A stretch of DNA of 64,000 bases from Candidatus Latescibacterota bacterium (lineage in GTDB: Bacteria > Latescibacterota > UBA2968), in assembly GCA_965222605.1 (NCBI GenBank), contig OZ244960.1:2624001-2688000 (forward strand), given 5' to 3'. Below the pieces are notes generated by a model, which was not told the origin of the DNA, did not search any database, and saw only the letters and a program-made list of their open reading frames with translations. The position numbers and the translations under genes are program-made. Of this stretch, positions 1 to 64,000 are shown one piece after another (the stretch's first letter is position 1; every line of letters begins with the position of its first letter).

Positions 1-115
1 TCATCAAAATCTGATCGATAATCGACAGCGACTGAAACGTATGCTGCATATCCACATAGTCCTGAAGAAAATCTTCAGGTGACTTTCTCTGACGATCAGA
101 ATCGCTGGTATTGAT
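1..115 (-). CDS. Possible 5' part of a gene running off the left edge (start uncertain: ATG at 49, GTG at 55, or further upstream)
   Basis: Open frame ...DSDRQRKSPEDFLQDYVDMQHTFQSLSIIDQILM downstream of a good minus-strand promoter at 203-231; no recognisable motif. Confidence 0.3.
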   Translation of the reverse strand, partial: MNTSDSDRQRKSPEDFLQDYVDMQHTFQSLSIIDQILM

Positions 116-146
116 GGCTGACCCCCTCTCGGATGAAGCATAAAAG

Positions 147-180
147 CAACCACAGATGAACACAGATGAACACGGATAAA
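147..180 (-). repeat. Decamer array (ATCTGTGTTC)n-ATCTGTGG; other copies at 1194-1228, 3055-3087, 15864-15900, 23176-23197, 28968-29002, 40093-40135
   Basis: CAACCACAGATGAACACAGATGAACACGGATAAA read directly; same motif recurs 7 times in the window. Confidence 0.85.
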
Positions 181-202
181 AGGCAAAAAGCGTCTTCTGT
201 CA

Positions 203-231
203 AGAATACCATATCTCAAAACCCGTGTCAA
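203..231 (-). promoter_or_regulatory. Sigma70-type promoter
   Basis: TTGACA-17 bp-TATTCT on minus strand. Confidence 0.65.
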
Positions 232-240
232 GCCGTGAAC

Positions 241-1176
241 TCACTCCTTTTCGAGCTTTTCCAGCTTGCGTTCCATATCAATTTTAATCTCAGCGACAAT
301 ATTGGCAATCGGGTCCTTCTTCCCCGCCTTAATAACCACAGGCTTATTGATATCAAAATGCACCTTGTGATATAACACCAACCCGCGCGTCGCATCGATT
401 ACCCACGAACCCCCGCCTGTACCCTTCCCGTTATAATACAGAGAAACCACACTCACCTCGATCCACCCCGCGTACTCCACCTCACTATCCTCATCGATAG
501 ACACCTCCACGCGCCCCTTCTCATTCTTGATATTCTTCACCTCGTAAGTACTCTTAATTTTAATCTGCGAATCGCGCCCCAGCATATCCATACTCGCAAA
601 CGGACGCCAAAAATCGCGCTCGCCCGTCCAGGTATCGCCCTTATTAACCGGCTCATCCGGCAAAACGGGCGCAAACGCCGGCATCGCCCCCTGGAACATA
701 TCCGTAACCAAATCCTGCCGATCCACGCGAAACGCTGCAAATTCAGGCTCAAACTTCTGCACCATGCCCTCGGGCGTCACCTGCCAGGTAAAAGCCCTAT
801 CATTAAACATATCAAACGTAAACGGAAACTGCTCATACGTCTGCTTCTCGCCCAAAAAAATCGCTGCACTCGCACCCTTTTTAATCTCAGCGCGAACACT
901 CATCACCCCCTCGGGTATTGTCTTCCCCCGCAACGCCTGCGGCACAACCACCTCTTCATGGCTGCGCCACTCATTATCTATGGTCACGCGAATATGCCCG
1001 CTCTGCATCACAATCTGCTCGCCCTGATTGCTATAATACTCCACCCGAAACTTATGCTTATATTGCGCCTTGCGCCCCTCTGGGAACTTCAGTTCCAACG
1101 CTATAGGCTGTGCCCAACAGTCGGTGACAGCACTGACGAGCACCCCGAAAATAATCGTTAATTTTAATATATGCAT
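241..1176 (-). CDS. Secreted hypothetical protein (beta-rich)
   Basis: ORF with GGAGG RBS before ATG 1176; signal peptide-like N-terminus (LTIIFGVLVSAVTDCWA-Q). Confidence 0.75.
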   Translation of the reverse strand: MHILKLTIIFGVLVSAVTDCWAQPIALELKFPEGRKAQYKHKFRVEYYSNQGEQIVMQSGHIRVTIDNEWRSHEEVVVPQALRGKTIPEGVMSVRAEIKKGASAAIFLGEKQTYEQFPFTFDMFNDRAFTWQVTPEGMVQKFEPEFAAFRVDRQDLVTDMFQGAMPAFAPVLPDEPVNKGDTWTGERDFWRPFASMDMLGRDSQIKIKSTYEVKNIKNEKGRVEVSIDEDSEVEYAGWIEVSVVSLYYNGKGTGGGSWVIDATRGLVLYHKVHFDINKPVVIKAGKKDPIANIVAEIKIDMERKLEKLEKE

Positions 1177-1230
1177 AAGAACCTCCAAAACTGCAACCAC
1201 CGATGGATACAGATAAACACGGATGAGATG

Positions 1231-1737
1231 CTAATCTATTTCGATTCTTTTAATCACTTCTCGACACAAATCGGCTGATATCCAGATAGCATCATGGGCG
1301 ATGATGATCTCTATCAAGGTATTGACTTCAGCAAGGGAAATCAAATTTTCGCGGTAAGCCTGAACAATTATACCCAATGTCCCTTTGACCCTCAACCCGA
1401 GTTTTTTGGCCTCTTCTCTCGCCTTTAGGTCATCAAGTAGTACCAAGCTATCTGCTTCTTGTGTACTGAGATAAATGGCTTCTTTTTCTCCCGCATCCAA
1501 AGCCAGTGAAACTATCTCTAATGGTAAATCAGCTACATCCTCAACGATGAGTTGCTTTTGACGTATTGCTATTTCGGCCATCCTCGCATCAATGTGACCT
1601 TGTTTTCCCCCCGTGATAACAACCTCTCGATGAACCTCTGCGGAGATACTTACTTGCCCAAATAGTCGAAAAAGGATATCCAAAGTACCTATTTTACCCA
1701 GTGCCATCAGAGGACCAGAATTACAAAAGACCTTCAC
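1231..1737 (-). CDS. DUF3368-family PIN-domain protein (putative toxin)
   Basis: Motifs NSGPLMAL, LDAGEKEAI, LLDDLKAR, VKGTLGII typical of DUF3368/PIN. Confidence 0.85.
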   Translation of the reverse strand: MKVFCNSGPLMALGKIGTLDILFRLFGQVSISAEVHREVVITGGKQGHIDARMAEIAIRQKQLIVEDVADLPLEIVSLALDAGEKEAIYLSTQEADSLVLLDDLKAREEAKKLGLRVKGTLGIIVQAYRENLISLAEVNTLIEIIIAHDAIWISADLCREVIKRIEID

Positions 1738-1997
1738 ACCAGTTCTTCCTGGACCTGGGTTTTACTCCAACGAGGTTGGATTCCAACGATCCGAGCCTGA
1801 TGTACCATTTCCTGCTCTGTTAGATCGGCGAGTTCTGCTGCTCTGCCAATTGATACAAGCCCGCGCTGGTAGAGCAACAGGGCTTCCTGAATTTTGACCT
1901 GAGACAACCCGAGCAACAGAAGCTCTCCCAACCGGTCTTTATAGGCTTCCAACTCCGCCATTTTTTGATCGGGAATTTCGACTGTTGTTTTTGCCAT
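1734..1997 (-). CDS. UPF0175-family protein (putative antitoxin)
   Basis: ALLLYQRGLVSIGRAAELADL motif; 4-bp overlap with PIN gene. Confidence 0.8.
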   Translation of the reverse strand: MAKTTVEIPDQKMAELEAYKDRLGELLLLGLSQVKIQEALLLYQRGLVSIGRAAELADLTEQEMVHQARIVGIQPRWSKTQVQEELV

Positions 1998-2019
1998 CCG
2001 TAAGATCCTTATTCTCAAT

Positions 2020-3030
2020 TCACCGCCTTCTCGCGCGCTTCACGCGCACCGGGCGGCCGTTTTTTTCTGCGGACTCCCAGGCGGCTTCGGTCAACTGAAT
2101 CACGCGCAAACCGCACACGGGCGGCACCTGAATTTCATCGCGCCCCAAAATCGCATCTACAAAATTTTGATCTGGACTCACAAACCGCGACGGCAAACTA
2201 TTGGCATCGACCTCAACCGGTGCATTGCCACCGTACTTGCACGTCACCTTCCCATTGCGAGAATAAATCGCCCCCTTTGTGCCCCAAATCGTAATATCCT
2301 CCCACATTCCCGGACCCGGACCTGTACCCACAACAGAAAAATTCGCCAACGCGCCATTCTCAAACACAATGGACAGCGCCGAATTAATATCCACCTCCGT
2401 ATCCAGATTCTCCATAAAAGCCGATACGCGCGCGGGCGCCTGATCCACCATCCACAGCACAACATCCAGCAAATGACTCCCCGAATCATTCAACTGACCC
2501 CCGCCCGACAGCGCGTGGACCTGCCGCCACTTCCCCTGTTGATTCTCATACCAATGCTGATCTTGCATCGCCTGAATAAACTGAACCTCTCCGATCTCAC
2601 CCGCCTGAATCTGATTCCGCATAAACCGAAACGTCGGCGCCATGTGCCGTTGATAGGACACCATCAAAACCCGATCCACCTCCTCTGCCTTATCCATCAC
2701 CTGAAGCGCGTGGTCAACCGTACACACCATCGGCTTCTCCGTCAGCACATGCAGACCCTTATCCAAACTATCCATAATCTGTTCAAAATGCAACGTATGC
2801 GGCGTAGAAATCTCTGTCGCATCCATCTCCACATTATTCAGCATCTCCCTGTGATTGGCAAACCTCGGCAACGCCTCTGCCTGGGGCACGCGCTCAAACA
2901 ACCGCGCAAAACTCGCCTCACTCGGATCTGCGAGTGCCACAACCTCCACATCCTGCATCTTCATCAAACGCCCGATGTGGCCGCCCATATTGCCACCACA
3001 CCCGATTAAACCCATTCGCACCTTCTCCAT
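2020..3030 (-). CDS. Gfo/Idh/MocA family oxidoreductase
   Basis: GLIGCGG Rossmann motif, STPHTLH, HVLTEKPM, GGGQLNDSGSHLLD. Confidence 0.92.
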   Translation of the reverse strand: MEKVRMGLIGCGGNMGGHIGRLMKMQDVEVVALADPSEASFARLFERVPQAEALPRFANHREMLNNVEMDATEISTPHTLHFEQIMDSLDKGLHVLTEKPMVCTVDHALQVMDKAEEVDRVLMVSYQRHMAPTFRFMRNQIQAGEIGEVQFIQAMQDQHWYENQQGKWRQVHALSGGGQLNDSGSHLLDVVLWMVDQAPARVSAFMENLDTEVDINSALSIVFENGALANFSVVGTGPGPGMWEDITIWGTKGAIYSRNGKVTCKYGGNAPVEVDANSLPSRFVSPDQNFVDAILGRDEIQVPPVCGLRVIQLTEAAWESAEKNGRPVRVKRARRR

Positions 3031-3090
3031 CCAAAACTCCTTTCAAATCAAATGCAACCACCGATGAACACCGATGAACACAGAGATGAC

Positions 3091-3116
3091 GGGACGGCAC
3101 GGGGACCGTCCCCTAC
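3091..3116 (-). repeat. GTAG-type REP family B (GGGACGGCACGGGGACCGTCCCCTAC on +); copies at 3222-3246, 3250-3275, 14830-14855, 14879-14905, 17850-17865 (partial), 25169-25194, 28827-28852 (inverted), 43954-43979, 44003-44028, 56480-56505
   Basis: Imperfect palindrome GGGACGG...CCGTCCC with GTAG foot, near-identical copies read directly. Confidence 0.9.
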
Positions 3117-3126
3117 AACGTGCTCG

Positions 3127-3155
3127 AATATAGTTTCACATATACAATACCGCAA
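3127..3155 (-). promoter_or_regulatory. Possible sigma70 promoter for the oxidoreductase
   Basis: TTGCGG-17 bp-TATATT on minus strand. Confidence 0.45.
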
Positions 3156-3159
3156 TAAC

Positions 3160-3199
3160 AAAAAAAAGGCCACTGGACAATATGCCCAATGACCTTTTT
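3160..3199 (-). terminator. Rho-independent terminator of the surface-protein operon
   Basis: Minus strand AGGTCATTGGG-loop-TCCAGTGGCCT hairpin (G-U pairs) followed by a T run. Confidence 0.7.
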
Positions 3200-3271
3200 G
3201 AATCGGCACCGTCCCAACAACGGGACGGCACGGGGACCGTCTCAACAACGGGACGGCACGGGGACCGTCCC

Positions 3272-5320
3272 CTACTTCAACAGCAGCATCTTCTGGATCG
3301 CGGTATTTGAACCCGCTTTGATCTCGGCGATATAAACGCCACTACCAACGCTGCGGCCCAGATAATCCTTAGCATCCCACTGGACACTATAACGACCTGC
3401 TGTATAATGCCGGCTCACGAGTTGACGAATCTCCTGCCCAATCGCATCGTAAATCACGATAGACACATCTGTCTCAGCAGGCAAATCATAGGAAATCGTC
3501 GTTCTCGGGTTAAACGGATTGGGATAAACCGTCGAAGCAAATTCTGTGGGCAGAATGAAACGCGCGCCCAACAGCACCTCAATCGGATTCGAACGATTAA
3601 TCGTCCCATCCAGATCAATTTGCTCGAGCAGGTAATAAACCTTCCCAACAGCGGGAAGGCTCGTATCCTCAAACATATAATCCATCAACTGATCGGTCGT
3701 ACCGGCACCGGCTATGAGCGCGCTGACCACCTCGTAGGTCTCACCATCCGTGCTGCGAAGCACGCGGAAACCCGCATTATTGGTCTGCGAAGCCGTCGCC
3801 CAATTCAGCACCACGCGGTCTTCAATCACCGATCCGACAAAAGACGACAACTCAATCGGCACCTGCTCGTCAAACTGAACAGTTGTCTCAACAGAAGCCA
3901 TGCCATCACTCGCCGTCACCGTGACAACAGCGGAACCCAGACCAGTCGCAGTCAAAACATAAACTTCAAGCATATTCATGTCCGGGTGACCATCGATCAT
4001 AGCCGCGCCTTCTACAGTATGCGAAAAGGTAATTTTAGAACCCTCGGCAAAGCCCAGAGCGGTAATCTTAACCGTCGCTTCACCACCGCGCGGAATCGTC
4101 GCAATAGTCGCAGACACCTCCAGCCGCGGACCGAAATTATACATCACCGGTGCTGGAATCATCAGCATCGTCGTCTCGCCAGACGCGAGAAGCCCTGTAA
4201 ACGACTCAACACCAACCGTAAACGGCACAGCCTCAGCACCTGTCATCAGCTTCACCGTGCCCAAAAAACCACCATTGGACAGCATCACCGCTTGTTCAGA
4301 ACCAACATCGACCATATTACCGGAAATACCCAGCAGAGTTATACCCTCAGCAGGTGCAAAACCCGTGATCATCGCCGCAGAAGCCGGATCAATCGTAAAT
4401 GAGATACTCGCACCGCCGATACCACCATCTATATCACCTGCAAACACCTCAATGGCAATCTCTTCATTGGCACCGGCACTGGCCGCGAGCATACCATCAT
4501 CCATCATATTCATCATGTCCATGCCGACAACGGCATCCAGCGCGGGAAGCCTCACCTCGACAAACTCAATCGTAATCGGATCGGTTGTGGTCATACCATC
4601 ACTCGCCGTCACGATCGCCTTTGCCGGGCCACTTGCCGTCAACGTCAGCGTGGCGCCATCCATCATGGACATAACATGCTCAATCATTTCGCCCTGCACG
4701 TCAAAGGTAATCGTCGCATCGGCGGCAAAATTCACAGCCGTAATCGTTGCCTTCCCGGTGCTACCCGCTGGCACAGAAACCACAGTCGCATCTGCTTCCA
4801 GCCTGGGAATGGCATTAAAAGACAAGGGTGCCATCATCGCCGTGGTAATATCATCAGTGTTAGTAGGATCGGCACCACTGGCCAGGCTCTTAATACTGAC
4901 GCCAACTGTAAATTCAGTACTTGCCATCACACCTTCTACGGGCGTCAGCGTAACAGTCGTGAAATAGTCGTTGGTCAAAGAAGCACCAGGTGGAACACCA
5001 CCAATAGTAGCAACATTTGCTGTTGTACCCAGAACAAAAAGTCCCGCAGCAGAAGTCGCACTTTTGACCGTCAGCTTATCCGTATCAAAAGTTATCTCAC
5101 CACCGACAATGGGACCTGCCAACCCACTGATAAATATTTCAACGACAACATCGGTACCCGCAACAGCAGTACCCGATGTATGGCCATCATTCATTTTATT
5201 GTCACTGGCATCAATGTCAACTGACAAAACAGCATTTGCATTGGGACCAGCAGAAGCTTGACCCACAAACGCCAGAAATGCAAGGGCAGTAAAAAATAAC
5301 AATCCTCTTTTCAAAAACAT
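3272..5320 (-). CDS. Secreted surface protein with cohesin-like/Ig-like repeats and C-terminal FlgD-Ig/T9SS-type sorting domain
   Basis: Signal peptide MFLKRG...GQASA; VPIELSSF...LNWATASQTNNAGF module; YPNPFNPRTTISYDLP...WDAKD...SGVY...KMLLLK tail; GAAGGAG RBS. Confidence 0.85.
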   Translation of the reverse strand: MFLKRGLLFFTALAFLAFVGQASAGPNANAVLSVDIDASDNKMNDGHTSGTAVAGTDVVVEIFISGLAGPIVGGEITFDTDKLTVKSATSAAGLFVLGTTANVATIGGVPPGASLTNDYFTTVTLTPVEGVMASTEFTVGVSIKSLASGADPTNTDDITTAMMAPLSFNAIPRLEADATVVSVPAGSTGKATITAVNFAADATITFDVQGEMIEHVMSMMDGATLTLTASGPAKAIVTASDGMTTTDPITIEFVEVRLPALDAVVGMDMMNMMDDGMLAASAGANEEIAIEVFAGDIDGGIGGASISFTIDPASAAMITGFAPAEGITLLGISGNMVDVGSEQAVMLSNGGFLGTVKLMTGAEAVPFTVGVESFTGLLASGETTMLMIPAPVMYNFGPRLEVSATIATIPRGGEATVKITALGFAEGSKITFSHTVEGAAMIDGHPDMNMLEVYVLTATGLGSAVVTVTASDGMASVETTVQFDEQVPIELSSFVGSVIEDRVVLNWATASQTNNAGFRVLRSTDGETYEVVSALIAGAGTTDQLMDYMFEDTSLPAVGKVYYLLEQIDLDGTINRSNPIEVLLGARFILPTEFASTVYPNPFNPRTTISYDLPAETDVSIVIYDAIGQEIRQLVSRHYTAGRYSVQWDAKDYLGRSVGSGVYIAEIKAGSNTAIQKMLLLK

Positions 5321-5372
5321 TTGCAAGACTCCTTCGCTGAAAACTACTCCTTGTAAGTTCTGAGGGAAAAAT

Positions 5373-5399
5373 TAGGGGCGAGGCATGCCTCGCCCCTAC
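5373..5399. repeat. GTAG-type REP family A (GGGCGAGGCATGCCTCGCCCCTAC); copies at 20888-20911, 21520-21544, 24913-24936, 24972-24987 (half), 25225-25248, 28940-28963, 40063-40086
   Basis: Perfect 26-bp palindrome TAGGGGCGAGGCATGCCTCGCCCCTA here; same core at the other sites. Confidence 0.92.
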
Positions 5400-5403
5400 C
5401 GAA

Positions 5404-8400
5404 TTACTTGAGCAGCATCAGCTTCCGCACATCCTGGAACTTCCCTGCCGAAATCTGGTAGAAATAAATCCCACTCGAAACCGGCATCCCGCGATCGTCC
5501 ATACCGTCCCAACGGACCTGATAACGACCGACCGACTGCGATTCAGCAGCCATAAGCGTCCGCACGACCTGACCCACCACATTGTAAATCTGGAGCGTCA
5601 CATCGGCAGACTCGGCCAATTCATAACCGATCGTTGTGTCGGGGTTAAACGGATTGGGGAAATTCTGGAGCAGTGCAAACTCTGTAGGCGTCGTCTGAAT
5701 ATCCAGCACACCGCCAGCCAACGGATTGGCGAACTGACTCGGATCGAAAACCAGACCGTCGGCAATCTCAAACCGCGCATTATCTTCAAAATCGCTCAAC
5801 ACGCGGAAAATCAACCGAACAATATCGCCATCACCAGAAACCTCCGAGCCATTAACGATCGCATTCATAACGTTAACCTGCCCGGCCTCATCCGACAAGC
5901 TTCTGAACAGCGGGGTCTCGCCACCTGCGGACTTCAGCAAATCCTCAGCAGCCGGCACCGCTTCTACAAACTCGAACTTCTCAGCATCGAAGTGCAGCAC
6001 AAACCCATAACCCATCAGAGCCTGCACATTGGCCAGAGACACATCCACAAACATCATCTCGCCAGCCACCACGCGATCACTGCCCAAACGCAATGAGAAC
6101 TCAGCATTCTCATTCACGCCAAGAATAGGCGTAACCAGAGACTTGCCCGCCGGACCCTGTGCTTCTTTGCCATACGAGCTAAAGAACAGAATAAAGTCAT
6201 CGAAATTGACCATCTTATCGTCATTCAGGTCAGCCTGAACAAAAACTCTCCAGTTCTCGTGCGTCTCATCGGTATTAAACGCCATCGTAAAGGCTACAAA
6301 GTCTTCAAAGTCAACCGTCAGCGGCGTCATAGCCCCGTGCCTGTCGAGCTTCACGACATAAACAGAACCACCGTCTGCATCCACAAACGCCTTGCGCGTC
6401 GGGATAAGCTCAACCACCAGCGGCACACTCGGCGTCATATTGGTCCCGTCCATCGCAACCACAGTCAACAGCACCGCGGGCACACCCTGATTAATCAGAG
6501 ACTCAATCAAAGCCTGCGGAACCTGGAAACTGGTCGAACCAGCGGGAACAACACCGATATCGATCATCGCATCTTCGCTGGCACCACCCATAATCCTGTA
6601 ACCCAGCACATGGGGAATGACAATCGCGTAACCGCGATACATCACCATATCCAGGCCACCATCATCGGCGGACGCCGTCCAGGTAACCATCCCGGTCTCC
6701 ACATCAGCGGCAAGATCGGTCGCAGCAGCAGGGGCTGTATCATCTACCGCACCCACCATATCACCCGTGGGCGTAATTGGAGACGAAACAATAGGACCAG
6801 ACCCATCCGTGCGAATATTCTGCGGAACAGCAACATCGCCACCCACCAGAACACTCAAATCCGGATCCAGCGCGGCAAACACCACATTCTTCCTACCGCC
6901 AATAATCGAATTGATATAATCAGCAGAAGGCATAAACATCTTGGCAAGCTCATCCTCGGTGACAATCCGATTGGGATCCACACCCAAAAGCTGAGCCATC
7001 AGTTGCACGCTCTCCTTGGAGAACACGCGCTTGCCAGCAGGCGTAATCTCTGCCGAATCCATACCCTTCTCAGCAGCAACGCCCCAGCGAGTCGCCGTGT
7101 CGTCCGTCACCGGAACAACCGCGCGCGTCATACCTTCTTCATCATCATTGTCCATCGCGTCAACAACAGCCCAGGGAACCCACTTCGCCACCGGCTCACC
7201 GACTACCACATTGCCGTCGGCATCCATTGCGGTATTCACCATCATCTCGCGATAAACGCGATACTGACTCACATCAGCGTGATTTGACGAATTGGCAAAA
7301 CTCACCATCACATAATGGCCATTATCCCCTTCCTGATCCTGCACAACCACACTCGCAGGAGCAGCGGGCAACTCTTGCTCAAACGTCACTTCAACCGCAG
7401 ACGTCGTAATGCCCGCACCAGAAGCCGTCACAGACACAGTAACCGTGCCAGTAGAAGTCAGCGTCAGCACATTGCCATCTGCCGACGTTGTAAGATAAGG
7501 ACTGTCTGACGGATCAACATTGAACGTAATCTCGGCACCTTCGGGGAAACCAGTCGCAACGACCATTGCCATAGCACTGGGAACCGTAGCTTGCGGAACC
7601 ATAACCGTCTCAGTCGCATCTGACGCAACAGAGGGCATCGCCCGGAACAGAATGCTAACCATCTCAGTTGATGTACCATCAGCACCAGTACCTGTCACTG
7701 ACACCATCGCAGACCCTTCACCGCTCGCCGTCAACGTCACCATACCACCATCGGTATCGGCGTTAACCGTAGCGGTACCAGAAGTCCTGCTTATCATATA
7801 ACTAATAACACCTTCAAGACCCGTTGCCGAAATCGTCACCGAATAGTCCCCACCCTCGGGGATAATAACATCCGTTTCACTTGCAGTCAGATAAGGATCG
7901 GGATTCGAGAACGTAATCGTCAGCGAAACAGAAGCCGTACCATCGGTAGCCGTCACCGTCACAGTGCCGGGAGCTCCCGTCGTAATCATCAGGCTGGAAC
8001 CATCTTCCACAGCCTGAAAATCGGTAGAAGCTGTATAAGTAAACCTGATCTCAGCACCTTCATCAAAACCGGCAGCCGTAACCGACGCTGAAGCTGAGGC
8101 GCCAAAATCTTCAAACATCACCTCGGTGCTCTCAGTCATCAACACCGGTGGAGCCTTTGTAAAAACAATCGTAACCGGATCGAGATCAACGCCACCAGCC
8201 GTTGCAGACACCGTCACTGTGGCATTGCCCGTTGCGGACACCGTCACAGAATTACCATCATCCGACACCGTGCCCGCATCAGCGGGATCTACGGTAAACT
8301 CAACCGCTTCACCCTCTGTATCAATCGCGGTCACTGTCGCCATCGCCGTTTCGCCAAAGGGAACTTCGACCGCAGTTGCATCGGCTTCGAGAGAGGGCGA

Positions 8401-9330
8401 GAACGCATTGACCACCACCGGATCACCAGCTTCAGCGGCGACTTTCATCCCACCCGCTGTAAACACAGTAACCGAAGCACTAATGGTAAACGTCGATCCA
8501 TCGTAATCGGGACCTGTGGTAAACGTCACAGAACCATAACTGCCGCCTTCCAGCATCGTGGGCGCACCAATAAGCGTGACGGTCATACCATCTCCGCCCG
8601 GAGCCTCTATCAAACCGCCAGCAGGCGCCCCATCAGTGATCCCCGCCACAGCGGGATCAACTGTAAAGGTAATCTCGGCACCAACCGTCATACCCGTCAA
8701 CCCATCAACAGCCACATCGACAACAATCTCAGCACCTGCGCCAACCTGGTTGACCGAGGATTCGCCGCCACTCGTCAGAGAAACGGACAAATCATCCATC
8801 GGCATCGGCATCCCAGTGTCGCCGTTGTCACCATTGCCATCACCATTGCCATCACCATTGCCATTGCCATCACCCGGCGGCGTCCCACCAGCATTAAACA
8901 TAAGTGCTGCGGGAAGTGGAACAGGAAGAGCAACATTATTGAGTTTAATTGACTTAATACCAATGGAAAATTCCACACCCGTTACATCTGAAGCTGTGGT
9001 AAAGGTAAAACTGGCACTTGCGGGCACCGGCATCGGTCCCGAAAGAGAAGCAAAGGCAGCCTTACTACCAACAACAGGAAGGGAAATAAAGTCGCCAGCA
9101 GTATAGGAACTCAGAGTTACAGACGCATCAATATCAAACTCAATCTCTATGGCATTCACGGATTGGTCAACACCCATTTGGGAAACATCAACCGCAATCT
9201 CCGTGCCCGCTCCAGTAACCGTGGCAGAGCCACCCTCACCAAGAGAGAGCGACACCTGCGCAGAAGCCTGCCCTGCAAACATCAGCAATGCCAAAGCAGT
9301 CGTAAACAAAAGACTTTTTTTCAAAAACAT
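5404..9330 (-). CDS. Large acidic secreted protein: cohesin-like and Ig-like repeats, FN3-like region, dockerin-like EF-hand pair, cohesin, FlgD-Ig/T9SS tail
   Basis: Signal peptide MFLKKS...GQASA; ADLNDDKMVNFDDF EF loop; VDVSLANVQALMGYGFVLHFDAEKFEF cohesin-like; NFPNPFNPDT tail; GAGGAG RBS before ATG 9330. Confidence 0.85.
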   Translation of the reverse strand: MFLKKSLLFTTALALLMFAGQASAQVSLSLGEGGSATVTGAGTEIAVDVSQMGVDQSVNAIEIEFDIDASVTLSSYTAGDFISLPVVGSKAAFASLSGPMPVPASASFTFTTASDVTGVEFSIGIKSIKLNNVALPVPLPAALMFNAGGTPPGDGNGNGDGNGDGNGDNGDTGMPMPMDDLSVSLTSGGESSVNQVGAGAEIVVDVAVDGLTGMTVGAEITFTVDPAVAGITDGAPAGGLIEAPGGDGMTVTLIGAPTMLEGGSYGSVTFTTGPDYDGSTFTISASVTVFTAGGMKVAAEAGDPVVVNAFSPSLEADATAVEVPFGETAMATVTAIDTEGEAVEFTVDPADAGTVSDDGNSVTVSATGNATVTVSATAGGVDLDPVTIVFTKAPPVLMTESTEVMFEDFGASASASVTAAGFDEGAEIRFTYTASTDFQAVEDGSSLMITTGAPGTVTVTATDGTASVSLTITFSNPDPYLTASETDVIIPEGGDYSVTISATGLEGVISYMISRTSGTATVNADTDGGMVTLTASGEGSAMVSVTGTGADGTSTEMVSILFRAMPSVASDATETVMVPQATVPSAMAMVVATGFPEGAEITFNVDPSDSPYLTTSADGNVLTLTSTGTVTVSVTASGAGITTSAVEVTFEQELPAAPASVVVQDQEGDNGHYVMVSFANSSNHADVSQYRVYREMMVNTAMDADGNVVVGEPVAKWVPWAVVDAMDNDDEEGMTRAVVPVTDDTATRWGVAAEKGMDSAEITPAGKRVFSKESVQLMAQLLGVDPNRIVTEDELAKMFMPSADYINSIIGGRKNVVFAALDPDLSVLVGGDVAVPQNIRTDGSGPIVSSPITPTGDMVGAVDDTAPAAATDLAADVETGMVTWTASADDGGLDMVMYRGYAIVIPHVLGYRIMGGASEDAMIDIGVVPAGSTSFQVPQALIESLINQGVPAVLLTVVAMDGTNMTPSVPLVVELIPTRKAFVDADGGSVYVVKLDRHGAMTPLTVDFEDFVAFTMAFNTDETHENWRVFVQADLNDDKMVNFDDFILFFSSYGKEAQGPAGKSLVTPILGVNENAEFSLRLGSDRVVAGEMMFVDVSLANVQALMGYGFVLHFDAEKFEFVEAVPAAEDLLKSAGGETPLFRSLSDEAGQVNVMNAIVNGSEVSGDGDIVRLIFRVLSDFEDNARFEIADGLVFDPSQFANPLAGGVLDIQTTPTEFALLQNFPNPFNPDTTIGYELAESADVTLQIYNVVGQVVRTLMAAESQSVGRYQVRWDGMDDRGMPVSSGIYFYQISAGKFQDVRKLMLLK
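8820..8875 (-). repeat. Low-complexity GDGNGN linker repeat within CDS
   Basis: Tandem CCATTG/CCATCA hexamers encoding GDGNGNGDGNGDGNGDNGD. Confidence 0.8.
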
Positions 9331-9400
9331 TACAAACTCCTCTAATTGAAAAATGGAATCGGGAAGCCTCAACAGGGAAACTTCCCGACCCATCGGCGAA

Positions 9401-12400
9401 TTACTTGAGCAGCATCAGCTTCCGCACATCCTGGAACTTCCCTGCCGAAATCTGGTAGAAGTAAACTCCACTCGAAACCGACACACCGCGATCATCCATT
9501 CCGTTCCAGCGAATCTGATAGCGACCCGCATTCTGCGCCTCAGACCCGACCAGCGTCCGAACCACCTGACCCAACACATTGTAAATCTGCAGTGTCACGT
9601 CGGCGGACTCGGCCAAATCGTACTTAATGGTCGTATCCGGGTTAAATGGATTGGGGAAGTTCTGGCGCAAAGCGAACTCTCTGGGCGTGCTCTGGAGTTC
9701 CAACACACCCGCGACCACCGCCGGATTCTGAAGCTGACTCGGGTCAAAGACCAGACCGTCGGCAATTTCAAACCTGGCGTTATCCTCAAACTCGTACAAC
9801 ACGCGGAAGACAAACCGGACAATGTCGCCACCACCGGAAACCGCCGTGCCATTAACGATGCCATTGGCAACCGTAACCTGACCATCGGCAACAATGTGAT
9901 GGAACAGAGGCGTCTCTCCACCTGTTGACTTGAGCAAATCTTCATCGGAAGGAGCAACACTGATGAACTCGAACTTATCGGCATCGTAATTGAGCGCGAA
10001 CCCATAACCGATCAGAGCTTCGACATTGGCAAGCGAGACATCAACAGCCACCAACTCGCCAGCAATCACGCGATCACTACCCAGACTCAGCAAGAATTCA
10101 GCATTCTCATTTATGCCAGGCAGCAAAACGAGAGGCTTGCCAGAAACAGCAGCCGTCTTGCCATACGAGGTGATAAACGCGAGGAAGTCATTAATGTCAA
10201 CCATGCCATCATCGTTGACATCAGCCTGGATATTGTAATTCTCATCACCCGCGCTGCTACCATACGCAGCAACAAGGGCAAGGAAGTCATCCACGCCAAC
10301 TGTCATATCCGTGTCAGAGATGAGATAAACGGCATCGCCGTCAGCATCGACATAAGCCTTACGTCCTTCTTCAGCAGGTTCCTCGACAAAGACAATTTCC
10401 AGATCGCCTGTCGAATTCCCACCACTCGCCGCCGACACCGTTACAGTGCCTTCCGCAGCCATGGTCACAGACAATTTGGCATTGCCGTCTTCATCTGCCG
10501 CTATGGGATCCATATCCACGCCATTCTTGGTAAAGGTAACCATATCGCCAGCATTAAGACCCTCGACCAGGAACGCTACCATGACCTCACCATCAGCGGG
10601 AATCGGGACAGCTTCTTCTCTATCCGTCCAATCTTCACCATTTGGACCCCAGATCGTAAACACAAGATCCAGAGGCTGACTGACGGGAATTGTTATCTCA
10701 TCCGAGAGATTTCGACTGCGCGTATCCGCCGGATCGGTGTTGAGAAATCCATTATCGACCCTGACGCGAACCAGCGCTTCTCCACCATCTCTTTCAAGTG
10801 CGGTGACAGAGAACGTCTGACCACCAGCCACAATCGACCAGTCATCGGGCAGATAGTTGATCAAAGCACTGGAGAGTCTAACATCAAGAGTACTGTACTC
10901 CCGCGCAGTGTTCTTCTCTGCATTCCCCAGGAACTTCTTATTCACCCGGAAATCCAGGATATTCAGGGAGTCAGCACCAGCAGTTTTGGGATCTTGACCA
11001 GAGAACGTCTTCAAAGAGGGGTTGTCAAAATCGTCAACCGGCACCACCTCAAGATCGAAATCACCCCAAACTGCAGACACCTCCTCGCCATCCACCATGG
11101 GAGTTATCCTAAACTCCCGGAAGTCGGCGGCATCAACGGTAATCCCTTCTTTGGTGTTCATAAAGTTCACAACACCTTCTGCGGTCATATCTTTCACAGC
11201 AATAGTGACGTCATTCATCTCCTTTTCTATATTCACGAAAACGGTGCGCTCGCCAATCGTCCAACCATCGCTATTCAACGTGGCAAAACCGCCGCCTTCA
11301 TCGGGCGTCACACCGCCGCCCCAGAATGTCGCCGAAGGTATCATTTCGCCCTCAGAATCCATTGCAACGACCTTCACACCATCATTGGCGTAGGTAATAG
11401 CCGTGATCTTGTCATTCGCTTCGTCAACCGCGACAAGCGTCAACCGCAACGGCTGACCAGCTACCACAGAGTCCATCTGGCCATTGGCAAGTTTTCCGTC
11501 TGCATAACCATAAGCCGCATCAGTCTGGACACCCTTGGCCAGCGTATTATCACGGACGTGGGTATAAATCTTGAACGCACCAGCTTGCGGATTCATGAGA
11601 CCGCTCTCATACGTCAGACCTTCTTGCAGATTACTGAGGTCAACATGCCCTGCAAGGTCTCTAACATAGACTTGCAGATCATAAGTCTCACCCTCCCGAA
11701 GCGCGTCTTCACCCAGGAATTTGATCGTGATATTCTCGTTCTTTAGGTTTGACGTCGCATCAGTACCCCCTAATCCTACTTCAAGAATACCATCAGGACC
11801 ATCGTAGCGAACGAGAATCGAATCCACTAATTCGTTCACGCGGAACCGCGGATTCTGAGTCCCTTCGGGACCGCCGACCTTGTTATTCTCCAGGGCGTCG
11901 GTTCTCGGGAAAAATTTATTCTCATTAATTACGGGAGGCTTGGAATCGAAATACGGTTGCCCACCATCAGGCGTGGCCGACCCCTTGTTACCTGCCATGT
12001 CAAACATAACAACAGTAAGATCCGCGTTTGCACCAGGCTCATCCGGATCAAGATGGGGATTCTTATTCTTACCTTCATTGGCGGCGATATCATGGGGAAT
12101 CTTATCAGGATTTTTCAGGGTAAGACCGGTTATATCATAACCGTTAACCCTGTCCTCATCCTCAAAATCTATCGCATCGCCTGAAAATCTCGAAACCTCG
12201 AGCGTGTCCGGACCTGTGCCACCCGTTTTACCGGCCACACCAATGATAATCCATCCCTCGGACACTTCTTCATGGACTTCGAAATTCAAAGGCTTGAGAT
12301 TCTGAAACTCTTCGCCCCCTCCGAGAAATGTATATCCTGCAGTCCTTGGCAATGCCGTGAAGACTACACTATCGGCAACACTCGGTTTGGGATACAGAAC

Positions 12401-14083
12401 CGTGACTACTGGACGCTTACAATCCAGCAGGAACCGCCCAGATAAACCATCACCATCTACCTCAGCCTGAACAACTTCAGGATCGGCGTTAAGAGCAGCC
12501 TCAGCATCAGCATATTGGGGTCTAGAGTTACCGGCTTTATCTACCACATTTGCCCTAACTCTTACAGACACACCATCAACTGGAACCGTGTCTTTATTTC
12601 TAAACGCGTCATCGTCTGTCGGATCGGATGCGGTATATTTGCGCATAAGCTCATTTTCAGCCACCTGCACCGAGTCCCTCAGTGAATTTCCAAGCTTAAA
12701 TATCTCCGTGGCAGTTACTTCATTCTTATATCCGACCAAAGCTCCGTTTGCCTTGATGACTGTTATGGCATCTCCATCACTATCTGTCCCTTTTGTCAAC
12801 GCTTCCGGCGTCATAATATCAAGCACCACCTTGGCCTCTCTGAAGGCACCGCTAATGGACGCATTGGTCACAATCATCTTACCAATGCCAGCATACCCAT
12901 CTGCGGCAGCAGCCGTCTTGGTTTTGCCCTTGTTACCAATCTCAACACTCAAATCCTGAATGACGCTGGTGAGAGGGATATCGCGGTCAATTTGTATAGA
13001 CTTCCCATCACCGACCACCTCTGAAAAGGCTGAAGGACTCTGAGGGAAAATCGATGTTTTCGTGTCCCTGCTTTCGATAGTTACCGTTACATCCTCACCT
13101 AATCCATCAACACCACCAGACACAAATTCAGCAACAGCATACACATTCGTTACATCTGGCGGGCCGAGGACGTCCTCATTTGGATCCTCTATATTAAACC
13201 GGAACTCCATCGTATCATCTCTACCAGCCCGTGTTCTCCGTTTATAGGCAGGGATGTTAGTGGTGATACGCGGGTCTGCGGTTACATCCTTTGAATCACC
13301 TACAGCACCTACATCACCGACGGCATCAGTGGACGTCAAAGAGTCCGTTCTCACCCGTGAAAAACCCAAATTACTAAGTTCACGGTTATCGTCCTCAACT
13401 GAAAACGCATAAAGTTCCACATCATTAGTCGTGGCACCATCACCATCACCATCATCCTGAGGATCATCGAACAATGAAACCTTGATTGAGTTATAGTTAC
13501 CCCATTGGCTGGATGGACCATCCTTGCGAAGTACCTGAACCTTAACACTGTTTTTATCGGCCTTCGCCCAATCGTCCGGACCATCACCAGGCGATGCGAT
13601 GATAACACGGAACCCTGCAGCATCCACAGCGTTCTTGAGCAGATTTGCTGAATAATCGTTTATGGTAATCGTTCCCTCACCATCTTCAGTCAAATCGCTC
13701 GATCTAGCGGTTACGGTAAACGTTTCGTCGTCAGCATCAGCATCATCAGCCGGATCAACAGTAATTTCAACATCTACTGCTGTGCCCGTTTTTTTATCAG
13801 CTGCAACAGTCACAGTCTCGGTGCCGGTACTAGAGGTGAACTCGCCAGCAGCTGTTTCAAGCGACACCACCACACTATAGGTTTCCTCGGCAGAAGGAGC
13901 CTCATCTAAGATTACGTTCACTTTTACCGTCACAGTCGTACTTTCATCCGTATCCTTTAGAGTGCTCGGACTAATCGAGACAATAGATACTTTCCCTGCA
14001 TCCTGCGCAAAACTGTCTGGCACTCCAAAGCCCACCATGAGCAACAGAGCCGCCAAATAGCCAATTGTCTTGTGAAAATTCAT
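9401..14083 (-). CDS. Very large acidic secreted protein with Ig-like repeats, dockerin-like EF-hand pair, cohesin and FlgD-Ig/T9SS tail (candidate major surface/S-layer-like protein)
   Basis: Signal peptide ...PDSFA-Q; repeated D-x-A-G-N/H Ig-type motifs; ADVNDDGMVDINDF EF loop; cohesin and tail homologous to the neighbouring gene; AGGAGG RBS. Confidence 0.85.
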   Translation of the reverse strand: MNFHKTIGYLAALLLMVGFGVPDSFAQDAGKVSIVSISPSTLKDTDESTTVTVKVNVILDEAPSAEETYSVVVSLETAAGEFTSSTGTETVTVAADKKTGTAVDVEITVDPADDADADDETFTVTARSSDLTEDGEGTITINDYSANLLKNAVDAAGFRVIIASPGDGPDDWAKADKNSVKVQVLRKDGPSSQWGNYNSIKVSLFDDPQDDGDGDGATTNDVELYAFSVEDDNRELSNLGFSRVRTDSLTSTDAVGDVGAVGDSKDVTADPRITTNIPAYKRRTRAGRDDTMEFRFNIEDPNEDVLGPPDVTNVYAVAEFVSGGVDGLGEDVTVTIESRDTKTSIFPQSPSAFSEVVGDGKSIQIDRDIPLTSVIQDLSVEIGNKGKTKTAAAADGYAGIGKMIVTNASISGAFREAKVVLDIMTPEALTKGTDSDGDAITVIKANGALVGYKNEVTATEIFKLGNSLRDSVQVAENELMRKYTASDPTDDDAFRNKDTVPVDGVSVRVRANVVDKAGNSRPQYADAEAALNADPEVVQAEVDGDGLSGRFLLDCKRPVVTVLYPKPSVADSVVFTALPRTAGYTFLGGGEEFQNLKPLNFEVHEEVSEGWIIIGVAGKTGGTGPDTLEVSRFSGDAIDFEDEDRVNGYDITGLTLKNPDKIPHDIAANEGKNKNPHLDPDEPGANADLTVVMFDMAGNKGSATPDGGQPYFDSKPPVINENKFFPRTDALENNKVGGPEGTQNPRFRVNELVDSILVRYDGPDGILEVGLGGTDATSNLKNENITIKFLGEDALREGETYDLQVYVRDLAGHVDLSNLQEGLTYESGLMNPQAGAFKIYTHVRDNTLAKGVQTDAAYGYADGKLANGQMDSVVAGQPLRLTLVAVDEANDKITAITYANDGVKVVAMDSEGEMIPSATFWGGGVTPDEGGGFATLNSDGWTIGERTVFVNIEKEMNDVTIAVKDMTAEGVVNFMNTKEGITVDAADFREFRITPMVDGEEVSAVWGDFDLEVVPVDDFDNPSLKTFSGQDPKTAGADSLNILDFRVNKKFLGNAEKNTAREYSTLDVRLSSALINYLPDDWSIVAGGQTFSVTALERDGGEALVRVRVDNGFLNTDPADTRSRNLSDEITIPVSQPLDLVFTIWGPNGEDWTDREEAVPIPADGEVMVAFLVEGLNAGDMVTFTKNGVDMDPIAADEDGNAKLSVTMAAEGTVTVSAASGGNSTGDLEIVFVEEPAEEGRKAYVDADGDAVYLISDTDMTVGVDDFLALVAAYGSSAGDENYNIQADVNDDGMVDINDFLAFITSYGKTAAVSGKPLVLLPGINENAEFLLSLGSDRVIAGELVAVDVSLANVEALIGYGFALNYDADKFEFISVAPSDEDLLKSTGGETPLFHHIVADGQVTVANGIVNGTAVSGGGDIVRFVFRVLYEFEDNARFEIADGLVFDPSQLQNPAVVAGVLELQSTPREFALRQNFPNPFNPDTTIKYDLAESADVTLQIYNVLGQVVRTLVGSEAQNAGRYQIRWNGMDDRGVSVSSGVYFYQISAGKFQDVRKLMLLK

Positions 14084-14161
14084 CCTATCGACCTCCTAAA
14101 AAAATGTTAGGATCGAGTAAGTATTTGTTTGCGAACGAATTAAACTTACTGCGAAACTGCT

Positions 14162-14186
14162 GAACTGGTCTCAGACCAGTTCCTAC
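14162..14186 (-). repeat. GTAG-type REP variant (GTAGGAACTGGTCTGAGACCAGTTC) in the long leader
   Basis: Perfect 9-bp stem GAACTGGTC/GACCAGTTC plus GTAG foot. Confidence 0.65.
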
Positions 14187-14532
14187 TTTCTCGCGCTGTC
14201 CCTCGTGTTGTTTAAGACCGGACCCCAGAACAGGGTGAGAGCCGCGACCTTTGCGACACAGCGAAGAAGAACTACCGTATTCCAAATTTATATCCCTCCC
14301 TTCAACAGATTTGTTTTCATTTTCTCTATTCCTCACAGAAACAACAGGTTACGAACAACTATAAATTAACCATTTTATTCTAGTACCTCCTTCCAAAAAC
14401 AGCCTAACACACACCAATGCAACATCCTTACAATAGCCTTAAGGAGTAATGCGTTAGGAAGAATCAACACTCCTTCTGTTTTATTTGATGTTCGATTCAT
14501 GAAAACTGCTCCACATTATATATGACGGGCTA

Positions 14533-14561
14533 ATTATATGCAATCAAAAACACAGTGTCAA
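14533..14561 (-). promoter_or_regulatory. Perfect consensus sigma70 promoter for the three-gene surface-protein operon
   Basis: TTGACA-17 bp-TATAAT on minus strand, A-rich UP-like tract upstream. Confidence 0.85.
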
Positions 14562-14589
14562 GCGTTTTTTCATTTGTTTTTAAACCCTG

Positions 14590-14680
14590 TCTGAATCAGG
14601 ATTTACAGGATGATAGGATGGACAGGATAAAAACAAAGGCAAAACCTGCTGGATCGCGGCTTAAACTATGCCGCGAGGAC
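14590..14680 (+). repeat. Composite repeat: CAGGAT array + AAAGGCAAAACC + CGTC-type palindrome TGGATCGCGGC...GCCGCGA; related copies 15938-16061, 23107-23175, 50181-50275, 56419-56526
   Basis: TCTGAATCAGGATTTACAGGATGATAGGATGGACAGGAT nearly identical to 23107-23145. Confidence 0.85.
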
Positions 14681-14908
14681 AACCAAAAGAAGACAGCGAA
14701 TAATTCATAGATGAAGTGGATGAACGCGGCACAGGCGGGGCCTACACAGAATATAACACCTATGTCGTAGCACATCAAGCCATTCTTACATATATCAGCA
14801 ATGACAGGCAAAAATATTCTGGATCGCACGGGACGGCACGGGGACCGTCCCCTACAACATCACAACGCAATGACAAACGGGATGGCACGGGGAACCGTTC
14901 CCTGCGAT

Positions 14909-15181
14909 TTAACGGCTGGAGGGTGCCCGGCCAGATATGGCTTCACGCAATCCCTCAAGCAATCCTTCCAATTTCGCCTGTTGACGCTCCATCGTGCCCA
15001 TCCGCGCTTCCAACCTTTCAAATCGCGCATCCATTTGATCAAGCCGTGTATCCATTTTATCCAAACGCTCATTCACTTGCACTTTGAAATCTCTCAACTC
15101 CTCACAGATATTCTTCTGACCGTTCAAGATCAGACCCGCAAGACCAACGCCAACGGCTATAATTGTTATCATTTCTGTCAT
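14909..15181 (-). CDS. Small membrane-anchored coiled-coil protein
   Basis: Hydrophobic N-terminus then heptads RLDKMDT/RLDQMDA/RFERLEA. Confidence 0.7.
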   Translation of the reverse strand: MTEMITIIAVGVGLAGLILNGQKNICEELRDFKVQVNERLDKMDTRLDQMDARFERLEARMGTMERQQAKLEGLLEGLREAISGRAPSSR

Positions 15182-15208
15182 GACTATCTCATTATTATTA
15201 TAACGCGT

Positions 15209-15829
15209 TTATTTTTCGATACTGTGTTCAAGTCTGCCAATCTCGTCGCGCAGTCGGGCAGCTTCTTCGTACTCTTCAAGCGCGACCGCCTCTTGCAAAC
15301 GCATCTTGAGTGCGACCACCTGCTGTGCCACCTGATCGAGCACCTCTTCGGCGGCATCATCCTCTGCGATAGCCGCTACCATCTCGGCAATATCCTGAGA
15401 CCCCTCACCAGGCACTTGAGCATCTTCCCTCTTGACCGACAGCCCCGCCGCCTCAACCACCTGGTCCGCCACAAAAACCGGCGCACCAACGCGCAAAGCC
15501 AATGCCAGCGCATCGCTCGGGCGCGAATCAATACAAATCGCCTCCCCATCGCGGATGAGCGTTATCTCGGCAAAAAACGTCTCGTCCTTCAACGCAGTGA
15601 CCTGCACCTGCTCAACGTGTACATCGAACCCCTCTAAAATAGTGCGCAACAAATCATACGCAATCGGACGCGGCGGCGGCTCATCGTGAAGCGCCATAAA
15701 AATCGCTACCGCCTCAAAATTGCCAATCGCAATAGGCAAAAAGACCTTTTGATCCTTATCCTTTAACCAGACCAGCGGATGATTGCTATTTGGCTCAAGC
15801 TGCACGGCAACCACTTCCATTTCTGTCAT
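15209..15829 (-). CDS. Bifunctional nuclease (DUF151) domain protein with C-terminal UVR domain
   Basis: LPIAIGNFEA, PPRPIAYDLL, IDSRPSDALALALR; AVALEEYEEAARLRDEI UVR motif. Confidence 0.9.
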   Translation of the reverse strand: MTEMEVVAVQLEPNSNHPLVWLKDKDQKVFLPIAIGNFEAVAIFMALHDEPPPRPIAYDLLRTILEGFDVHVEQVQVTALKDETFFAEITLIRDGEAICIDSRPSDALALALRVGAPVFVADQVVEAAGLSVKREDAQVPGEGSQDIAEMVAAIAEDDAAEEVLDQVAQQVVALKMRLQEAVALEEYEEAARLRDEIGRLEHSIEK

Positions 15830-15970
15830 GTTTAAGAAACCCTTCTGATAAAACAGCAAAGCATCCACAGATGAACACAGATGAACACAGATGAAACACA
15901 AAAACAATATAGAAGGATATAGAGGCAAAAAGCAAGCGGAATCAGGATGTGCAAGATGAGAGGATGAGCA

Positions 15971-16034
15971 GGATAAAAGCAAAAGCAAAGGCAAAACCTT
16001 CTGGATAAAAGCAAAAGCAAAGGCAAAACCTTCT
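15971..16034 (+). repeat. 32-bp tandem duplication within composite repeat, followed by REP-like GCGGCAGGGATGCCGCTCCTAC (16040-16061)
   Basis: GGATAAAAGCAAAAGCAAAGGCAAAACCTTCT twice. Confidence 0.85.
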
Positions 16035-16086
16035 GGATCGCGGCAGGGATGCCGCTCCTACGGGCCAACCAGCCCCCAGCCCCCTC

Positions 16087-16115
16087 TTGACAGCCCGCGC
16101 GTCGCATCGTATCAT
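16087..16115 (+). promoter_or_regulatory. Sigma70 promoter for FGE gene
   Basis: TTGACA-17 bp-TATCAT. Confidence 0.7.
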
Positions 16116-16160
16116 CTTATAACCGTATTCACGCAACCCAATATCCTCAGGAGAATCGCT

Positions 16161-17108
16161 ATGTCCTCCCCCTGCTGCGGTGCGAGCAGACCTGTATCAT
16201 CTAAAAAAAGAAAAACGCGCAAACAAAAAACAAAGCGCAGAAGCGACACATCACTCAAAGGCATGGTCCGCGTATCGGGCGGCACCTTTCTCATGGGAAC
16301 AGACGGCGACGAAGGCTTTGCAGAAGACGGCGAAGGACCCGTGAGAGAAGTTACAGTCGATCCCTTTTACCTCGACACCTGCGCCGTCACCAACGCCGAC
16401 TTTGCCAAATTCGTCCGCGCAACCGCGTACAAAACCGAAGCCGAAAGCTTTGGCTGGTCCTTTGTCTTCCACCTCTTTGTACCCCCCAACACCGCCTCGC
16501 ACATCTCTCGAACCGTCGTAGATACCCCCTGGTGGTGGGCTGTTGACGGCGCGTGCTGGCACCGCCCCGAAGGACCCCGAACAAATATAAACAACCGCTG
16601 GAACCACCCCGCAATCCACATCTCGTGGAACGACGCCATCGCCTATTGCAACTGGGCCGGAAAACGCCTGCCCACAGAAGCCGAATGGGAATTTGCCGCA
16701 CGGGGCGGCTTAAAAAGCATGCACTACCCCTGGGGAGACGACCTCGAACCCCGTGGCAAACACATGTGCAACATCTGGCAGGGCACATTCCCCGAAAAAA
16801 ACAGCAAAGCAGATGGGCACATCGGCACCGCACCCGTCACCTCATTCCCCCCCAACAACTATGGCATCTACAACATCTCTGGCAACGTCTGGGAATGGTG
16901 CAGCGACTGGTTCAGCCCCACCTTTCACCTCAAAAGCGCCGCCGTAAACCCCACAGGACCCCACATCGGACAGGCGAAAAGCATGCGCGGCGGCTCCTAC
17001 CTGTGCCACGACTCCTACTGCAACCGATACCGCGTTGCCGCCCGCAGCGCAAACACCCCGGACAGCTCCACGGGGAACCTGGGCTTTCGGTGTGCGCGGA
17101 ATGCGTAA
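16161..17108 (+). CDS. Formylglycine-generating enzyme (sulfatase-modifying factor)
   Basis: RLPTEAEWEFAARGG, GNVWEW, and active-site RGGSYLCHDSYCNRYRVAAR with both Cys. Confidence 0.92.
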   Translation: MSSPCCGASRPVSSKKRKTRKQKTKRRSDTSLKGMVRVSGGTFLMGTDGDEGFAEDGEGPVREVTVDPFYLDTCAVTNADFAKFVRATAYKTEAESFGWSFVFHLFVPPNTASHISRTVVDTPWWWAVDGACWHRPEGPRTNINNRWNHPAIHISWNDAIAYCNWAGKRLPTEAEWEFAARGGLKSMHYPWGDDLEPRGKHMCNIWQGTFPEKNSKADGHIGTAPVTSFPPNNYGIYNISGNVWEWCSDWFSPTFHLKSAAVNPTGPHIGQAKSMRGGSYLCHDSYCNRYRVAARSANTPDSSTGNLGFRCARNA

Positions 17109-17114
17109 AAGCAA

Positions 17115-17153
17115 AAAAAAAGCGGAAGACGCAAAAACGTCTTCCGCTTTTTT
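17115..17153. terminator. Bidirectional rho-independent terminator
   Basis: AAAAAAGCGGAAGACG-CAAAAA-CGTCTTCCGCTTTTTT between convergent genes. Confidence 0.85.
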
Positions 17154-17215
17154 GAAATAGACACCTGAACACCGCCCCTACACCCACCGTTATTCAAACC
17201 CGTATGTGCCTTTCA

Positions 17216-17797
17216 TCAGAACATCGACAAAACAAGCCCGATATTCACAGTCGCGTATTTCCGGGTCGCTGAATCGCCCAAACAATCCTTATCAAACACG
17301 GAATTCAACTTAACACCCGCATGGAAACCGTACCTGGGAGACTCCAGAGGCTGGTATCGAAGACCAGCACCCAGATATACAAAATTCCTGGCACCATCAA
17401 TAGAGAACCCCGCGCCCTGCCTGCCCACCCCAACAGAAACATATTGCGCCACGGGACACGCCGCATTGAAAAATTGTGCAGCGCATACAGAAGCAGACCA
17501 CGTCGTCGTCTCCAGTGCAGGCGCCATCCCAATATCCACACCAATATTCGTTGTATTATTCAACCAATACGCAGCTTGAATACCCCCATTCCATTTCGAC
17601 AGATCCCCCAGATAGGTCCCCGTCCCCGTATAATCAAAAACGACCGGACGCACAAAACCCGTATAAGGCATAATATCAACCACGGCTGCCCTATCGAACC
17701 GGATATCTCTGGCTGAAGAAACAGAAACATCGGCCATCACACTCGCAACAACAAATAACAGCAAAAAAATTGCTCTGAACCCCTGTTTTGCAGACAT
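17216..17797 (-). CDS. Putative small outer-membrane beta-barrel protein
   Basis: Signal peptide, amphipathic strands, C-terminal ATVNIGLVLSMF beta-signal. Confidence 0.6.
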   Translation of the reverse strand: MSAKQGFRAIFLLLFVVASVMADVSVSSARDIRFDRAAVVDIMPYTGFVRPVVFDYTGTGTYLGDLSKWNGGIQAAYWLNNTTNIGVDIGMAPALETTTWSASVCAAQFFNAACPVAQYVSVGVGRQGAGFSIDGARNFVYLGAGLRYQPLESPRYGFHAGVKLNSVFDKDCLGDSATRKYATVNIGLVLSMF

Positions 17798-17827
17798 GGT
17801 CTTTCTCCTTATAAATATATGACCCCT

Positions 17828-18190
17828 CTAAAAACCTCCTGGATCGCGCGGGACGGCACGGGGACTATCGAACCCCAGATCATTTAGAGCACCTGCAATT
17901 TGTTGTGCCGTAACCGACCCAAAAATGCGATCCTCTTCGCCTGCTCTAACCGCCACATTGCACGAAACCTCTTTCAAAACCTCTGCCAGCGACTCCGCAT
18001 CGCGCACAGCGCGAGACGCCTGGGCTTCGCGTTGCCGGCGCACCTTCTCATACACCGCCATATTGCGCTCATTTGCAATCAACGCCACCGAGCGCGGCAG
18101 CAAAAAATTTCGCGCGTACCCAGCTTTCACCTCAACCACATCGCCAGCATTGCCCAGCGTATCCACATCTGCTATAAGAATAATTTTCAT
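17828..18190 (-). CDS. rplI: 50S ribosomal protein L9, C-terminally truncated by a repeat
   Basis: LGNAGDVVEVKAGYARNFLLP and IFGSVT motifs; after LGFD the frame enters a REP fragment and stops at 120 aa. Confidence 0.88.
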   Translation of the reverse strand: MKIILIADVDTLGNAGDVVEVKAGYARNFLLPRSVALIANERNMAVYEKVRRQREAQASRAVRDAESLAEVLKEVSCNVAVRAGEEDRIFGSVTAQQIAGALNDLGFDSPRAVPRDPGGF

Positions 18191-18195
18191 AATTC

Positions 18196-18447
18196 CTACC
18201 TCACCGAATCATTCACATAAGGCATAAGCGCGAGGAATCGGGCGCGCTTAATAGCGCGCACCAACGCGCGCTGACCCTTTGCACACGTACCCGTCATGCG
18301 CCGGGGGACAATTTTGCCGCGCTCCGTAACAAACCGGCGCAACAAACGATCATTCTTATAATGAACATCCAAACGGTTCGCTTCAAAATGGCAGGCCCTT
18401 GAGTGACCCTCGCAAATATGACAAACCTTCACACGTCCTCTATTCAT
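18196..18447 (-). CDS. rpsR: 30S ribosomal protein S18
   Basis: [35 protein letters not shown]. Confidence 0.93.
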
Positions 18448-18782
18448 TCCGCATCCTCCTCTTCTGTACCATCGGAAGCATCTTCAACCTCTTCCTCTTG
18501 AGGAGGAATCTCAGTCTGAAGAATCAGATGCCGCAAAACAGCCTCATCCAAACGACAAACGCGGTCCACACCCGCAACCGCGCCCGGATCAGCCCGAAAA
18601 AGAAAAAAAGTGTAATCGCCCCGTTGCCGCTTCTGAATCTCATAAGCGAGCCTGCGCACGCCCCAGCGGTCAACATTGACCACAGTACCGTGCTCGGCGA
18701 GCAGCGACTCATAGCGTTTGACCGTCTCATCCGCATTCTCCTGCGTATCGACAATCAAAGCCATCTCGTAACCTCGTGACAT
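18444..18782 (-). CDS. rpsF: 30S ribosomal protein S6
   Basis: YE...[12 protein letters not shown]...G.Y...VLRHL. Confidence 0.93.
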
Positions 18783-18784
18783 AA

Positions 18785-18835
18785 ACTATCCCCCTGGACA
18801 AGTGGTTCAGAATACCGTGTTCTGAACGGGGTTGT
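18785..18835 (-). promoter_or_regulatory. Candidate S6:S18 autoregulatory leader hairpin
   Basis: CCCC-GTTCAGAACAC-G-GTATTCTGAAC-CA...GGGGG: hairpin with CCR after the stem and CCCC able to pair with the SD, directly upstream of rpsF. Confidence 0.45.
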
Positions 18836-18853
18836 GAAAAAAAGCGTCAGCCG

Positions 18854-20872
18854 TCACGCCAGCAAAGGAGCCAGCATCAGCGCAACCACCGACATTAACT
18901 TAATTAAAATATTCAACGCGGGACCAGACGTATCTTTTAACGGATCGCCAACCGTATCGCCAACCACGGCTGCCTTGTGTGCCTCGGACCCCTTACCGCC
19001 CAAATTGCCCTCCTCAATCAACTTCTTCGCATTGTCCAGCGCACCCCCGCTATTCGCCATCATCAGCGCCAGCAACACCCCCGACACCGTCGCACCCGCC
19101 AGCATACCGCCCAACGCCTCTGCCCCCAGAAAAAAACCGACCAGCACCGGCGTCAAAATAGCCACCAGACCGGGCGCCACCATCTCGCGCAGTGCAGCCA
19201 CAGAACTGATATCGATACAGCGGCGCGTATCCGGCTTGCCCGTCCCCTCCATCAGCCCTGGAATCTCGCGGAACTGGCGACGCACCTCTTCAACCATCTT
19301 AAACGCCGCATTGCCCACACTCGTCATCGTCATCGCCGCCACGCAATAAGGCACGCCAGCGCCCAAAAACAAACCAATCACAACCATGGGTTTAATCAAA
19401 TTAATCGACTCTATCCCCACAGCCGTCGAATACGCGGAAAACAGTGCAAGCGCCGTCAGCGCGGCAGACCCAATCGCAAACCCCTTGCCAATCGCCGCCG
19501 TCGTATTGCCCAGCGAATCCAGCTCATCCGTAATCTCGCGCGTCTTCGGACCCAACTTCGCCATCTCGGAAATACCGCCCGCATTATCCGCAATCGGACC
19601 GTAAGCATCCACAGCCATCGTAACACCCACAGTCGATAACATCCCCACAGCGGCAATGCCAATACCGTATAACCCCGCAAAGTGAAACGACCCGGCAATG
19701 GCAACACAGATCCCCAAAACCGGCAACGTCGTACTCTCCATCCCCACCGCCAACCCCGCGATCATATTCGTTGCCGACCCCGTCTCCGAAGAATGCGCAA
19801 TGCGTCTGACAGGTGCCCCGCCCGTATAGTATTCCGTCATCAGCGCAATAGCAATACCAACGAGACAACCAAAGAGAATCGCCCAAAACACACCGCGAGC
19901 CAAACCGAGATATTCCGCGGCAAAAAAAGATCCTACAAGCATCAAAACAGCGGAAATATACGTGACATAGCGCAGCGCTGCATCCGGGTTTAAAGACTGC
20001 AAAATGCGAATCGACCCCACGCCGATCATCGACGCCAACAAACCGATCATAACCACGACAAGCGGATATTGCATCGCCGCGACCCGCACCAGCGCGGTAT
20101 CGCCTCCCAACGCACTCAACGCCGCGCCACCAGCCATTGCCGCAATCGCAATCGTCGCAATAATAGACCCCACATAAGACTCAAAAATATCCGCACCCAT
20201 CCCGGCCACATCGCCCACATTATCGCCCACATGATCTGCAATAACAGCCGGATTTCTCGGATCGTCCTCCGGTATCCCTGCCTCCACCTTACCCACCAGA
20301 TCCGCACCCACATCCGCCGTCTTCGTATAAATACCGCCCCCAACCCGGGCAAACAGCGCAATAGAACTCGCCCCCATTGCAAAACCATTAATCACAGCCG
20401 CCTGACCGGGATTGCCGTAAAAATAAAAAAGCAAGCCCACGCCAAAAAGCCCCAGACTTGCCACAGCCAGCCCCATCACTGCCCCACCTGAAAACGCGAC
20501 ATTCAACGCCTTATCCCGCCCACTCTGACTGGCGGCATAAGCCGTCCGTACATTTGCCTTCGTCGCCGCCTTCATCCCGATAAAACCCGCGACAAGCGAA
20601 CAAAGTGCGCCGCCAAAAAAAGATATGGCCGTCGGGAAATTAATACCCCAGAACACCAGCGCGAACACCACAACAATAAAAATAGAAAGCACGCTGTATT
20701 CGCGCTTCAAAAAGGTCACGGCGCCATCCTGAATATCCGCTGCGATCTCTCGCATCAGCTCCGTGCCCTCTGATTGTCTGGCAACATAGAGATAAATCAA
20801 ACCAGCGCAAACCAGCCCAACCACGCCCAGCACAGGTGCCAAAATCATAATCATAAAGAACTCCAAACCCAT
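18854..20872 (-). CDS. hppA: Membrane-integral pyrophosphatase, K+-dependent type (probably Na+-translocating)
   Basis: [39 protein letters not shown] (Ala = K+-dependent), [14 protein letters not shown]; exact start uncertain. Confidence 0.95.
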
Positions 20873-20918
20873 CCACGCCGCAATGACGGGCGAGGCATGC
20901 CTCGCCCCTACGGTTGCT

Positions 20919-20961
20919 TCTCACATTTTGTATCTTTGTGTCTTTGTGTCTTTGTGTGAGA
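20919..20961. repeat. TCTTTGTG tandem octamer bounded by TCTCACA/TGTGAGA inverted ends
   Basis: Read directly between pth and hppA, next to a family A REP. Confidence 0.6.
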
Positions 20962-20966
20962 CCCTC

Positions 20967-21548
20967 TCACTTCTTATTATACTGATTCATTGCCCGTTCA
21001 ATACCTTCTGTTGCCCAACAAAGAGCGCCCTCGACCACTTGCCCAACCGCATCTGTAATCACATCCCGATCTTTGGATGTAAATTCACCCAACACATAAT
21101 CAATCATCCCATCCAACTCGGCGGGTTGCCCAATACCGACGCGCAACCTCGGAAAATCCGCAGCCCCCAACGCGCGCTCAACAGACCGCAAACCATTGTG
21201 CCCGCCGTGACTGCCCGTGCGCCGAAAGCGCAACTGCCCCAAACTTAGATACACATCGTCAACCACCACGAGCACATCTGCCCGTGCAACCTCAAAACAC
21301 CGCGCAATCTCCGCCACACCCAAACCGCTCTTATTCATATAAGTCAGCGGCTTGACCAGCACCAGATCATCTGAAAACTTGCACCACGTACAAAACTCAA
21401 ACGCATGCCACTGTGCATCTTTGCCCAGCGCATCAACCACCCAAAATCCCACATTGTGGCGCGTATGTGCATAGCGCGCGCCCGGATTGCCCAGCCCCAC
21501 AACCGCCTTTACACCGTACGGGCGAGGCATGCCTCGCCCCCTACTCAT
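20967..21548 (-). CDS. pth: Peptidyl-tRNA hydrolase (start at ATG 21548 or ATG 21530, both translating REP sequence)
   Basis: VGLGNPG..Y..TRHNVGF, KPLTYMNKSG, GSHGGHNGLRS, RLRVGIG. Confidence 0.93.
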   Translation of the reverse strand: MSRGRGMPRPYGVKAVVGLGNPGARYAHTRHNVGFWVVDALGKDAQWHAFEFCTWCKFSDDLVLVKPLTYMNKSGLGVAEIARCFEVARADVLVVVDDVYLSLGQLRFRRTGSHGGHNGLRSVERALGAADFPRLRVGIGQPAELDGMIDYVLGEFTSKDRDVITDAVGQVVEGALCWATEGIERAMNQYNKK

Positions 21549-22233
21549 CGCCTTCTTCGTCATCGCTGCTGCGCCTGCCACCGCGCTCAATAAGCTCTGG
21601 CTCTTGCATTTCTTCGCCTTCTTCGCCTTCTTCGCCCAATTCGTCTTCTTCTTCCTCTTCTTCTTCGACAATAAGCGCGGGCGCAGCCACCGCAAACACC
21701 GTGCGGTCGTCATCCGTCACAATGGTCATCTCATCGCCACTCAGGACAATATCCGAAACGTGCAGCGAATCGCCAATCTCCAAATCCGACACATTAATTG
21801 CAACATTATCGGGTATATCTACAGGCAGGCACTCAACCTCAAGCTCGTGCAACATCTGTTCCAGAATCCCCTCGCCAATCCGCACCCCAACGGCAGACCC
21901 CGTAGCGTGAATAGGCACTTCAACCACAATTTTGCGCGTCAAATCAATGCGGTGAAAATCAACATGCAAAATCTCACCGAGCACGGGATGATACTGAATA
22001 TCCTTAATAATAGTACTCTGGCTCGTATCGCCCGCACTCAGCGAAATAATCGCGTTGCGGCCGTGCGCCTTCAACAAATCGGACAACGTGCGATAATCCA
22101 CGGAACAGGCAACAGACGCGGCATTCTCGCCATAAACAACCGCGGGCAATTGACCGCGATAGCGCAACCGCTTGGCAAATTTTTTTCCGGCTTCCGTGCG
22201 AACATCTACATTGAGAGAAACTTGATCGGACAT
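21541..22233 (-). CDS. rplY: 50S ribosomal protein L25/Ctc
   Basis: LPAVVYG, IKDIQYHPV..ILHVDF, C-terminal Ctc domain and acidic tail; GGAG RBS. Confidence 0.93.
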   Translation of the reverse strand: MSDQVSLNVDVRTEAGKKFAKRLRYRGQLPAVVYGENAASVACSVDYRTLSDLLKAHGRNAIISLSAGDTSQSTIIKDIQYHPVLGEILHVDFHRIDLTRKIVVEVPIHATGSAVGVRIGEGILEQMLHELEVECLPVDIPDNVAINVSDLEIGDSLHVSDIVLSGDEMTIVTDDDRTVFAVAAPALIVEEEEEEEDELGEEGEEGEEMQEPELIERGGRRSSDDEEGDE

Positions 22234-22235
22234 AT

Positions 22236-23099
22236 TTATTCTCCAACGGGACAACACAAAAAAGCCCGAAACTGTTCGGCCTTAAACCGTGCCCAAACAG
22301 CCTCGGCAACATCTCGAGACTCAAAAACACCGTAAAGCGTGGAACCACTGCCAGACATCGACGCAACTATCGCGCCGGCATCTGTCAATCGCGACAAAAT
22401 ATCGCGCGTTTCCGGATACGACTGCACAATGAGAGGCAAAAAATCATTCTCAATACGCCCCCAAAAATCCGAAACGGACAAATCTTTTACAGAATTGATG
22501 AAATTATCATATTCACCATGCCCTGTCAAGGTCTTTTTGTAATTTGCAAAAGCCCAGCCCGTATGCACCTGAAACCCCGGACAAACCAACACATAAACCA
22601 CATCCGCAGACCACGGCACATACCGCACAGACTCCCCCCGCCCCGAAACAACTGCCGTACCCTTTTGCCGCACAAAAAACGGCACATCAGACCCCAAAGT
22701 CGCGCCTATCTCGCGCAATTCTCGACTTGAAAGACCCGCTTCCCACGCGCGATTCAAAACCCGCAACACAGCCGCCGCATCTGAACTCCCACCCCCCAAA
22801 CCCGCCGCCATTGGAATCCGCTTCTCCAGCACAACCTCAACGCCCCGCGCCATCCCCGTATAAGACCGAAATGCCGAAATCGCCTTATACACCAGATTCT
22901 CTGGACCCACGGGCAAATCCGCATCGTCGCACGACAAAATAATCTGCCCCTGCCCGGCGTGTTTGAAAACGAGGCGATCGCACAGATCCACAGTCTGAAA
23001 AACCGATAAAATATCGTGAAACCCATCGCCGCGCCGCCCGAGAATCTTCAGCCCTAAATTGAGCTTTGCATATGCGTACTCGACAATATCCAAAAGCAA
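22236..23099 (-). CDS. ispE: 4-diphosphocytidyl-2-C-methyl-D-erythritol kinase
   Basis: AKLNLGL, KRIPMAAGLGGGSSDAA, LGSDVPFF, MSGSGST. Confidence 0.95.
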   Translation of the reverse strand: MLLDIVEYAYAKLNLGLKILGRRGDGFHDILSVFQTVDLCDRLVFKHAGQGQIILSCDDADLPVGPENLVYKAISAFRSYTGMARGVEVVLEKRIPMAAGLGGGSSDAAAVLRVLNRAWEAGLSSRELREIGATLGSDVPFFVRQKGTAVVSGRGESVRYVPWSADVVYVLVCPGFQVHTGWAFANYKKTLTGHGEYDNFINSVKDLSVSDFWGRIENDFLPLIVQSYPETRDILSRLTDAGAIVASMSGSGSTLYGVFESRDVAEAVWARFKAEQFRAFLCCPVGE

Positions 23100-23195
23100 C
23101 CACCGTCTGAATCAGGATTTACAGGATGAAAGGATGGACAGGATAAAAGACAAAGGCAAAATCAAAGGCAAAAGGCAACCACGGATAAACACAGA

Positions 23196-23224
23196 TTGAC
23201 GCCTTTTGCAAAATGTGATACATT
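23196..23224 (+). promoter_or_regulatory. Sigma70 promoter (extended -10) for TPR operon
   Basis: TTGACG-17 bp-TACATT with TG dinucleotide before the -10. Confidence 0.55.
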
Positions 23225-23247
23225 CGAGAAACAACGACCCACATCGC

Positions 23248-23273
23248 GGGCGACCACAGGGGGTCGCCCCTAC
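23248..23273 (-). repeat. GTAG-type REP variant GGGCGACCACAGGGGGTCGCCCCTAC
   Basis: GGGCGACC/GGTCGCCC stem with CTAC foot. Confidence 0.75.
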
Positions 23274-23298
23274 AACAAATTTTCAATAACGGTCCTAA

Positions 23299-26200
23299 AT
23301 GATCCTTCTCAAAAACACATTAATTTTCATCGTCCTCTTCGGAACATCATCCCTCTGCGCGCAGGGGACCCAGGATGAAAATTCGCATTTTGAACTCGCA
23401 AAGCGAATCTACAACGACGGCCTCTATGCCGATGCCGCGCGGGAATATAAGCAATTCATCATCAACTTCCCCACCAGCAAGCGACTGCCCGATGCCACGC
23501 TGCGCGTTGGGCAAGCCCATGCCAGAGCCGAACAATACGACCTCGCACTCGAAGCCTTTCAGCAATTCATCGACCGCTACGCCACCCACATCGAAGTCGC
23601 CAGTGCAATGCGCGCACGCGCCAATGCACTCAGCCAACTTGGGGAACACACCCGAGCCGGCGCGGCCTATCGCGATGTACACGCGGCCTATCCCGCCTCG
23701 ACAAACGCGCCCCAGGACCTCTTATCAGCCGGCGAGAACTACCACAAAGGCGGTGCCTTATCAGAAGCTGGCGCGGCCTTTCGCCAACTCGCCGCACAAT
23801 ATCCCAAATCGCCACTAATCAATGAAGCCACCTTCAACCTGGGCCGCGTCTTACTCGAAGAATCGCGCGCCGAAGAAGCCCTCGCGCAATTCCGCACCCT
23901 CGCCGAACACCCCGGTTCAGCAAAGCGCAAACCCGACGCCCTCCTCGAAATGGGCAACATCGCCCTATCGCGCGACAACCTCCCTGAAGCAGAACGCATC
24001 TTTGCAAACCTGCGCGCCAGATATCCCGCAACACCTGCCGCCCAGAACTCGCACCTCATCCTGGGCGCGTGGCACGCCGGCAAAAACGACTGGGCACGCG
24101 CTGAAAAAACCTATAACAACGCCCTTGCAACAATCCCGAACAACACCCGTCTCCAGCAAGCCATGTTGGGAAGTGCAAATGCAAAACGCAAACTCGGCAA
24201 AAGCGAAAGTGCGCTACAACGCTACGCCTCATTTCTAAGAGCCTATCCCAAAAGCCCCTTCCACGCCCACGCCCTGCTGGGCTATGGCCGCACATTTGCA
24301 GACCTGAAAAATTATCGCAATGCACTGGACGCATTCAAAAACCTGCAGGAAAAATATCCAGACACAGACATCAGCATCCAGGCTTATGGCGACATCGGAA
24401 ACTTATGGCGCGCGCTTGGAACGCACCAAAAAGCACTGTCAGCGTATCAAACATACCTCACGCGCATACAATCCCCCAGCGAAAAAGCCAATGCACGGCT
24501 GCACATCGCGCAACTCTGTGAAGACCTGCACTGGTATGACCTCGCAGCCGAAAATTATCGCACCCTGATCAACAGCCCAATCGCACACTACGCAGCCGAA
24601 GGTCAATACGGATTCGCCCGCGTATTTGAAAAAACCGGAGACCCCGCACTCGCACTGCGAGAATACCGCACCTACATCAAAAACCACGCCGACGCCTCGC
24701 ACGCCGAAACAGCAGAAAGGCGCATCCAACTCCTCACCGAATTTGGCACCGCAACCGACCGCGACCGCACATGGCTCGAACTCCTCGCCAACTTGCCCGG
24801 CATCGCCGACGATGCACACACGCAATTTATACTCGGCAAAACCCTCTACAATCAAAAACACTACAACCGCGCAATCACCCACCTCGAAGCCGCGCTCGCA
24901 TGGCATACGTACGGGCGAGGCATGCCTCGCCCCTACACGCCCACATCGGCTAACGATGACACATCCACCAACATGCCTCGCCCCTACACACCCGCAAGTA
25001 CGGGCGAAAAATCTTTCGCCCCAACATCCAGCGACACACTCGCACTTGCCGCCGAAGCCGCACGCGCAGCCGAAGCCGCACTCGCGGCATTATCCACATC
25101 TAATGACACACCATCTAATGACGACACACCTGCTCCGCCACCCAACGGGCGGGCACAGGGGGATATGCGGGACGGCACGGGGACCGTCCCCTACACATCT
25201 GAAGACACACCATCGGATGAGTACGGGCGAGGCATGCCTCGCCCCAACGACACGCTCGCCTCAGCACCCAACGACGCCCCCCCCTGGGCATCTGAAGCCT
25301 ATTATCTCCTCGGCAACAGCTACTTAAAACAGGCGCGCAGAGCCACCCTCGAAAACAAATCCCCAGACAAATGGCAAAACAAAGGCATCGCAACACTCAA
25401 AATACTCGTCAAAATATTCCCCGACAACGACCATGCGGAAAACGCCGCACTCGCCGTCATACACACAGAAACAGCCCACATACAACCCGACACCCTCCGC
25501 GCACAAACGCGTCTGAGCGCCTATCGCGCATATCAAAAAACACATCCCAACAGCCCCGATTTGCTCCTGCGAATCGCCGACGCCCACTTCTCCAACACCC
25601 ACATCGACAGCGCCCTCAGCCTGTATCTCCAGATCGAAAAAAAAGCCAGCGACCCCACACGCAAAGAAAAAACCGCCTATCGCATCGGCTTGTGTCAGGC
25701 CCGGCAACAACAACACATACGCGCCGAAGAAACCCTGAAAAACTTCCTCTTCAACTATCCGCAGAGCAACCTATTACCGCACGCGCAATTTCAACTGGGC
25801 CGCATACTCCTCGACCGGGAATTTTACGCCAGCGCCGCCGAAGCATTCTCCGAACTCCTCTCCGCATCCCCAACGCTCGCACTCCAGCGATCTGCCCGCT
25901 CGCTATTGGCCGAAAGCTACCATCGCCTGAGGAACTATCAACGCGCCATAGAAATAGACGAAAGCCTGATCACCCACAACACCACCCCCCAATTATTGCG
26001 CCGCCTCGCCAAATCCTATTCTCAAAACAACCAGCACAACAAAGCCATCACAACTTATGACATGTACCTCCGCAAATATCCACAAGCACCCGACGCCGAC
26101 AGCATCGCCTTCACACGCGCCGAACACCTGACATCGCGCAACCGCACATCAGAAGCCCTCACCGCCTTCCGCGAATTCTCCCAAAAATACCCCAACAGCC

Positions 26201-27264
26201 CGCTCGGTACACAGGCGGATCAATCTGTGGGCGACCTCCTCTTTCAAACGGAAAAATACGCCCAGGCCATCGCCGCGTACCAGCGCATACCAGAACCCGC
26301 GCGCAACGAAACCATGGCCGCCCGCGAAGTCTTGAGCCTCTACCGCCTCCGGCGCATCAGCGAAGCCAACAAAGCCGCGGGCCAATTCAAAAAAACCTAT
26401 AAAACAGCAACCGAATGGCTCGCCCGCTTCGAAGTCGAAAAAGGCAAATATCAACTCGCCGTCAAAAATCCCAAAAAAGCGCGACAAATCTTTGAAGACA
26501 TCTCAAAAAAATACGCCGCCACCGAAGCAGCGGCCGACGCGCGTTATTACATCATCCGCGCCTATCGCGACGAAGGACCCGACAAAGACGGCAACAACGA
26601 CCCCTATATCAACGCACTCACCGCATTCATAAAAAATTATCCCGACAGCCCGCACTGGGCAAACGCCAACATCGAACTCGCCGAATTTTGGGAACGCAAC
26701 GAAGAATACAACCTATCTGCACGCGCATATCGCAACGCCATTGAAAAAGGCGTCTCCCAATCCGAAAAACCCCGCATCCTTCAAAAACTCGCAAAAAATT
26801 ACGGCAACCTCAACGCCTACGACCTCGCCATCAACTTTGCGCGCCAACTCATCCGCGAATTTCCCCAGGACCCCCTTGCCCTGGGAGCCAGCATCGACAT
26901 CGGCACCATCTACCTGCCCAACAAAGGCGCCCACGCGCAAGCCATCGCAGAACTTCGGCCCCTGCTCAAAATCGTGACCGAGGAAAGTAAAAAAGCCAAT
27001 ATCCAATACGCCATCGCAGAAAATTATTTTAAAATGGCCGACTATACCAACGCACTCCGAGAATTTTTGATCCTGCGCTACAACCAGAAAGCGGGGCCCA
27101 TGTGGATCGTATCCGCACAAATGAAAGTAGCAGATTGCTATGCGGCACAGGGCAAGACTGAACAAGCCATACACGAACTCCAGGCAATCAAACGCAGCCA
27201 CGGCGCCGCCAGCAACTACGGCGTGGGCGCGGAGAAACGCATTCGGGAAATAAAAAAGAAATAA
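23299..27264 (+). CDS. Long periplasmic TPR protein (CpoB/BamD-like repeats) with internal REP-derived insertion
   Basis: Signal peptide; many A...F..F...YP.S...A TPR_6-like repeats; non-TPR insert at ~24901-25285. Confidence 0.88.
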   Translation: MILLKNTLIFIVLFGTSSLCAQGTQDENSHFELAKRIYNDGLYADAAREYKQFIINFPTSKRLPDATLRVGQAHARAEQYDLALEAFQQFIDRYATHIEVASAMRARANALSQLGEHTRAGAAYRDVHAAYPASTNAPQDLLSAGENYHKGGALSEAGAAFRQLAAQYPKSPLINEATFNLGRVLLEESRAEEALAQFRTLAEHPGSAKRKPDALLEMGNIALSRDNLPEAERIFANLRARYPATPAAQNSHLILGAWHAGKNDWARAEKTYNNALATIPNNTRLQQAMLGSANAKRKLGKSESALQRYASFLRAYPKSPFHAHALLGYGRTFADLKNYRNALDAFKNLQEKYPDTDISIQAYGDIGNLWRALGTHQKALSAYQTYLTRIQSPSEKANARLHIAQLCEDLHWYDLAAENYRTLINSPIAHYAAEGQYGFARVFEKTGDPALALREYRTYIKNHADASHAETAERRIQLLTEFGTATDRDRTWLELLANLPGIADDAHTQFILGKTLYNQKHYNRAITHLEAALAWHTYGRGMPRPYTPTSANDDTSTNMPRPYTPASTGEKSFAPTSSDTLALAAEAARAAEAALAALSTSNDTPSNDDTPAPPPNGRAQGDMRDGTGTVPYTSEDTPSDEYGRGMPRPNDTLASAPNDAPPWASEAYYLLGNSYLKQARRATLENKSPDKWQNKGIATLKILVKIFPDNDHAENAALAVIHTETAHIQPDTLRAQTRLSAYRAYQKTHPNSPDLLLRIADAHFSNTHIDSALSLYLQIEKKASDPTRKEKTAYRIGLCQARQQQHIRAEETLKNFLFNYPQSNLLPHAQFQLGRILLDREFYASAAEAFSELLSASPTLALQRSARSLLAESYHRLRNYQRAIEIDESLITHNTTPQLLRRLAKSYSQNNQHNKAITTYDMYLRKYPQAPDADSIAFTRAEHLTSRNRTSEALTAFREFSQKYPNSPLGTQADQSVGDLLFQTEKYAQAIAAYQRIPEPARNETMAAREVLSLYRLRRISEANKAAGQFKKTYKTATEWLARFEVEKGKYQLAVKNPKKARQIFEDISKKYAATEAAADARYYIIRAYRDEGPDKDGNNDPYINALTAFIKNYPDSPHWANANIELAEFWERNEEYNLSARAYRNAIEKGVSQSEKPRILQKLAKNYGNLNAYDLAINFARQLIREFPQDPLALGASIDIGTIYLPNKGAHAQAIAELRPLLKIVTEESKKANIQYAIAENYFKMADYTNALREFLILRYNQKAGPMWIVSAQMKVADCYAAQGKTEQAIHELQAIKRSHGAASNYGVGAEKRIREIKKK
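24901..25250 (+). repeat. In-frame cluster of six REP/half-REP units from four families inside the TPR gene
   Basis: Family A 24913, 24972 (half), 25225; GGGCGAAAAATCTTTCGCCCCAAC 25002-25025; GGGCGGGCACAGGGG 25147; family B 25169. Confidence 0.88.
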
Positions 27265-27268
27265 CAAC

Positions 27269-28780
27269 ATGTCCGACCAAAAAGAAGCCCTCATCATCGT
27301 AGATCAGCCCACCGCACTGGGCCGCGACCTGCGCGCCGAACTCGAAGAACTCGGCTGGCAAACCCTCGTGACCAACAGCGTGCGCCCCGCCAGAAAACTG
27401 CTCTCTGAAAACCAGTTTGACCTGCTCATCCTGGACGAAACCATATTGCCCGAAGTGCAACTCGCCGACATATTATCTGAGCGGTCTGAAACACTCCCCG
27501 TCTTCGTAATCACCACGCAAGACGGCTCACAACTCCAAACAGCACCCTCATTAGACCCCGATGCCCTGCTCTCCTATCCACTCATCCCCGCAGAATTGCA
27601 GGACGCCCTGCGTCAAAAACGCACCCGGCCCGACACCACCATCCTGGGACGCTCAAACGCCATGCAACAAATCCGGGAAAGCGTAGCCCAAATCGCGCCC
27701 ACCCCCGTCAGCGTACTCATCACAGGCGAAAGCGGCTCCGGAAAAAACCTCATCGCCGAAGCCCTCCACCGGCAAAGCGCGCGCAGCGACGAACCATTTC
27801 TCATCATCAACTGCGGCGCAATACCCGAAACCCTCCTCGAAAGCGAACTCTTCGGCCACGAAAAAGGCGCGTTTACCGACGCACGCACACAGCGATCTGG
27901 CATCTTTGAAGCCGCCAACCGCGGCACCGTCTTCCTCGATGAAATCGGCGAAATGTCGCTCTCTGCACAGGTGCGCTTATTGCGCGTTCTCGACGCCAAA
28001 GAAGTCACCCGCCTGGGCAACACCGCCCCAATAGCCGTTGACGTCCGCGTCATAGCCGCCACCAATCGCGACCTGCAACAAGCCGTTGCCTTTCGGCAAG
28101 ACCTCTACCAGCGCCTTCGCGTCATCGAAATCGAAATACCCCCACTGCGCGCCCATCCCCAGGACATCCCCCTCATCGCACAAAACATCATCCAAAAACA
28201 AAGCGACGACCTCCGCATGCCCCCCATTGAATTCGCGCCCGACGCGATGAACGCACTACAACAGTATTACTGGCCCGGCAATGTGCGGGAACTCATCAAC
28301 CTCATCGAACGCCTCATGGTCTTATCCAAAACCCGACAAATATCCGCCCTGGACCTCGCACAATACCTCGACACATCTCCCGTGACAGAACCATCTTATC
28401 TGCCCGTCCTCGCGGGTAAAACACCCGCAGAATCCGATCGCGATTTGCTCTATTGGGCAATACTCGAAGTCGCCAAAGACATCAAAGAACTCAAAGCCTA
28501 TCTGATGCAAAGCTGGCAAACATCGCCCCCGCCATCTCTTCCCGTCCCCATCTATGACACACCCATAGAAGACACGGAAATAGGATACACAGAAACAGAA
28601 GTAGAGGCAGGTTTCAAACCTGCCTCTACCGAAAAAGACATACGCCCACTGCGAGACCTCGAACGCGAAGCCATCGCCAATGCCCTGCGCATAACCGGCG
28701 GACACCGCGAACGCACCGCAAAACTCCTCGGCATGGCCGTACGCACCCTCTATCGGAAGATTGATCAATACGATTTGTAA
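27269..28780 (+). CDS. Sigma54-interaction (NtrC/Fis-type) AAA+ transcriptional regulator with degenerate receiver domain
   Basis: GESGSGK, ESELFGHEKGAFTDA, LDEIGEM, WPGNVREL, C-terminal HTH. Confidence 0.9.
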   Translation: MSDQKEALIIVDQPTALGRDLRAELEELGWQTLVTNSVRPARKLLSENQFDLLILDETILPEVQLADILSERSETLPVFVITTQDGSQLQTAPSLDPDALLSYPLIPAELQDALRQKRTRPDTTILGRSNAMQQIRESVAQIAPTPVSVLITGESGSGKNLIAEALHRQSARSDEPFLIINCGAIPETLLESELFGHEKGAFTDARTQRSGIFEAANRGTVFLDEIGEMSLSAQVRLLRVLDAKEVTRLGNTAPIAVDVRVIAATNRDLQQAVAFRQDLYQRLRVIEIEIPPLRAHPQDIPLIAQNIIQKQSDDLRMPPIEFAPDAMNALQQYYWPGNVRELINLIERLMVLSKTRQISALDLAQYLDTSPVTEPSYLPVLAGKTPAESDRDLLYWAILEVAKDIKELKAYLMQSWQTSPPPSLPVPIYDTPIEDTEIGYTETEVEAGFKPASTEKDIRPLRDLEREAIANALRITGGHRERTAKLLGMAVRTLYRKIDQYDL

Positions 28781-28784
28781 TGAC

Positions 28785-28852
28785 GGGCGGGCACGGGGAC
28801 CCGCCCCTACATCTGACTGTGTACGCGTAGGGGACGGCCCCTGTGCCGTCCC
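28785..28852. repeat. Inverted REP doublet (family C GGGCGGGCACGGGGACCCGCCCCTAC + inverted family B), REPIN/BIME-like
   Basis: ...CCCCTAC-16 bp-GTAGGGGACGGCCCCTGTGCCGTCCC; family C also at 33750-33776. Confidence 0.8.
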
Positions 28853-29027
28853 GAATGCCTCCGATTCTCGGAACCATCCAATAGGGTCGTGGGTCTAATC
28901 GTGGGAAAAATACGACGGGCGAAATGTTCTCACCCAATCGGGCGAGGCATGCCTCGCCCCTACATTCATTTCATCTGCGTTCATCTGCGTTCATCTGTGG
29001 ATCACACTTCAAAAAGGAGTTATCGCT

Positions 29028-30503
29028 ATGAAACACCGCACGATCGCGCTATTGAGCCTCATCGCACTGCTATCGTCCGCATTCTTAAATACAACGGGCG
29101 AAGCCGCAATCACAGCCGAAGAAAAACGAGCCATTGCCCAACTCAGAGCTTATAACACCGCCTTCAAAGCCATCGCGCGAGAAGTCACCCCATCGGTCGT
29201 AACCATCAACGTCACCCTCAAAGCAGAGGACATGCCCCGCCGCCACAACTTCCCCTTCCCCTTTGAATTTGAAGAAAGGCCCAATCGAAGGCCAGACCGA
29301 AGACCACAAATGCCAGACCCACAAACCACGGGATCGGGCATTGTCATAACCGCCGACGGCTACATACTCACCAACCACCACGTCGCGGGCAACGCCGATA
29401 AACTCACCGTCACCTTCAGCGACAACCGCGAATACGACGCCGAACTCGTCGGCTCGGACCCCCGCACCGACATTGCCGTAATCAAAATTGACGCCACAGG
29501 ACTAAAACCCGCCACCATTGGCAAATCAGACGCCGTTGAAATTGGCGAATGGGTACTCGCCATAGGCGCGCCCCTCAACCTCAAATCCACAGTCACAGCG
29601 GGCATCGTGAGCGCCGTTGGCCGCAACATCGGCATCCTTCAGAACAACGACCGCTTCACCGTCGAAGACTTCATCCAAACCGACGCCGCCATCAACCCCG
29701 GCAACTCGGGCGGCGCCCTCGTCAACCTCAACGGCGAAGTCATCGGCGTCAACACAGCCATAGCCACATCCAACCGATCCTTTATCGGCTATGGCTTTGC
29801 AGTACCTATTGACCTCGCCAAAAAAGTAATGGACGACATCGTCAAACACGGCAAAGTCAAACGCGGTTATATCGGCATTAGCCTCAGCACCGTAGATGCG
29901 GGCACAGCAGAGGCTTTTGGACTCGATCGCCCCAAAGGCGTGCTCATCAACGCCATCCTGCCCAACACCCCAGCCGCAAAAGCCAACCTGGAAGAAGGCG
30001 ACATCATCCTCTCAGTAGATGGTCAACTCGTCAATCGCTCCAACCAGCTCCAGAGCCTGGTAGCCCGCAAACACCCGGGCGACACCGTAACACTCGCCGT
30101 GCGGCGCAACACCGAAAATTTGACCGTGCGCGTCACCCTGGATGAACGCCTGCCCAATGAATTGACCAGCGCAACCGACGCGCCTTCAGAAGAAGAAAAT
30201 GCATCCGCTTCAGAAATCGGCCTGACCGTCCACGACATCACCGCGAAAATGATCGAAGAATACGGCATCGCTGAAAAGACCAGAGGCGTGGTCGTCACCG
30301 AGGTCTCTCGCGAAGCGCGCAACGCCGGCTTTAGCGAAGGCGACATCATCTATGGCGTGCGTCAAGTTCCCTATAAAAAAGACATAAAAACAGTCCTCGA
30401 CTTTGAACTCGCCGTATCCAAACTCAAAAAGGGGAAAAACGCCGCATTTTCCGTCATGAACGGAGACAACCGTCGCTTCTTGTCCCTGAAAATCCCGGAG
30501 TGA
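29028..30503 (+). CDS. htrA: Do/DegQ-family serine protease with two PDZ domains
   Basis: GSG..ILTNHHV, DIAVIK, IQTDAAINPGNSGG; signal peptide. Confidence 0.93.
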   Translation: MKHRTIALLSLIALLSSAFLNTTGEAAITAEEKRAIAQLRAYNTAFKAIAREVTPSVVTINVTLKAEDMPRRHNFPFPFEFEERPNRRPDRRPQMPDPQTTGSGIVITADGYILTNHHVAGNADKLTVTFSDNREYDAELVGSDPRTDIAVIKIDATGLKPATIGKSDAVEIGEWVLAIGAPLNLKSTVTAGIVSAVGRNIGILQNNDRFTVEDFIQTDAAINPGNSGGALVNLNGEVIGVNTAIATSNRSFIGYGFAVPIDLAKKVMDDIVKHGKVKRGYIGISLSTVDAGTAEAFGLDRPKGVLINAILPNTPAAKANLEEGDIILSVDGQLVNRSNQLQSLVARKHPGDTVTLAVRRNTENLTVRVTLDERLPNELTSATDAPSEEENASASEIGLTVHDITAKMIEEYGIAEKTRGVVVTEVSREARNAGFSEGDIIYGVRQVPYKKDIKTVLDFELAVSKLKKGKNAAFSVMNGDNRRFLSLKIPE

Positions 30504-30514
30504 GGACCCACATA

Positions 30515-31642
30515 ATGAACGAACCCAGCGAAGCGCGGCTCATGATTGCCGCCAGCGAAACCGACGCCGACATGTACTATGCCACGCGCTTTCTCGCGCC
30601 CGACCCCTTCATCTTCTTTCAAATCGGCGCGGAAAAACACCTCCTCATGTCCGACCTGGAACGCGACCGCGCGCGTGCACAAGCGCAAGTCGATCGCGTA
30701 CTCTCCCTATCGGAATACCAGGAAAAAGCAAAAAAAAATGACGAAGAACCCTCTCAAATCGATGCCTTACACGAAGTACTACAAGAAAAAAATATCAACC
30801 ACCTGAACGTCCCCCGCGCCTTTTCCATTGCCACAGCAGACGATCTGCGCGAACGCGGCTACACAGTGGAATTTCCAAAAGGCGCGTATTGGCCCGAGCG
30901 AGAGATCAAAACCCCTGGTGAAATCGCATATATTCGCGAAGTACAACAACACACCGAAATGGCAATGGACGCCGCAATAACCCTCATCCGCAACTCGGAA
31001 ATTCGCGGCGACATCCTCTACCACAACGGCGAACCCCTCACATCGGAAACCGTCAAACGCGAAATTAAATTTCTCCTCCTTGAACGCGACTGCACAGCCG
31101 GTCACACCATCGTCGCCGGTGGCGATCAAGCCTGCGACCCTCACAACGAAGGCAGCGGACCCCTGCACGCGCACCAGGCCATCATTATCGACATCTTTCC
31201 GCGATCAAATATCACCGGCTATTTCGCCGACCTCACCCGCACCGTCGTCAAAGACGAACCCTCTGCCGAACTCCAGAACATCTACGACGCGGTACTCGCA
31301 GGACAAAACCTCGTCCTCGACAGCATCCGCGCAGACGCAGACGGCCAGGCCATCCATCGAGCACTCACAGAACTATTTGAAAACCGCAACTTTGAAACCG
31401 GCAACATAGACGGCCGAATGCAGGGATTCTTCCACGGCACCGGCCACGGCCTGGGCCTTGAAATCCACGAACCCCCGCGCATTGGCAAAACCCCGGAAAA
31501 CCTCCGCGCCGGACACATCATCACCGTTGAACCGGGCCTCTATTATCCCGGTCGAGGTGCCGTACGCATCGAAGACCTCGCCGTCGTCACCGAAGACGGA
31601 CTCGACAATTTAACGACCTATCCGAAGTTTCTGGAGGTTTAA
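30515..31642 (+). CDS. Xaa-Pro peptidase (M24 family)
   Basis: IIDIFP, YFADLTRT, HGTGHGLGLEIHE, TVEPGLY, VRIED. Confidence 0.92.
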   Translation: MNEPSEARLMIAASETDADMYYATRFLAPDPFIFFQIGAEKHLLMSDLERDRARAQAQVDRVLSLSEYQEKAKKNDEEPSQIDALHEVLQEKNINHLNVPRAFSIATADDLRERGYTVEFPKGAYWPEREIKTPGEIAYIREVQQHTEMAMDAAITLIRNSEIRGDILYHNGEPLTSETVKREIKFLLLERDCTAGHTIVAGGDQACDPHNEGSGPLHAHQAIIIDIFPRSNITGYFADLTRTVVKDEPSAELQNIYDAVLAGQNLVLDSIRADADGQAIHRALTELFENRNFETGNIDGRMQGFFHGTGHGLGLEIHEPPRIGKTPENLRAGHIITVEPGLYYPGRGAVRIEDLAVVTEDGLDNLTTYPKFLEV

Positions 31643-32563
31643 TCATGCCCTCGGATGAAATGTCCGATGCACCTCCTTCAAATACTCCCGGTCAACATGC
31701 GTATAAATCTGCGTGGTTGAAATATCTGCATGCCCCAGCATCTCTTGAACCGCCCGCAAATCTGCGCCCCCCTCCAGCAAATGCGTCGCAAAAGAATGCC
31801 GCAGCGTATGCGGACTCACCTTCTTCTCCAAACCCGCCAGCACCACATATTGCCGCAACAACTTCCACACCCCCATCCGCGACAACATCGCACCTCGAAA
31901 ATTCAAAAACACCTCAGCCCCCGTATGTGGCCTGGCCAACTCTGGACGCACCGCATGCAAATACTCGGTTACCCAATCAATACCCTCTGACCCAATCGGC
32001 ACCACCCGCTCGCGCCCGCCCTTGCCCAGCACTCGAACCACCTCCACATCAAAAAGCAAATCCGTCAGCGACAACCCGATCAACTCCGACACCCGCAACC
32101 CCGCCCCGTAAAGCATCTCTATAAGCGCGCGATCGCGCAACCCCAGAGGCGTCTCCACATCCGGCGCCAACATCAACCGCTCAACCTCATAAATATTCAA
32201 CACCGACGGCAACTTTCGCCCCAATTTAGGCGGCTTCAAATGCTCCGTCGGATCCCGGTGCGCGAGACCCTCCCCCAGCAAAAACCTGTGAAACATCCGC
32301 ACCGCCGTCAAATTGCGCGCCACACTCGACGCCTCCAGCCCCATCTCCGAGAGCAAATTCAACAGCGCGGACACCTCCGCCTGAGAAATCTCATCGGGCG
32401 CATCGATACCCAAATCGGTCAACAGCGTCAAATACCTGCTCAAATCCCGTTGATATGCACTCGCCGTATTATCCGACAACCCGCGCTCCAGCGTCACAGA
32501 ATCGAGAAACCGCTGCAACGCTCGCTGAAGTTCTGGGGCTATGGGCATTTGTTGTATAGACAT
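31643..32563 (-). CDS. xerD: Site-specific tyrosine recombinase XerD
   Basis: ERGLSDNT..AY..DL, YGAGLRVSEL, SPHTLRHSFATHLLEGGADLRAVQEMLGHADISTTQIYTHV, FHPRA end. Confidence 0.93.
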   Translation of the reverse strand: MSIQQMPIAPELQRALQRFLDSVTLERGLSDNTASAYQRDLSRYLTLLTDLGIDAPDEISQAEVSALLNLLSEMGLEASSVARNLTAVRMFHRFLLGEGLAHRDPTEHLKPPKLGRKLPSVLNIYEVERLMLAPDVETPLGLRDRALIEMLYGAGLRVSELIGLSLTDLLFDVEVVRVLGKGGRERVVPIGSEGIDWVTEYLHAVRPELARPHTGAEVFLNFRGAMLSRMGVWKLLRQYVVLAGLEKKVSPHTLRHSFATHLLEGGADLRAVQEMLGHADISTTQIYTHVDREYLKEVHRTFHPRA

Positions 32564-32608
32564 GGTATATTGCCATCGAAAAAGCTAACCACGAGGGTTG
32601 CCTTTTAG

Positions 32609-32683
32609 ATGATACCTTGCCATATTTCTTCAGGGCAAGGTATCATTTTTTCTATTGACAACCATTCATGGCATACTTACTGT
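32609..32683 (+). promoter_or_regulatory. 13-bp perfect inverted repeat followed by a possible sigma70 promoter for the TA cassette
   Basis: ATGATACCTTGCC-12 bp-GGCAAGGTATCAT then T run; TTGACA(32655)-17 bp-TACTGT. Confidence 0.55.
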
Positions 32684-32734
32684 AAAATCCTTTTAAGCTG
32701 AGTCTGTGCTTGAGGGAGTAGGGGAGAAGATATT

Positions 32735-33103
32735 TTGGGCCAGTGGACATTGGAACACACTAATAGATATAAATCCTGTTCTGATACATATAAAAGAAGG
32801 CATCCAAACGAACTAATCGCAGTATCTAAAAACTTGCAAATTTTCATTGAAGAACTGGAGCAAGGAACTTCGCCCCTGTTTGTAAAAAAAGGATTTATTC
32901 ATCACGAACCCAAGGGTATTAAAGCCATTTCCCAAAAAGGAGGTTATGGAAGGGGGTTAGCGGAAACACGGCTTTACATTTATGGCGACACAACAACCAA
33001 TATCCTTTATCTTCTTTGCATTGGAGATAAAAAGAGCCAGAAGAGGGATATTAAGTACTGCCAAGAAGAGGTTGAAAAAATCAAAAGGAGGCAAAATGGG
33101 TAA
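32735..33103 (+). CDS. Putative RelE/HigB-like toxin
   Basis: Basic 122 aa; ETRLYIY...LYLLCIGDKKSQKRDI resembles the RelE/HigB C-terminal motif; upstream of XRE gene. Confidence 0.6.
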   Translation: MGQWTLEHTNRYKSCSDTYKRRHPNELIAVSKNLQIFIEELEQGTSPLFVKKGFIHHEPKGIKAISQKGGYGRGLAETRLYIYGDTTTNILYLLCIGDKKSQKRDIKYCQEEVEKIKRRQNG

Positions 33104-33719
33104 TCGCTACTCCTCTGTCGAGGAGATGCTCAATGAACTGGCAAGCCCAGATCTCGCAAAAGAATTTGCTGATTGGCGTGCAAAAATACGATTAGCCCGA
33201 ACACTTTTCAATTTGCGACATCAGGCGGGTCTTTCTGAACAGGAAGTCGCAGAACGCCTCGGATGGACAAAAAAGCGTGTAGAAAATTTCGAGCGTCGTG
33301 AAGTGGACAAAATCAGTTTTGGGGATTTTGAGAGATACACGGTTGCAATCGGTATGTTCGCTGGCATCTCCTTTTTCAAGAAAGAAGAACCTCTTGTTAG
33401 CAAGGTCAAATACCATGTATTTGAGACCAAGAAATTACTAGATCAGCTTGTAGAGAAGGTGGAAGGAGATGAAAAGATTTCTCAAGAGGTTGAGAAATTC
33501 TTCGATGATTACTTCTTTAATATAGCCTTGATTTATGCGAATAGCGTGTTAAAACTTTACCGTGCGAAAGATACCCTTCCTGAAACTGAGGAATCTCGTG
33601 TGGAACAAATTAGACAATTTATATCTCTTTTAGACGAAGTTCAAGACACCGTTCCATGTGACGAGGAATTGAGTATTTACAGTCCCAGTGAAACTGATCA
33701 GACAGTTATACACGCTTAA
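33096..33719 (+). CDS. XRE-family HTH protein (putative antitoxin) with long C-terminal extension
   Basis: LFNLRHQAGLSEQEVAERLGWTKKRVENFE HTH; AGGAGG RBS; overlaps toxin stop. Confidence 0.75.
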   Translation: MGNRYSSVEEMLNELASPDLAKEFADWRAKIRLARTLFNLRHQAGLSEQEVAERLGWTKKRVENFERREVDKISFGDFERYTVAIGMFAGISFFKKEEPLVSKVKYHVFETKKLLDQLVEKVEGDEKISQEVEKFFDDYFFNIALIYANSVLKLYRAKDTLPETEESRVEQIRQFISLLDEVQDTVPCDEELSIYSPSETDQTVIHA

Positions 33720-33772
33720 GCCCCTGTTCCGTCCCCGATCACCACCTGCGGGCGGGCACGGGGGCACCGCCC

Positions 33773-35587
33773 CTACATTTTCTTCAACCCCTCACAAATC
33801 ACCTCCGCCAACCGCATCCCCACCCCATCGACCTCTGCCACCTCTTCGACCTCTGCCTCTCGGATCCGCTTTACCGAACCGAAATGCTTCAACAGTGCGA
33901 TGCGCCTCGACGGACCCACCCCGGGAATCTCATCCAACTCCGACGTCAGCGTCCGCTTCTGGCGCAACTTGCGGTGATACGCAATCGCAAACCGGTGCGA
34001 CTCATCGCGCAACATCTGCAACAACTTCAACGACGACGACGTCTTGGGAATATTCTGCGGCTCGGATAAACCCGGCAAAAACACCTCCTCCAACCGCTTC
34101 GCCAGCCCAATCACCGCCTGATCTTCAATCCCCAAACCCCGCAGCGCCTCAACCACGCTCGAAAGCTGTCCCTTGCCTCCATCGACCAACAGCAAATCGG
34201 GAAACGACTTACCCTCCTCCATCAACCGCTTAAACCGCCGCGTCACCACCTGCTGCATCATCGCAAAATCATTGGGACCCTCCAACCCCGTAATCTTAAA
34301 ATGCCGGTACTCGCGCTTTCGCGCCCTGCCATCCACAAAACACACCAGCGACGCCACCGGATCCGACCCCTGAATATTTGAAATATCCACCGCCTCAATC
34401 CACCGCGGCGGCTTCTCCAGATGCAAATCGCGCTGAAGAGCCTGCACCGCTGCCGGCGCTTGCGACCTGCGATTCTCGCGCTTCAACCGCCGCTCCGCCA
34501 ACAACAGCCGCGCATTATTCTCCGCCATCTTCATCAGCTGGAACTTATCCCCCCGCTGGGGCACGCGCATCTCAACCCCGCCCTCTGAACGCACTGTAAG
34601 CCAATCGAGCACCGTCTCCCGATCCTCAATATCACACGGCAAGCACACCTCTCGCGGCACAAATGTAGCCGTTGCGTAAAACAACTGCACAAATGCCGAA
34701 ACCACCTCCTCTTCAGACGCATCCAGCACCCCCCCGATAAAATAATTCTGCCGCCCGATCAACCGCCCATCGCGCACCTCCATCACCACCCCACAAGCCT
34801 CGTCATCTTCCCGCGCAACCGCAATCGCATCCCAATCCGTCAAATCATTAGACACCACCTTTTGCCGGCTCGCGGCCTGTTCCAATGCCCGAATGCGATC
34901 CCGATAAATCGCCGCCTCCTCGTACTTCAGCGCCTCTGCCGCCCGCTTCATCCGATCTTTAAGCGTCACCATAACCTGCGTATGCCGCCCCGTCAAAAAC
35001 AACACCGCTTCATCCACAATCTTTTGATACGCCCCTGCCACAATCAACCCCTCGCACGGCCCGTCGCACCGCTTGATCTCATAATCCAAACACAACCTCA
35101 CATTGGACTTTGGCAAATTGTAATCACAACTCCGAATCCGAAACAACCGGTGCATCGTCTCCAGCATTCGCCGCATCGCCTTCACATCCGTATAAGGACC
35201 CAAATAGCGCGACCCATCCTTCACCACATCGCGCGTCACCACAATGCGGGGAAACGCCTCTTTTGTAATGCGGATATACGGATACTTCTTATCGTCCTTC
35301 AAACTGATATTATAACGCGGCTTGTGCGTCTTAATCAAATTCGCTTCTAAAATTAACGCCTCCAACTCCGTATCCGTAACAATATATTCCAAATCGCGCA
35401 CATTGCGAATTAGTGCCCGAAACTGCCGCCGCCCATCATTGGCATTGGGGCGAAAATACTGCTGCACCCGGCTGCGCAACACCTTTGCCTTGCCGATATA
35501 AATAATCTGCCCCTCATCGCCCTTCATAATGTACACACCAGGCTCTCTGGGCATCAATGCCACAATGCTGTCAATATGCTCGCTCAT
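33773..35587 (-). CDS. uvrC: Excinuclease ABC subunit C
   Basis: PGVY..IYIGKAK.LRSRV GIY-YIG, UVR, DISN, DGGKGQL, RDESHRFA, HhH. Confidence 0.96.
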   Translation of the reverse strand: MSEHIDSIVALMPREPGVYIMKGDEGQIIYIGKAKVLRSRVQQYFRPNANDGRRQFRALIRNVRDLEYIVTDTELEALILEANLIKTHKPRYNISLKDDKKYPYIRITKEAFPRIVVTRDVVKDGSRYLGPYTDVKAMRRMLETMHRLFRIRSCDYNLPKSNVRLCLDYEIKRCDGPCEGLIVAGAYQKIVDEAVLFLTGRHTQVMVTLKDRMKRAAEALKYEEAAIYRDRIRALEQAASRQKVVSNDLTDWDAIAVAREDDEACGVVMEVRDGRLIGRQNYFIGGVLDASEEEVVSAFVQLFYATATFVPREVCLPCDIEDRETVLDWLTVRSEGGVEMRVPQRGDKFQLMKMAENNARLLLAERRLKRENRRSQAPAAVQALQRDLHLEKPPRWIEAVDISNIQGSDPVASLVCFVDGRARKREYRHFKITGLEGPNDFAMMQQVVTRRFKRLMEEGKSFPDLLLVDGGKGQLSSVVEALRGLGIEDQAVIGLAKRLEEVFLPGLSEPQNIPKTSSSLKLLQMLRDESHRFAIAYHRKLRQKRTLTSELDEIPGVGPSRRIALLKHFGSVKRIREAEVEEVAEVDGVGMRLAEVICEGLKKM

Positions 35588-35599
35588 ATTGCACCTCAC

Positions 35600-36094
35600 C
35601 TACAACGCCACAATCTCCACATCCATCGCATTCAAATCCAAAATCCCCACCGTCTCCCTGCCCGTTGTCCAGCCGCACGCCTCCCCCGGATTAATCACCA
35701 GCGTATCCCCTCTGCGAACATCAATCTCATGCGTATGCCCGTAAAAAATCACATCATAAGCACCGCTATCCGCCAGAGCATCCACCTCATCAGGCTCGTG
35801 CAACATCAAAATGCGCTTGCCCTCCCATTCATGTACATAAGGAGGGCGGTGAATCGGTCCCAGCCCCTCAAAAAGCGCCCGCAAACCGAACTTCTCCCCA
35901 TCATTATTCCCAAAAACCCCCACAAAAGGCACCGTCAAATCGCCCATCCAGCGCGCATTGAACGGCGCGATATAATCGCCCCCGTGCAGCACCAGCCCCA
36001 CATCGCGCTCCTTAAAAAGTGCCATCGCCTTCTCAATCGCGTGTTTATTATCGTGTGTATCCGTAATCAAACCGACCAGATGCGCTTTTCCCAT
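35600..36094 (-). CDS. YfcE-like metallophosphoesterase
   Basis: DTHDN, HGGD, GNND, GHTH, INPGE motifs; AGGAG RBS. Confidence 0.9.
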   Translation of the reverse strand: MGKAHLVGLITDTHDNKHAIEKAMALFKERDVGLVLHGGDYIAPFNARWMGDLTVPFVGVFGNNDGEKFGLRALFEGLGPIHRPPYVHEWEGKRILMLHEPDEVDALADSGAYDVIFYGHTHEIDVRRGDTLVINPGEACGWTTGRETVGILDLNAMDVEIVAL

Positions 36095-36139
36095 GGTATC
36101 GAACTCCTGTTGCGCGTGAAAAATCAATCCTTTCCGGGT

Positions 36140-36168
36140 AACGTACCTTTCATTTTTTTATTTGTCAA
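36140..36168 (-). promoter_or_regulatory. Sigma70 promoter for phosphoesterase-uvrC
   Basis: TTGACA-17 bp-TACGTT. Confidence 0.6.
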
Positions 36169-36264
36169 CTCATTCATTAAATTTCCCCAAAATGGCAAAA
36201 AAGCGTATCTTTAATAAATGGAGATAAAGTAGTAGCATGAAAAAATAAATAGGAGGTTTTGGAC

Positions 36265-36483
36265 ATGAAATTAACCGCAGTTTACAGAAAAGTCCCGGAA
36301 GGATACATTGGATTTGTTGAAGAATTGCCCGGTGCTAATACGCAAGGAAAAACGCTTGAAGAAGCCAGAGTAAATATCCGAGAGGCAATTGCGATGACGC
36401 TTGAAGCAAACCGCATCCTCGCAGAAGAATCCCTTGCGGAAATACAAGATGTGATTCGTGAGCCTATTTTTTTTCAGACATGA
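36265..36483 (+). CDS. hicB: HicB-family antitoxin (short, no DNA-binding domain)
   Basis: GYIGFVEELPGANTQGKTLEEARVNIREA. Confidence 0.88.
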   Translation: MKLTAVYRKVPEGYIGFVEELPGANTQGKTLEEARVNIREAIAMTLEANRILAEESLAEIQDVIREPIFFQT

Positions 36484-36665
36484 AAAGACGTGAGCTCATT
36501 CGCCATCTTAACAAGAACAGCTGTGAATTTCTCAGAGAAGGCAGTAACCATACCATATACGTTAATCGCAGAGCTCAGTGTGTTTCCTCTGTGCCAAGAC
36601 ACCGAGAGCTAAACAAATTCTTAGTACGGAAAATATGTAGAGATTTGGAAATCCCACCGCCATAA
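36480..36665 (+). CDS. hicA: HicA-family toxin
   Basis: MKRRELIRHL...LREGSNH...VPRHREL...KICRDL. Confidence 0.88.
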   Translation: MKRRELIRHLNKNSCEFLREGSNHTIYVNRRAQCVSSVPRHRELNKFLVRKICRDLEIPPP

Positions 36666-36706
36666 TGACATTTGCCCTTATAAAATTCACAGGAGCAAAT
36701 CCCCCC

Positions 36707-37585
36707 ATGCCCATACTAAAAATCGGCCTCCCCTCGGGAAGCCTTCAAGAATCCACACTCACCCTATTTGCCAAAGCCGGTTATCGCATCCACACCAGCC
36801 ACCGGTCCTACACACCCGTCATTGACGATCCTGAACTCGAAGGCTTATTCTTGCGCGCTCAGGAAATCGCGCACTACGTCGAACGCGGCGTCCTCGACAT
36901 TGGCCTCACCGGCATCGACTGGATCCGAGAAAACGAAGCCGACATAATCGAAATCGCCGAATTTGCCTACAGCAAAACCTCATCGCAACCCGCGCGCTGG
37001 ATCATCGCAGTACCCGAAGACTCGGACATCCAGACCATCCAGGACCTGCAGGGCAAACGCGTCGCCACCGAACTCGTCACAGCCACGCGCAACCACCTTA
37101 AAAACCACGGCATAAACGCCGAAGTCGAATACTCCTGGGGATCCACCGAAGCCAAAGTTCGCGTACCCGGCCTCGTTGATGCCATAGCTGAAATCACCGA
37201 AACCGGATCCTCTCTGCACGCCAACAAATTGCGCGTCATAGACACCATGTTTGAAACCACACCCAGACTCATAGCCAACAAAAAAGCCTATAACGATGCG
37301 TGGAAACGCGAAAAAGCGCAACACATCGCCACCTTGCTCATCGGCGCATTCAACGCCGAAGACAAAGTGGGCCTCAAAATGAACGTACGCCGCGCCGACC
37401 TCGCTCAAATCGTCAAAAACTTACCCGCGCTCAACAACCCCACCATCGCCAACTTACTCGACGAAAACTGGGTTGCAATCGAAGTCGTCGTAGATGAGCG
37501 CGTCGTGCGCGACCTCATCCCAAAACTCAAAAAATCGGGCGCCGAAGGCATCATCGAATATCCCTTGAACAAAGTCATCTATTAA
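36707..37585 (+). CDS. hisG: ATP phosphoribosyltransferase (long form)
   Basis: LKIGLPSGSL, RAQEI, DIGLTG.D, SWGSTE, ITETGSSL, C-terminal regulatory domain. Confidence 0.95.
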   Translation: MPILKIGLPSGSLQESTLTLFAKAGYRIHTSHRSYTPVIDDPELEGLFLRAQEIAHYVERGVLDIGLTGIDWIRENEADIIEIAEFAYSKTSSQPARWIIAVPEDSDIQTIQDLQGKRVATELVTATRNHLKNHGINAEVEYSWGSTEAKVRVPGLVDAIAEITETGSSLHANKLRVIDTMFETTPRLIANKKAYNDAWKREKAQHIATLLIGAFNAEDKVGLKMNVRRADLAQIVKNLPALNNPTIANLLDENWVAIEVVVDERVVRDLIPKLKKSGAEGIIEYPLNKVIY

Positions 37586-37613
37586 TTAAAAATTCTCTTC
37601 AGAGAGCTACCCC

Positions 37614-40043
37614 ATGCGTGGGATCAGAGAACGGATCAAGTTTTCTTACTGTGTAATATTATGCATCATATTGGGCTGTTCGCTGCGCTTTGTGGGGTTG
37701 ACCAGAGGAGACAGTTCGTTTGTGCTGGACGGATCGGGCCAATCTGAGAGAGCGTTTTATCATTTCCATCCCGATGAAACTGCCCTCATCCAGGCTGCTA
37801 TAGACCCCATTGACCCATTAGCCCCCAAGATCACCAGCTATGGTATGTTGCCCATCTATCTTTTGCGAGGTGTACTGGAATTTAACAGCATTATTCTGGG
37901 CCAGGACTTTACGAATCAGAAATCACTCGATGGGGTCCGATATGTATATTTCACCGCTCGTATACTGGCGGTACTGGTTTCTTGTCTGACCCTGTATTTG
38001 GTCTGGTTATTGGGTGCTCGGTGGTTCAGTGAGCTGACTGGCCTGCTCGCTGTTTGCATCGTAGCCGTGGCCCCAATGGCAATCCAACTGGCCCATTTTT
38101 ATACCGTAGATGGATTGTTCACACTGCTGATTCTGGCCAGTATGTATGCCCTTTTAAGTGCATTGGAACGGCCTGATTGGCGGTGGTTCATATTGACGGG
38201 CATATTGATCGGACTCAGTGTCGCCGTTCGCCTGATAGGCTTATCAGCGGGATTTATATTGCTGGTCGGCTATATCACTCGTCAGCGGCAATTAAAGGCA
38301 GTCCTCGCACCCTCTATTTGGCTGGCGGGTCTATCAACAGTGTTGTGTCTGGTTGCTCTCCAGCCTTTTCTGGTATTGGACTGGGATCTGATTTTTCGGG
38401 ATATGAGGCCTTACGGTCTGGGTTTTGCGATGAAATGGGCGCGAGGAGAACACCTCGAAATCTGGAGCTTAGTGGATATCCACACGACCCCTTACCTGCA
38501 TCACTGGAGCCATCTGTGGCCTTTGGGGGTGGGTTGGCCTCTTACCATCCTCTTTATCTTTGGATTATCATATAGTCTCTGGAAAATAGATCATCAAAAA
38601 GGACTGATCCTGCTCTGGATCGGGATCTATTTTTATGTAACTGGCGGCTTGCAGGCCAAGCCCATAAGGTATCTCCTGCCTCTGCTGCCCTTTTTCGCTC
38701 TTGTGGCGGCGGATTTCTGCGTCTGGTTCATCCGGTCTCCGCAATTTGTCCGGGTACGAAAATTGGCTATTGGAATTTGTGCTGCGATATTTATGTACAG
38801 CACCATTTACGGCGTTGCTTTTGCCAGCCTCTATACTCGGGAAGACAGCCGTATTCAGGCCGCACGCTGGATAGATAAACATATCCCCGCCAATAGCCGG
38901 GTCGGTGTCGAAAAGGGTGGGTTCTCTATGCGCGGAATGATCAATTCGGAGAAATATTCCGTCCGTATAATCAATACGGGGATGCTCTTTGTGTTACGTG
39001 GATTCACGACCTGTAAAGGAGAGTTCATTTTTCTACAGGATCAGCTACGCGGCCTGGATTATATAGCTATAACGGACATCAATCGCTACCAACAATTCAC
39101 TGCCGCCCCCGAACTGGTTCCGGGCGGTGCGGCTTTCTACCAGGCATTGGTAGATGATGAGTTGGGTTTTGATTTAGTCCGGCATTTCAGGCACTATCCC
39201 TCTCTGGGCAGCATAGCGTTCAAAGATGATGGCAGTGAACCGACGTTTGTCGGCTTTGATCACCCGACTGTCATGATTTTTAAAAAAAAGGATGAAGCTA
39301 TCTACCAACAAGACATGGCACACCTGCAGAAACAGTCCTCGACAAGTCCCCATTGTGTCGATTCTTTGTTGGAGACAGCCTGTTCCGCTCTTCAGACCGG
39401 GGATCTTGACCAAAGTCTGCTGGCGGCCAGACGAGCGATAGAGCAATTTCCCCAATCGAAAATTGCCTATCTCATTGCAGCAGAGATACAAAAGCAACGG
39501 GAGGATGGGGAGGCCATGGAACTATACCGGGCATACCGGGCAGAGGCGGTACGCCATCCGTATCCCCATTTGCTGTTCTGGGTGAGCGGAATGAGTTTAT
39601 TGGAACTGGACCTGACCGATTTAGCTTTATCCATACTCGAGGAAGGTGCTCGACAAGTATCCTCTATCCCCAGTGACGCAATCATGATGGCCCATCAATA
39701 TATCGCTCTCGCCGGCCGTCTATACGACCGTCAAGCAATAGAAGAGGCCGCGAAAATCTTCTTGCTTTCAACCCAGATTCACCCACTTCCTGTGGCTTAT
39801 AATTCCCTGGCAAATATCGCTATCCTGCGAGAAGACTACAAACAGGCGGTAGCGTATCTCGAAAAATCGTTACAGTTAGACGATAAACAAGCTAAGGAAC
39901 ACGCCGCTATAGGGAAAATCACGGCCCGATTCCTGAACAATCAGCCCAAAGCCCTGTACCACTTTCAAAGGGCACTTGAACTGGACCCCAAATTAGAGAC
40001 CGATCTATCCAGATGGGTAGAAATTAAACGAGAACCATTTTAA
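37614..40043 (+). CDS. GT-C (PMT/ArnT-like) membrane glycosyltransferase with C-terminal TPRs
   Basis: FHPDE loop, AHFYTVD, many TM helices, RYLLPL, TPRs; atypical codon usage. Confidence 0.8.
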   Translation: MRGIRERIKFSYCVILCIILGCSLRFVGLTRGDSSFVLDGSGQSERAFYHFHPDETALIQAAIDPIDPLAPKITSYGMLPIYLLRGVLEFNSIILGQDFTNQKSLDGVRYVYFTARILAVLVSCLTLYLVWLLGARWFSELTGLLAVCIVAVAPMAIQLAHFYTVDGLFTLLILASMYALLSALERPDWRWFILTGILIGLSVAVRLIGLSAGFILLVGYITRQRQLKAVLAPSIWLAGLSTVLCLVALQPFLVLDWDLIFRDMRPYGLGFAMKWARGEHLEIWSLVDIHTTPYLHHWSHLWPLGVGWPLTILFIFGLSYSLWKIDHQKGLILLWIGIYFYVTGGLQAKPIRYLLPLLPFFALVAADFCVWFIRSPQFVRVRKLAIGICAAIFMYSTIYGVAFASLYTREDSRIQAARWIDKHIPANSRVGVEKGGFSMRGMINSEKYSVRIINTGMLFVLRGFTTCKGEFIFLQDQLRGLDYIAITDINRYQQFTAAPELVPGGAAFYQALVDDELGFDLVRHFRHYPSLGSIAFKDDGSEPTFVGFDHPTVMIFKKKDEAIYQQDMAHLQKQSSTSPHCVDSLLETACSALQTGDLDQSLLAARRAIEQFPQSKIAYLIAAEIQKQREDGEAMELYRAYRAEAVRHPYPHLLFWVSGMSLLELDLTDLALSILEEGARQVSSIPSDAIMMAHQYIALAGRLYDRQAIEEAAKIFLLSTQIHPLPVAYNSLANIAILREDYKQAVAYLEKSLQLDDKQAKEHAAIGKITARFLNNQPKALYHFQRALELDPKLETDLSRWVEIKREPF

Positions 40044-40145
40044 GACTCTCCTCAGACGATTAGGGCGAGGCATGCCTCGCCCCTACATTCATTTTATCTG
40101 TGTTCATCTGCGTTCATCTGCGTTCATCTGCGGATACTTTTACCC

Positions 40146-41432
40146 ATGATCGAAATCATCAAATACAACCGCGACAAGACACCCCCAAAACTCGACGCCA
40201 TCCTCTCGCGCACCCCTGATTTTTCTGTCGAACAAGAAACAACCGTGCGAGAAATCGTCAGCACCGTAAAAGAACAGGGGGACCGCGCACTGCTCGCGTA
40301 CACAAAAAAATACGACAGCATTGACATAATCGACATTCGCGTGCCCGAATCTGAAATCAAAGCAGCCCATCGCAACGCCGACCCCAAATTCATCGAAATC
40401 ATAGACGCAGCCGCGACAAACATCCGCAAATTTCACGAAGCCCAACGACAAACATCCTATTTTATCGAAGACGGCGACGGCGTCATCCTGGGCAAACGCA
40501 TCTTACCTATCGAACGCGTTGCCCTGCTCATCCCCGGCGCGAGTGCCCCCCTATTCTCCACCCTGCTCATGGCCGCCATCCCCGCGCAAATCGCAGGCGT
40601 CCCGCACCTCTGCATCGCCACGCCCCCGCAGCCAAATGGCGCCATACACCCCGCCGTCCTCGCCACAGCCCACCACCTGGGGATATGCGAAATCTACAAA
40701 GTCTTTGGCGCACAAGCCGTGGCCGCACTCGCTTATGGCACCGACACCATACCCCGCGTTGACAAACTCGTCGGACCCGGCAACCCCTATGTTCAAATCG
40801 CAAAAAAACTCGTCTTTGGAACCGTTGACATCGACATGATCGCCGGACCCAGCGAAATCGTCGTCATCGCCGACCACACTGCAAACGCCAAACACGTCGC
40901 CGCCGACCTCCTCTCACAGGCCGAACACGGCAGCGGCTTTGAAGCCGCGGTCTGCATCACGCCCTCTGCCGACCTCGCATCTCAAATCGCCGACGAAATC
41001 GCCCACCAGGCCGCCGACCTGACACACCGCGAAGCCATACAAAATGCACTCGACCGCTTTGGTGCAATCGTCGTCGTCCGCGACCTCGCCGAAGGCATTG
41101 ACCTCGCCAACCAAATAGCACCCGAACACCTCGAACTCATCGTCGCCGACCCCTGGGCACACCTGCAAACCATTCGCCATGCCGGTGCCGTATTCCTCGG
41201 CGCGGCATCATCCGAACCCGTGGGCGACTACTATGCGGGCACCAACCACATCCTGCCCACCGCCGGCGCCGCCCGATTCGCATCATCCGTTGGCGTTGAC
41301 ACCTTCACCAAAAATATTAGCGTATTACAATACACCGACCAGCGCCTGCAAAAAACCGCGGGCCACATCATCAGCATGGCCGAAATCGAGGGCCTCGACG
41401 CCCATGCCAATGCGATTAGACAAAGGCTTTAA
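40146..41432 (+). CDS. hisD: Histidinol dehydrogenase
   Basis: GAQAVAALAYGT, GPGN.YV, DMIAGPSE, DLLSQAEH, APEHLE, GDY.AGTNH.LPT. Confidence 0.96.
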   Translation: MIEIIKYNRDKTPPKLDAILSRTPDFSVEQETTVREIVSTVKEQGDRALLAYTKKYDSIDIIDIRVPESEIKAAHRNADPKFIEIIDAAATNIRKFHEAQRQTSYFIEDGDGVILGKRILPIERVALLIPGASAPLFSTLLMAAIPAQIAGVPHLCIATPPQPNGAIHPAVLATAHHLGICEIYKVFGAQAVAALAYGTDTIPRVDKLVGPGNPYVQIAKKLVFGTVDIDMIAGPSEIVVIADHTANAKHVAADLLSQAEHGSGFEAAVCITPSADLASQIADEIAHQAADLTHREAIQNALDRFGAIVVVRDLAEGIDLANQIAPEHLELIVADPWAHLQTIRHAGAVFLGAASSEPVGDYYAGTNHILPTAGAARFASSVGVDTFTKNISVLQYTDQRLQKTAGHIISMAEIEGLDAHANAIRQRL

Positions 41433-41441
41433 CACAAACCC

Positions 41442-42512
41442 ATGACCTATCTCCACAACATCAAACCCGAAGTCCGCGCCCTGCACGGGTATCATCTCAC
41501 GGCCTACGACTGTCCCATCAAGCTCAACCAGAACGAAAGCCCTTTTGACGTACCCGACAGCTTGAAAGACGACATCTTGCGCGCTGTCCGAGACAAATCC
41601 TGGTCGCGCTATCCCGAACCCATGCAAATGGACCTCGTCGAAGCGCTCGCCGATCACGTTGGCGTCCCGCCCGAGGGACTCATCGTCTGCAACGGATCGA
41701 ACACCCTCGTACAACTCGTCCTCGGCGTCGTCTCCGCACCCGGTGTCCAGGTCGTCATCCCCTCGCCCTCATTCTCCCTCTACGGCCTCTACACCAACAT
41801 ATTCAGCGGGCGCATTCTCGACGTTCCCCTCACGCAAAACTACGGCTTCGACATCCCGGCTCTATGCCGCGCTGCCACCGAAAAAAACGTGCGCCTCATC
41901 ATCCTCTGCTCTCCCAACAACCCCACGGGCTGTGCCATCTCAAACACAGACCTCGACAAACTCTTATCCAGCACCAACGCCCTCGTCATGGTCGATGAAG
42001 CCTACGGCGAATTCTACAACCAAACCGCCATAGACCTCTTGCCCAAACACCCCAACCTCATCGTACTCAAAACCCTCTCCAAAGCATTTGGCGCCGCTGG
42101 CATCCGCATCGGCTATCTCATTGCCCATCCCGACTTGCGCGACGAAATCATCAAAGGCAAAATCCCCTTTGACATCAACACCTTCTCGCACACAGCAGCC
42201 ATGGCCATCCTCAACCACAAAGACCTCATACAAAAACGCATTGCATCTATATGCTCAGAACGCGAGCGCGTCTTCCAATGCCTCACCCAAATAGAAGGCG
42301 TCACCCCTTATCCATCACACGCCAACCTCATCCTCTTTGAAGTCGCCGATCCAGATGCTGTCTTCACCGGCTTGATCGAACAGGGCATACTCATCCGCAA
42401 CGTCACATCCTATCCCATGCTCGACAGGGCACTGCGCGTATCCATCGGCACAGAACGAGAAAACAATAGCTTTTTACAAGCCCTTGAAAGGACGTTGGAA
42501 ACATCCTCGTGA
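41442..42512 (+). CDS. hisC: Histidinol-phosphate aminotransferase
   Basis: KLNQNESP, NGS, SPNNPTG, VDEAY, TLSKAFGAAGIRIG. Confidence 0.94.
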   Translation: MTYLHNIKPEVRALHGYHLTAYDCPIKLNQNESPFDVPDSLKDDILRAVRDKSWSRYPEPMQMDLVEALADHVGVPPEGLIVCNGSNTLVQLVLGVVSAPGVQVVIPSPSFSLYGLYTNIFSGRILDVPLTQNYGFDIPALCRAATEKNVRLIILCSPNNPTGCAISNTDLDKLLSSTNALVMVDEAYGEFYNQTAIDLLPKHPNLIVLKTLSKAFGAAGIRIGYLIAHPDLRDEIIKGKIPFDINTFSHTAAMAILNHKDLIQKRIASICSERERVFQCLTQIEGVTPYPSHANLILFEVADPDAVFTGLIEQGILIRNVTSYPMLDRALRVSIGTERENNSFLQALERTLETSS

Positions 42513-42522
42513 GACAAAACCC

Positions 42523-43929
42523 ATGCCAAAAACAACAGACATAAAAATCAAATCCGTCGCCACCTACTTCCTCCCCGTACAAACGCGCATACCCTATCGC
42601 TTTGGCACCGAACAACTCGACAGCGTCACCTGCGTAAGAGTTCGCGTCGATATCGAAGACCACCGCGGCAACACCGCTTGCGGCTGGGGAGAAACACCCT
42701 TAAGCGCGCCCTGGGCATGGCCATCGCCACACCTCACATACACCATTAGAGAAACGGCCATGAAAAACTTCTGTCTCAAAATCGGACGCGCCTGGGCAGG
42801 TATCAACACAACCGGTCACCCCATAGAAATCGGCCACACATTCCAGGAAAATATCCTCCCCAATCTCCTGTCAGCCTTCAACATCGAACAACAAAACACC
42901 ACAGGGGACATGCCCCGCCTATCCGCGCTCGTCTGTGCATCGGCTTATGACCTCGCCCTCCACGACGCCTATGGCATGCTCCACAACATCGACACCTACG
43001 ACACGTACAACGCCGATTTCATGAACGCCGATCTCTCGCACTATCTCGACCCAGCCGACGACATCAACTACAACTTCTCCGGTCGCTATCCCGAAACCTA
43101 TCTCATCCGCCCGCGCCCAAACCGCCTGCCCGCATGGCACGCCGTAGGCGGCAACGACCTCCTCGACGACGCCGAACGCACAGGCGATGAACCCGACGAC
43201 GGCTATCCCGTGGTCCTCCCCGACTGGATACAGCGCGACGGCATCACCTGCCTCAAAATCAAACTCACCGGACAAGAACCCGGATGGGACTACGACCGCA
43301 TCGTCCGCATCGGACAAATCGGCATCGAACACAATGCCATGTGGTTGTGTACAGACTTCAACTGCACCGTCCAGGAAGTCGATTACGTCAACGACATCCT
43401 GGACCGCCTCCTGACCGACCACCCGCGCATCTATCAAATGATCCTCTACGTCGAACAACCCTTTGCTTATGAACTCTCTGACAACCCCCTCCACGTACAC
43501 AGCATCTCCGCGCGCAAACCCCTCTTCATGGACGAAAGCGCGCACGACTGGCGCGTCATACGCCTGGGGCGGCAACTCGGCTGGACCGGCGTCGCACTCA
43601 AAACCTGCAAAACCCAAACCGGCGCCCTGCTCTCCCTCTGCTGGGCACGCGCACACGGCATGACACTCATGGTACAGGACCTCACAAATCCCATGTTCGC
43701 CCAAATCCCCCACGCCCTGCTCACCGCCCATGCCGGCACCGTCATGGGCTTTGAAACCAACGCCATGCAATTTTATCCCGACGCCTCACTCCCCGAAGCC
43801 GCCGTACACCCCGGCGTCTATCGCCGGCAAAACGGCCACATCGACATCTCCACAGTCAAAGGTCCCGGCTTTGGATACAAACACCACTTGATCAACCGCA
43901 CACTTCCGGAACCCGCTGATAGGAATTGA
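42523..43929 (+). CDS. Enolase-superfamily (mandelate racemase-like) protein
   Basis: GWGE, LKIKL, DFN, EQP, DES metal ligands, ALKTCK. Confidence 0.8.
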   Translation: MPKTTDIKIKSVATYFLPVQTRIPYRFGTEQLDSVTCVRVRVDIEDHRGNTACGWGETPLSAPWAWPSPHLTYTIRETAMKNFCLKIGRAWAGINTTGHPIEIGHTFQENILPNLLSAFNIEQQNTTGDMPRLSALVCASAYDLALHDAYGMLHNIDTYDTYNADFMNADLSHYLDPADDINYNFSGRYPETYLIRPRPNRLPAWHAVGGNDLLDDAERTGDEPDDGYPVVLPDWIQRDGITCLKIKLTGQEPGWDYDRIVRIGQIGIEHNAMWLCTDFNCTVQEVDYVNDILDRLLTDHPRIYQMILYVEQPFAYELSDNPLHVHSISARKPLFMDESAHDWRVIRLGRQLGWTGVALKTCKTQTGALLSLCWARAHGMTLMVQDLTNPMFAQIPHALLTAHAGTVMGFETNAMQFYPDASLPEAAVHPGVYRRQNGHIDISTVKGPGFGYKHHLINRTLPEPADRN

Positions 43930-44046
43930 AAGACAAAACCTTCTGGATCGCACGGGACGGCACGGGGACCGTCCCCTACAACACCATGCCGCGATGACGC
44001 ACGGGACGGCACGGGGACCGTCCCCTACACAAAAAGGCACATACCA

Positions 44047-44637
44047 ATGTCCTCTCGCACCGCACACATCCAGCGCAAAACCTCTGAAACCGACATTGAT
44101 CTCACCCTCACCCTCATGGGCACAGGAGAATCGCACATCGACACGGGCATCGGCTTTTTTGACCACATGCTCACAGCCCTTGCCCGCCACGGCTTATTCG
44201 ACCTCACCGTCACCTGCAAAGGCGACCTCGACGTCGATGCACACCACACCGTCGAAGACGTCGGCATCTGCCTGGGCATGGCCCTCTCTAACGCACTGGG
44301 CGACAAAACCGGCATCGCGCGATTCGGCTTTGCCTACGTACCCATGGACGAAGCCCTCGCCCGCGCCGTGGTCGATCTGTCCGGACGCGCGCACCTGATC
44401 TATTGTGCCGAATTCGCCGAAGAACGCATCGGCGCATTTCCCACAGCCCTGGGCCTCGAATTTTTCACCGCACTCGCGCACAACGCCCGCTTGAACCTGC
44501 ACATCGACCTCATCCGCGGCAACAACGCGCACCACGGCATGGAAGCCATCTTCAAAGCCGTCGCCCGATCCCTGCGACAAGCCGTCACCCTCGACAACCG
44601 CATCAGCGGCATACCCTCGACCAAAGGAAGCCTGTGA
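44047..44637 (+). CDS. hisB: Imidazoleglycerol-phosphate dehydratase
   Basis: TGIGFFDHML, DAHHTVED, PMDEAL, NAHHGMEA.FKA, PSTKG. Confidence 0.96.
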   Translation: MSSRTAHIQRKTSETDIDLTLTLMGTGESHIDTGIGFFDHMLTALARHGLFDLTVTCKGDLDVDAHHTVEDVGICLGMALSNALGDKTGIARFGFAYVPMDEALARAVVDLSGRAHLIYCAEFAEERIGAFPTALGLEFFTALAHNARLNLHIDLIRGNNAHHGMEAIFKAVARSLRQAVTLDNRISGIPSTKGSL

Positions 44638-45194
44638 ACGCACAACCCGCCGCATTCATCGACCGCGACGGCACAATCAATATCGATGTCCACGACCTCA
44701 ATCGCGTGGAACAACTCCAACTCATCCCGCGAGCGGGAGAAGCCATTGCGCGCCTCAACCAGGCCGGTTATCCCGTCATCGTAATCACCAACCAATCCGC
44801 CATTGCGCGCGGCCTGCTCACAGAACCCGGATTGTCCGAGATTCATCGCGAACTCAAACACCAATTGTCCGCCTTCAACGCAACCATCGATGCCATCTAC
44901 CATTGTCCCCATCACCCCGATGGGAAAGACAATTGCACTTGCCGCAAACCCGCGCCGGGCATGATCTTGCGCGCTGCCAGTGAACACAACATCGACCTCG
45001 CGGGTTCTATCATGATAGGCGACAACGCAACCGACCTCGAAGCCGGGTGGCATGCCGGCTGTCGCGCAGCCCTCGTACGCACCGGCTGCGGCGAAGACGC
45101 CCTGGCAAAAATTGACCAACAAACGCGCGACCGCATAAGCTACATCGGCCGCGACTTATTCGACGTTGTAAACCGGATACTCACACATGCGTGA
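44634..45194 (+). CDS. gmhB: HAD-IIIA phosphatase, D-glycero-D-manno-heptose 1,7-bisphosphate phosphatase / histidinol-phosphatase family
   Basis: GTG start overlapping hisB stop; FIDRDGTIN, ITNQS, CPHHP..C.CRKP.PGM, IGD. Confidence 0.85.
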   Translation: MNAQPAAFIDRDGTINIDVHDLNRVEQLQLIPRAGEAIARLNQAGYPVIVITNQSAIARGLLTEPGLSEIHRELKHQLSAFNATIDAIYHCPHHPDGKDNCTCRKPAPGMILRAASEHNIDLAGSIMIGDNATDLEAGWHAGCRAALVRTGCGEDALAKIDQQTRDRISYIGRDLFDVVNRILTHA

Positions 45195-46611
45195 AAAATT
45201 TCCTCCCATAGACCTCTCCAAAGTCAAAACCTCCCCACTCTCAGAACGCGACAGCAAAGTCGCGCTCTCGGGATTTGCCACACCTGCACGCGGCGGCGCG
45301 TCCTTTGCCCATTTTCTCACCAGCCTGCCCGACATCTTGATCGGTGCGGACTTTCGCCAATTCGCGCGCCAACTCGCCCATGCCATCCAAAACAAAAAAA
45401 CCATTGCCATCGGCATTGGCGGTCACGTCATCAAATGCGGCTTATCCCCCGTGCTCATCGACCTCATGGAACGCGGCTCCATCTCTGCCATAGCCATGAA
45501 CGGCGCCACAGCCATCCACGATATCGAAATCGCCATGCACGGACAAACATCCGAAGACGTCGCCCAGGGACTTCAAGACGGCTCCTTTGGCATGGCGCGA
45601 GACACCGGCGACTTTATCAACCACACCATCAACGCATCAGCGGGCGGATACGGCAGCGCACTCGGCAAAAAAATCACAGACACAGACCTGCCCCATCGCA
45701 ACCACAGCATCCTCGCCAATGCCCATGCATTGGACATACCAACCACTGTACACGTCGCCATTGGCACAGACATCACACACCAGCAACCCGGTGTTAGTGG
45801 CGAAGCCATTGGCCGCGCAACCTTTGAAGACTTTCGCACCTTCTGCTCTGTCGTCTCCACCCTCGAAGGCGGCGCATACCTCAATATTGGCTCCGCCGTC
45901 ATCCTCCCCGAACTCTTTCTCAAAGCCCTCACCGTTGCCCGCAACCTGGGCCACACCGTCGATCACTTCATCACAGCCAACTTCGACATGATCCAGCACT
46001 ATCGCCCGCGCGTCAACGTAGTACAACGCCCCACCATGCAAGGCGGCACAGGCTACGCCTTTACCGGCCACCACGAACTCATGATCCCCCTGCTCGCGCA
46101 CGCCCTCACCTGCATGCTCGCAGACCCCGTGCCCGACCACAAAATTATCACCCGCGATCAGGCCATCCAGATTCGCAACCGCCTCAAAGACATCGGCGCA
46201 AAAGTCGTCTTCACCAACGGCTGTTTTGACCTCATCCACCGCGGCCACGTCACCTATCTTCAAAAAGCCAGCGCACATGGCGAAACCCTCTTCCTGGGCC
46301 TCAACACCGACGAATCCGTGCGCCGACTCAAAGGCCATAACCGCCCCATCTTACCCCTCGAAGACCGCGCCGGCGTACTCGCCGCCCTCGAATGCATAGA
46401 CTATATTATCCCCTTTGCCGAAGACACCCCCAAAGACCTCATAGCCGTCCTCTTGCCCGATGTCCTCATAAAAGGCGGGGACTATCAACCCGAAGAAATC
46501 GTCGGACGCGAAGAAGTCGAATCCCACGGAGGCATTGTCACCACCATCCCCCTGATTGAAGGTCAATCCACGACCAGCATCATCGAAAAAATTTACGGAG
46601 GCGCACCATGA
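45187..46611 (+). CDS. Fusion: deoxyhypusine-synthase-like N-terminal domain + heptose-1-phosphate adenylyltransferase (RfaE domain II)
   Basis: N-term GGHVIKCG..MNGATAIHD.E..TVHVAIGTDI.H..GSAVILPE.FLK..GHHE; C-term FTNGCFDLIHRGH..GLNTD.SV..LKG..RP..KGGDY. Confidence 0.82.
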   Translation: MREKFPPIDLSKVKTSPLSERDSKVALSGFATPARGGASFAHFLTSLPDILIGADFRQFARQLAHAIQNKKTIAIGIGGHVIKCGLSPVLIDLMERGSISAIAMNGATAIHDIEIAMHGQTSEDVAQGLQDGSFGMARDTGDFINHTINASAGGYGSALGKKITDTDLPHRNHSILANAHALDIPTTVHVAIGTDITHQQPGVSGEAIGRATFEDFRTFCSVVSTLEGGAYLNIGSAVILPELFLKALTVARNLGHTVDHFITANFDMIQHYRPRVNVVQRPTMQGGTGYAFTGHHELMIPLLAHALTCMLADPVPDHKIITRDQAIQIRNRLKDIGAKVVFTNGCFDLIHRGHVTYLQKASAHGETLFLGLNTDESVRRLKGHNRPILPLEDRAGVLAALECIDYIIPFAEDTPKDLIAVLLPDVLIKGGDYQPEEIVGREEVESHGGIVTTIPLIEGQSTTSIIEKIYGGAP

Positions 46612-47588
46612 CCCAAAACCGCCTCCGAGAAATACTCCATTCGTTCTCAAATCGCCACATTCTCGTCATCGGCGACCTCATGCTCGACCACTACCTGTGG
46701 GGCGTAACCAGACGCATCTCTCCCGAAGCACCCGTGCCCATCGTCAATATCGAATCTGAAACCCATCGCCCCGGCGGCGCAGCCAACGTCGCTTATAACC
46801 TGCGCGTACTCGGTGCCCACGTCACCGCTGCCGGCATCATCGGACAAGACAACAATGGAGAACACCTCAAAACCGCACTGACCAGAGAAAGCATTGACCT
46901 CTCCGGCATCGTCGAAACCCCGCATCGCCCCACCACATCCAAAACGCGTATCATGGGACACACGCAATACCGACAACAACAGCAAATGATGCGCATTGAC
47001 CGAGAAGTCACCCATCCCATCACAGGCAAACTCCTCCACCAACTGCGCGACGCGATTGCCCGTACCCACGCACCCGACGCCATTTTTGTATCCGACTATG
47101 CCAAAGGCGTCGTCACACCCGACCTCATGGACACCGTGCGCCGCAACACCTGCCCCATCATCGTCGATCCCAAGGGCCGCAACTTCGACAAATACCGGGG
47201 CGTCACCGCAATCTCTCCCAACCAATCGGAAGCACTCGGCGTATTCAACCTGGACAATACCGACGAAAAAACAATCATCAACACCGGACATCGCCTCGTC
47301 AAAGAATACGAAATAGCACAGGTCTATATGACCCGCAGCGAAAAAGGCGTCGCCCTCTTCGAACCTCATGACCGCGTCACCCACATCCCGGCCACCACCC
47401 GCGATGTATTCGATGTCTCGGGCGCGGGCGACACCGCCGCCGCAGTCTATACCCTCGCCCTCATCTCGGGCGCATCACCTGCCGAAGCCGCGTATATTGG
47501 CAACCTCGCAGGCGGCATCGTCGTCGGCAAAGTAGGCGTTGAAACCGTATCTGTTGACGAACTCATGAACAGTCACACAATAACATGA
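46608..47588 (+). CDS. rfaE1: D-glycero-beta-D-manno-heptose-7-phosphate kinase (RfaE domain I, PfkB family)
   Basis: GDLMLD.Y..G...RISPEAPVP, GGAANVA, SDYAKG, DVSGAGDT. Confidence 0.92.
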   Translation: MTQNRLREILHSFSNRHILVIGDLMLDHYLWGVTRRISPEAPVPIVNIESETHRPGGAANVAYNLRVLGAHVTAAGIIGQDNNGEHLKTALTRESIDLSGIVETPHRPTTSKTRIMGHTQYRQQQQMMRIDREVTHPITGKLLHQLRDAIARTHAPDAIFVSDYAKGVVTPDLMDTVRRNTCPIIVDPKGRNFDKYRGVTAISPNQSEALGVFNLDNTDEKTIINTGHRLVKEYEIAQVYMTRSEKGVALFEPHDRVTHIPATTRDVFDVSGAGDTAAAVYTLALISGASPAEAAYIGNLAGGIVVGKVGVETVSVDELMNSHTIT

Positions 47589-48685
47589 ACATCTTACACA
47601 CCTCATACGACGACATCGACAACCCCTGGTGTGGCGGGGGCGGTGCCCTGCGCACCTGGGAAATCGCCCGTCGTCTATCGCACAAACACCAGATCACCAT
47701 CCTGACAGGTGCATATCCCAACGCGCCCAGAGAAGAAACCATAGACGGCGTACACATCCGCCGCCTGGGATCAGACCGCTCCTATCTCCTGAGCCGAATG
47801 AGCTTTGCCTACCACGCCTCCCGCGAAATCGCCCGCGCAAACACCGACCTGTGGGTCCATCAATTCTCGGCCTTTGCCCCCCTCTTAGTATCCAAAAAAA
47901 AAAGGCGCGAAAGCCTCCTCGAATTCTTCCACTTCATGGACGACCACGCCGTTAAAAAATATCCCCTGCTCGGCCACATTGCCCGCAAAGCCGAACAACG
48001 CGCCCTGCGCCTTCATCCCCACATCCTGACCATCTCACCCACAGTCACACGCCAGCTTGAAAAACGCGCACCCCACACACAATTTCACCTCGTCTATACC
48101 GGCGTCGATCAAATCTGTTTTGAAGCCCCCTGGGCAGAAGAGAACTACATCCTCTATTTTGGGCGCATGGACATCCACAACAAAGGCATCGACATCCTCC
48201 TCTCTGCCTTTGCCAAACTCAACGCACCCGATATCCGCCTCATCCTCTCAGGTCGAGGAACCCCTCAAAGCGAACGCGAACTGCAAGAAATGGCCCATCA
48301 TCTCAACATCGCAAACCGCGTCGAATTTACCGGCGCCGTCACACCCGAACAAAAAAACATCCTCATGGGCCATGCCCTCTTTGTCTGCATCCCCTCGCGC
48401 TACGAAGGCTGGGGCATCGTCGCCATTGAAGCCGCAGCCGCAGCCAAAGCCGTCATAGGCACCAACATCCCCGGACTCGCAGATGCCATCCGCGCCGATG
48501 AAACCGGCCTCCTCGTCCCACCGGAAAACCCCGAAGCACTCGCCAGTGCCATAAACCACCTGCTCCGCGATCCCCCCCTGCGCAAACGCCTGGGACAAGC
48601 GGGCCGCAAATGGGCTGCACAATTCACCTGGGACCGCACAGCACAAGCGCAAGAAGAGGTCTATCTGAAAGTTGCCAATGACTAA
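47585..48685 (+). CDS. GT4 glycosyltransferase
   Basis: GRM...KG.D.L, PSRYEGWGIVAIEA. Confidence 0.9.
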   Translation: MNILHTSYDDIDNPWCGGGGALRTWEIARRLSHKHQITILTGAYPNAPREETIDGVHIRRLGSDRSYLLSRMSFAYHASREIARANTDLWVHQFSAFAPLLVSKKKRRESLLEFFHFMDDHAVKKYPLLGHIARKAEQRALRLHPHILTISPTVTRQLEKRAPHTQFHLVYTGVDQICFEAPWAEENYILYFGRMDIHNKGIDILLSAFAKLNAPDIRLILSGRGTPQSERELQEMAHHLNIANRVEFTGAVTPEQKNILMGHALFVCIPSRYEGWGIVAIEAAAAAKAVIGTNIPGLADAIRADETGLLVPPENPEALASAINHLLRDPPLRKRLGQAGRKWAAQFTWDRTAQAQEEVYLKVAND

Positions 48686-50204
48686 ACGAACCACAACCCA
48701 TCTCTTCATCTTCCTCCTCTGCATCTACGCACTCACAGCAGGCGGACACTACGGAGGCGATGGATTTTGGAATTACCTCACCGCGCAAAGCCTGGTGCGC
48801 GATGGCGACCTCGTCATCTCCGACGAAAGCTTCACCCTGCCCGAAATGCAAAAACACCGCGATGCGATTACCTCATCTGGACGCCACTATTCCAAATACG
48901 GTCCCGGCATGCCCCTCGCAGAAATACCCTTCTACGCCATTGGCCTCCTCCTCACCCACATCTTCCCCAATATCCCCGCCGACTATCTCACCATGTTCAC
49001 CACCTCAATGACCAACGTGGTCATATCCGCCCTGTGGGTCCTCTTCTTCTTCTTAATCCTTCAATCCTTCAATTACCCACCATCCACCACAAAATGGCTC
49101 ACAGTCGCTTTTGCACTGGGCACCATGGTCCTACCATACTCGGGCTATGGATATTCAGAACCCCTCGTTGGACTCGGCTTGCTCATCGCAACACACAATC
49201 TCATCAAACGCCATCCCTCACCCATCCTTGCAGGGATTGGTCTTAGCATTGCCATCCTCACCAAATTCTACATCCTCATCCTTCTGCCAATCTCCCTCCT
49301 CTATCTGCGCCGCAACCGATATTCTACATCTCGCATCCTCGCCTTCTCAGCACCCATCGTCGCAGCCTGTCTTCTAATCGCCTATCACAACCACCTGCGT
49401 TACGGCAACATCTTACACACCGGATATCACCTCGACATCCTCGCCCAAAAAGGCGGCTATCTCGCCTTTATACCCACACAGATCTTCACCGCCTTTTACG
49501 GCCTGCTCTTCAGCACCGGACGCGGCCTCATCTTTTTTTTCCCACTAATATGCCTCTTACCCATCGCCTGCTCAAAATTCAAATCATCGCACCCAAACGA
49601 AGCGCGCCTCTTTTTCGGCTTCATCCTGATCCTATTTATCCTCCTCTTACCCATGATCGACTGGCACGCCGGATCCTCATGGGGTCCGCGTTATTTGCTT
49701 CCCATCCTCCCCTTTTGTATTTTTCCACTCGGCGTTCTCGCCGATATCAAATGGATACGCCGCCTCACCGTCCTCGGCTTCTTCATACAACTCCCCGCTG
49801 TGCTCATGAACCCCTATCTTTTTACGCACTTTGTACAGGACAAAAAAATAGGCGCAATAATCTTCGCGCCCCATCAAATGGGCGACCTGATCTTTTCGCC
49901 CAATTTATCCCCCATTCTCGGCGGCTACTACCAGATCACCTCGGCAATCCACCGCCTCATAACCGGGCAATCGCTCAACTACACCATCTCCTCCGGCACT
50001 GAACGCTTCGTCTCTGCATCTATAGAAAATTACGATCTCATCGACATGTGGTGGGTCAATGTCCTGCGCACAAATATCCTCAGTCCAATAATGACACTCG
50101 CACTCATCCTCGTCGTAATCTGCCTCATACTAATCGCCATCTACGCTGCGCGGCAAGCCATCTATTATCACCATCAAAAGTCAGAATCAGGATTTGCAGG
50201 ATGA
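48678..50204 (+). CDS. Polytopic membrane protein, GT-C-like glycosyltransferase
   Basis: YSKYGPG, YSEP, W..G.SWGPRYLLP motif, multiple TM helices. Confidence 0.7.
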   Translation: MTKRTTTHLFIFLLCIYALTAGGHYGGDGFWNYLTAQSLVRDGDLVISDESFTLPEMQKHRDAITSSGRHYSKYGPGMPLAEIPFYAIGLLLTHIFPNIPADYLTMFTTSMTNVVISALWVLFFFLILQSFNYPPSTTKWLTVAFALGTMVLPYSGYGYSEPLVGLGLLIATHNLIKRHPSPILAGIGLSIAILTKFYILILLPISLLYLRRNRYSTSRILAFSAPIVAACLLIAYHNHLRYGNILHTGYHLDILAQKGGYLAFIPTQIFTAFYGLLFSTGRGLIFFFPLICLLPIACSKFKSSHPNEARLFFGFILILFILLLPMIDWHAGSSWGPRYLLPILPFCIFPLGVLADIKWIRRLTVLGFFIQLPAVLMNPYLFTHFVQDKKIGAIIFAPHQMGDLIFSPNLSPILGGYYQITSAIHRLITGQSLNYTISSGTERFVSASIENYDLIDMWWVNVLRTNILSPIMTLALILVVICLILIAIYAARQAIYYHHQKSESGFAG

Positions 50205-50492
50205 AAGGATAAACAGGATGAGAATCAAAAGCAAAAACCACTGGATCGCGGCTAACACCCTGCCGCGATGACGGCTTCAAGTTGATTCGCTGACTACTGG
50301 CCACTGACTGCGATGACAAGCACAGAATGGACAGTCTTTTTTTAACCGATGCAATAGCGTGCAGCACTTGACGCAGCGACTGATTTACTATATAGATACA
50401 ATCAATTGGGATCGGCGCGGAGACGAGAAAGTTACCGCGCCAGATGTTGACCGCACGCGCTGGACTAAACCCAAAACAAAGGAGGTGCGATC

Positions 50493-51803
50493 GTGAAATT
50501 GAAATCCGTAACAATTGAAAATTATCGCGCCATAGAAAACCTCGTGCTACCTCTTGACCCAAAACTGACAGTGTTGCACGGAGCCAATGGACACGGCAAA
50601 ACAAGTGTTCTGAGCGCGATTACAGTGGGCTTGGGGGCGATTGAGATTCTGGGAACTTATCTCTATAAATCAACCATTGATTTCTCCGAGGAGGATTGGC
50701 GCAAGGACGCGGCGTCTCCCCGGGTCTGCGCCACCGATATAGATGGAAATACAGGGGAACGGCACGGGGAGGAAGCGACTGATGAACAGGAGGAAGCAAC
50801 AGATGTACGGGAGGAAGCGCGGAGAATGATCAGAACCAGAACGGATGCGATTCGGCGATTAGACAAGGCTCTTGCTACAGAGAAAGATATGCCGATAGTC
50901 GCCTTCTATGGTACTGATCGCATATTATCCAATATACCAGACAGGGTATTGTCGCAACGCGTTTCCCAGTACAAGCTTTCTCGTCGTACCGCGCTGGACG
51001 GTGCCCTCTCCGTCCGCACGGACTTCGAGGGTCTCTTGACCTGGTTTTATTTTAAGGAAAACGAAGAACTTCGAGAACGGAGAGAGCGGCGCGATTTCGA
51101 TTATCAACTCAAAGATGTATTCGTAATTCGTCAAGCGATATCTTCCATGCTCCCGGAAATATCCGATCCGCGTACTGAGTTAAATCCACTTCGTTTTGTA
51201 GTATCCCAGAAAACTGAGGAAGGCCGGATAGAGAAACTCTCCCTCAACCAATTGAGCGGCGGCTATCGCATCGTACTCGCATTGGCGGCGGATTTGGCGC
51301 GGCGCATGGCACAGGGCAACCCACATCTAAACGACCCACTCCAATCCGAAGCCATTGTCCTCATCGACGAAATCGAACTCCACCTGCATCCGGCGTGGCA
51401 ACAACGCATCCTGAGCGACCTCATTCGGACATTCCCCAACGCGCAATTCATCGTCTCTACCCACAGTCCTCAAGTACTAACGACAGTCAAGCCAAAGCAC
51501 ATTGTGGAACTGTACCGAGATGGCGACAACATTGTTGCCGGAGCACGGGAAGGGGCGACTTATGGTGCCGAAGCGGGAGATGTTCTTTCCGTGGTAATGG
51601 GCGTGAATGAAAGGCCCGATAACGACTTCACAAAAGCCCTGAATAAATACCGAAGTCTGATCAGAGAGGGGCAGTGGGATTCCGAAGAAGCCCGAACTCT
51701 GCGAGAAAGTCTGGAGGACCTGTCTCCCGACGATCCAGCCCTTGATCGCGCTGACCTTGAAATCCGACGGCGCAAGCTGTTTAAGCAGCGAGCAAAGTCG
51801 TAA
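50493..51803 (+). CDS. PtuA-like ABC/AAA ATPase (Septu/retron-effector type)
   Basis: Walker A GANGHGKT, signature LSGGYR, IVLIDEIELHLHP.WQ, STHSP; AAAGGAGG RBS. Confidence 0.85.
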   Translation: MKLKSVTIENYRAIENLVLPLDPKLTVLHGANGHGKTSVLSAITVGLGAIEILGTYLYKSTIDFSEEDWRKDAASPRVCATDIDGNTGERHGEEATDEQEEATDVREEARRMIRTRTDAIRRLDKALATEKDMPIVAFYGTDRILSNIPDRVLSQRVSQYKLSRRTALDGALSVRTDFEGLLTWFYFKENEELRERRERRDFDYQLKDVFVIRQAISSMLPEISDPRTELNPLRFVVSQKTEEGRIEKLSLNQLSGGYRIVLALAADLARRMAQGNPHLNDPLQSEAIVLIDEIELHLHPAWQQRILSDLIRTFPNAQFIVSTHSPQVLTTVKPKHIVELYRDGDNIVAGAREGATYGAEAGDVLSVVMGVNERPDNDFTKALNKYRSLIREGQWDSEEARTLRESLEDLSPDDPALDRADLEIRRRKLFKQRAKS

Positions 51804-52564
51804 TGAAGAAACTCCGAGAATTGAACAATCCTACTTCCGGCCTTGCTGAATACCTCAATTCCGTAGGCGATGAGACGAATTGGGACGAATTCCGCTCTCA
51901 CAATTCAGGAGCATCGTACAATGAACTCAGGGATGCTCTAACCCAAAACCAGCATGGACTTTGCGCCTATTGTGAGATTGCAATCAAAGAATGGCGTCGT
52001 CAGGTTGAGCATGTAATTCCGCAAAGTGATGATAAATTGGACAAATCAAAGGACCTCGATATAGCTAACATGGTGGCCTGTTGTATGGGGGGAACCAGAC
52101 CGATGTATGGCCTGGAGGACAATCATTATCTTGAACCAGTGAAACGCAACATGAGTTGTGGTCAGGCAAAGGGGAATCAAAACGACGAAAACTTTATTGG
52201 TCCTCGGATACTACCTGCCTTGCCTTCGCTTATGAAGGTAACTGACAACGGACTGATTGAAGCAGACGAAAATGCTTGCCAAATGGCTGATTTTCTCCCA
52301 GACCATGTGACTCGCACCATTGAGATTCTAAACCTGAACGCGGAACGGCTCCGGTCAGCGCGGGAAAAGCGATGGAAGGGTCTTGATGAAGAATGGCAAC
52401 AAATTGACGTTATTGATGATCCAGATATGATGAATGATTGGATACGCTCCCTGCTAATACCAGATGAGAACGGACAGTTGACACGTTTCTTCACGACGAC
52501 CCGGTCTTACTTTGGCCCACTCAGCGAACCCATCCTCGCGCAACAACCTCAAACGTGGATATAA
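51803..52564 (+). CDS. PtuB-like HNH endonuclease (TIGR02646-like)
   Basis: Q.GLCAYCE...VEHVIPQS...NMVACC...SCGQAK; TI..LNLN; coupled to the ATPase by TAATG overlap. Confidence 0.82.
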   Translation: MKKLRELNNPTSGLAEYLNSVGDETNWDEFRSHNSGASYNELRDALTQNQHGLCAYCEIAIKEWRRQVEHVIPQSDDKLDKSKDLDIANMVACCMGGTRPMYGLEDNHYLEPVKRNMSCGQAKGNQNDENFIGPRILPALPSLMKVTDNGLIEADENACQMADFLPDHVTRTIEILNLNAERLRSAREKRWKGLDEEWQQIDVIDDPDMMNDWIRSLLIPDENGQLTRFFTTTRSYFGPLSEPILAQQPQTWI

Positions 52565-52567
52565 ACT

Positions 52568-54928
52568 ATGCCTGCCCGCCGCACGCCCGCGAAATCAAAA
52601 CCCCCTTCTGATCTCACCCATTTCCTATCCCGCCCGTGGATACCCATTGTATTTTTTGCCCTGCTCACCACTGGCTATTTCTATCACATCCTCATCACGG
52701 GCGATGTGATCTACGGCAGCGACACCGGCGCAGAATTTCACAAAGGCAACGAACCCTTTGCAGAAGCCCTGAACAAATTGCCCCAAAAAAACTGGAGCCG
52801 ATTCATGGGCGGCACCCCGGAATCTTCCGCGCTGCGTCCCCAATACTATCCCCTTGTCGTCATCGACCTCTTCACCAGCGAACACCGCTATTTTGGCTGG
52901 CGTTATATCTTCGCCATGTTCACAGCGGGCTACTTCATGTATCTCTGCGCACGCAGCTTTGGCCTCCATCCACTCGCCGCCCTCATCGCAGGTGCGGCCT
53001 ACGCCTCTGCACCCGCATTTCTCTCCTTCTCACACGCCGGGCACTATGCAAAAATGACCGTCATCGGCCTCTTTCCCCTCATGTACTGGGCACTCAACCG
53101 CGGCATGGACACGCGGCGCATCATCTATTTTTTAATCCTCGGCGGCACCGTCGGCATCGCCATCTACAGCCCGCACCTCCAAATGGCCTACTTTGCCCTC
53201 TGGGCACTGGGCCTGCTCTTTCTCTACAGACTCTTATGGGACCTGTTCCGTACCCGAAACACAAAAACTGCCCTCTATCAAACCCTCCTATCAGCAGGCG
53301 CAATCTGCCTGGGCCTCGCCATAGGTGCAGAAGGCGTCATCCCACAATACTGGAACACAACAACATCGTCAAAACGCGCGGTTACTGAGCAAAACGACGG
53401 TTATGAATTTGCCTCATCCTGGTCGCTCCATCCCGAAGAAATATTCGCCCTCGTCATCCCCGAATTTGTCAGCTTTGACACAAACACAACAACCCACAAA
53501 TACTGGGGACGCAACGCCTTCAAAATCAACTCCGAATACGTCGGCATCGTCCCCCTCTTCTTCGCCATCCTCGCCCTCTCGCGCATCCGCAAAAAAATCC
53601 ACATCGCATTCCTCCTGGGCCTCTTCATACTCGCCATCGCCTACGCCCTCGGTCCCCACACACCCCTGCACAAACTCTTTTTTTACATCGTGCCAGGCGT
53701 CAACGTATTGCGCGCACCCGGCATGATCGCCTTCCTCTTTGCCTTTGCATTATGCGCCCTCGGTGCGTACGGCCTCCACCGCCTGATAACCGACGACATC
53801 ACCCCCGAGGCGTCAAAAAAAATCGGCATCGCAGGCGGGATATGCACCGCAATCCTCCTCCTATTTGCCTTCGCCCCTTCTATACTCCTATCCCTGTGGC
53901 AAAACATCGTCTGGACGGACATACCCGCCCCCCGCCTCCAAATCGCCCGAAATAATCTCCCCCTCGCGGGACAAGGCGCATTGCTCGCCGCACTCTTCGT
54001 CGGCACACTCACCGCCATCTCATATCTCCGCGCACAAAACAAAGTCCAAATCTACACCTTTGCCCTCGTCCTCCTCACCGTCATCCTCATCGACACCTGG
54101 CGCATCGACAAACTATTTCTCAATTATATCAACCCCAACCGCGTACCACCCAGCGAGCGCGTCAATGCCGACGCCGTAGCCTTCCTGAAACGAGACAACA
54201 CCCTCTTTCGCGTATTCGCGCTACCCGACCACAACCAGATGCCCTTACCCGGCATAGACCTCGTAACCGGATTCAACGACTTTGCCATCAGGCGTTACGA
54301 CACCATCCTCAAATCCGGAGCCGTCAACAATCCCGCAATCCTCAACCTCCTCAACACCAAATACATCGTCACGCCATCAGAACTGAACATCCCCTATCTC
54401 CAAAAAATCGCCGGACGCCAGGGACTGCATATCTACCGCAACCCCGGTGCACTACCCTGGTTTTATCTTGCACCCCAATACGAAATCATCCCCGATGAAA
54501 ATCAGATCCTCCAAAAACTGACCGACCCCAACACCTACCCCACACAAACAGCACTACTCGAAGAAGATCCCGGCATCACCTCCGACACCGGCGAAACGGG
54601 CAGTGTTGAACGCCTCGAATACGACGAACACCAGGGCTATCTCAAACTCCAAACAACAGCTCCAGGATCCCGCATCCTCGTCATCTCACAAAACCACCAC
54701 CCCAACTGGCGCGCCACCGTCAACGGCGAACCCAAACCCCTCATTCGCGCCAACTACCTCTGGACCGCAATCGCACTTGAACCCGGCGAACACATCGTCG
54801 AACTCACCTACCGCGACCCCATCGTAGCCACCACGCGATGGATCACACTCGGCGGTGTCATCATCCTCATCGCTGCAATCGCGCTGTGCATATACAAATC
54901 CCATGAAAAAACCGACAACACCAACTGA
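52568..54928 (+). CDS. YfhO-family membrane protein (GT-C-like)
   Basis: Multi-TM N-terminus, R.P motif, LLNTKY, C-terminal P.W.A.VNG...RAN...L.PG.H.V. Confidence 0.82.
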   Translation: MPARRTPAKSKPPSDLTHFLSRPWIPIVFFALLTTGYFYHILITGDVIYGSDTGAEFHKGNEPFAEALNKLPQKNWSRFMGGTPESSALRPQYYPLVVIDLFTSEHRYFGWRYIFAMFTAGYFMYLCARSFGLHPLAALIAGAAYASAPAFLSFSHAGHYAKMTVIGLFPLMYWALNRGMDTRRIIYFLILGGTVGIAIYSPHLQMAYFALWALGLLFLYRLLWDLFRTRNTKTALYQTLLSAGAICLGLAIGAEGVIPQYWNTTTSSKRAVTEQNDGYEFASSWSLHPEEIFALVIPEFVSFDTNTTTHKYWGRNAFKINSEYVGIVPLFFAILALSRIRKKIHIAFLLGLFILAIAYALGPHTPLHKLFFYIVPGVNVLRAPGMIAFLFAFALCALGAYGLHRLITDDITPEASKKIGIAGGICTAILLLFAFAPSILLSLWQNIVWTDIPAPRLQIARNNLPLAGQGALLAALFVGTLTAISYLRAQNKVQIYTFALVLLTVILIDTWRIDKLFLNYINPNRVPPSERVNADAVAFLKRDNTLFRVFALPDHNQMPLPGIDLVTGFNDFAIRRYDTILKSGAVNNPAILNLLNTKYIVTPSELNIPYLQKIAGRQGLHIYRNPGALPWFYLAPQYEIIPDENQILQKLTDPNTYPTQTALLEEDPGITSDTGETGSVERLEYDEHQGYLKLQTTAPGSRILVISQNHHPNWRATVNGEPKPLIRANYLWTAIALEPGEHIVELTYRDPIVATTRWITLGGVIILIAAIALCIYKSHEKTDNTN

Positions 54929-56420
54929 AGCACCCGCCATTCAGCGCATTGCCCGCGGCGCGATACAGACCTTCGGCAGCACCTACCCCGCGCGACTCAT
55001 CAACTTCGCCGTTCTCCTGCTGATCTATCAAATCCTCGTACCCGAAGACTTTGGCGCCATCACAACAGCCTATTCGATCCTCGCCCTTGTAATCGCCATC
55101 CGCGACCTCGGATTGCACTACGCACTATTGCACGAACACGACAACGTCCATGAACTCGCACCCACCCACTTTGTACTCAGCGTCAGCCTGGGCAGCATCA
55201 GCGCACTCCTCGCCCTGTGCATCGCCCTCTATTCCGAACACCTGTTTGAACTCGTCAACACCTGCATCGGCATCACAGACACCCGAAGCTACCCCAAAGT
55301 CGCCATTGCCCTGGGCATATTGGGCGCTTTCGACCTCCTCCGAACAGCCGCCCTCACCGCCGAAACCCAGCTCCAGCGCGACCTCGAATTTGGACGCCTG
55401 GCATTTGCACATGCCGCGGGAACCATCCTCGCAGCCATCGTCGGCCTCATCCTCGCCTACCTCGGATACGGCAAATGGGCACTCATCATCGGATTCTTCC
55501 CATACAGCGTCACCTATATCCTCGTCTATTGCACCGTCGTCTGGCTCCGCCATCCCCCTCCGATAGACCAACTACACACCTTCAACCCGCAAGCCGCGCG
55601 GCGCATGATCCGCTACGGCATCTGGTTCTGGATCGGCGGCATACCCAAAATTTTCATTCAACACTACGACAAACTCATCATCAGCTTATTCTTCACCTTG
55701 AGCCTGCGCGGGATATACGACGCCGCACACAGCTTTGCACAGATACCCAGCGGCGCCATCACCATGGTCATTGTGCGCATCACCGGTGCTGTGTACGCGC
55801 GCTACCAGAACAACCGCGACCAACTCTCCGCAGCATACCGCAGAACCTCGCGCCTCATCCTTCGCACCACAGTCCCCATCTCTCTCGTACTCGCGCTCGA
55901 AGCCGACCGATGGATCCACATCTTCAAACCCGACTGGGCACCCGCAGCCCCCCTGCTCCAATGGCTCATTATCTACTCTCTTTGCCGCCCCCTGCTCGAC
56001 GATGTACACGCCCTATTTTACAGCATAGGCAGCCCCAAAAGCATTGCAAAATTCTCTGCGGCGCAAGCCCTCATCCTCCTCATCCTTGCCCCCTATCTCG
56101 CCCATCACCTGGACGCGATAGGCATTGCCATAAGCATGAACGCCATCGCCATCGTCGGCCTCATCCTCGCACTCATCCTCGTTCGCGCATATGTCGATAT
56201 CCCCATCGCCAAAACATTCGCCCCCCCACTCATCGCCGCAGCCATTGGCACCGGCATGCACTTTGCCTGTGCCGAATGGCTCAACACATTGCCAATTCTG
56301 ATGGGCGTCTTCGCCGGCAGCGCGATCTTTACCCTGAGTTACAGCATCGGCTTGCTCCTCGTTGAACGCAAAACACTAATCGACGAAATCAAAACCGTCA
56401 TCCGCACCATCAAATCATGA
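54903..56420 (+). CDS. Wzx/MOP-family oligosaccharide flippase
   Basis: L.PEDFG..DLGL..AL, LQRDLEF, G.G.WAL, ~12-14 TM. Confidence 0.85.
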   Translation: MKKPTTPTEAPAIQRIARGAIQTFGSTYPARLINFAVLLLIYQILVPEDFGAITTAYSILALVIAIRDLGLHYALLHEHDNVHELAPTHFVLSVSLGSISALLALCIALYSEHLFELVNTCIGITDTRSYPKVAIALGILGAFDLLRTAALTAETQLQRDLEFGRLAFAHAAGTILAAIVGLILAYLGYGKWALIIGFFPYSVTYILVYCTVVWLRHPPPIDQLHTFNPQAARRMIRYGIWFWIGGIPKIFIQHYDKLIISLFFTLSLRGIYDAAHSFAQIPSGAITMVIVRITGAVYARYQNNRDQLSAAYRRTSRLILRTTVPISLVLALEADRWIHIFKPDWAPAAPLLQWLIIYSLCRPLLDDVHALFYSIGSPKSIAKFSAAQALILLILAPYLAHHLDAIGIAISMNAIAIVGLILALILVRAYVDIPIAKTFAPPLIAAAIGTGMHFACAEWLNTLPILMGVFAGSAIFTLSYSIGLLLVERKTLIDEIKTVIRTIKS

Positions 56421-56570
56421 TCAGGATGTGCAGGATGAAAGGATGGACAGGATGAAAATCAAAAACTTCTGGATCGCACGGGACGGCACGGGGACCGTCC
56501 CCTACAACACCATGCCGCGATGACGGCTCTACAGCACATGATTTGCTGACCGCTGATAGCTTGTTTTGCA

Positions 56571-56599
56571 TTGACATTTGTGCCTGTTTCTATTATTAT
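56571..56599 (+). promoter_or_regulatory. Possible sigma70 promoter for ATPase gene
   Basis: TTGACA-17 bp-TATTAT. Confidence 0.55.
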
Positions 56600-56630
56600 T
56601 CTAAAAATAATAATTATTGGAAGAATAATA

Positions 56631-58040
56631 ATGAAATTCTACAACCGAGAAACAGAACTGGCACTTCTTCGAGACCTCACCGAAAGATCTGCACAATATT
56701 CTCAATTCACCGCAATCTTTGGGCGACGTCGCGTGGGAAAAACAGAACTCGTGCGCCAGCATCTCCAGAACCGCGGCATCTATTTCTTTGTCGAAAAACG
56801 CCCCTCAAATGCCCTCCTCGCCGAATTCTCCGCCACCCTCAAATCGCACATTGCCCACGCGCCCGCATTTACAGATTGGAAAGACTTTTTCGTTTTCCTC
56901 TTTGCCGAAACCCAGCACCAGCACCTGATCGTCGTCTTCGATGAATTTCAAAACTTTCTCACCATCGATCCCGCCATCTATTCCATCCTCCAGGGCGTAT
57001 GGGACACATGGCACAAACAATCCAAAATCCATCTCATCGCCATAGGTTCTGTCGTCGGCCTGATGAAAAAAGTCTTCCAGGACGCCAAAGAACCCCTCTA
57101 CGGTCGCCTAACCCGGGAAATTGACCTCAGCCCTTTACCCATCAACGCCATCTATCAAATCGCTACAGAACTCGGCTTTCAATCGCCCACAGACATCCTG
57201 ACCCTTTACGGCATCTTTGGCGGCATGCCCCGGTATTACGAAATTATGGAAAGCATGGGCCTGGGCGGCAGCACCATCCCCCACATTCTCCATCAAGCCC
57301 TGTTCACTCCTTTTGCCCCCTTTCGCAATGAAATGCGCGACATCATCCTCTCTGAATTTGGAAACACGGCCCACACCTATTTGGCAATCCTCGAAGCCAT
57401 CGCCACTGGCAAAACCCGCCGATCTGAAATCGCAGGTCCCGCCGGACTGCCAGCCACGAGCCTGTCCAAATACCTGCGCGAATTATCCGACCTATTTGAC
57501 CTCATCGAACGCGAAGTACCCATCACCGAGCGATCCTGGAAAACAAAAAAGAGTCGCTATAAAATCCGCGACCCTTTTATCACATTCTGGATGCGATTCA
57601 TCTACCGGCAATTGAGCATCTACGAATCGGGCAATTTCCCCTATTTTCTCAATCGCCTCAATACCTGCGTTTCGGAATTCATGGGCTTTGCCTTTGAAAA
57701 TATCACGCGAGAACTCTTGATCAAACTCAACCACCACAACGCCGCGCCCTTCTACTTTCACCGAATTGGACGCTGGTGGGACAGACAAAGCGAAATAGAC
57801 CTCGTCGCCCTCAACCCGGAAACTCGGCAAACCCTCTTTGTCGAATGCAAATGGACATCCACCCCCGTTGGCACAGACGTTCTACAAACCCTGAAACACC
57901 GCGCACAAAACCTCCCAACCTCGGACGCTTTCTATCTCATCACCTCCAAATCCGGATTTACCGACACCCTCAAAAATTTCCGCGACCCACACCTCTACCT
58001 CTGGGACCCAAACGACATCGCGACATTTTTATATAAATAA
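56631..58040 (+). CDS. Archaeal-type ATPase (ATPase_2) with wHTH and C-terminal DUF234 PD-(D/E)XK domain
   Basis: FYNRE.EL, GRRRVGKT, VFDEFQ, GGMP.Y, GRWW...EIDLVA...ECKW. Confidence 0.88.
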   Translation: MKFYNRETELALLRDLTERSAQYSQFTAIFGRRRVGKTELVRQHLQNRGIYFFVEKRPSNALLAEFSATLKSHIAHAPAFTDWKDFFVFLFAETQHQHLIVVFDEFQNFLTIDPAIYSILQGVWDTWHKQSKIHLIAIGSVVGLMKKVFQDAKEPLYGRLTREIDLSPLPINAIYQIATELGFQSPTDILTLYGIFGGMPRYYEIMESMGLGGSTIPHILHQALFTPFAPFRNEMRDIILSEFGNTAHTYLAILEAIATGKTRRSEIAGPAGLPATSLSKYLRELSDLFDLIEREVPITERSWKTKKSRYKIRDPFITFWMRFIYRQLSIYESGNFPYFLNRLNTCVSEFMGFAFENITRELLIKLNHHNAAPFYFHRIGRWWDRQSEIDLVALNPETRQTLFVECKWTSTPVGTDVLQTLKHRAQNLPTSDAFYLITSKSGFTDTLKNFRDPHLYLWDPNDIATFLYK

Positions 58041-58052
58041 AATGTTGATAAC

Positions 58053-58081
58053 TTGACCTTTCCCCATCAAAACCCTATGTT
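58053..58081 (+). promoter_or_regulatory. Possible sigma70 promoter
   Basis: TTGACC-17 bp-TATGTT. Confidence 0.5.
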
Positions 58082-58131
58082 TTTTTCTGCAAAAAAACAA
58101 ATCGGTCAAATCACAGACTGAAAGCTCATAC

Positions 58132-59184
58132 ATGAAAACCCTCCTCGTTACCGGTTCATCGGGCCTCATCGGCTCAGAAGTCTGCATCTATTTTGCCGAA
58201 CAGGGATATATTGTCCACGGCATTGACAACAACCAACGCGCCGTCTTTTTTGGTCCCCAGGGAGACACGCGCTGGAATCAAAAACGCCTCAACAGCGTCA
58301 CAAAACACTTCCACCACCACGAAATAGACATCCGCGACCGCACGGGCATCTGCGAACTCCTATCTCAAATTAGACCCAACGCCATCATACACGCAGCTGC
58401 CCAGCCCTCACACGACCTCGCCGCACGCATCCCCTTCGACGACTTTGACACCAACGCCGTCGGCACACTCAACCTCCTCGAAGCCGCACGTCAAACCTGC
58501 CCCGAATCCCCCTTTATCCACATGTCCACCAACAAAGTCTATGGCGATGCCCCCAACCATATAGCCTTAAAAGAATTGGACACCCGCTGGGATTACGACG
58601 ATCCCGCTTACAAACACGGCATCCCCGAAACATTTACCATTGACCAATCCGTGCACTCGCTCTTTGGCGCATCCAAAGTCGCCGCCGATATTATGGTACA
58701 GGAATACGGGCGTTATTTTTCCATGCCCACCTGCTGCTTGCGCGGCGGATGCCTCACCGGTCCCAATCACAGCGGCGTTGAACTCCACGGTTTCTTGAGC
58801 TATCTGGTCAAATGCAACATGGAAGGCCACACGTACACGATCTTTGGATACAAAGGCAAACAGGTACGCGACAATATTCACGCCCTCGACGTCGCCCGTT
58901 TCATGTGGGCCTTTGTCCAATCGCCCCGATGCGGCGAAGTCTATAACTTAGGCGGCGGAAAAAACAACAGTTGTTCCATTCTCGAAGCATTTGATCTCGT
59001 CGCCCGGTATTCTAACAAAAAAATGCAATACACCTATTCCGACCAAAATCGCGAAGGCGATCATATATGCTATTACAGCGACCTCCGCAAAATGAAATCG
59101 CACTATCCCAACTGGGACATTACAAAAACCCTCGAAGACACCTTTGCCGAAATTGTCGCAAGCTGGCAGAAGCGGCTCATATAA
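58132..59184 (+). CDS. NAD-dependent epimerase/dehydratase (CDP-paratose 2-epimerase-like)
   Basis: [36 protein letters not shown]. Confidence 0.9.
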
Positions 59185-59199
59185 TCGGAGAACCTTATT

Positions 59200-60159
59200 A
59201 TGAAAATCCAGGTCTATGCCTGTCACGAAGGCGTACAGGAAAGTCTATTGCGCGAATGGGTCGCACGCGGACATGAAATCTACCTCACCGAAGGCGTTGG
59301 AAAATGGGATGAAAAACGCGCACCAGTAGCTCAGGGCGTCAAACGCGAATGGCCGAGCAATCCCGATGTCCTATGGGTTGGCTCAACACAGGACGTGGGG
59401 CATGCCTTTTTGTACAAATGGAAAAAACTCCGTCCCCACATTCCCATAGTACTCACCCACTGGTGGATTCCATCAATCAGGCGCTTTGCGGGAACCGTGT
59501 ACAAATTCGCCCATCAAATCAGCGTATGCGAATGGGGCCGCGAATATCTCCTGAAACGCTGGAACATAGACTCCGCAGTCATGTACTGCCCGGTAGATCC
59601 GGATATCTTCACCTTAAGAGAAGAAGACCCCGACCCCAAGCGCGTCTTATGCGTGGGCAATCACTTTGCCTCGCGCGACATCATGGGCTGGGAATACCTG
59701 GAACCCATCATACACAAAGTCTATGAACAAGACCCCGAAGTACACTTCGAATTCCTGGGCGTCAATCCCGAAATCGACCCCAAAAACTATCCCAATGTCT
59801 CCACACGCGCCCTCCCCCAAAACGAAATGCCCGACTACCAGGCCAGAGCGCGGTGCGTTGTGATCACCACCACCTTCAACCTCATCCCGCACTCGCTATT
59901 GGGCGCAATGGCACTGGGACGCAACATCGTCGCATTTGATCTCCCATCGCTACACGAAGTCATCGAACACGGAAAAAGTGGATATCTCATCCCGCGTTAC
60001 GATACCGACGCCTTTGCCAAACAAATCCTCCAACTCACCAGCACACCCGTCAACCCGGAAATAGGGCGCAAAGCACGCGAAAACGTATTGGCCAAATGCG
60101 ACCACCGGCTCGTAGCATCGCAGTATGAAGCATTTTTTAAAGCATGTTTGAAAAAATAA
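59200..60159 (+). CDS. GT4-like glycosyltransferase
   Basis: GT-B C-terminal AMALG..IVAFD...EVIEHG.SGYL. Confidence 0.75.
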   Translation: MKIQVYACHEGVQESLLREWVARGHEIYLTEGVGKWDEKRAPVAQGVKREWPSNPDVLWVGSTQDVGHAFLYKWKKLRPHIPIVLTHWWIPSIRRFAGTVYKFAHQISVCEWGREYLLKRWNIDSAVMYCPVDPDIFTLREEDPDPKRVLCVGNHFASRDIMGWEYLEPIIHKVYEQDPEVHFEFLGVNPEIDPKNYPNVSTRALPQNEMPDYQARARCVVITTTFNLIPHSLLGAMALGRNIVAFDLPSLHEVIEHGKSGYLIPRYDTDAFAKQILQLTSTPVNPEIGRKARENVLAKCDHRLVASQYEAFFKACLKK

Positions 60160-60189
60160 GCTGTTACAATAGTGGATAGGAAATTTTTA

Positions 60190-61929
60190 ATGAGTGACAG
60201 AATACCAACTCGTTATCTGTTAGTCTATATTCTGTGTATAACTTGCCTTTGTGGTGTCGGTTTCGCAGGGCTACGCAATCACCCCTGGTCTTATGATGAT
60301 CTCGATCATATTAAAAAAGCACAGAGCGCACAGGAGAACATAACTTCTATTTTTTCACCTGAAAAGACGGCATTACGGCTGCGGTTTGTTTTATCCTCCT
60401 ATTTTTATGCAGCTTACAAGGTCTTTGGTGAAGATCCAAGAGGATATCATATTCTCAATATCTTATTTCATGTTCTCAACAGCCTGCTGTGTGCCCAGCT
60501 CTTACTTACGCTTTTTTCTTGCCCTAAGCTCGCAGCCCTGGGTGGATTTTTATTTGCGATCAATACAACGCACTATGAAGCAATCTACTGGGTGGCAGCC
60601 AGTGCCGTACTTTTGGGAACTGGCTTTGCCATGACATCTGTTCTCTTTTTTGCAAAATATCTGGCATCCAATCGCAAAGTCCATCTCACTTTCGCTTCTT
60701 TTGCCTATGCAGCGACAATTTTTAGTTACGAATCATTAGGAGTTGTTTTTGCGATTATTCTTCTTTTGTGGTTGCAACACAAATCAAAGCCGCGTTTTAA
60801 GGATTTCACGGCTCTATTACCGTTTCTTGTTGTTGCTGCCATGCTCTTTTTAATTAATGATATCTATTACCAGAATCTTCCATCAAATCAAGAAAACTAT
60901 CGTCTGGGCTTACATATACCCTACAACTTCGCTTTTTTTATAGGTCGGCTTTTTTTGAATTGGAGCTTTGCACCATTTGGCTGGGAGGCCGGTGCTCCTT
61001 TTGATATCCCGAAAGCCTATTTCGATTGGTATGTAGCAGCGGGATTGATAATCCTGACTGGATTGGGATATGCTGCCTATCAGTCCAAAACTGTTTGTTT
61101 TGCCTCTGCATGGATTCTTGTGACAATTTTGCCTTATACATTATGGGATAATTACTCCTTCTTCCCCCGATATTGGTATTCTCCCGCGATAGGTGGGTCA
61201 GCAATTTTTGCCGTCTTTTTGCTTTGGTTCTATTCTATTCTTCCCTTAAGTTCACGCTTAAAATTCGCCTGTTTTTCGCTGATCATTACATGTTTTACAA
61301 TTTTCAGTTTGCGAAAAATGGAAATTTACGAAGGGTACTACCTATGGCATGATGCGAATTTTTATGATAATCATAAAAATGATCCTGAAACAGCGATCAC
61401 ATATTATGAGCGTGTTCTATCAGAATACGAGCTAAAATTTTCTCTTTTGACAAATAACTTAGGGGTAGCCTATCAACGAGTAGGCGACCTTGACAAAGCT
61501 CTTCAAATGCATCATGAGACAATACAGATAGATCCAAGCTATGATAAAGGCATCTTAAATTATGCCTATGTCCTATCCTTACAGAACCGAATTTCGGAGT
61601 CGGTTCGGGCATATTCATCTGTGGTCAAAAGAGATCCGGTCTATGTTCCTTATATATGGAAAAGCGGTATCGCACTTTATGAACGCGGCGATATTGACGC
61701 AGCTATTCAGTTTTTTCGCTTGGCTGTAAAAACAGATCCAAAAGATGAACAAAATTATTTTATTTTGGGCGTCCTTTTCCAAACGGAAGGAAAAATTGAG
61801 GACGCGATATCGGCATACAAACAAGCCCTGTCTATCAATCCAGAACATGCAAATGCCAAGACCATATTAGAAGAACTTTTGGCAAATCCTGAAATGAGCG
61901 CACCCAAATTGGCGTTTCAGCCCCAGTAG
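60190..61929 (+). CDS. TMTC-like GT-C membrane protein with C-terminal TPRs
   Basis: DD motif (YDDL), YH..N..FH..N, H.EAI.W, RYWY, TPRs; AT-rich. Confidence 0.8.
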   Translation: MSDRIPTRYLLVYILCITCLCGVGFAGLRNHPWSYDDLDHIKKAQSAQENITSIFSPEKTALRLRFVLSSYFYAAYKVFGEDPRGYHILNILFHVLNSLLCAQLLLTLFSCPKLAALGGFLFAINTTHYEAIYWVAASAVLLGTGFAMTSVLFFAKYLASNRKVHLTFASFAYAATIFSYESLGVVFAIILLLWLQHKSKPRFKDFTALLPFLVVAAMLFLINDIYYQNLPSNQENYRLGLHIPYNFAFFIGRLFLNWSFAPFGWEAGAPFDIPKAYFDWYVAAGLIILTGLGYAAYQSKTVCFASAWILVTILPYTLWDNYSFFPRYWYSPAIGGSAIFAVFLLWFYSILPLSSRLKFACFSLIITCFTIFSLRKMEIYEGYYLWHDANFYDNHKNDPETAITYYERVLSEYELKFSLLTNNLGVAYQRVGDLDKALQMHHETIQIDPSYDKGILNYAYVLSLQNRISESVRAYSSVVKRDPVYVPYIWKSGIALYERGDIDAAIQFFRLAVKTDPKDEQNYFILGVLFQTEGKIEDAISAYKQALSINPEHANAKTILEELLANPEMSAPKLAFQPQ

Positions 61930-62057
61930 TTCGGACACTTTTGGCAAGTCCTATTGTCCGCTATAGGAATCCCACAAAATGACCAAACCCCATGCCGCGA
62001 TGACGGCTAAAACCCGTGGATTAAGTTAAGAGACCACTAAATAAAATTATCTATATC

Positions 62058-63581
62058 ATGAAAAAAAAACGCCAACAAAAGGCGACCTCTCCGTCCTTTA
62101 ACCTCGCGCAGCACGAACGCAAACCCTATTTTTTGCCTGCGCTCGGTCTGTGCGGATTGCTCATGGGCATTCTTCTTTTCGACGCCAACCTCTCCCTCAC
62201 CGGCGACAATGCCCAATTCATCAACCTGGGGCGATCTCTTGCCGATGGACACGGACTCTCGGAAACCATTGAAGGCGAACCCATCCCACACACCAAATAC
62301 CCCTTCGGATTTCCGCTCCTCCTCGCCATTACCGACATCATCTTCCCCGGCAACCTCATCGCACTCAAAAGTCTTATCGTCCTCCTCTACGCCATCTCAA
62401 TCCCACTCACCTATCTCCTCATCCGCCGCTTTGCCGCTTCGACCATGGCACTCGGCGTAAGCGCGCTATGTCTTGCTTCCCCCCTCCTGTTGGACTATTC
62501 GCACCAGGTCATGTCCGAAATCCCCTTCCTGCTATTTTCTCTCCTTGCTCTCCTCCTCCTTCACCGCGCACAAAAGACCAACACCCTATCCACGCTCGCA
62601 CTCGCAATCATCGCCATGATCGCCGCCTACTACATTCGCAGCGCAGGCATCATCCTCATCGCTACCGGCATAATTTTCTTTGCCCTGCACAAAAAATGGA
62701 AAGAAACCGGCCTCATCGCCGTCGGCAGCCTCCTCCTTGCCCTCCCCTATCAAATCCGCAACGCATCACTCGGTGGAAACGACTACATCAATCAACTCCT
62801 CAGCATAAACCCCTACCGTCCAGAAGAAGGCGCACTCACATTCACCACCCTGATCGAACGCATCCTCGCAAATCTCGAAATCTACGGCCTGCAAATCATC
62901 CCCTACATCTTTCTACCCAGTTTTATCGACGCCAACTATTTTGTCGGCATCGTCTTCTCCGTCCTGATCCTCTACGCCCTGATCGCCGGACTCATAAAAC
63001 GGCATTTGCTCATCGTGTACCTCACCTGCTATCTGGGCCTCTACATCCTCTGGCCCCATGTCTGGTCCGACACGCGCTTTCTCATCCCGGCCATACCCAT
63101 CCTCTTCTACGCCATCCTCACCAGCATGGACGAACTCCTCCAACTCCTCGCCAGAGCACTCAAAAAAAAGGCCCGCCGCACGGGCACCGTATTCTTCTTT
63201 CTCTTTCTCCTCGGCTCAAACATCTTTGCAACCAACGACCTCGCCGAACGCATTGGACAGTTGTCACCCAACTGGGACAATTACTTTGCCGCTGCAGAAT
63301 GGATCAGAGACAACACCGAATCCGATGTCAAAATCGCCTGCCGCAAGCCGTATCTCATGAACGCGGTTGCCAACCGCAAAGCCACGGGCTACTCATGGAA
63401 AGCTCCGGATCAGGTCATTGCCGACTTTGAACAAAAGGGAATCCGCATCGTCGTCATTGACCAGATCGGATTCCGCTCCACACCCGAATTTCTCGTCCCC
63501 GCCATCCAGGCACATGAAAATCGATTTAAAATCCTCCACATCGTACGCGATCCCAACACCTACGTCTTAACATTCAAATGA
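62058..63581 (+). CDS. ArnT/PMT-like GT-C membrane glycosyltransferase
   Basis: GDNA.F, KYPFGFP.LL, MSEIPF, RFLIP. Confidence 0.78.
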   Translation: MKKKRQQKATSPSFNLAQHERKPYFLPALGLCGLLMGILLFDANLSLTGDNAQFINLGRSLADGHGLSETIEGEPIPHTKYPFGFPLLLAITDIIFPGNLIALKSLIVLLYAISIPLTYLLIRRFAASTMALGVSALCLASPLLLDYSHQVMSEIPFLLFSLLALLLLHRAQKTNTLSTLALAIIAMIAAYYIRSAGIILIATGIIFFALHKKWKETGLIAVGSLLLALPYQIRNASLGGNDYINQLLSINPYRPEEGALTFTTLIERILANLEIYGLQIIPYIFLPSFIDANYFVGIVFSVLILYALIAGLIKRHLLIVYLTCYLGLYILWPHVWSDTRFLIPAIPILFYAILTSMDELLQLLARALKKKARRTGTVFFFLFLLGSNIFATNDLAERIGQLSPNWDNYFAAAEWIRDNTESDVKIACRKPYLMNAVANRKATGYSWKAPDQVIADFEQKGIRIVVIDQIGFRSTPEFLVPAIQAHENRFKILHIVRDPNTYVLTFK

Positions 63582-64000
63582 CCACCCGAGAAAAAATACT
63601 CATCTTCCGCCCCGATCACATCGGCGACCTGCTGCTCACCACGCCAGCACTCTACGCCCTTCGCCAGGCAAAACCAGACGCCCACATCAGCGCCCTCGTC
63701 AGTTCCTGGTCATCTCCTATTCTAACGGGAAACCCGGACATCGACGACATATTGATCTGCAATCTCCCCTGGCTCGACCGCAGCGCAAATCCCTCGTGGT
63801 GGTCGCTCCTGCCAATCATTCGCCAGATCAGATCACAGCAATTTGACCGCATTCTCAACTTTCGCATCGCCGCAAAAGCCGCCGCATTCTCTCGCCTGCT
63901 CGGCGCAAAAGAACGCTGGGGATTTGACGTCTTAAAATCGCGCTGGGCCTGGACACATGCCGTCCCTTATAATCCCAATCAACATGTCGTAGATAACTAC
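63578..64000 (+). CDS. GT9 heptosyltransferase family protein (partial, runs off right edge)
   Basis: MTTREKILIFRPDHIGDLLLTTPAL..LR...P.A.I, NPDID; ATGA overlap with previous gene. Confidence 0.85.
   Translation, partial: MTTREKILIFRPDHIGDLLLTTPALYALRQAKPDAHISALVSSWSSPILTGNPDIDDILICNLPWLDRSANPSWWSLLPIIRQIRSQQFDRILNFRIAAKAAAFSRLLGAKERWGFDVLKSRWAWTHAVPYNPNQHVVDNY

Follow-up and report, generated by a model that had tools for sequence, protein, structure and literature searches.

GTAG-type REP hairpins with replichore-dependent polarity in a Candidatus Latescibacterota genome

Introduction

Why do nearly all GTAG-footed hairpins of one bacterial locus point the same way, whatever the direction of the genes around them? 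The locus is a stretch of 64,000 nucleotides from a Candidatus Latescibacterota bacterium, referred to here as the window, for which a sequence-only reading had proposed that REPs of several families spread as single units with a polarity set by the replichore, as substrates of RAYT enzymes. According to PMC3333891, the GTAG foot is the recognition element of the E. coli enzyme TnpA_REP, which acts on one ssDNA strand, and the lagging-strand template was proposed there as a possible substrate. Elements of the IS200/IS605 type (IS608, ISDra2) insert into the lagging-strand template, and their genome-wide orientation bias flips at ori and ter, as described in PMC3971601 and PMC6006769.

Results

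Hairpin units in the window and in the genome

All 20 coordinates given in the sequence-only reading correspond to a G+C-rich stem-loop adjoining CCTAC, 19 with CTAC on the plus strand and one (28827) reversed, with GTAG on the plus strand. The change of gene direction from minus to plus at about 23 kb was likewise found. The GTAG foot said to be shared by at least seven stem variants was recovered for the A-D types but not for GGGCGAAAAATCTTTCGCCC (25002-25021), which has the foot CAAC rather than CTAC in the window and CTAC at the orthologous position in one relative. Variant GCGGCAGGGATGCCGC, at 16040, was rejected as an A-D REP and assigned to a different hairpin family, H2; the unit at 24972 is a truncated B copy. 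Two units were absent from the earlier list, a two-footed palindrome GTAG...CTAC (28601-28629) and a B copy with the foot CAAC (25225-25248). As ssDNA the window units fold into hairpins of -7.6 to -13.2 kcal/mol with stems of 7-11 bp. They are given below by window position; G000 is the source genome (6.34 Mb, mapped whole) and all other G-numbers are relatives.

3091..3116, minus: REP family A, single unit (minus-strand reading: GTAG + GGGACGGTCCCCGTGCCGTCCC)
3250..3275, minus: REP family A, partial A copy ahead, head-to-tail
5375..5399, minus: REP family B (GTAG + GGGCGAGGCATGCCTCGCCC); other stem variants at the orthologous site in relatives
14162..14186, minus: hairpin GAACTGGTCTCAGACCAGTTC + CTAC, unique copy with GTAG foot
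14649..14680 (G000 2638649 R), minus: H2 hairpin repeat (GTCMTCGCGGC...GCCGCGATCCAG), second polar family
14830..14855, minus: REP family A
16040..16061, minus: H2-like hairpin GCGGCAGGGATGCCGC, then TCCTAC; outside the A-D REP families
20888..20911, minus: REP family B
21520..21544, minus: REP family B, foot shifted by 1 nt
23248..23273, minus: REP family D singlet; ~26 nt missing from contigs of two ~99%-identical strains
24913..24936, minus: REP family B within a TPR gene, in frame (GRGMPRPY); 27-nt insertion, absent from 5 relatives
24972..24987, minus: truncated B copy within the TPR gene
25002..25021, minus: variant E stem GGGCGAAAAATCTTTCGCCC, foot CAAC, within the TPR gene (GEKSFAP)
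25169..25194, minus: REP family A within the TPR gene (RDGTGTVPY)
25225..25248, minus: B stem with degenerate foot CAAC, within the TPR gene
28601..28629, no strand assigned: two-footed palindrome GTAG-AGGCAGGTTTGAAACCTGCCT-CTAC, like the one beside RAYT-2
28785..28810, minus: REP family C, left half of a tail-to-tail doublet
28827..28852, plus: REP A' variant (loop CCCTGTG), the sole reversed copy listed; right half of the doublet
28940..28963, minus: REP family B, then TTCATCTGCG-type short repeats
33750..33776, minus: imperfect C-like REP (GGGCGGGCACGGGGGCACCGCCC + CTAC)
40063..40086, minus: REP family B, then TTCATCTGCG-type short repeats as at 28940
43954..43979, minus: REP family A, first in a head-to-tail pair
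44003..44028, minus: REP family A, second in the head-to-tail pair
50241..50272 (G000 2674241 R), minus: H2 hairpin repeat
56480..56505, minus: REP family A

The bare pentamer CCTAC is not enriched in the window (64 observed versus 64.3 expected), and its strand split of 54:10 tracks the window GC skew of -0.06 to -0.30. The case for polarity therefore stands on whole units of hairpin and foot, which are G/C-balanced exact repeats.

The window proved to be the densest patch of a genome-wide REP population, with 28 of the 96 catalogued copies falling within one 100-kb bin. REPs cluster toward the origin half of the chromosome. The copies are dispersed in G000 and lie mostly between crude ORF calls; exceptions are found in frame inside the TPR gene and inside the gene RAYT-1 (see below). 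No tetramer is more enriched than GTAG at the 5' flank of the 3717 perfect G000 hairpins (95 cases, 7.0x background). As short stem-loop palindromes with a 5' GTAG foot and a dispersed, mostly extragenic repetition, the units match REPs of the GTAG type.

Families differ in their loops, which read CCCCGTG in A and C, GCATGC in B and CCYTGTG in A'/D. Exact copies in G000 number 16+/6- for A, 6+/2- for C, 3+/5- for D and 20 for the self-complementary B. Families A, B and C occur mainly as single units or in head-to-tail runs, and 47 of their 59 copies lack an inverted partner within 110 nt and so do not form REPIN doublets. Inverted, REPIN-like doublets account for 28 of 37 copies in A'/D, a related subfamily. 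Sequence uniformity is highest in the singlet families. A conserved TT precedes GTAG and GT follows the stem in A and C; for B, no specific target tetranucleotide was identified in the flanks of solo copies, the most frequent 3' 4-mers of 15 solo B copies being GTCA (3), GTAC (3), CTAA (2) and GATT (2), mostly unrelated to CTAC. REPs, H2 and other hairpin modules also occur together as modular composites.

Orientation relative to replication

Genome-wide mapping, the check suggested along with the original proposal, showed that orientation is non-random outside the window as well and changes over where the replichores meet. For 44 of the 47 solo A/B/C copies (A/C 29/32, B 15/15), the strand reading 5'-GTAG is the one with the leading-strand sequence, which serves as template of the lagging strand. 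The left replichore carries R30/F2 and the right R1/F14 (Fisher p=5e-9), and the flip point coincides with dnaA (3,035,134) and the cumulative GC-skew minimum (3.06 Mb).

In agreement with the strand bias independent of gene direction that had been read from the window, REPs between co-directional genes lie on the sense strand in 12 and on the antisense strand in 6 cases (p=0.24), and the genes of G000 show no replichore strand bias (left 1198+/1209-, right 1281+/1372-). Transcription direction does not explain the polarity. Neither is base composition its cause: G and C are balanced in the units, and on the leading strand, itself rich in G, the A/C loop is rich in C. Since B is a perfect palindrome, its orientation is set by the GTAG foot alone. 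Controls lacked polarity: 47% of 3078 unique G000 hairpins lie on the leading strand, splits of 5:7, 4:6 and 6:4 were counted in other dispersed hairpin families, and inverted A'/D doublets gave 13/28. Note that H2, a hairpin family without GTAG (n=52), is polar too (left R27/F5, right F16/R4), and the polarity is thus not specific to GTAG.

The same flip at dnaA is seen in five single-contig relatives, with 92/103 B and 33/41 A/C copies concordant, together 125/144, counts in which copies and genomes are not independent observations because copies are strongly clustered and the relatives share synteny and symmetric inversions. Concordance for B is 34/37 in G017 (33 of the 37 being exact matches), 25/29 in G014, 17/19 in G007, 11/11 in G004 and 5/7 in G015, where A/C copies are concordant in 0/4 cases. 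A flip near the terminus, as defined by skew, was seen in one relative: in G014 the last plus B copy lies at 3,300,535 and the first minus copy at 3,334,930, within ~25 kb of the sign change in GC skew (~3.35 Mb). As with the active strand of IS200/IS605 elements, the GTAG strand lies mostly on the lagging-strand template, with a bias that flips at ori and, in G014, near ter. Relatives retain the REP hot spot in syntenic regions, and the syntenic block, found on one side of dnaA in some genomes, lies inverted on the other side in others. The local REP of a RAYT-bearing sister family tends to have two feet and only weak polarity, about 28:15 when counted by hand.

Gain, loss and replacement of units

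Single REPs have recently been gained or lost, both between species and between ~99%-identical strains. In the TPR gene, filled and empty coding sites that otherwise align differ by insertions of 27 nt (B) and 33 nt (E), and contigs of ~99%-identical strains lack ~26 nt at the D singlet 23248. The 90-nt doublet block 28775-28864 is reduced to 10 nt and the 110-nt B block 28903-29012 to 29 nt, each in three other strains. The same orthologous intergenic sites carry different stem variants in relatives with orientation unchanged. Spread as single units rather than inverted pairs, as originally proposed, is supported by the filled and empty sites, where one unit at a time is inserted (27, 33 and about 26 nt); the A'/D subfamily does form inverted doublets (28/37).

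RAYT-like genes

The window holds no RAYT gene, as had been stated. A search of G000 for RAYT genes flanked by each family succeeded in part: it yielded two RAYT-like genes, one with B-type REPs, but none flanked by A, C or D stems. RAYT-1 (179 aa, G000 3,942,114-3,942,653, plus strand) is co-directional with the fork and has an HUH motif H81-V-H83, with Y155 and N159 aligning with Y115 and N119 of TnpA_REP (4er8). The HUH residues, Y155 and N159 are invariant across a 10-sequence alignment, so that the RAYT catalytic motif is present, although at E=0.032 against 4er8 the protein is distant from the E. coli enzyme. Its best NCBIfam match is REP_Tyr_transpos (NF047646 / COG1943), for which RAYT-1 scores 58.5 and RAYT-2 71.1 bits, both below the 80-bit equivalog cut-off; scores against IS200 are far lower (about 19 bits). 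Some RAYT-1 homologues carry the name RayT in a source.

B-type REPs lie upstream of, inside and downstream of RAYT-1 (G000 3942060, 3942378, 3942683), all on the sense strand of the gene. The flanking REPs are direct in both G000 and G014, unlike the inverted arrangement of a classical REPtron, which does occur in the sister-family genome G024. Both RAYT-1 and the homologues in relatives have the REP type of the respective genome on their flanks and inside the gene, and the conserved internal REP of the family is a coding block for VGATHASP or VGARHAVP. Beside RAYT-2 lies a two-footed palindrome of the type at window 28601-28629.

The presence of RAYT genes in the genus does not track REP abundance. 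Of 18 genomes from the genus, just 6 yielded a RAYT-1 homologue (E<=1e-5). G017 and G004, single contigs of 98-99% completeness, gave no PF01797 or NF047646 match at E<=0.01 and are still rich in REPs (37 counted B copies, 34 concordant, and 11, all concordant, respectively). G007 and G015 contain only an IS200-like TnpA, and the 10-sequence RAYT profile, run without a positive control, gave no match in G017, G004, G007, G015 or G009. A-type matches (<=2 mismatches, A' included) number 72 in G007 and 50 in G009, neither with a RAYT-1 homologue.

Discussion

The 5' GTAG followed by a G+C-rich imperfect palindrome and, for family B, a Y1 HUH gene flanked by its own REPs are shared with E. coli REP/BIME (TnpA_REP, 4ER8). 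There, however, REPs sit mostly in BIMEs in both orientations, and therefore no replichore polarity is expected and none is reported in the literature searched; here they occur singly or in head-to-tail order, and the REPs beside the RAYT gene are direct rather than inverted. Several REP families per genome, and inverted doublets with a ~21-nt spacer like those of A'/D, are also features of Pseudomonas REPIN-RAYT systems (Bertels & Rainey 2011, PMC3116915). The model set out there takes the doublet as the unit that replicates and regards singlets as remnants of decay, whereas here singlets are the most uniform, gained singly and polar, and doublets are non-polar. The survey by Di Nocera et al. 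2013 (PMC3733652) describes GTAG-tagged families with single elements predominant and, as here, REPs inside genes; it gives orientation only relative to flanking ORFs, yielded no match when searched for leading strand, lagging or strand bias, and has head-to-tail dimers, common here, as absent or under-represented. In IS200/IS605 elements, too, hairpins (subterminal ones) define the active strand, and the polarity of RAYT-1 and of the REPs matches, in the same sign, that reported in PMC3971601. The REP units differ from these elements in being 26-33 nt long, with one hairpin, no gene and no autonomy. In-frame insertion into a coding gene, as in the TPR gene, recalls the palindromic elements of Rickettsia. 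These are short palindromic repeats inserted in frame in protein-coding genes; to our knowledge, they belong to a different sequence family without a GTAG foot or a known RAYT link.

Replication-coupled, strand-specific ssDNA insertion of the IS200/IS605 type probably spreads these REPs. A RAYT-like Y1 HUH enzyme would recognise, in ssDNA, the folded hairpin preceded by GTAG and cut only that one strand, and the unit would be pasted into ssDNA of the lagging-strand template at the fork, often beside an existing REP. Because of this target, orientation would be fixed at birth and reverse at ori and ter. The replichore-dependent polarity of the earlier proposal is supported; we infer that the enzyme at work is a RAYT and that the polarity arises from biased insertion, not from selection afterwards. 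Avoidance of cleavage, as a form of selection, would favour the opposite orientation, which counts for insertion bias.

Selection by the host would require that GTAG hairpins and H2 act in a replication-direction-dependent process, for example as strand-specific signals (protein or ssDNA) carried by the lagging-strand template, as orienting signals like KOPS or Chi, or as signals for the fork or for priming, with wrong-way copies purged. Polar REPs that are numerous and identical in relatives without a detectable RAYT (33/37 exact for B in G017), the equal polarity of the GTAG-less H2, the hot spot conserved in syntenic regions and the persistence of orthologous sites while stems change are all compatible with such a role. 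The host nevertheless tolerates inverted A'/D doublets with GTAGGGG on both strands (28/37 paired), copies come and go between ~99%-identical strains with no obvious constraint, and ~50-100 copies per 6 Mb are few for an architectural signal. KOPS form a gradient rising to ter, whereas the REPs cluster in the origin half. We know of no binding protein or phenotype for the motif, and consider a host-selected signal unlikely. Propagation by some other strand-asymmetric fork process, with the RAYT link in G000 incidental or historical, could involve an unrecognised nuclease or transposase, ssDNA fragments that anneal to the template of the lagging strand, or template switching at hairpins. It would account for RAYT-1 homologues not correlating with REP counts in the 18 genus genomes (72 and 50 A-type matches in G007 and G009, no homologue), for stems swapped at fixed sites and for the composites with H2 and other modules. 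We regard it as distinctly improbable, as RAYT-1 and its homologues bear the classical REP-RAYT signature of own-type REPs around and within the gene, GTAG is a known RAYT recognition element, and no alternative enzyme was identified.

Polarity could, finally, be linked to no mechanism at all: a few ancestral insertions might have been amplified locally and carried by origin-symmetric inversions, or skewed mutation might have decayed one foot of two-footed palindromes. The crowding of 28/96 copies in one 100-kb bin, the block inverted on either side of dnaA, the existence of two-footed copies and near-feet (GTAC, GTAA, GCAG) on the other side of some B copies would fit. We hold this to be extremely improbable, given that both replichores carry copies at many separate sites, intergenic as well as genic, and given copy sets that vary among genomes and stems that vary at orthologous sites, solo B 3' flanks mostly unrelated to CTAC and A/C loops whose composition runs counter to the skew; foot decay, moreover, cannot set the orientation of A and C, because these are not palindromic.

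Replication-coupled insertion by a RAYT-like enzyme is therefore the reading we prefer. A broader alternative, which we consider doubtful, is that single REP hairpins and the non-GTAG H2 are replication-polar repeats that remain abundant, uniform in sequence and polar where no Y1 transposase is detected, spreading or maintained without need of a resident RAYT, via an unrecognised fork-linked process or as host-kept signals on the lagging-strand template. If such RAYT-free upkeep were true, the REP inside the RAYT gene itself (VGATHASP or VGARHAVP) would hint at an ancient co-dependence of gene and repeat.

Identity of the REP units

All twenty REP coordinates listed in the sequence-only reading proved to be as described, nineteen of them being stem-loops followed by CTAC on the plus strand and one (28827) being reversed. 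Two of the seven stem variants proposed there had to be corrected: the AT-rich stem at window 25002-25021 has the foot CAAC, not CTAC, and the element at window 16040 belongs to a separate hairpin family, H2. Bare CCTAC occurs in the window at chance frequency (64 vs. 64.3 expected) and its strand split of 54:10 is as GC skew predicts, so that the evidence rests on whole units. These units are exact repeats of 20-22 nt, and exact copies in the genome number 16 on the plus and 6 on the minus strand for family A, 6 and 2 for C, 3 and 5 for D, and 20 for the self-complementary family B. As single-stranded DNA, they fold into hairpins with -7.6 to -13.2 kcal/mol. Of the tetramers flanking the 3717 perfect hairpins of the genome on the 5' side, GTAG has the highest enrichment (95 cases, 7.0-fold). 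Rfam returned no match at gathering score within the window.

GTAG-footed REP families, read 5' to 3' from the foot
Family A: GTAG-GGGACGGTCCCCGTGCCGTCCC
Family C: GGGCGGGTCCCCGTGCCCGCCC
Family B: GGGCGAGGCATGCCTCGCCC
Family A': like A, with the loop CCCTGTG
Family D: GGGCGACCCCCTGTGGTCGCCC

Behind each of two B REPs come the same short tandem repeats, of the ATTCAT + TTCATCTGCG type (window 28964-29012 and 40087-40110), and other copies in the genome are preceded by G/T-rich or G/A-rich short tandem repeats (GTGAAGG and CAAAGA types). Two-footed palindromes, GTAG-NNNCRGGTTTSAAACCYGNNN-CTAC, are present at genome positions 5,723,132-5,723,160 and 4,415,443 and at window 28601-28629.

Genome setting

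The genome is a single contig of 6,338,376 bp with 51% G+C. Its cumulative GC skew has a minimum at 3.06 Mb and a maximum near 0.05 Mb. The minimum and the position of the sole gene for a DnaA-domain protein (3,035,134-3,035,619) together place the origin at about 3.04-3.06 Mb. The window sits 0.35-0.41 Mb to the left of it, and its plus strand is lagging-strand sequence with a GC skew of -0.06 to -0.30 in 4-kb bins. The genes of the window serve ordinary housekeeping and envelope functions (H+-pyrophosphatase, peptidyl-tRNA hydrolase, UvrC, his genes, glycosyltransferases), and three large proteins carry type IX secretion sorting domains. As far as about 23 kb the genes are on the minus strand; beyond that point most are on the plus strand.

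The strongest GC skew of the genome is that of the window region (2.6-2.7 Mb; -0.21 over 100 kb and as low as -0.30 over 4 kb). AT skew is positive there, and skew is unaltered where the genes change strand. A REP hot spot with 28 of 96 copies coincides with this region, and the syntenic region of relatives is also rich in REPs. Over 100-kb bins of the genome, skew strength and REP density gave a Spearman coefficient of 0.23 (p=0.06).

Replichore-dependent orientation of REPs

The genome was scanned at all of its 23,165 GTAG/CTAC sites for an adjacent stem of at least 7 bp with at most one mismatch, G-U pairs being allowed. This yielded 96 copies of families A, B, C, A' and D, which show two behaviours. 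Copies of A' and D are mostly paired in a REPIN-like manner, inverted and tail to tail with about 21 nt between them, and are unpolarised (GTAG strand on leading-strand sequence, termed concordant, in 13/28 paired and 5/9 solo copies). Those of A/C and B are mostly solo or arranged in head-to-tail runs and are strongly polar, the GTAG strand being on leading-strand sequence in 29 of the 32 solo copies of A/C and in all 15 solo copies of B. The proposal that REPs spread here as single units rather than as inverted pairs is supported by A/C and B; in A'/D, an inverted partner accompanies 28 of the 37 copies. The predicted switch of orientation at the origin appeared in the genome-wide map: solo A/C and B copies are on the reverse and forward strands in 30 and 2 cases to the left and in 1 and 14 cases to the right (Fisher p=5e-9). 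At the three discordant solo copies (2,922,047; 2,968,420; 5,852,040) local skew is not clearly inverted. Lagging-strand synthesis uses the parental strand with leading-strand sequence as its template, and so the strand bearing the GTAG hairpin lies on the lagging-strand template.

Several other causes of this polarity were considered and rejected. Gene direction does not account for it: REPs between co-directional genes have their strand in sense in 12 and in antisense in 6 cases (p=0.24), the replichores have no gene bias and, as had been noticed from the sequence, REP orientation in the window stays the same where the genes change strand at about 23 kb. Despite the clear GC skew, crude ORF calls gave no co-orientation of genes with replication (left 1198 plus and 1209 minus, right 1281 plus and 1372 minus). 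A role in transcription or as terminators was dismissed because REP orientation is unlinked to gene direction and a T-run after the stems is absent on either strand. Base composition fails as a cause, since the units contain G and C in balance and, on the G-rich strand, the loop of A/C is rich in C. Family B is a perfect palindrome in which the foot is the sole asymmetry. The loss of one foot from two-footed palindromes by decay contributes little at most, because most 3' flanks do not resemble CTAC. Nor is polarity a general property of hairpins: 47% of 3078 unique hairpins are on the leading strand, and other dispersed families split 5:7, 4:6 and 6:4. The two absolutely polar families in the hairpin scan are CRISPR arrays with a 61-nt period, for which polarity is trivial. 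CRISPR-like arrays of this period lie at 1,974,027-1,978,010 (66 repeats) and 4,673,431-4,676,010 (43 repeats), and the repeat sequence differs between the two.

The H2 family (GTCATYGCGGC...GCCGCRATCCAG) has 52 copies in the genome, lacks a GTAG foot and often directly adjoins an A or B unit on its 3' side. Its window copies are at 14649-14680 and 50241-50272. H2 is polar in the same sense as the A and B REPs (left 27 reverse and 5 forward, right 16 forward and 4 reverse; 43/52). A filled and an empty H2 site can be compared: relative G004 carries a unit about 45 nt from the REP orthologous to window 5327-5403, and this unit is missing from the other five genomes.

Polarity in related genomes

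Copies of the A type are present in 12 of 18 genomes of the same genus and, in the sister family, in 1 of 12.

Concordant REP copies in five relatives, each a single contig with dnaA located and the terminus assumed opposite dnaA; other ends of palindromes with a non-GTAG foot and one two-footed copy are left out
G017: B 34/37, A/C 7/7
G014: B 25/29, A/C 5/7
G007: B 17/19, A/C 18/19
G004: B 11/11, A/C 3/4
G015: B 5/7, A/C 0/4

The block syntenic with the window lies to the left of dnaA in the genome under study, G007 and G017 and is inverted and to the right of dnaA in G014, G004 and G015, so that strand assignment relative to the fork is conserved. The totals for the five relatives, 92/103 for B and 33/41 for A/C, therefore combine copies and genomes that are non-independent observations. 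In G014, 20 sampled 12-kb stretches place the sign change of GC skew at 3.347-3.360 Mb; the last plus-strand B copy is at 3,300,535 and the first minus-strand copy at 3,334,930. The closeness of the two changes indicates that orientation also flips near the terminus in this genome, and one of its four "discordant" B copies turns concordant with the skew-defined terminus. In the sister family, the local REP (stem GGGCGACCGGCCGGTCGCCC) often has two feet; copies with one foot show only weak polarity (about 28:15, counted by hand).

Gain, loss and exchange of units

At orthologous intergenic sites, the stem variant differs by genome while the orientation is always the same. The site at window 5375 holds B in the genome under study and G015 and an AT-rich stem in G017, G014 and G007; at 3091 and 3250, A, B and other stems alternate among genomes. 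A TPR gene for 1321 amino acids (window 23299-27264) carries in-frame REPs in a linker, translated into peptides including RDGTGTVPY. In this linker (24900-25271), three REP families form short peptide blocks whose presence varies between species. The gene has a 27-nt B insertion that is missing in five relatives, and that of G007 has a 33-nt insertion missing in G015.

Close strains are represented by contigs from three runs of other studies, with about 99% identity to the window; being contigs and not reads, they do not reveal frequencies or intermediates. They differ from the window mainly at REPs. At a D singlet (23241-23283) pieces summing to 26 nt are missing; 10 nt stand in place of a 90-nt block with a C+A' doublet, and 29 nt in place of a 110-nt block that holds a B singlet (28940). 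Among the contigs of the probable source sample, a minor one likewise lacks the doublet block. In the TPR stretch 24900-25271, three strains of about 99% identity lack 354 nt and remain in frame. Clean REP excision was rejected for this 372-nt skip: its 18 intervening letters match window 25087-25104 and a direct repeat is found at its borders, so that it is a complex deletion or duplication. REP-to-REP joints (e.g., 24937 to 28784 and 25195 to 28780) were attributed to paths of the assembly graph through repeats and not to rearrangements.

RAYT enzymes

As the sequence-only reading had stated, the window lacks a Y1 transposase gene; the genome has three. An IS200-type TnpA is encoded at 0.354 Mb. 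The two RAYT-like genes are:
3,942,114-3,942,653, plus strand, RAYT-1, 179 aa
about 5.723 Mb, minus strand, RAYT-2, 175 aa

The best NCBIfam match of both is REP_Tyr_transpos (58.5 and 71.1 bits, respectively), with scores below the 80-bit equivalog cut-off and far above their own IS200 scores. RAYT-1 has a HUH motif, and its Y155 and N159 align with Y115 and N119 of E. coli TnpA_REP. At E<=1e-10 its homologues number at least 7996, and a source names some of them RayT. RAYT-1 has B-type REPs upstream and downstream on its sense strand. These are direct, not inverted, and the gene is co-directional with the fork, the same arrangement and polarity as in an IS200/IS605 element. RAYT-2 adjoins a two-footed palindrome of the type at window 28601-28629, as do RAYT homologues in relatives G011 and G022.

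Homologues of RAYT-1 were found in only 6 of the 18 genus genomes. PF01797 and NF047646 searches gave no match in G017 and G004, and the Y1-type genes of G007 and G015 are exclusively of the IS200 type. A RAYT profile search of five REP-rich relatives, run without a positive control, gave no match.

The RAYT-1 coding sequence itself holds a full GTAG-plus-palindrome REP (3,942,378-3,942,401) just after the HUH strand, encoding VGATHASP. VGATHASPL, VGAAHASPL or VGARHAVPL occupies the same place in all eight aligned homologues from several phyla (P0010, P0025, P0027, P0049, P0060, P0064, P0084 and P0117). The T..S to R..V change is as expected of a compensatory change in a DNA palindrome. Sister-family RAYTs have their own REP type at that place in another frame (RGDRPVA). 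The string GATHASP had no match in the literature searched.

Interpretation

A process in which single REPs would be inserted strand-specifically into single-stranded DNA of the lagging-strand template fits the polarity in its sign and its flips at origin and terminus, in its independence of genes and composition and in its dependence on the GTAG foot alone in family B, and it also fits the gain of single units. If selection acted to avoid cleavage, the orientation opposite to that seen would be favoured. Alternatively, a host function may keep REPs polar, which we consider unlikely, or they may be spread by a process independent of RAYTs, which appears less probable still. Both alternatives draw on the relatives that are rich in REPs and lack a RAYT, on the polarity of H2 without GTAG and on the conserved hot spot.

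REPs, RAYTs, REPINs and the replication polarity of IS200/IS605 elements are already known. RAYTs cut and join REP single-stranded DNA in vitro; to our knowledge, REP transposition by RAYTs has not been demonstrated in vivo. The mechanism of REP multiplication is still unsettled, and the prevailing model regards inverted doublets (REPINs) as the only replicative unit. Insertion into single-stranded DNA of the lagging-strand template is established for IS608 and ISDra2 and is a proposal for REPs (PMC3333891, PMC6006769, PMC3971601). No report of replichore polarity of REPs was found in the accessible text of open-access papers and preprints (including PMC3733652, PMC6006769, PMC3116915, PMC3333891 and PMC12306157).

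The genus thus provides a natural case in which single REPs dominate and bear the genomic signature of the lagging-strand-template targeting of IS608 and ISDra2. The persistence of polar REPs without a RAYT in some relatives raises a second question. REP polarity flips at the origin in several genomes, and near the terminus in G014; in this system, the hypothesis of a coupling to replication becomes directly testable.

What the first reader, a model, noticed from the sequence alone, without database searches (positions are those of the whole stretch)
24895..25290. ~125-codon in-frame insertion built from four REP families inside a TPR protein
Seen: between TPR helices AITHLEAALA and PWASEAYYLLG the gene carries six REP units: family A at 24913 (YGRGMPRPY), half A at 24972 (MPRPY), GGGCGAAAAATCTTTCGCCCC at 25002 (GEKSFAP), half C at 25147, family B at 25169 (RDGTGTVPY) and A at 25225 (YGRGMPRP). 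They are joined by short related spacers (ACATCxxxxGAxGACAC, TSxDDT). All are co-oriented, they are read in more than one frame, and the 1321-codon ORF stays open. Established: Rickettsia palindromic elements insert in frame in proteins, normally as single elements. Inference: serial accretion of different REPs at one permissive loop is creating new protein sequence. The repeat-spacer layout may record successive insertion events at a hotspot.
Basis: partly seen in the sequence, partly recalled or inferred. Interest (0 to 1): 0.82.

Follow-up and report, generated by a model that had tools for sequence, protein, structure and literature searches.

The report
Mobile DNA hairpins translated inside a protein loop
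Small selfish palindromic DNA repeats (REPs) have repeatedly landed, in frame, in one floppy loop of a large helical-repeat protein of an uncultured Latescibacterota bacterium; this is a rich example of a phenomenon already described in other bacteria.

Summary
The 1321-codon TPR gene (23299-27264, +) carries a 124-codon insert (24901-25272). It holds two perfect copies and one half copy of REP-A, one REP-B, one GGGCGAAAAATCTTTCGCCC element (REP-K) and the 5' half of a fourth family (REP-F). They are read in three registers and the frame stays open.

These are GTAG/CTAC-footed REPs of the RAYT type. The genome holds about 125 to 141 of them, nearly all between genes, and one RAYT-like gene is flanked by REP-A.

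Four outgroup genera and four basal congeners have a 6-9-residue turn at this site. A 16-species clade has inserts of 65-119 residues with different REP content, and 16 further metagenomic orthologues have other combinations. One species shows a clean 24-nt REP-K insertion. Conspecific populations carry an allele 118 codons shorter, still in frame.

AlphaFold2 puts the insert, disordered, between two confident TPR helices.

Only about 38% of the insert is REP sequence. The rest is an older Ala-rich helix under purifying selection plus T/S/D/N/P-rich low-complexity sequence.

In-frame intragenic REP clusters are already published (Di Nocera 2013; Quentin 2018), and this scan has found them before on other DNA. 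I class it as a new member of a known kind, of moderate interest.

The parts
23299..27264 (+). Gene for a 1321-aa secreted or periplasmic TPR protein built of about 10 YbgF/CpoB-like TPR modules. The N-terminus looks like a signal peptide (MILLKNTLIFIVLFGTSSLCAQ; my reading, no predictor was run).
   Evidence: ORF. Pfam TPR_6, TPR_16 and YfiO. NCBIfam tol_pal_ybgF 329 bits in 10 stretches. A match was found in 41 of 41 genomes of the order searched.
24901..25272 (+). Lineage-specific in-frame insert of 124 codons (residues 535-658) between two TPR helices.
   Evidence: Absent from 4 outgroup genera and 4 basal congeners. Present at 65-119 residues in 16 congeners. pLDDT is below 50 over protein residues 538-657, while the flanking 10-residue blocks average 88 and 91.
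24909..24936 (+). REP-A copy 1: GTAC + GGGCGAGGCATGCCTCGCCC + CTAC, read as YGRGMPRPY.
   Evidence: Exact 20-nt palindrome with 7 copies in the window. The genome holds 22 loci at up to 3 mismatches, 20 of them exact. A 30-nt match to an intergenic copy.
24972..24987 (+). 3' half of REP-A (CATGCCTCGCCCCTAC), read as MPRPY. A truncated relic.
   Evidence: 92% identical to 24921-24945 over 25 nt (repeat D4).
24998..25025 (+). REP-K: GTAC + GGGCGAAAAATCTTTCGCCC + CAAC, read as TGEKSFAP in another register. It is the only copy in this genome.
   Evidence: 1 copy in G000, but 139, 65 and 48 counts in congeners G008, G014 and G020 (forward plus reverse, up to 1 mismatch).
25033..25094 (+). Ala-rich helix core of the insert (DTLALAAEAARAAEAALAALS), partly made of 18-nt tandem units. 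It is not REP-derived.
   Evidence: Tandem repeats D7 and D2. Present in 16 of 16 insert-bearing species; 12 of 16 have identical residues with synonymous differences; third-position identity is 0.81 against 0.83 and 0.91 in the flanks. AlphaFold2 predicts a low-confidence helix here.
25147..25162 (+). Read as GRAQG.
   Evidence: The family GGGCGGGCAC(A/G)GGGGCACCGCCC has 22 + 10 copies. Bases 25135-25161 match a genomic copy at 92.6%.
25169..25194 (+). REP-B: GGGACGGCACGGGGACCGTCCC + CTAC, read as RDGTGTVPY.
   Evidence: 9 matches in the window (7 exact). 54 loci in the genome at up to 3 mismatches. Many 27-30-nt matches to intergenic copies.
25221..25248 (+). REP-A copy 2: GTAC + GGGCGAGGCATGCCTCGCCC + CAAC, read as YGRGMPRPN.
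25024..25039 (+). Low-complexity unit ACATC-N4-GACACAC (T-S-x-D-T). Two more lie at 25096-25111 and 25195-25210.
   Evidence: 3 matches in the window, all in the insert, against 0.43 expected; 1 of 100 shuffles reaches 3. Similar units occur in REP-free alleles.

Best explanation
**What it is.** The segment is a lineage-specific, mostly disordered loop in a conserved periplasmic TPR scaffold protein. It has become a landing pad for GTAG/CTAC-footed REP hairpins of the RAYT (TnpA-REP) type.

**Shown.**
- The loop was short in the ancestor.
- On the stem of a 16-species clade it acquired an Ala-rich helix with T/S/D/N/P-rich low-complexity flanks.
- After that, REP units from at least four families appear at several positions. 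They range from perfect to decayed, and their content differs between alleles.
- Different families occupy the same site in different species.
- Only frame-preserving variants are seen, so the protein is read through the REPs.
- A conspecific allele lacks almost the whole insert, in frame.

**Inferred.**
- The REPs entered by the same single-strand, RAYT-dependent or REP-templated process that spreads them between genes. Entry is helped by the very high local REP density near the replication origin and by REPs attracting further REPs.
- The units are 24-28 nt long and the REP-A and REP-K units have no stop codon in any frame (my reading of the sequence), so in-frame survivors are tolerated.
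- They persist because the loop projects from a turn between two TPR helices.
- The short allele arose by deletions, at least one of them between 14-nt direct repeats.
- The REP-encoded residues are passengers. They are dispensable.
For: **REP identity.** The hairpins are exact copies of dispersed families. Among 1513 GGG...CCC hairpins in the genome, 137 are followed by CTAC; the next commonest tail, TTTT, has 51. 17 adjacent pairs were found, 12 of them convergent. A RAYT-like gene is flanked by GTAG-REP-A on both sides and has a REP-A variant in frame between its HuH and Y motifs. It scores 58.5 bits, E 6.5e-16, against NCBIfam REP_Tyr_transpos, and 26.1 bits against Pfam Y1_Tnp. This is the published signature of TnpA-REP subclass 2.4 (PMC6006769, passages read).

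**Almost all REPs lie outside genes.** Of 141 hairpin loci, only those in this gene lie deep in a convincing gene. Of 370 six-frame REP heptapeptides, only the TPR ORF is convincing. In G008, 1 of 23 exact REP-K copies is intragenic, and it is the orthologous loop.

**Comparative series.** Loops are 6-9 aa in 4 outgroups and -3 to +5 aa relative to the anchors in 4 basal congeners. Inserts of 65-119 aa occur in 16 congeners that form a clade with SH-aLRT 100. Sister species G013 and G012 differ: no REP against 2 REP-A plus 2 REP-K. G019 has a clean 24-nt REP-K insertion turning SAY|EHILVE into SAYVRAKNLSPQHILVE. At the site after ...ALAD there is either REP-A or half REP-F plus REP-B, a 24-nt difference in length. 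16 further orthologues from metagenomes have still other combinations.

**Translation.** There are 12 distinct insert lengths and all are multiples of 3. Frame 0 has no stop in 16 of 16 species, while frame +2 has 1-15 stops. The core helix is conserved at the residue level with synonymous changes.

**Structure.** Protein residues 538-657 have pLDDT below 50. The 10-residue blocks holding the flanking helices 522-539 and 664-684 average pLDDT 88 and 91.

**Dispensability.** In runs X3 and X4, contigs at main depth (83x and 72x) join 24899 to 25272 through 18 other letters. That allele is 354 nt (118 codons) shorter, with flanks at least 99% identical. Insert-bearing contigs are in the minority (22.9x in X4, 3.4x in X3). 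In X2, two contigs without a single difference, overlapping at REP-B, cover the long form.
Against: - No direct evidence of transposition exists. Only REP-A has a candidate RAYT, its NCBIfam score is below the curated cut-off (58.5 against 80), and no RAYT was found for REP-B, REP-F or REP-K.
- REP-K has just one copy in this genome, so its copy here was inherited or imported by recombination. It was not recently transposed here.
- Perfect palindromes at the same position in distant congeners could reflect selection or gene conversion at the DNA or RNA level. That would argue against neutral passengers.
- The two forms of the left part of the insert do not follow the species tree, so recombination between lineages may explain part of the mosaic without any new insertion.
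- Frame +1 is also stop-free in 13 of 16 species because the DNA is T-poor, so an open frame alone is weak evidence.
- Translation has not been shown by proteomics.
- The allele data come from assembled contigs, not raw reads.
Confidence: 0.8

Rival explanations
1. Adaptive hypervariable loop. The host exploits REP turnover and slippage in this exposed loop to diversify a secreted TPR protein, for example for interaction with an animal host. On this reading the polymorphism is maintained by diversifying selection.
For: - There are very many alleles: 16 insert-bearing genome alleles plus 16 from metagenomes, nearly all different.
- Alleles differ between populations in different samples.
- The mosaic distribution does not follow the tree.
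- The core helix is under purifying selection, so the insert is not pure junk.
Against: - The REP-encoded peptides are whatever the hairpin happens to spell, in three registers.
- The composition is low-complexity and predicted disordered.
- A near-complete in-frame deletion dominates in two runs.
- Basal congeners and all outgroups do without the insert.
- No test for positive selection was possible on unalignable repeats.
Confidence: 0.1
2. Function at the nucleic-acid level. The intragenic REP hairpins act in the mRNA or DNA as pause, attenuation, stability or gyrase sites that tune expression of the two halves of this long gene. The encoded residues would then be a by-product.
For: - Several copies are perfect palindromes with no substitution across species, while neighbouring Ala codons show synonymous variation.
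- The insert RNA folds far better than shuffles (-155.6 kcal/mol, z -6.65).
- Intergenic REPs are proposed to act as RNA or DNA elements (PMC3733652).
Against: - The number, family and position of REPs differ in almost every allele. Some alleles (G004, G013) have none, and the short allele lacks them all.
- The strong fold is expected from any set of palindromes.
- Perfect copies are equally explained by recent insertion.
Confidence: 0.07
3. Artefact or non-coding spacer. Either the region is misassembled, or the gene is really two genes separated by an intergenic REP cluster that happens to be open.
For: REPs are normally intergenic. Frame +1 is also mostly open in this T-poor DNA. De Bruijn contigs break at REP-B.
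Against: - The same architecture appears in 16 independently assembled genomes and 16 metagenomic proteins.
- Two X2 contigs without a single difference (24400-25194 and 25166-25800), overlapping by 29 nt at REP-B, together cover the insert.
- All 12 distinct lengths keep the frame.
- The core helix shows a protein-level conservation pattern.
- Outgroups encode one continuous 1200-1243-aa protein.
Confidence: 0.03

Closest known systems
Intragenic GTAG-tagged REPs (Di Nocera, De Gregorio and Rocco 2013, BMC Genomics 14:522, PMC3733652; passages read, supplements not seen)
   Same: Short GC-rich hairpins with a GTAG/CTAC foot, normally intergenic, sometimes inserted in frame in genes as singles, dimers or clusters. 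The paper reports clusters encoding 43-82 residues and proposes that they are tolerated in flexible linkers or loops.
   Different: - Four families share one loop here, in three reading registers.
- The insert is 124 residues, of which about 47 are REP-encoded (my count).
- It lies in a TPR scaffold protein; the paper highlights replication and repair genes.
- A dense comparative series of more than 30 alleles shows gain, decay, replacement and deletion.
- The phylum (Latescibacterota) was not covered: a search for 'repetitive extragenic palindrom' with 'Latescibacter' returned one unrelated paper.
TnpA-REP (RAYT) subclass 2.4 / RAYT group 4 with 'double-foot' REPs and REPs inside the tnpA gene (Quentin et al. 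2018, BMC Genomics 19:475, PMC6006769; passages read)
   Same: The stem bottom is three G-C pairs. REP-A carries GT[AG]G at the 5' end and C[TC]AC at the 3' end. [quoted passage not shown]
   Different: Subclass assignment was not tested phylogenetically. The NCBIfam score is below the cut-off. The paper reports in-frame REPs inside the transposase gene itself and only cites earlier reports for other genes; here the host gene is an unrelated TPR gene.
Rickettsia palindromic elements (RPE; Ogata et al. 2000 and Claverie and Ogata 2003 are recalled; RPEs are mentioned in PMC3733652)
   Same: Mobile palindromic repeats inserted in frame in functional genes, translated, and tolerated at surface positions. 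A route to new protein sequence.
   Different: As I recall, RPEs are about 100-150 bp and restricted to Rickettsia. The units here are 24-28 nt GTAG-type REPs in a free-standing 6.3-Mb genome with a RAYT. Many units from several families sit in one loop.
BIME-type REP clusters of Escherichia coli (recalled; no call)
   Same: REPs accumulate next to other REPs with short related linkers, giving mosaic clusters that vary between strains.
   Different: BIMEs are extragenic. This cluster is translated.

Membership tests
GTAG-type REP / RAYT (REPtron) elements | Short (20-40 bp) GC-rich imperfect or perfect palindrome present in many dispersed copies | tested here: met
   REP-A has 22 loci and REP-B 54 loci at up to 3 mismatches. 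REP-F has 22 + 10 copies. In all, 141 loci after removing overlaps, or 125 under the stricter family filter.
GTAG-type REP / RAYT (REPtron) elements | Conserved GT[AG]G tetranucleotide at the foot of the hairpin (CTAC on the other strand) | tested here: met
   137 GGG...CCC hairpins are followed by CTAC; the next commonest tail has 51. GTAG precedes many REP-A copies. The copies in the gene carry GTAC at the 5' end; GTAG there would place TAG in frame (my reading).
GTAG-type REP / RAYT (REPtron) elements | Predominantly extragenic location | tested here: met
   apart from this gene and the RAYT gene itself, no REP lies deep in a convincing gene. No gene caller was available, so stop-to-stop frames were used.
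GTAG-type REP / RAYT (REPtron) elements | A cognate RAYT gene flanked by the REPs | tested here: inconclusive
   Met for REP-A: a 179-aa gene (L038:1297-1836) is flanked by REP-A. It scores 58.5 bits against NCBIfam REP_Tyr_transpos (cut-off 80) and 26.1 bits against Pfam Y1_Tnp (cut-off 23). No REP-flanked RAYT was found for REP-B, REP-F or REP-K. A second RAYT-like gene (L037) has no such REPs.
GTAG-type REP / RAYT (REPtron) elements | REP doublets in inverted orientation (REPINs) | tested here: met
   17 adjacent pairs within 80 nt, 12 of them convergent. Examples are visible in the flanks printed.
GTAG-type REP / RAYT (REPtron) elements | Mobilisation by the RAYT | not testable with these tools
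   Only indirect evidence: one clean 24-nt insertion, and REP orientation that flips at dnaA and the GC-skew minimum.
Intragenic (coding) REPs in the sense of Di Nocera et al. 2013 | The REP lies inside a gene with known homologues, in frame, and homologues without the REP are shorter at that point | tested here: met
Rickettsia palindromic elements (RPE) | Element of about 100-150 bp belonging to the RPE families of Rickettsia (recalled definition) | tested here: not met
   The units here are 24-28 nt. Sequence similarity to RPEs was not tested. The resemblance is one of mode only; this is not a member.
YbgF/CpoB-like TPR proteins (the host gene) | TPR_6-type repeats matching the tol-pal YbgF model | tested here: met
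   TIGR02795, 329 bits, 10 stretches. At 1321 aa the protein is a multi-module relative. It is not an orthologue of the about 260-aa CpoB.

The most novel reading that the evidence does not exclude
This loop is a natural recorder of REP mobility. Its ACATC...GACAC low-complexity coding repeats, together with resident REPs, act as preferred targets. Dozens of alleles would then preserve exact junctions of independent REP insertions, of REP-by-REP replacements (REP-A against half REP-F plus REP-B at one site, differing by 24 nt) and of deletions. That would make the still unproven in vivo mechanism of RAYT-driven REP spread, and the birth of protein sequence from selfish hairpins, directly readable from population data. 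A stronger form is that the resulting loop diversity is used by the bacterium in its association with an animal host.
Probability: 0.2. Interest if true: 0.65.

Novelty: new member of a known kind. Interest (0 to 1): 0.42.

Why it matters
The case shows, with an unusually complete comparative series, how selfish DNA hairpins can add tens of residues to a conserved protein without breaking it. It also shows how fast such sequence turns over: perfect, decayed, replaced and deleted copies all occur among close relatives and within one species. It extends RAYT-type REPs and coding REPs to Latescibacterota. The precise insertion and deletion junctions could be mined to learn how REPs move. It does not reveal a new kind of system.

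Tried and rejected
- **Spacer consensus.** I replaced it with ACATC-N4-GACACAC.
- **Other proteins carrying the insert.** With the insert as query against longer proteins, all 16 hits were orthologues of this TPR protein. Only 8000 candidates were scored, so absence elsewhere is weak evidence.
- **RNA evidence.** In one metatranscriptome run (X15), a 552-nt contig 93% identical to the window, so from a relative, runs from the half REP-A and REP-K into the downstream coding part through a shorter insert. DNA can be present in such libraries and these are contigs, so I do not count this as proof of transcription. Parts without cover in X15 say nothing.
- **RNA fold.** The insert folds with z -6.65. 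Palindromes give this by construction, so I draw no conclusion.
- **Spacers as relics of another element.** The SANDDT-coding spacers might be relics of the GGATCGCGGC...GCCGCGATGAC hairpin family. I noticed the likeness by eye and did not test it.
- **Low-complexity units as REP target.** I compared junctions by eye only. The CTACA tail is also present at intergenic copies, so the idea stays open.
- **Earlier findings.** A look-up by sequence returned one unrelated note sharing 3 of 180 words.
- One search failed because my coordinates contained stop codons. I corrected it through.
- **Not attempted.** No structure search, no complex prediction, and no test for positive selection.
Full report
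**1. What is there**

The + strand holds an open frame of 1321 codons at 23299-27264. It encodes a TPR protein. Pfam finds TPR_6, TPR_16 and YfiO. NCBIfam finds the tol-pal YbgF model in 10 stretches, 329 bits. The N-terminus looks like a signal peptide; that is my reading, and no predictor was run.

All six units are at the stated places:
- REP-A GGGCGAGGCATGCCTCGCCC at 24913 and 25225, each preceded by GTAC and followed by CTAC or CAAC.
- The 3' half of REP-A at 24972.
- GGGCGAAAAATCTTTCGCCC (REP-K) at 25002.
- The 5' half of the family GGGCGGGCAC(A/G)GGGGCACCGCCC at 25147.
- REP-B GGGACGGCACGGGGACCGTCCC plus CTAC at 25169.

Shuffles of the window give 0 matches for these words, against 7 exact copies of REP-A and 9 matches of REP-B (7 exact, 2 with 2 mismatches). 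REP-A, REP-K and REP-B are read in three different registers.

By my count, the REP-derived bases sum to about 142 of the 372 bases of the insert. The remainder is:
- an Ala-rich helix-coding core with 18-nt tandem units;
- T/S/D/N/P-rich low-complexity sequence, with three ACATC-N4-GACACAC units that occur nowhere else in the window.

**2. What the repeats are**

The whole 6.34-Mb genome has REP-A at 22 loci and REP-B at 54 loci at up to 3 mismatches. REP-K occurs only once, in this gene.

A scan for GGGNNN...NNNCCC hairpins found 1513. Of these, 137 are followed by CTAC, while the next commonest tail (TTTT) has 51. After removing overlaps there are 141 loci, and 125 under a stricter family filter. 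Of 17 adjacent pairs, 12 are convergent, as in REPINs.

Three matches to Pfam Y1_Tnp exist. One is a 179-aa gene whose best NCBIfam hit is 'REP-associated tyrosine transposase' (58.5 bits, E 6.5e-16, below the cut-off of 80). It is flanked on both sides by GTAG-REP-A and carries a REP-A variant in frame between its HuH and Y motifs.

That set of features is what Quentin et al. 2018 describe for TnpA-REP subclass 2.4 (PMC6006769, passages read): three G-C pairs at the stem bottom, 'double-foot' GT[AG]G...C[TC]AC REPs, and REPs inside the tnpA gene. A note from this scan (e1-3582690) led me to that paper. No REP-flanked RAYT was found for REP-B, REP-F or REP-K.

**3. Is the intragenic position unusual in this genome?**

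Yes.
- For each of the 141 loci I took the longest stop-to-stop frame spanning it. Apart from chance hairpins inside ordinary genes, every REP other than those in the TPR gene and the one in the RAYT gene lies at the edge of a frame or in a frame with a nonsense-like translation.
- A six-frame search for 15 REP-encoded heptapeptides gave 370 occurrences. Only those in the TPR ORF are deep in a convincing gene.
- In the congener G008, 1 of 23 exact REP-K copies is intragenic, and it sits in the orthologous loop.
- With the insert as query against 5.8 billion protein clusters (longer proteins; 8000 candidates scored), all 16 hits are orthologues of this TPR protein.

**4. Comparative evidence**

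A match to the protein was found in 41 of 41 genomes of the order that were searched. Four outgroup genera have 1200-1223-aa proteins with a 6-9-residue turn at this site. Four basal congeners have -3 to +5 residues relative to my anchors. Sixteen congeners have 65-119 extra residues (alignment A1).

On a tree built without the insert, those 16 form one clade (SH-aLRT 100). The short-loop species are basal (quick method, 24 rows; G008 was left out because its gene is split into three frames).

All 16 share the core ...DTLALAAEAARAAEA.... Twelve have identical residues but synonymous differences. Third-position identity is 0.81, against 0.83 and 0.91 in the flanks. The core is therefore as old as the clade and is constrained as protein. 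This is the best available evidence that the insert is translated.

Around the core, REP content is a mosaic:
- Perfect REP-A, REP-B and REP-K hairpins occur at different positions.
- Decayed copies occur too, for example gggcgaggcatgccctac and a truncated REP-B.
- Some alleles have none (G004, G013).
- The sisters G013 and G012 differ by 2 REP-A plus 2 REP-K.
- In G019 a 24-nt unit (TAC + REP-K + C) sits cleanly inside the otherwise conserved SAYEHILVE, read in a third register.
- After ...ALAD the same site holds either REP-A or half REP-F plus REP-B, 24 nt apart in length.
- G014 and G008 carry two further GC-rich hairpins.

The 16 metagenomic orthologues add further combinations. These include two REP-B copies flanking the core, a K-like unit read as GRNIFRPY, and a near-conspecific allele that lacks REP-B and the second REP-A.

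REP-K is common in some congeners and absent from four of them. Counts at up to 1 mismatch, forward plus reverse, are 139 in G008, 65 in G014 and 48 in G020.

There are 12 distinct insert lengths among the 16 genomes, and all keep the frame. Frame 0 has no stop in 16 of 16. Frame +1 is also open in 13 of 16 because the DNA is T-poor, so frame maintenance is the stronger argument, not stop-freeness.

**5. Population data (contigs only, runs chosen)**

In X2, which may be the source sample, two contigs without a single difference cover 24400-25194 and 25166-25800. They break at REP-B.

In X3 and X4, from two other studies, the flanks are at least 99% identical. X3 has 1 difference in 500 bases and 3 in 381. 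The main-depth contigs (83x and 72x) join 24899 to 25272 through 18 other letters, which gives an allele 354 nt (118 codons) shorter. By position arithmetic it is in frame (2 + 18 + 1 bases).

Those 18 letters match the end of the core helix. The left breakpoint lies at the 14-nt direct repeat GAAGCCGCNCTCGC (repeat D2), which suggests deletion between repeats. Insert-bearing contigs are present at lower depth: 22.9x in X4 with 0 differences, and 3.4x in X3.

So the insert is polymorphic within the species and dispensable.

**6. Structure**

AlphaFold2 on residues 401-800 with the 20-row alignment gave mean pLDDT 70.1. The 10-residue blocks covering protein residues 401-530 average 60-94 and those covering 661-800 average 83-92. 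Residues 538-657 are below 50. The helices that end at 539 and start at 664 are confident, and a low-confidence helix is predicted over the Ala-rich core. The insert therefore sits in the turn between two TPR helices.

**7. Mechanism**

Shown:
- The units are copies of dispersed RAYT-type REPs.
- They entered a pre-existing, lineage-specific loop more than once.
- They decay and are deleted.
- Only frame-preserving states are seen.
- The loop is dispensable.

Inferred:
- Insertion used the process that spreads REPs elsewhere (RAYT-dependent single-strand transposition, or copying from other REP clusters).
- It was favoured here by the local REP density and by resident REPs.

The local density is high. 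51 of 125 REPs lie between 2.5 and 3.0 Mb, and 16 lie in this window. dnaA is at 3.035 Mb, at the minimum of cumulative GC skew. REP orientation flips there: 42 plus and 20 minus to the left, 10 plus and 35 minus to the right, with the palindromic REP-A excluded. As I recall, that pattern fits the lagging-strand bias known for IS200/IS605 relatives.

By my reading of the sequence, the 24-nt REP-A and REP-K units are stop-free in all six frames. The copies in the gene have GTAC where many intergenic copies have GTAG. GTAG there would put TAG in frame.

**8. Comparison with what is known, and verdict**

In-frame GTAG REPs inside genes are described by Di Nocera et al. 2013 (PMC3733652; abstract and passages; supplements not seen). 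They report dimers and clusters that encode 43-82 residues, and they propose tolerance in loops. Rickettsia RPEs are the older example. REPs inside RAYT genes are described by Quentin et al. 2018. This scan has already noted intragenic REPs in several other genomes.

What this case adds:
- the phylum; a search for REP literature on Latescibacterota found nothing relevant;
- four families in one loop;
- an exceptional allele series showing gain, decay, replacement and deletion;
- polymorphism within a species.

I class it as a new member of a known kind, interest 0.42.

Noticed in passing
window 21520-21539 (- strand genes): A REP-A copy lies directly after the stop of the L25/Ctc-like gene (ORF 21541-22257, -) and at the 5' end of the peptidyl-tRNA hydrolase frame (20967-21713, -). 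The ATG inside the palindrome would give MPRPYGVKAVVGLGNPG..., so the REP may supply or overlap the pth start.
   Followed up: partly
G000:C1:3942113-3942652 (L038:1297-1836): [quoted passage not shown] This matches the published TnpA-REP subclass 2.4 pattern.
   Followed up: partly
whole genome G000; dnaA at C1:3035134-3035619: REPs are concentrated next to the origin (51 of 125 between 2.5 and 3.0 Mb). Their orientation flips at the GC-skew minimum, where dnaA lies: 42+/20- to the left, 10+/35- to the right.
   Followed up: partly
whole genome G000: The two commonest 14-mer sets (66 and 43 copies, for example around CCCCGTGTGTACGGGGA and CCACGCCTGTGGGGA) look like the repeats of two CRISPR arrays. 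Not located or checked.
   Followed up: no
e.g. window about 43920-43953, 43975-44002 and 56445-56479; many genome sites: A further hairpin family, GGATCGCGGCTAAAA-CATGCCGCGATGAC (14-mers with 42 and 32 copies), often sits immediately 5' of REP-B, forming composite units.
   Followed up: no
window about 28960-29000 and 40083-40120: Runs of a 10-nt unit (TTCATCTGCG-like) directly follow two REP-A copies. Other REP-A copies are followed by CACCCTT-type runs.
   Followed up: no
L043 (G008:C2:792300-796500): The orthologous TPR gene of G008, the genome richest in REP-K, is split over three frames (536, 457 and 337 aa). These are frameshifts or assembly errors.
   Followed up: no
L002 (G014) and L043 (G008), insert region: These alleles contain two more GC-rich hairpins (CCCCTCCCCG-TCT-CGGGGAGGGG and CCCCCTTCCT-ACG-AGGAAGGGGG) that encode ...PPSYEEG...PPRLGEGPGEG.... 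They may be further REP families.
   Followed up: no
L001-L016, left part of the insert: Two unrelated forms of the left part (...PSAYEHILVEE... and ...LPLEAPDGWAEH...) are distributed in a way that does not follow the tree. This hints at recombination between species or at old polymorphism.
   Followed up: no
window 24626-25327 (+): A 233-codon frame (+1 relative to the gene) stays open through the whole insert. This is an effect of the T-poor composition (T 12.6% in the insert) and is not evidence for a second gene.
   Followed up: partly
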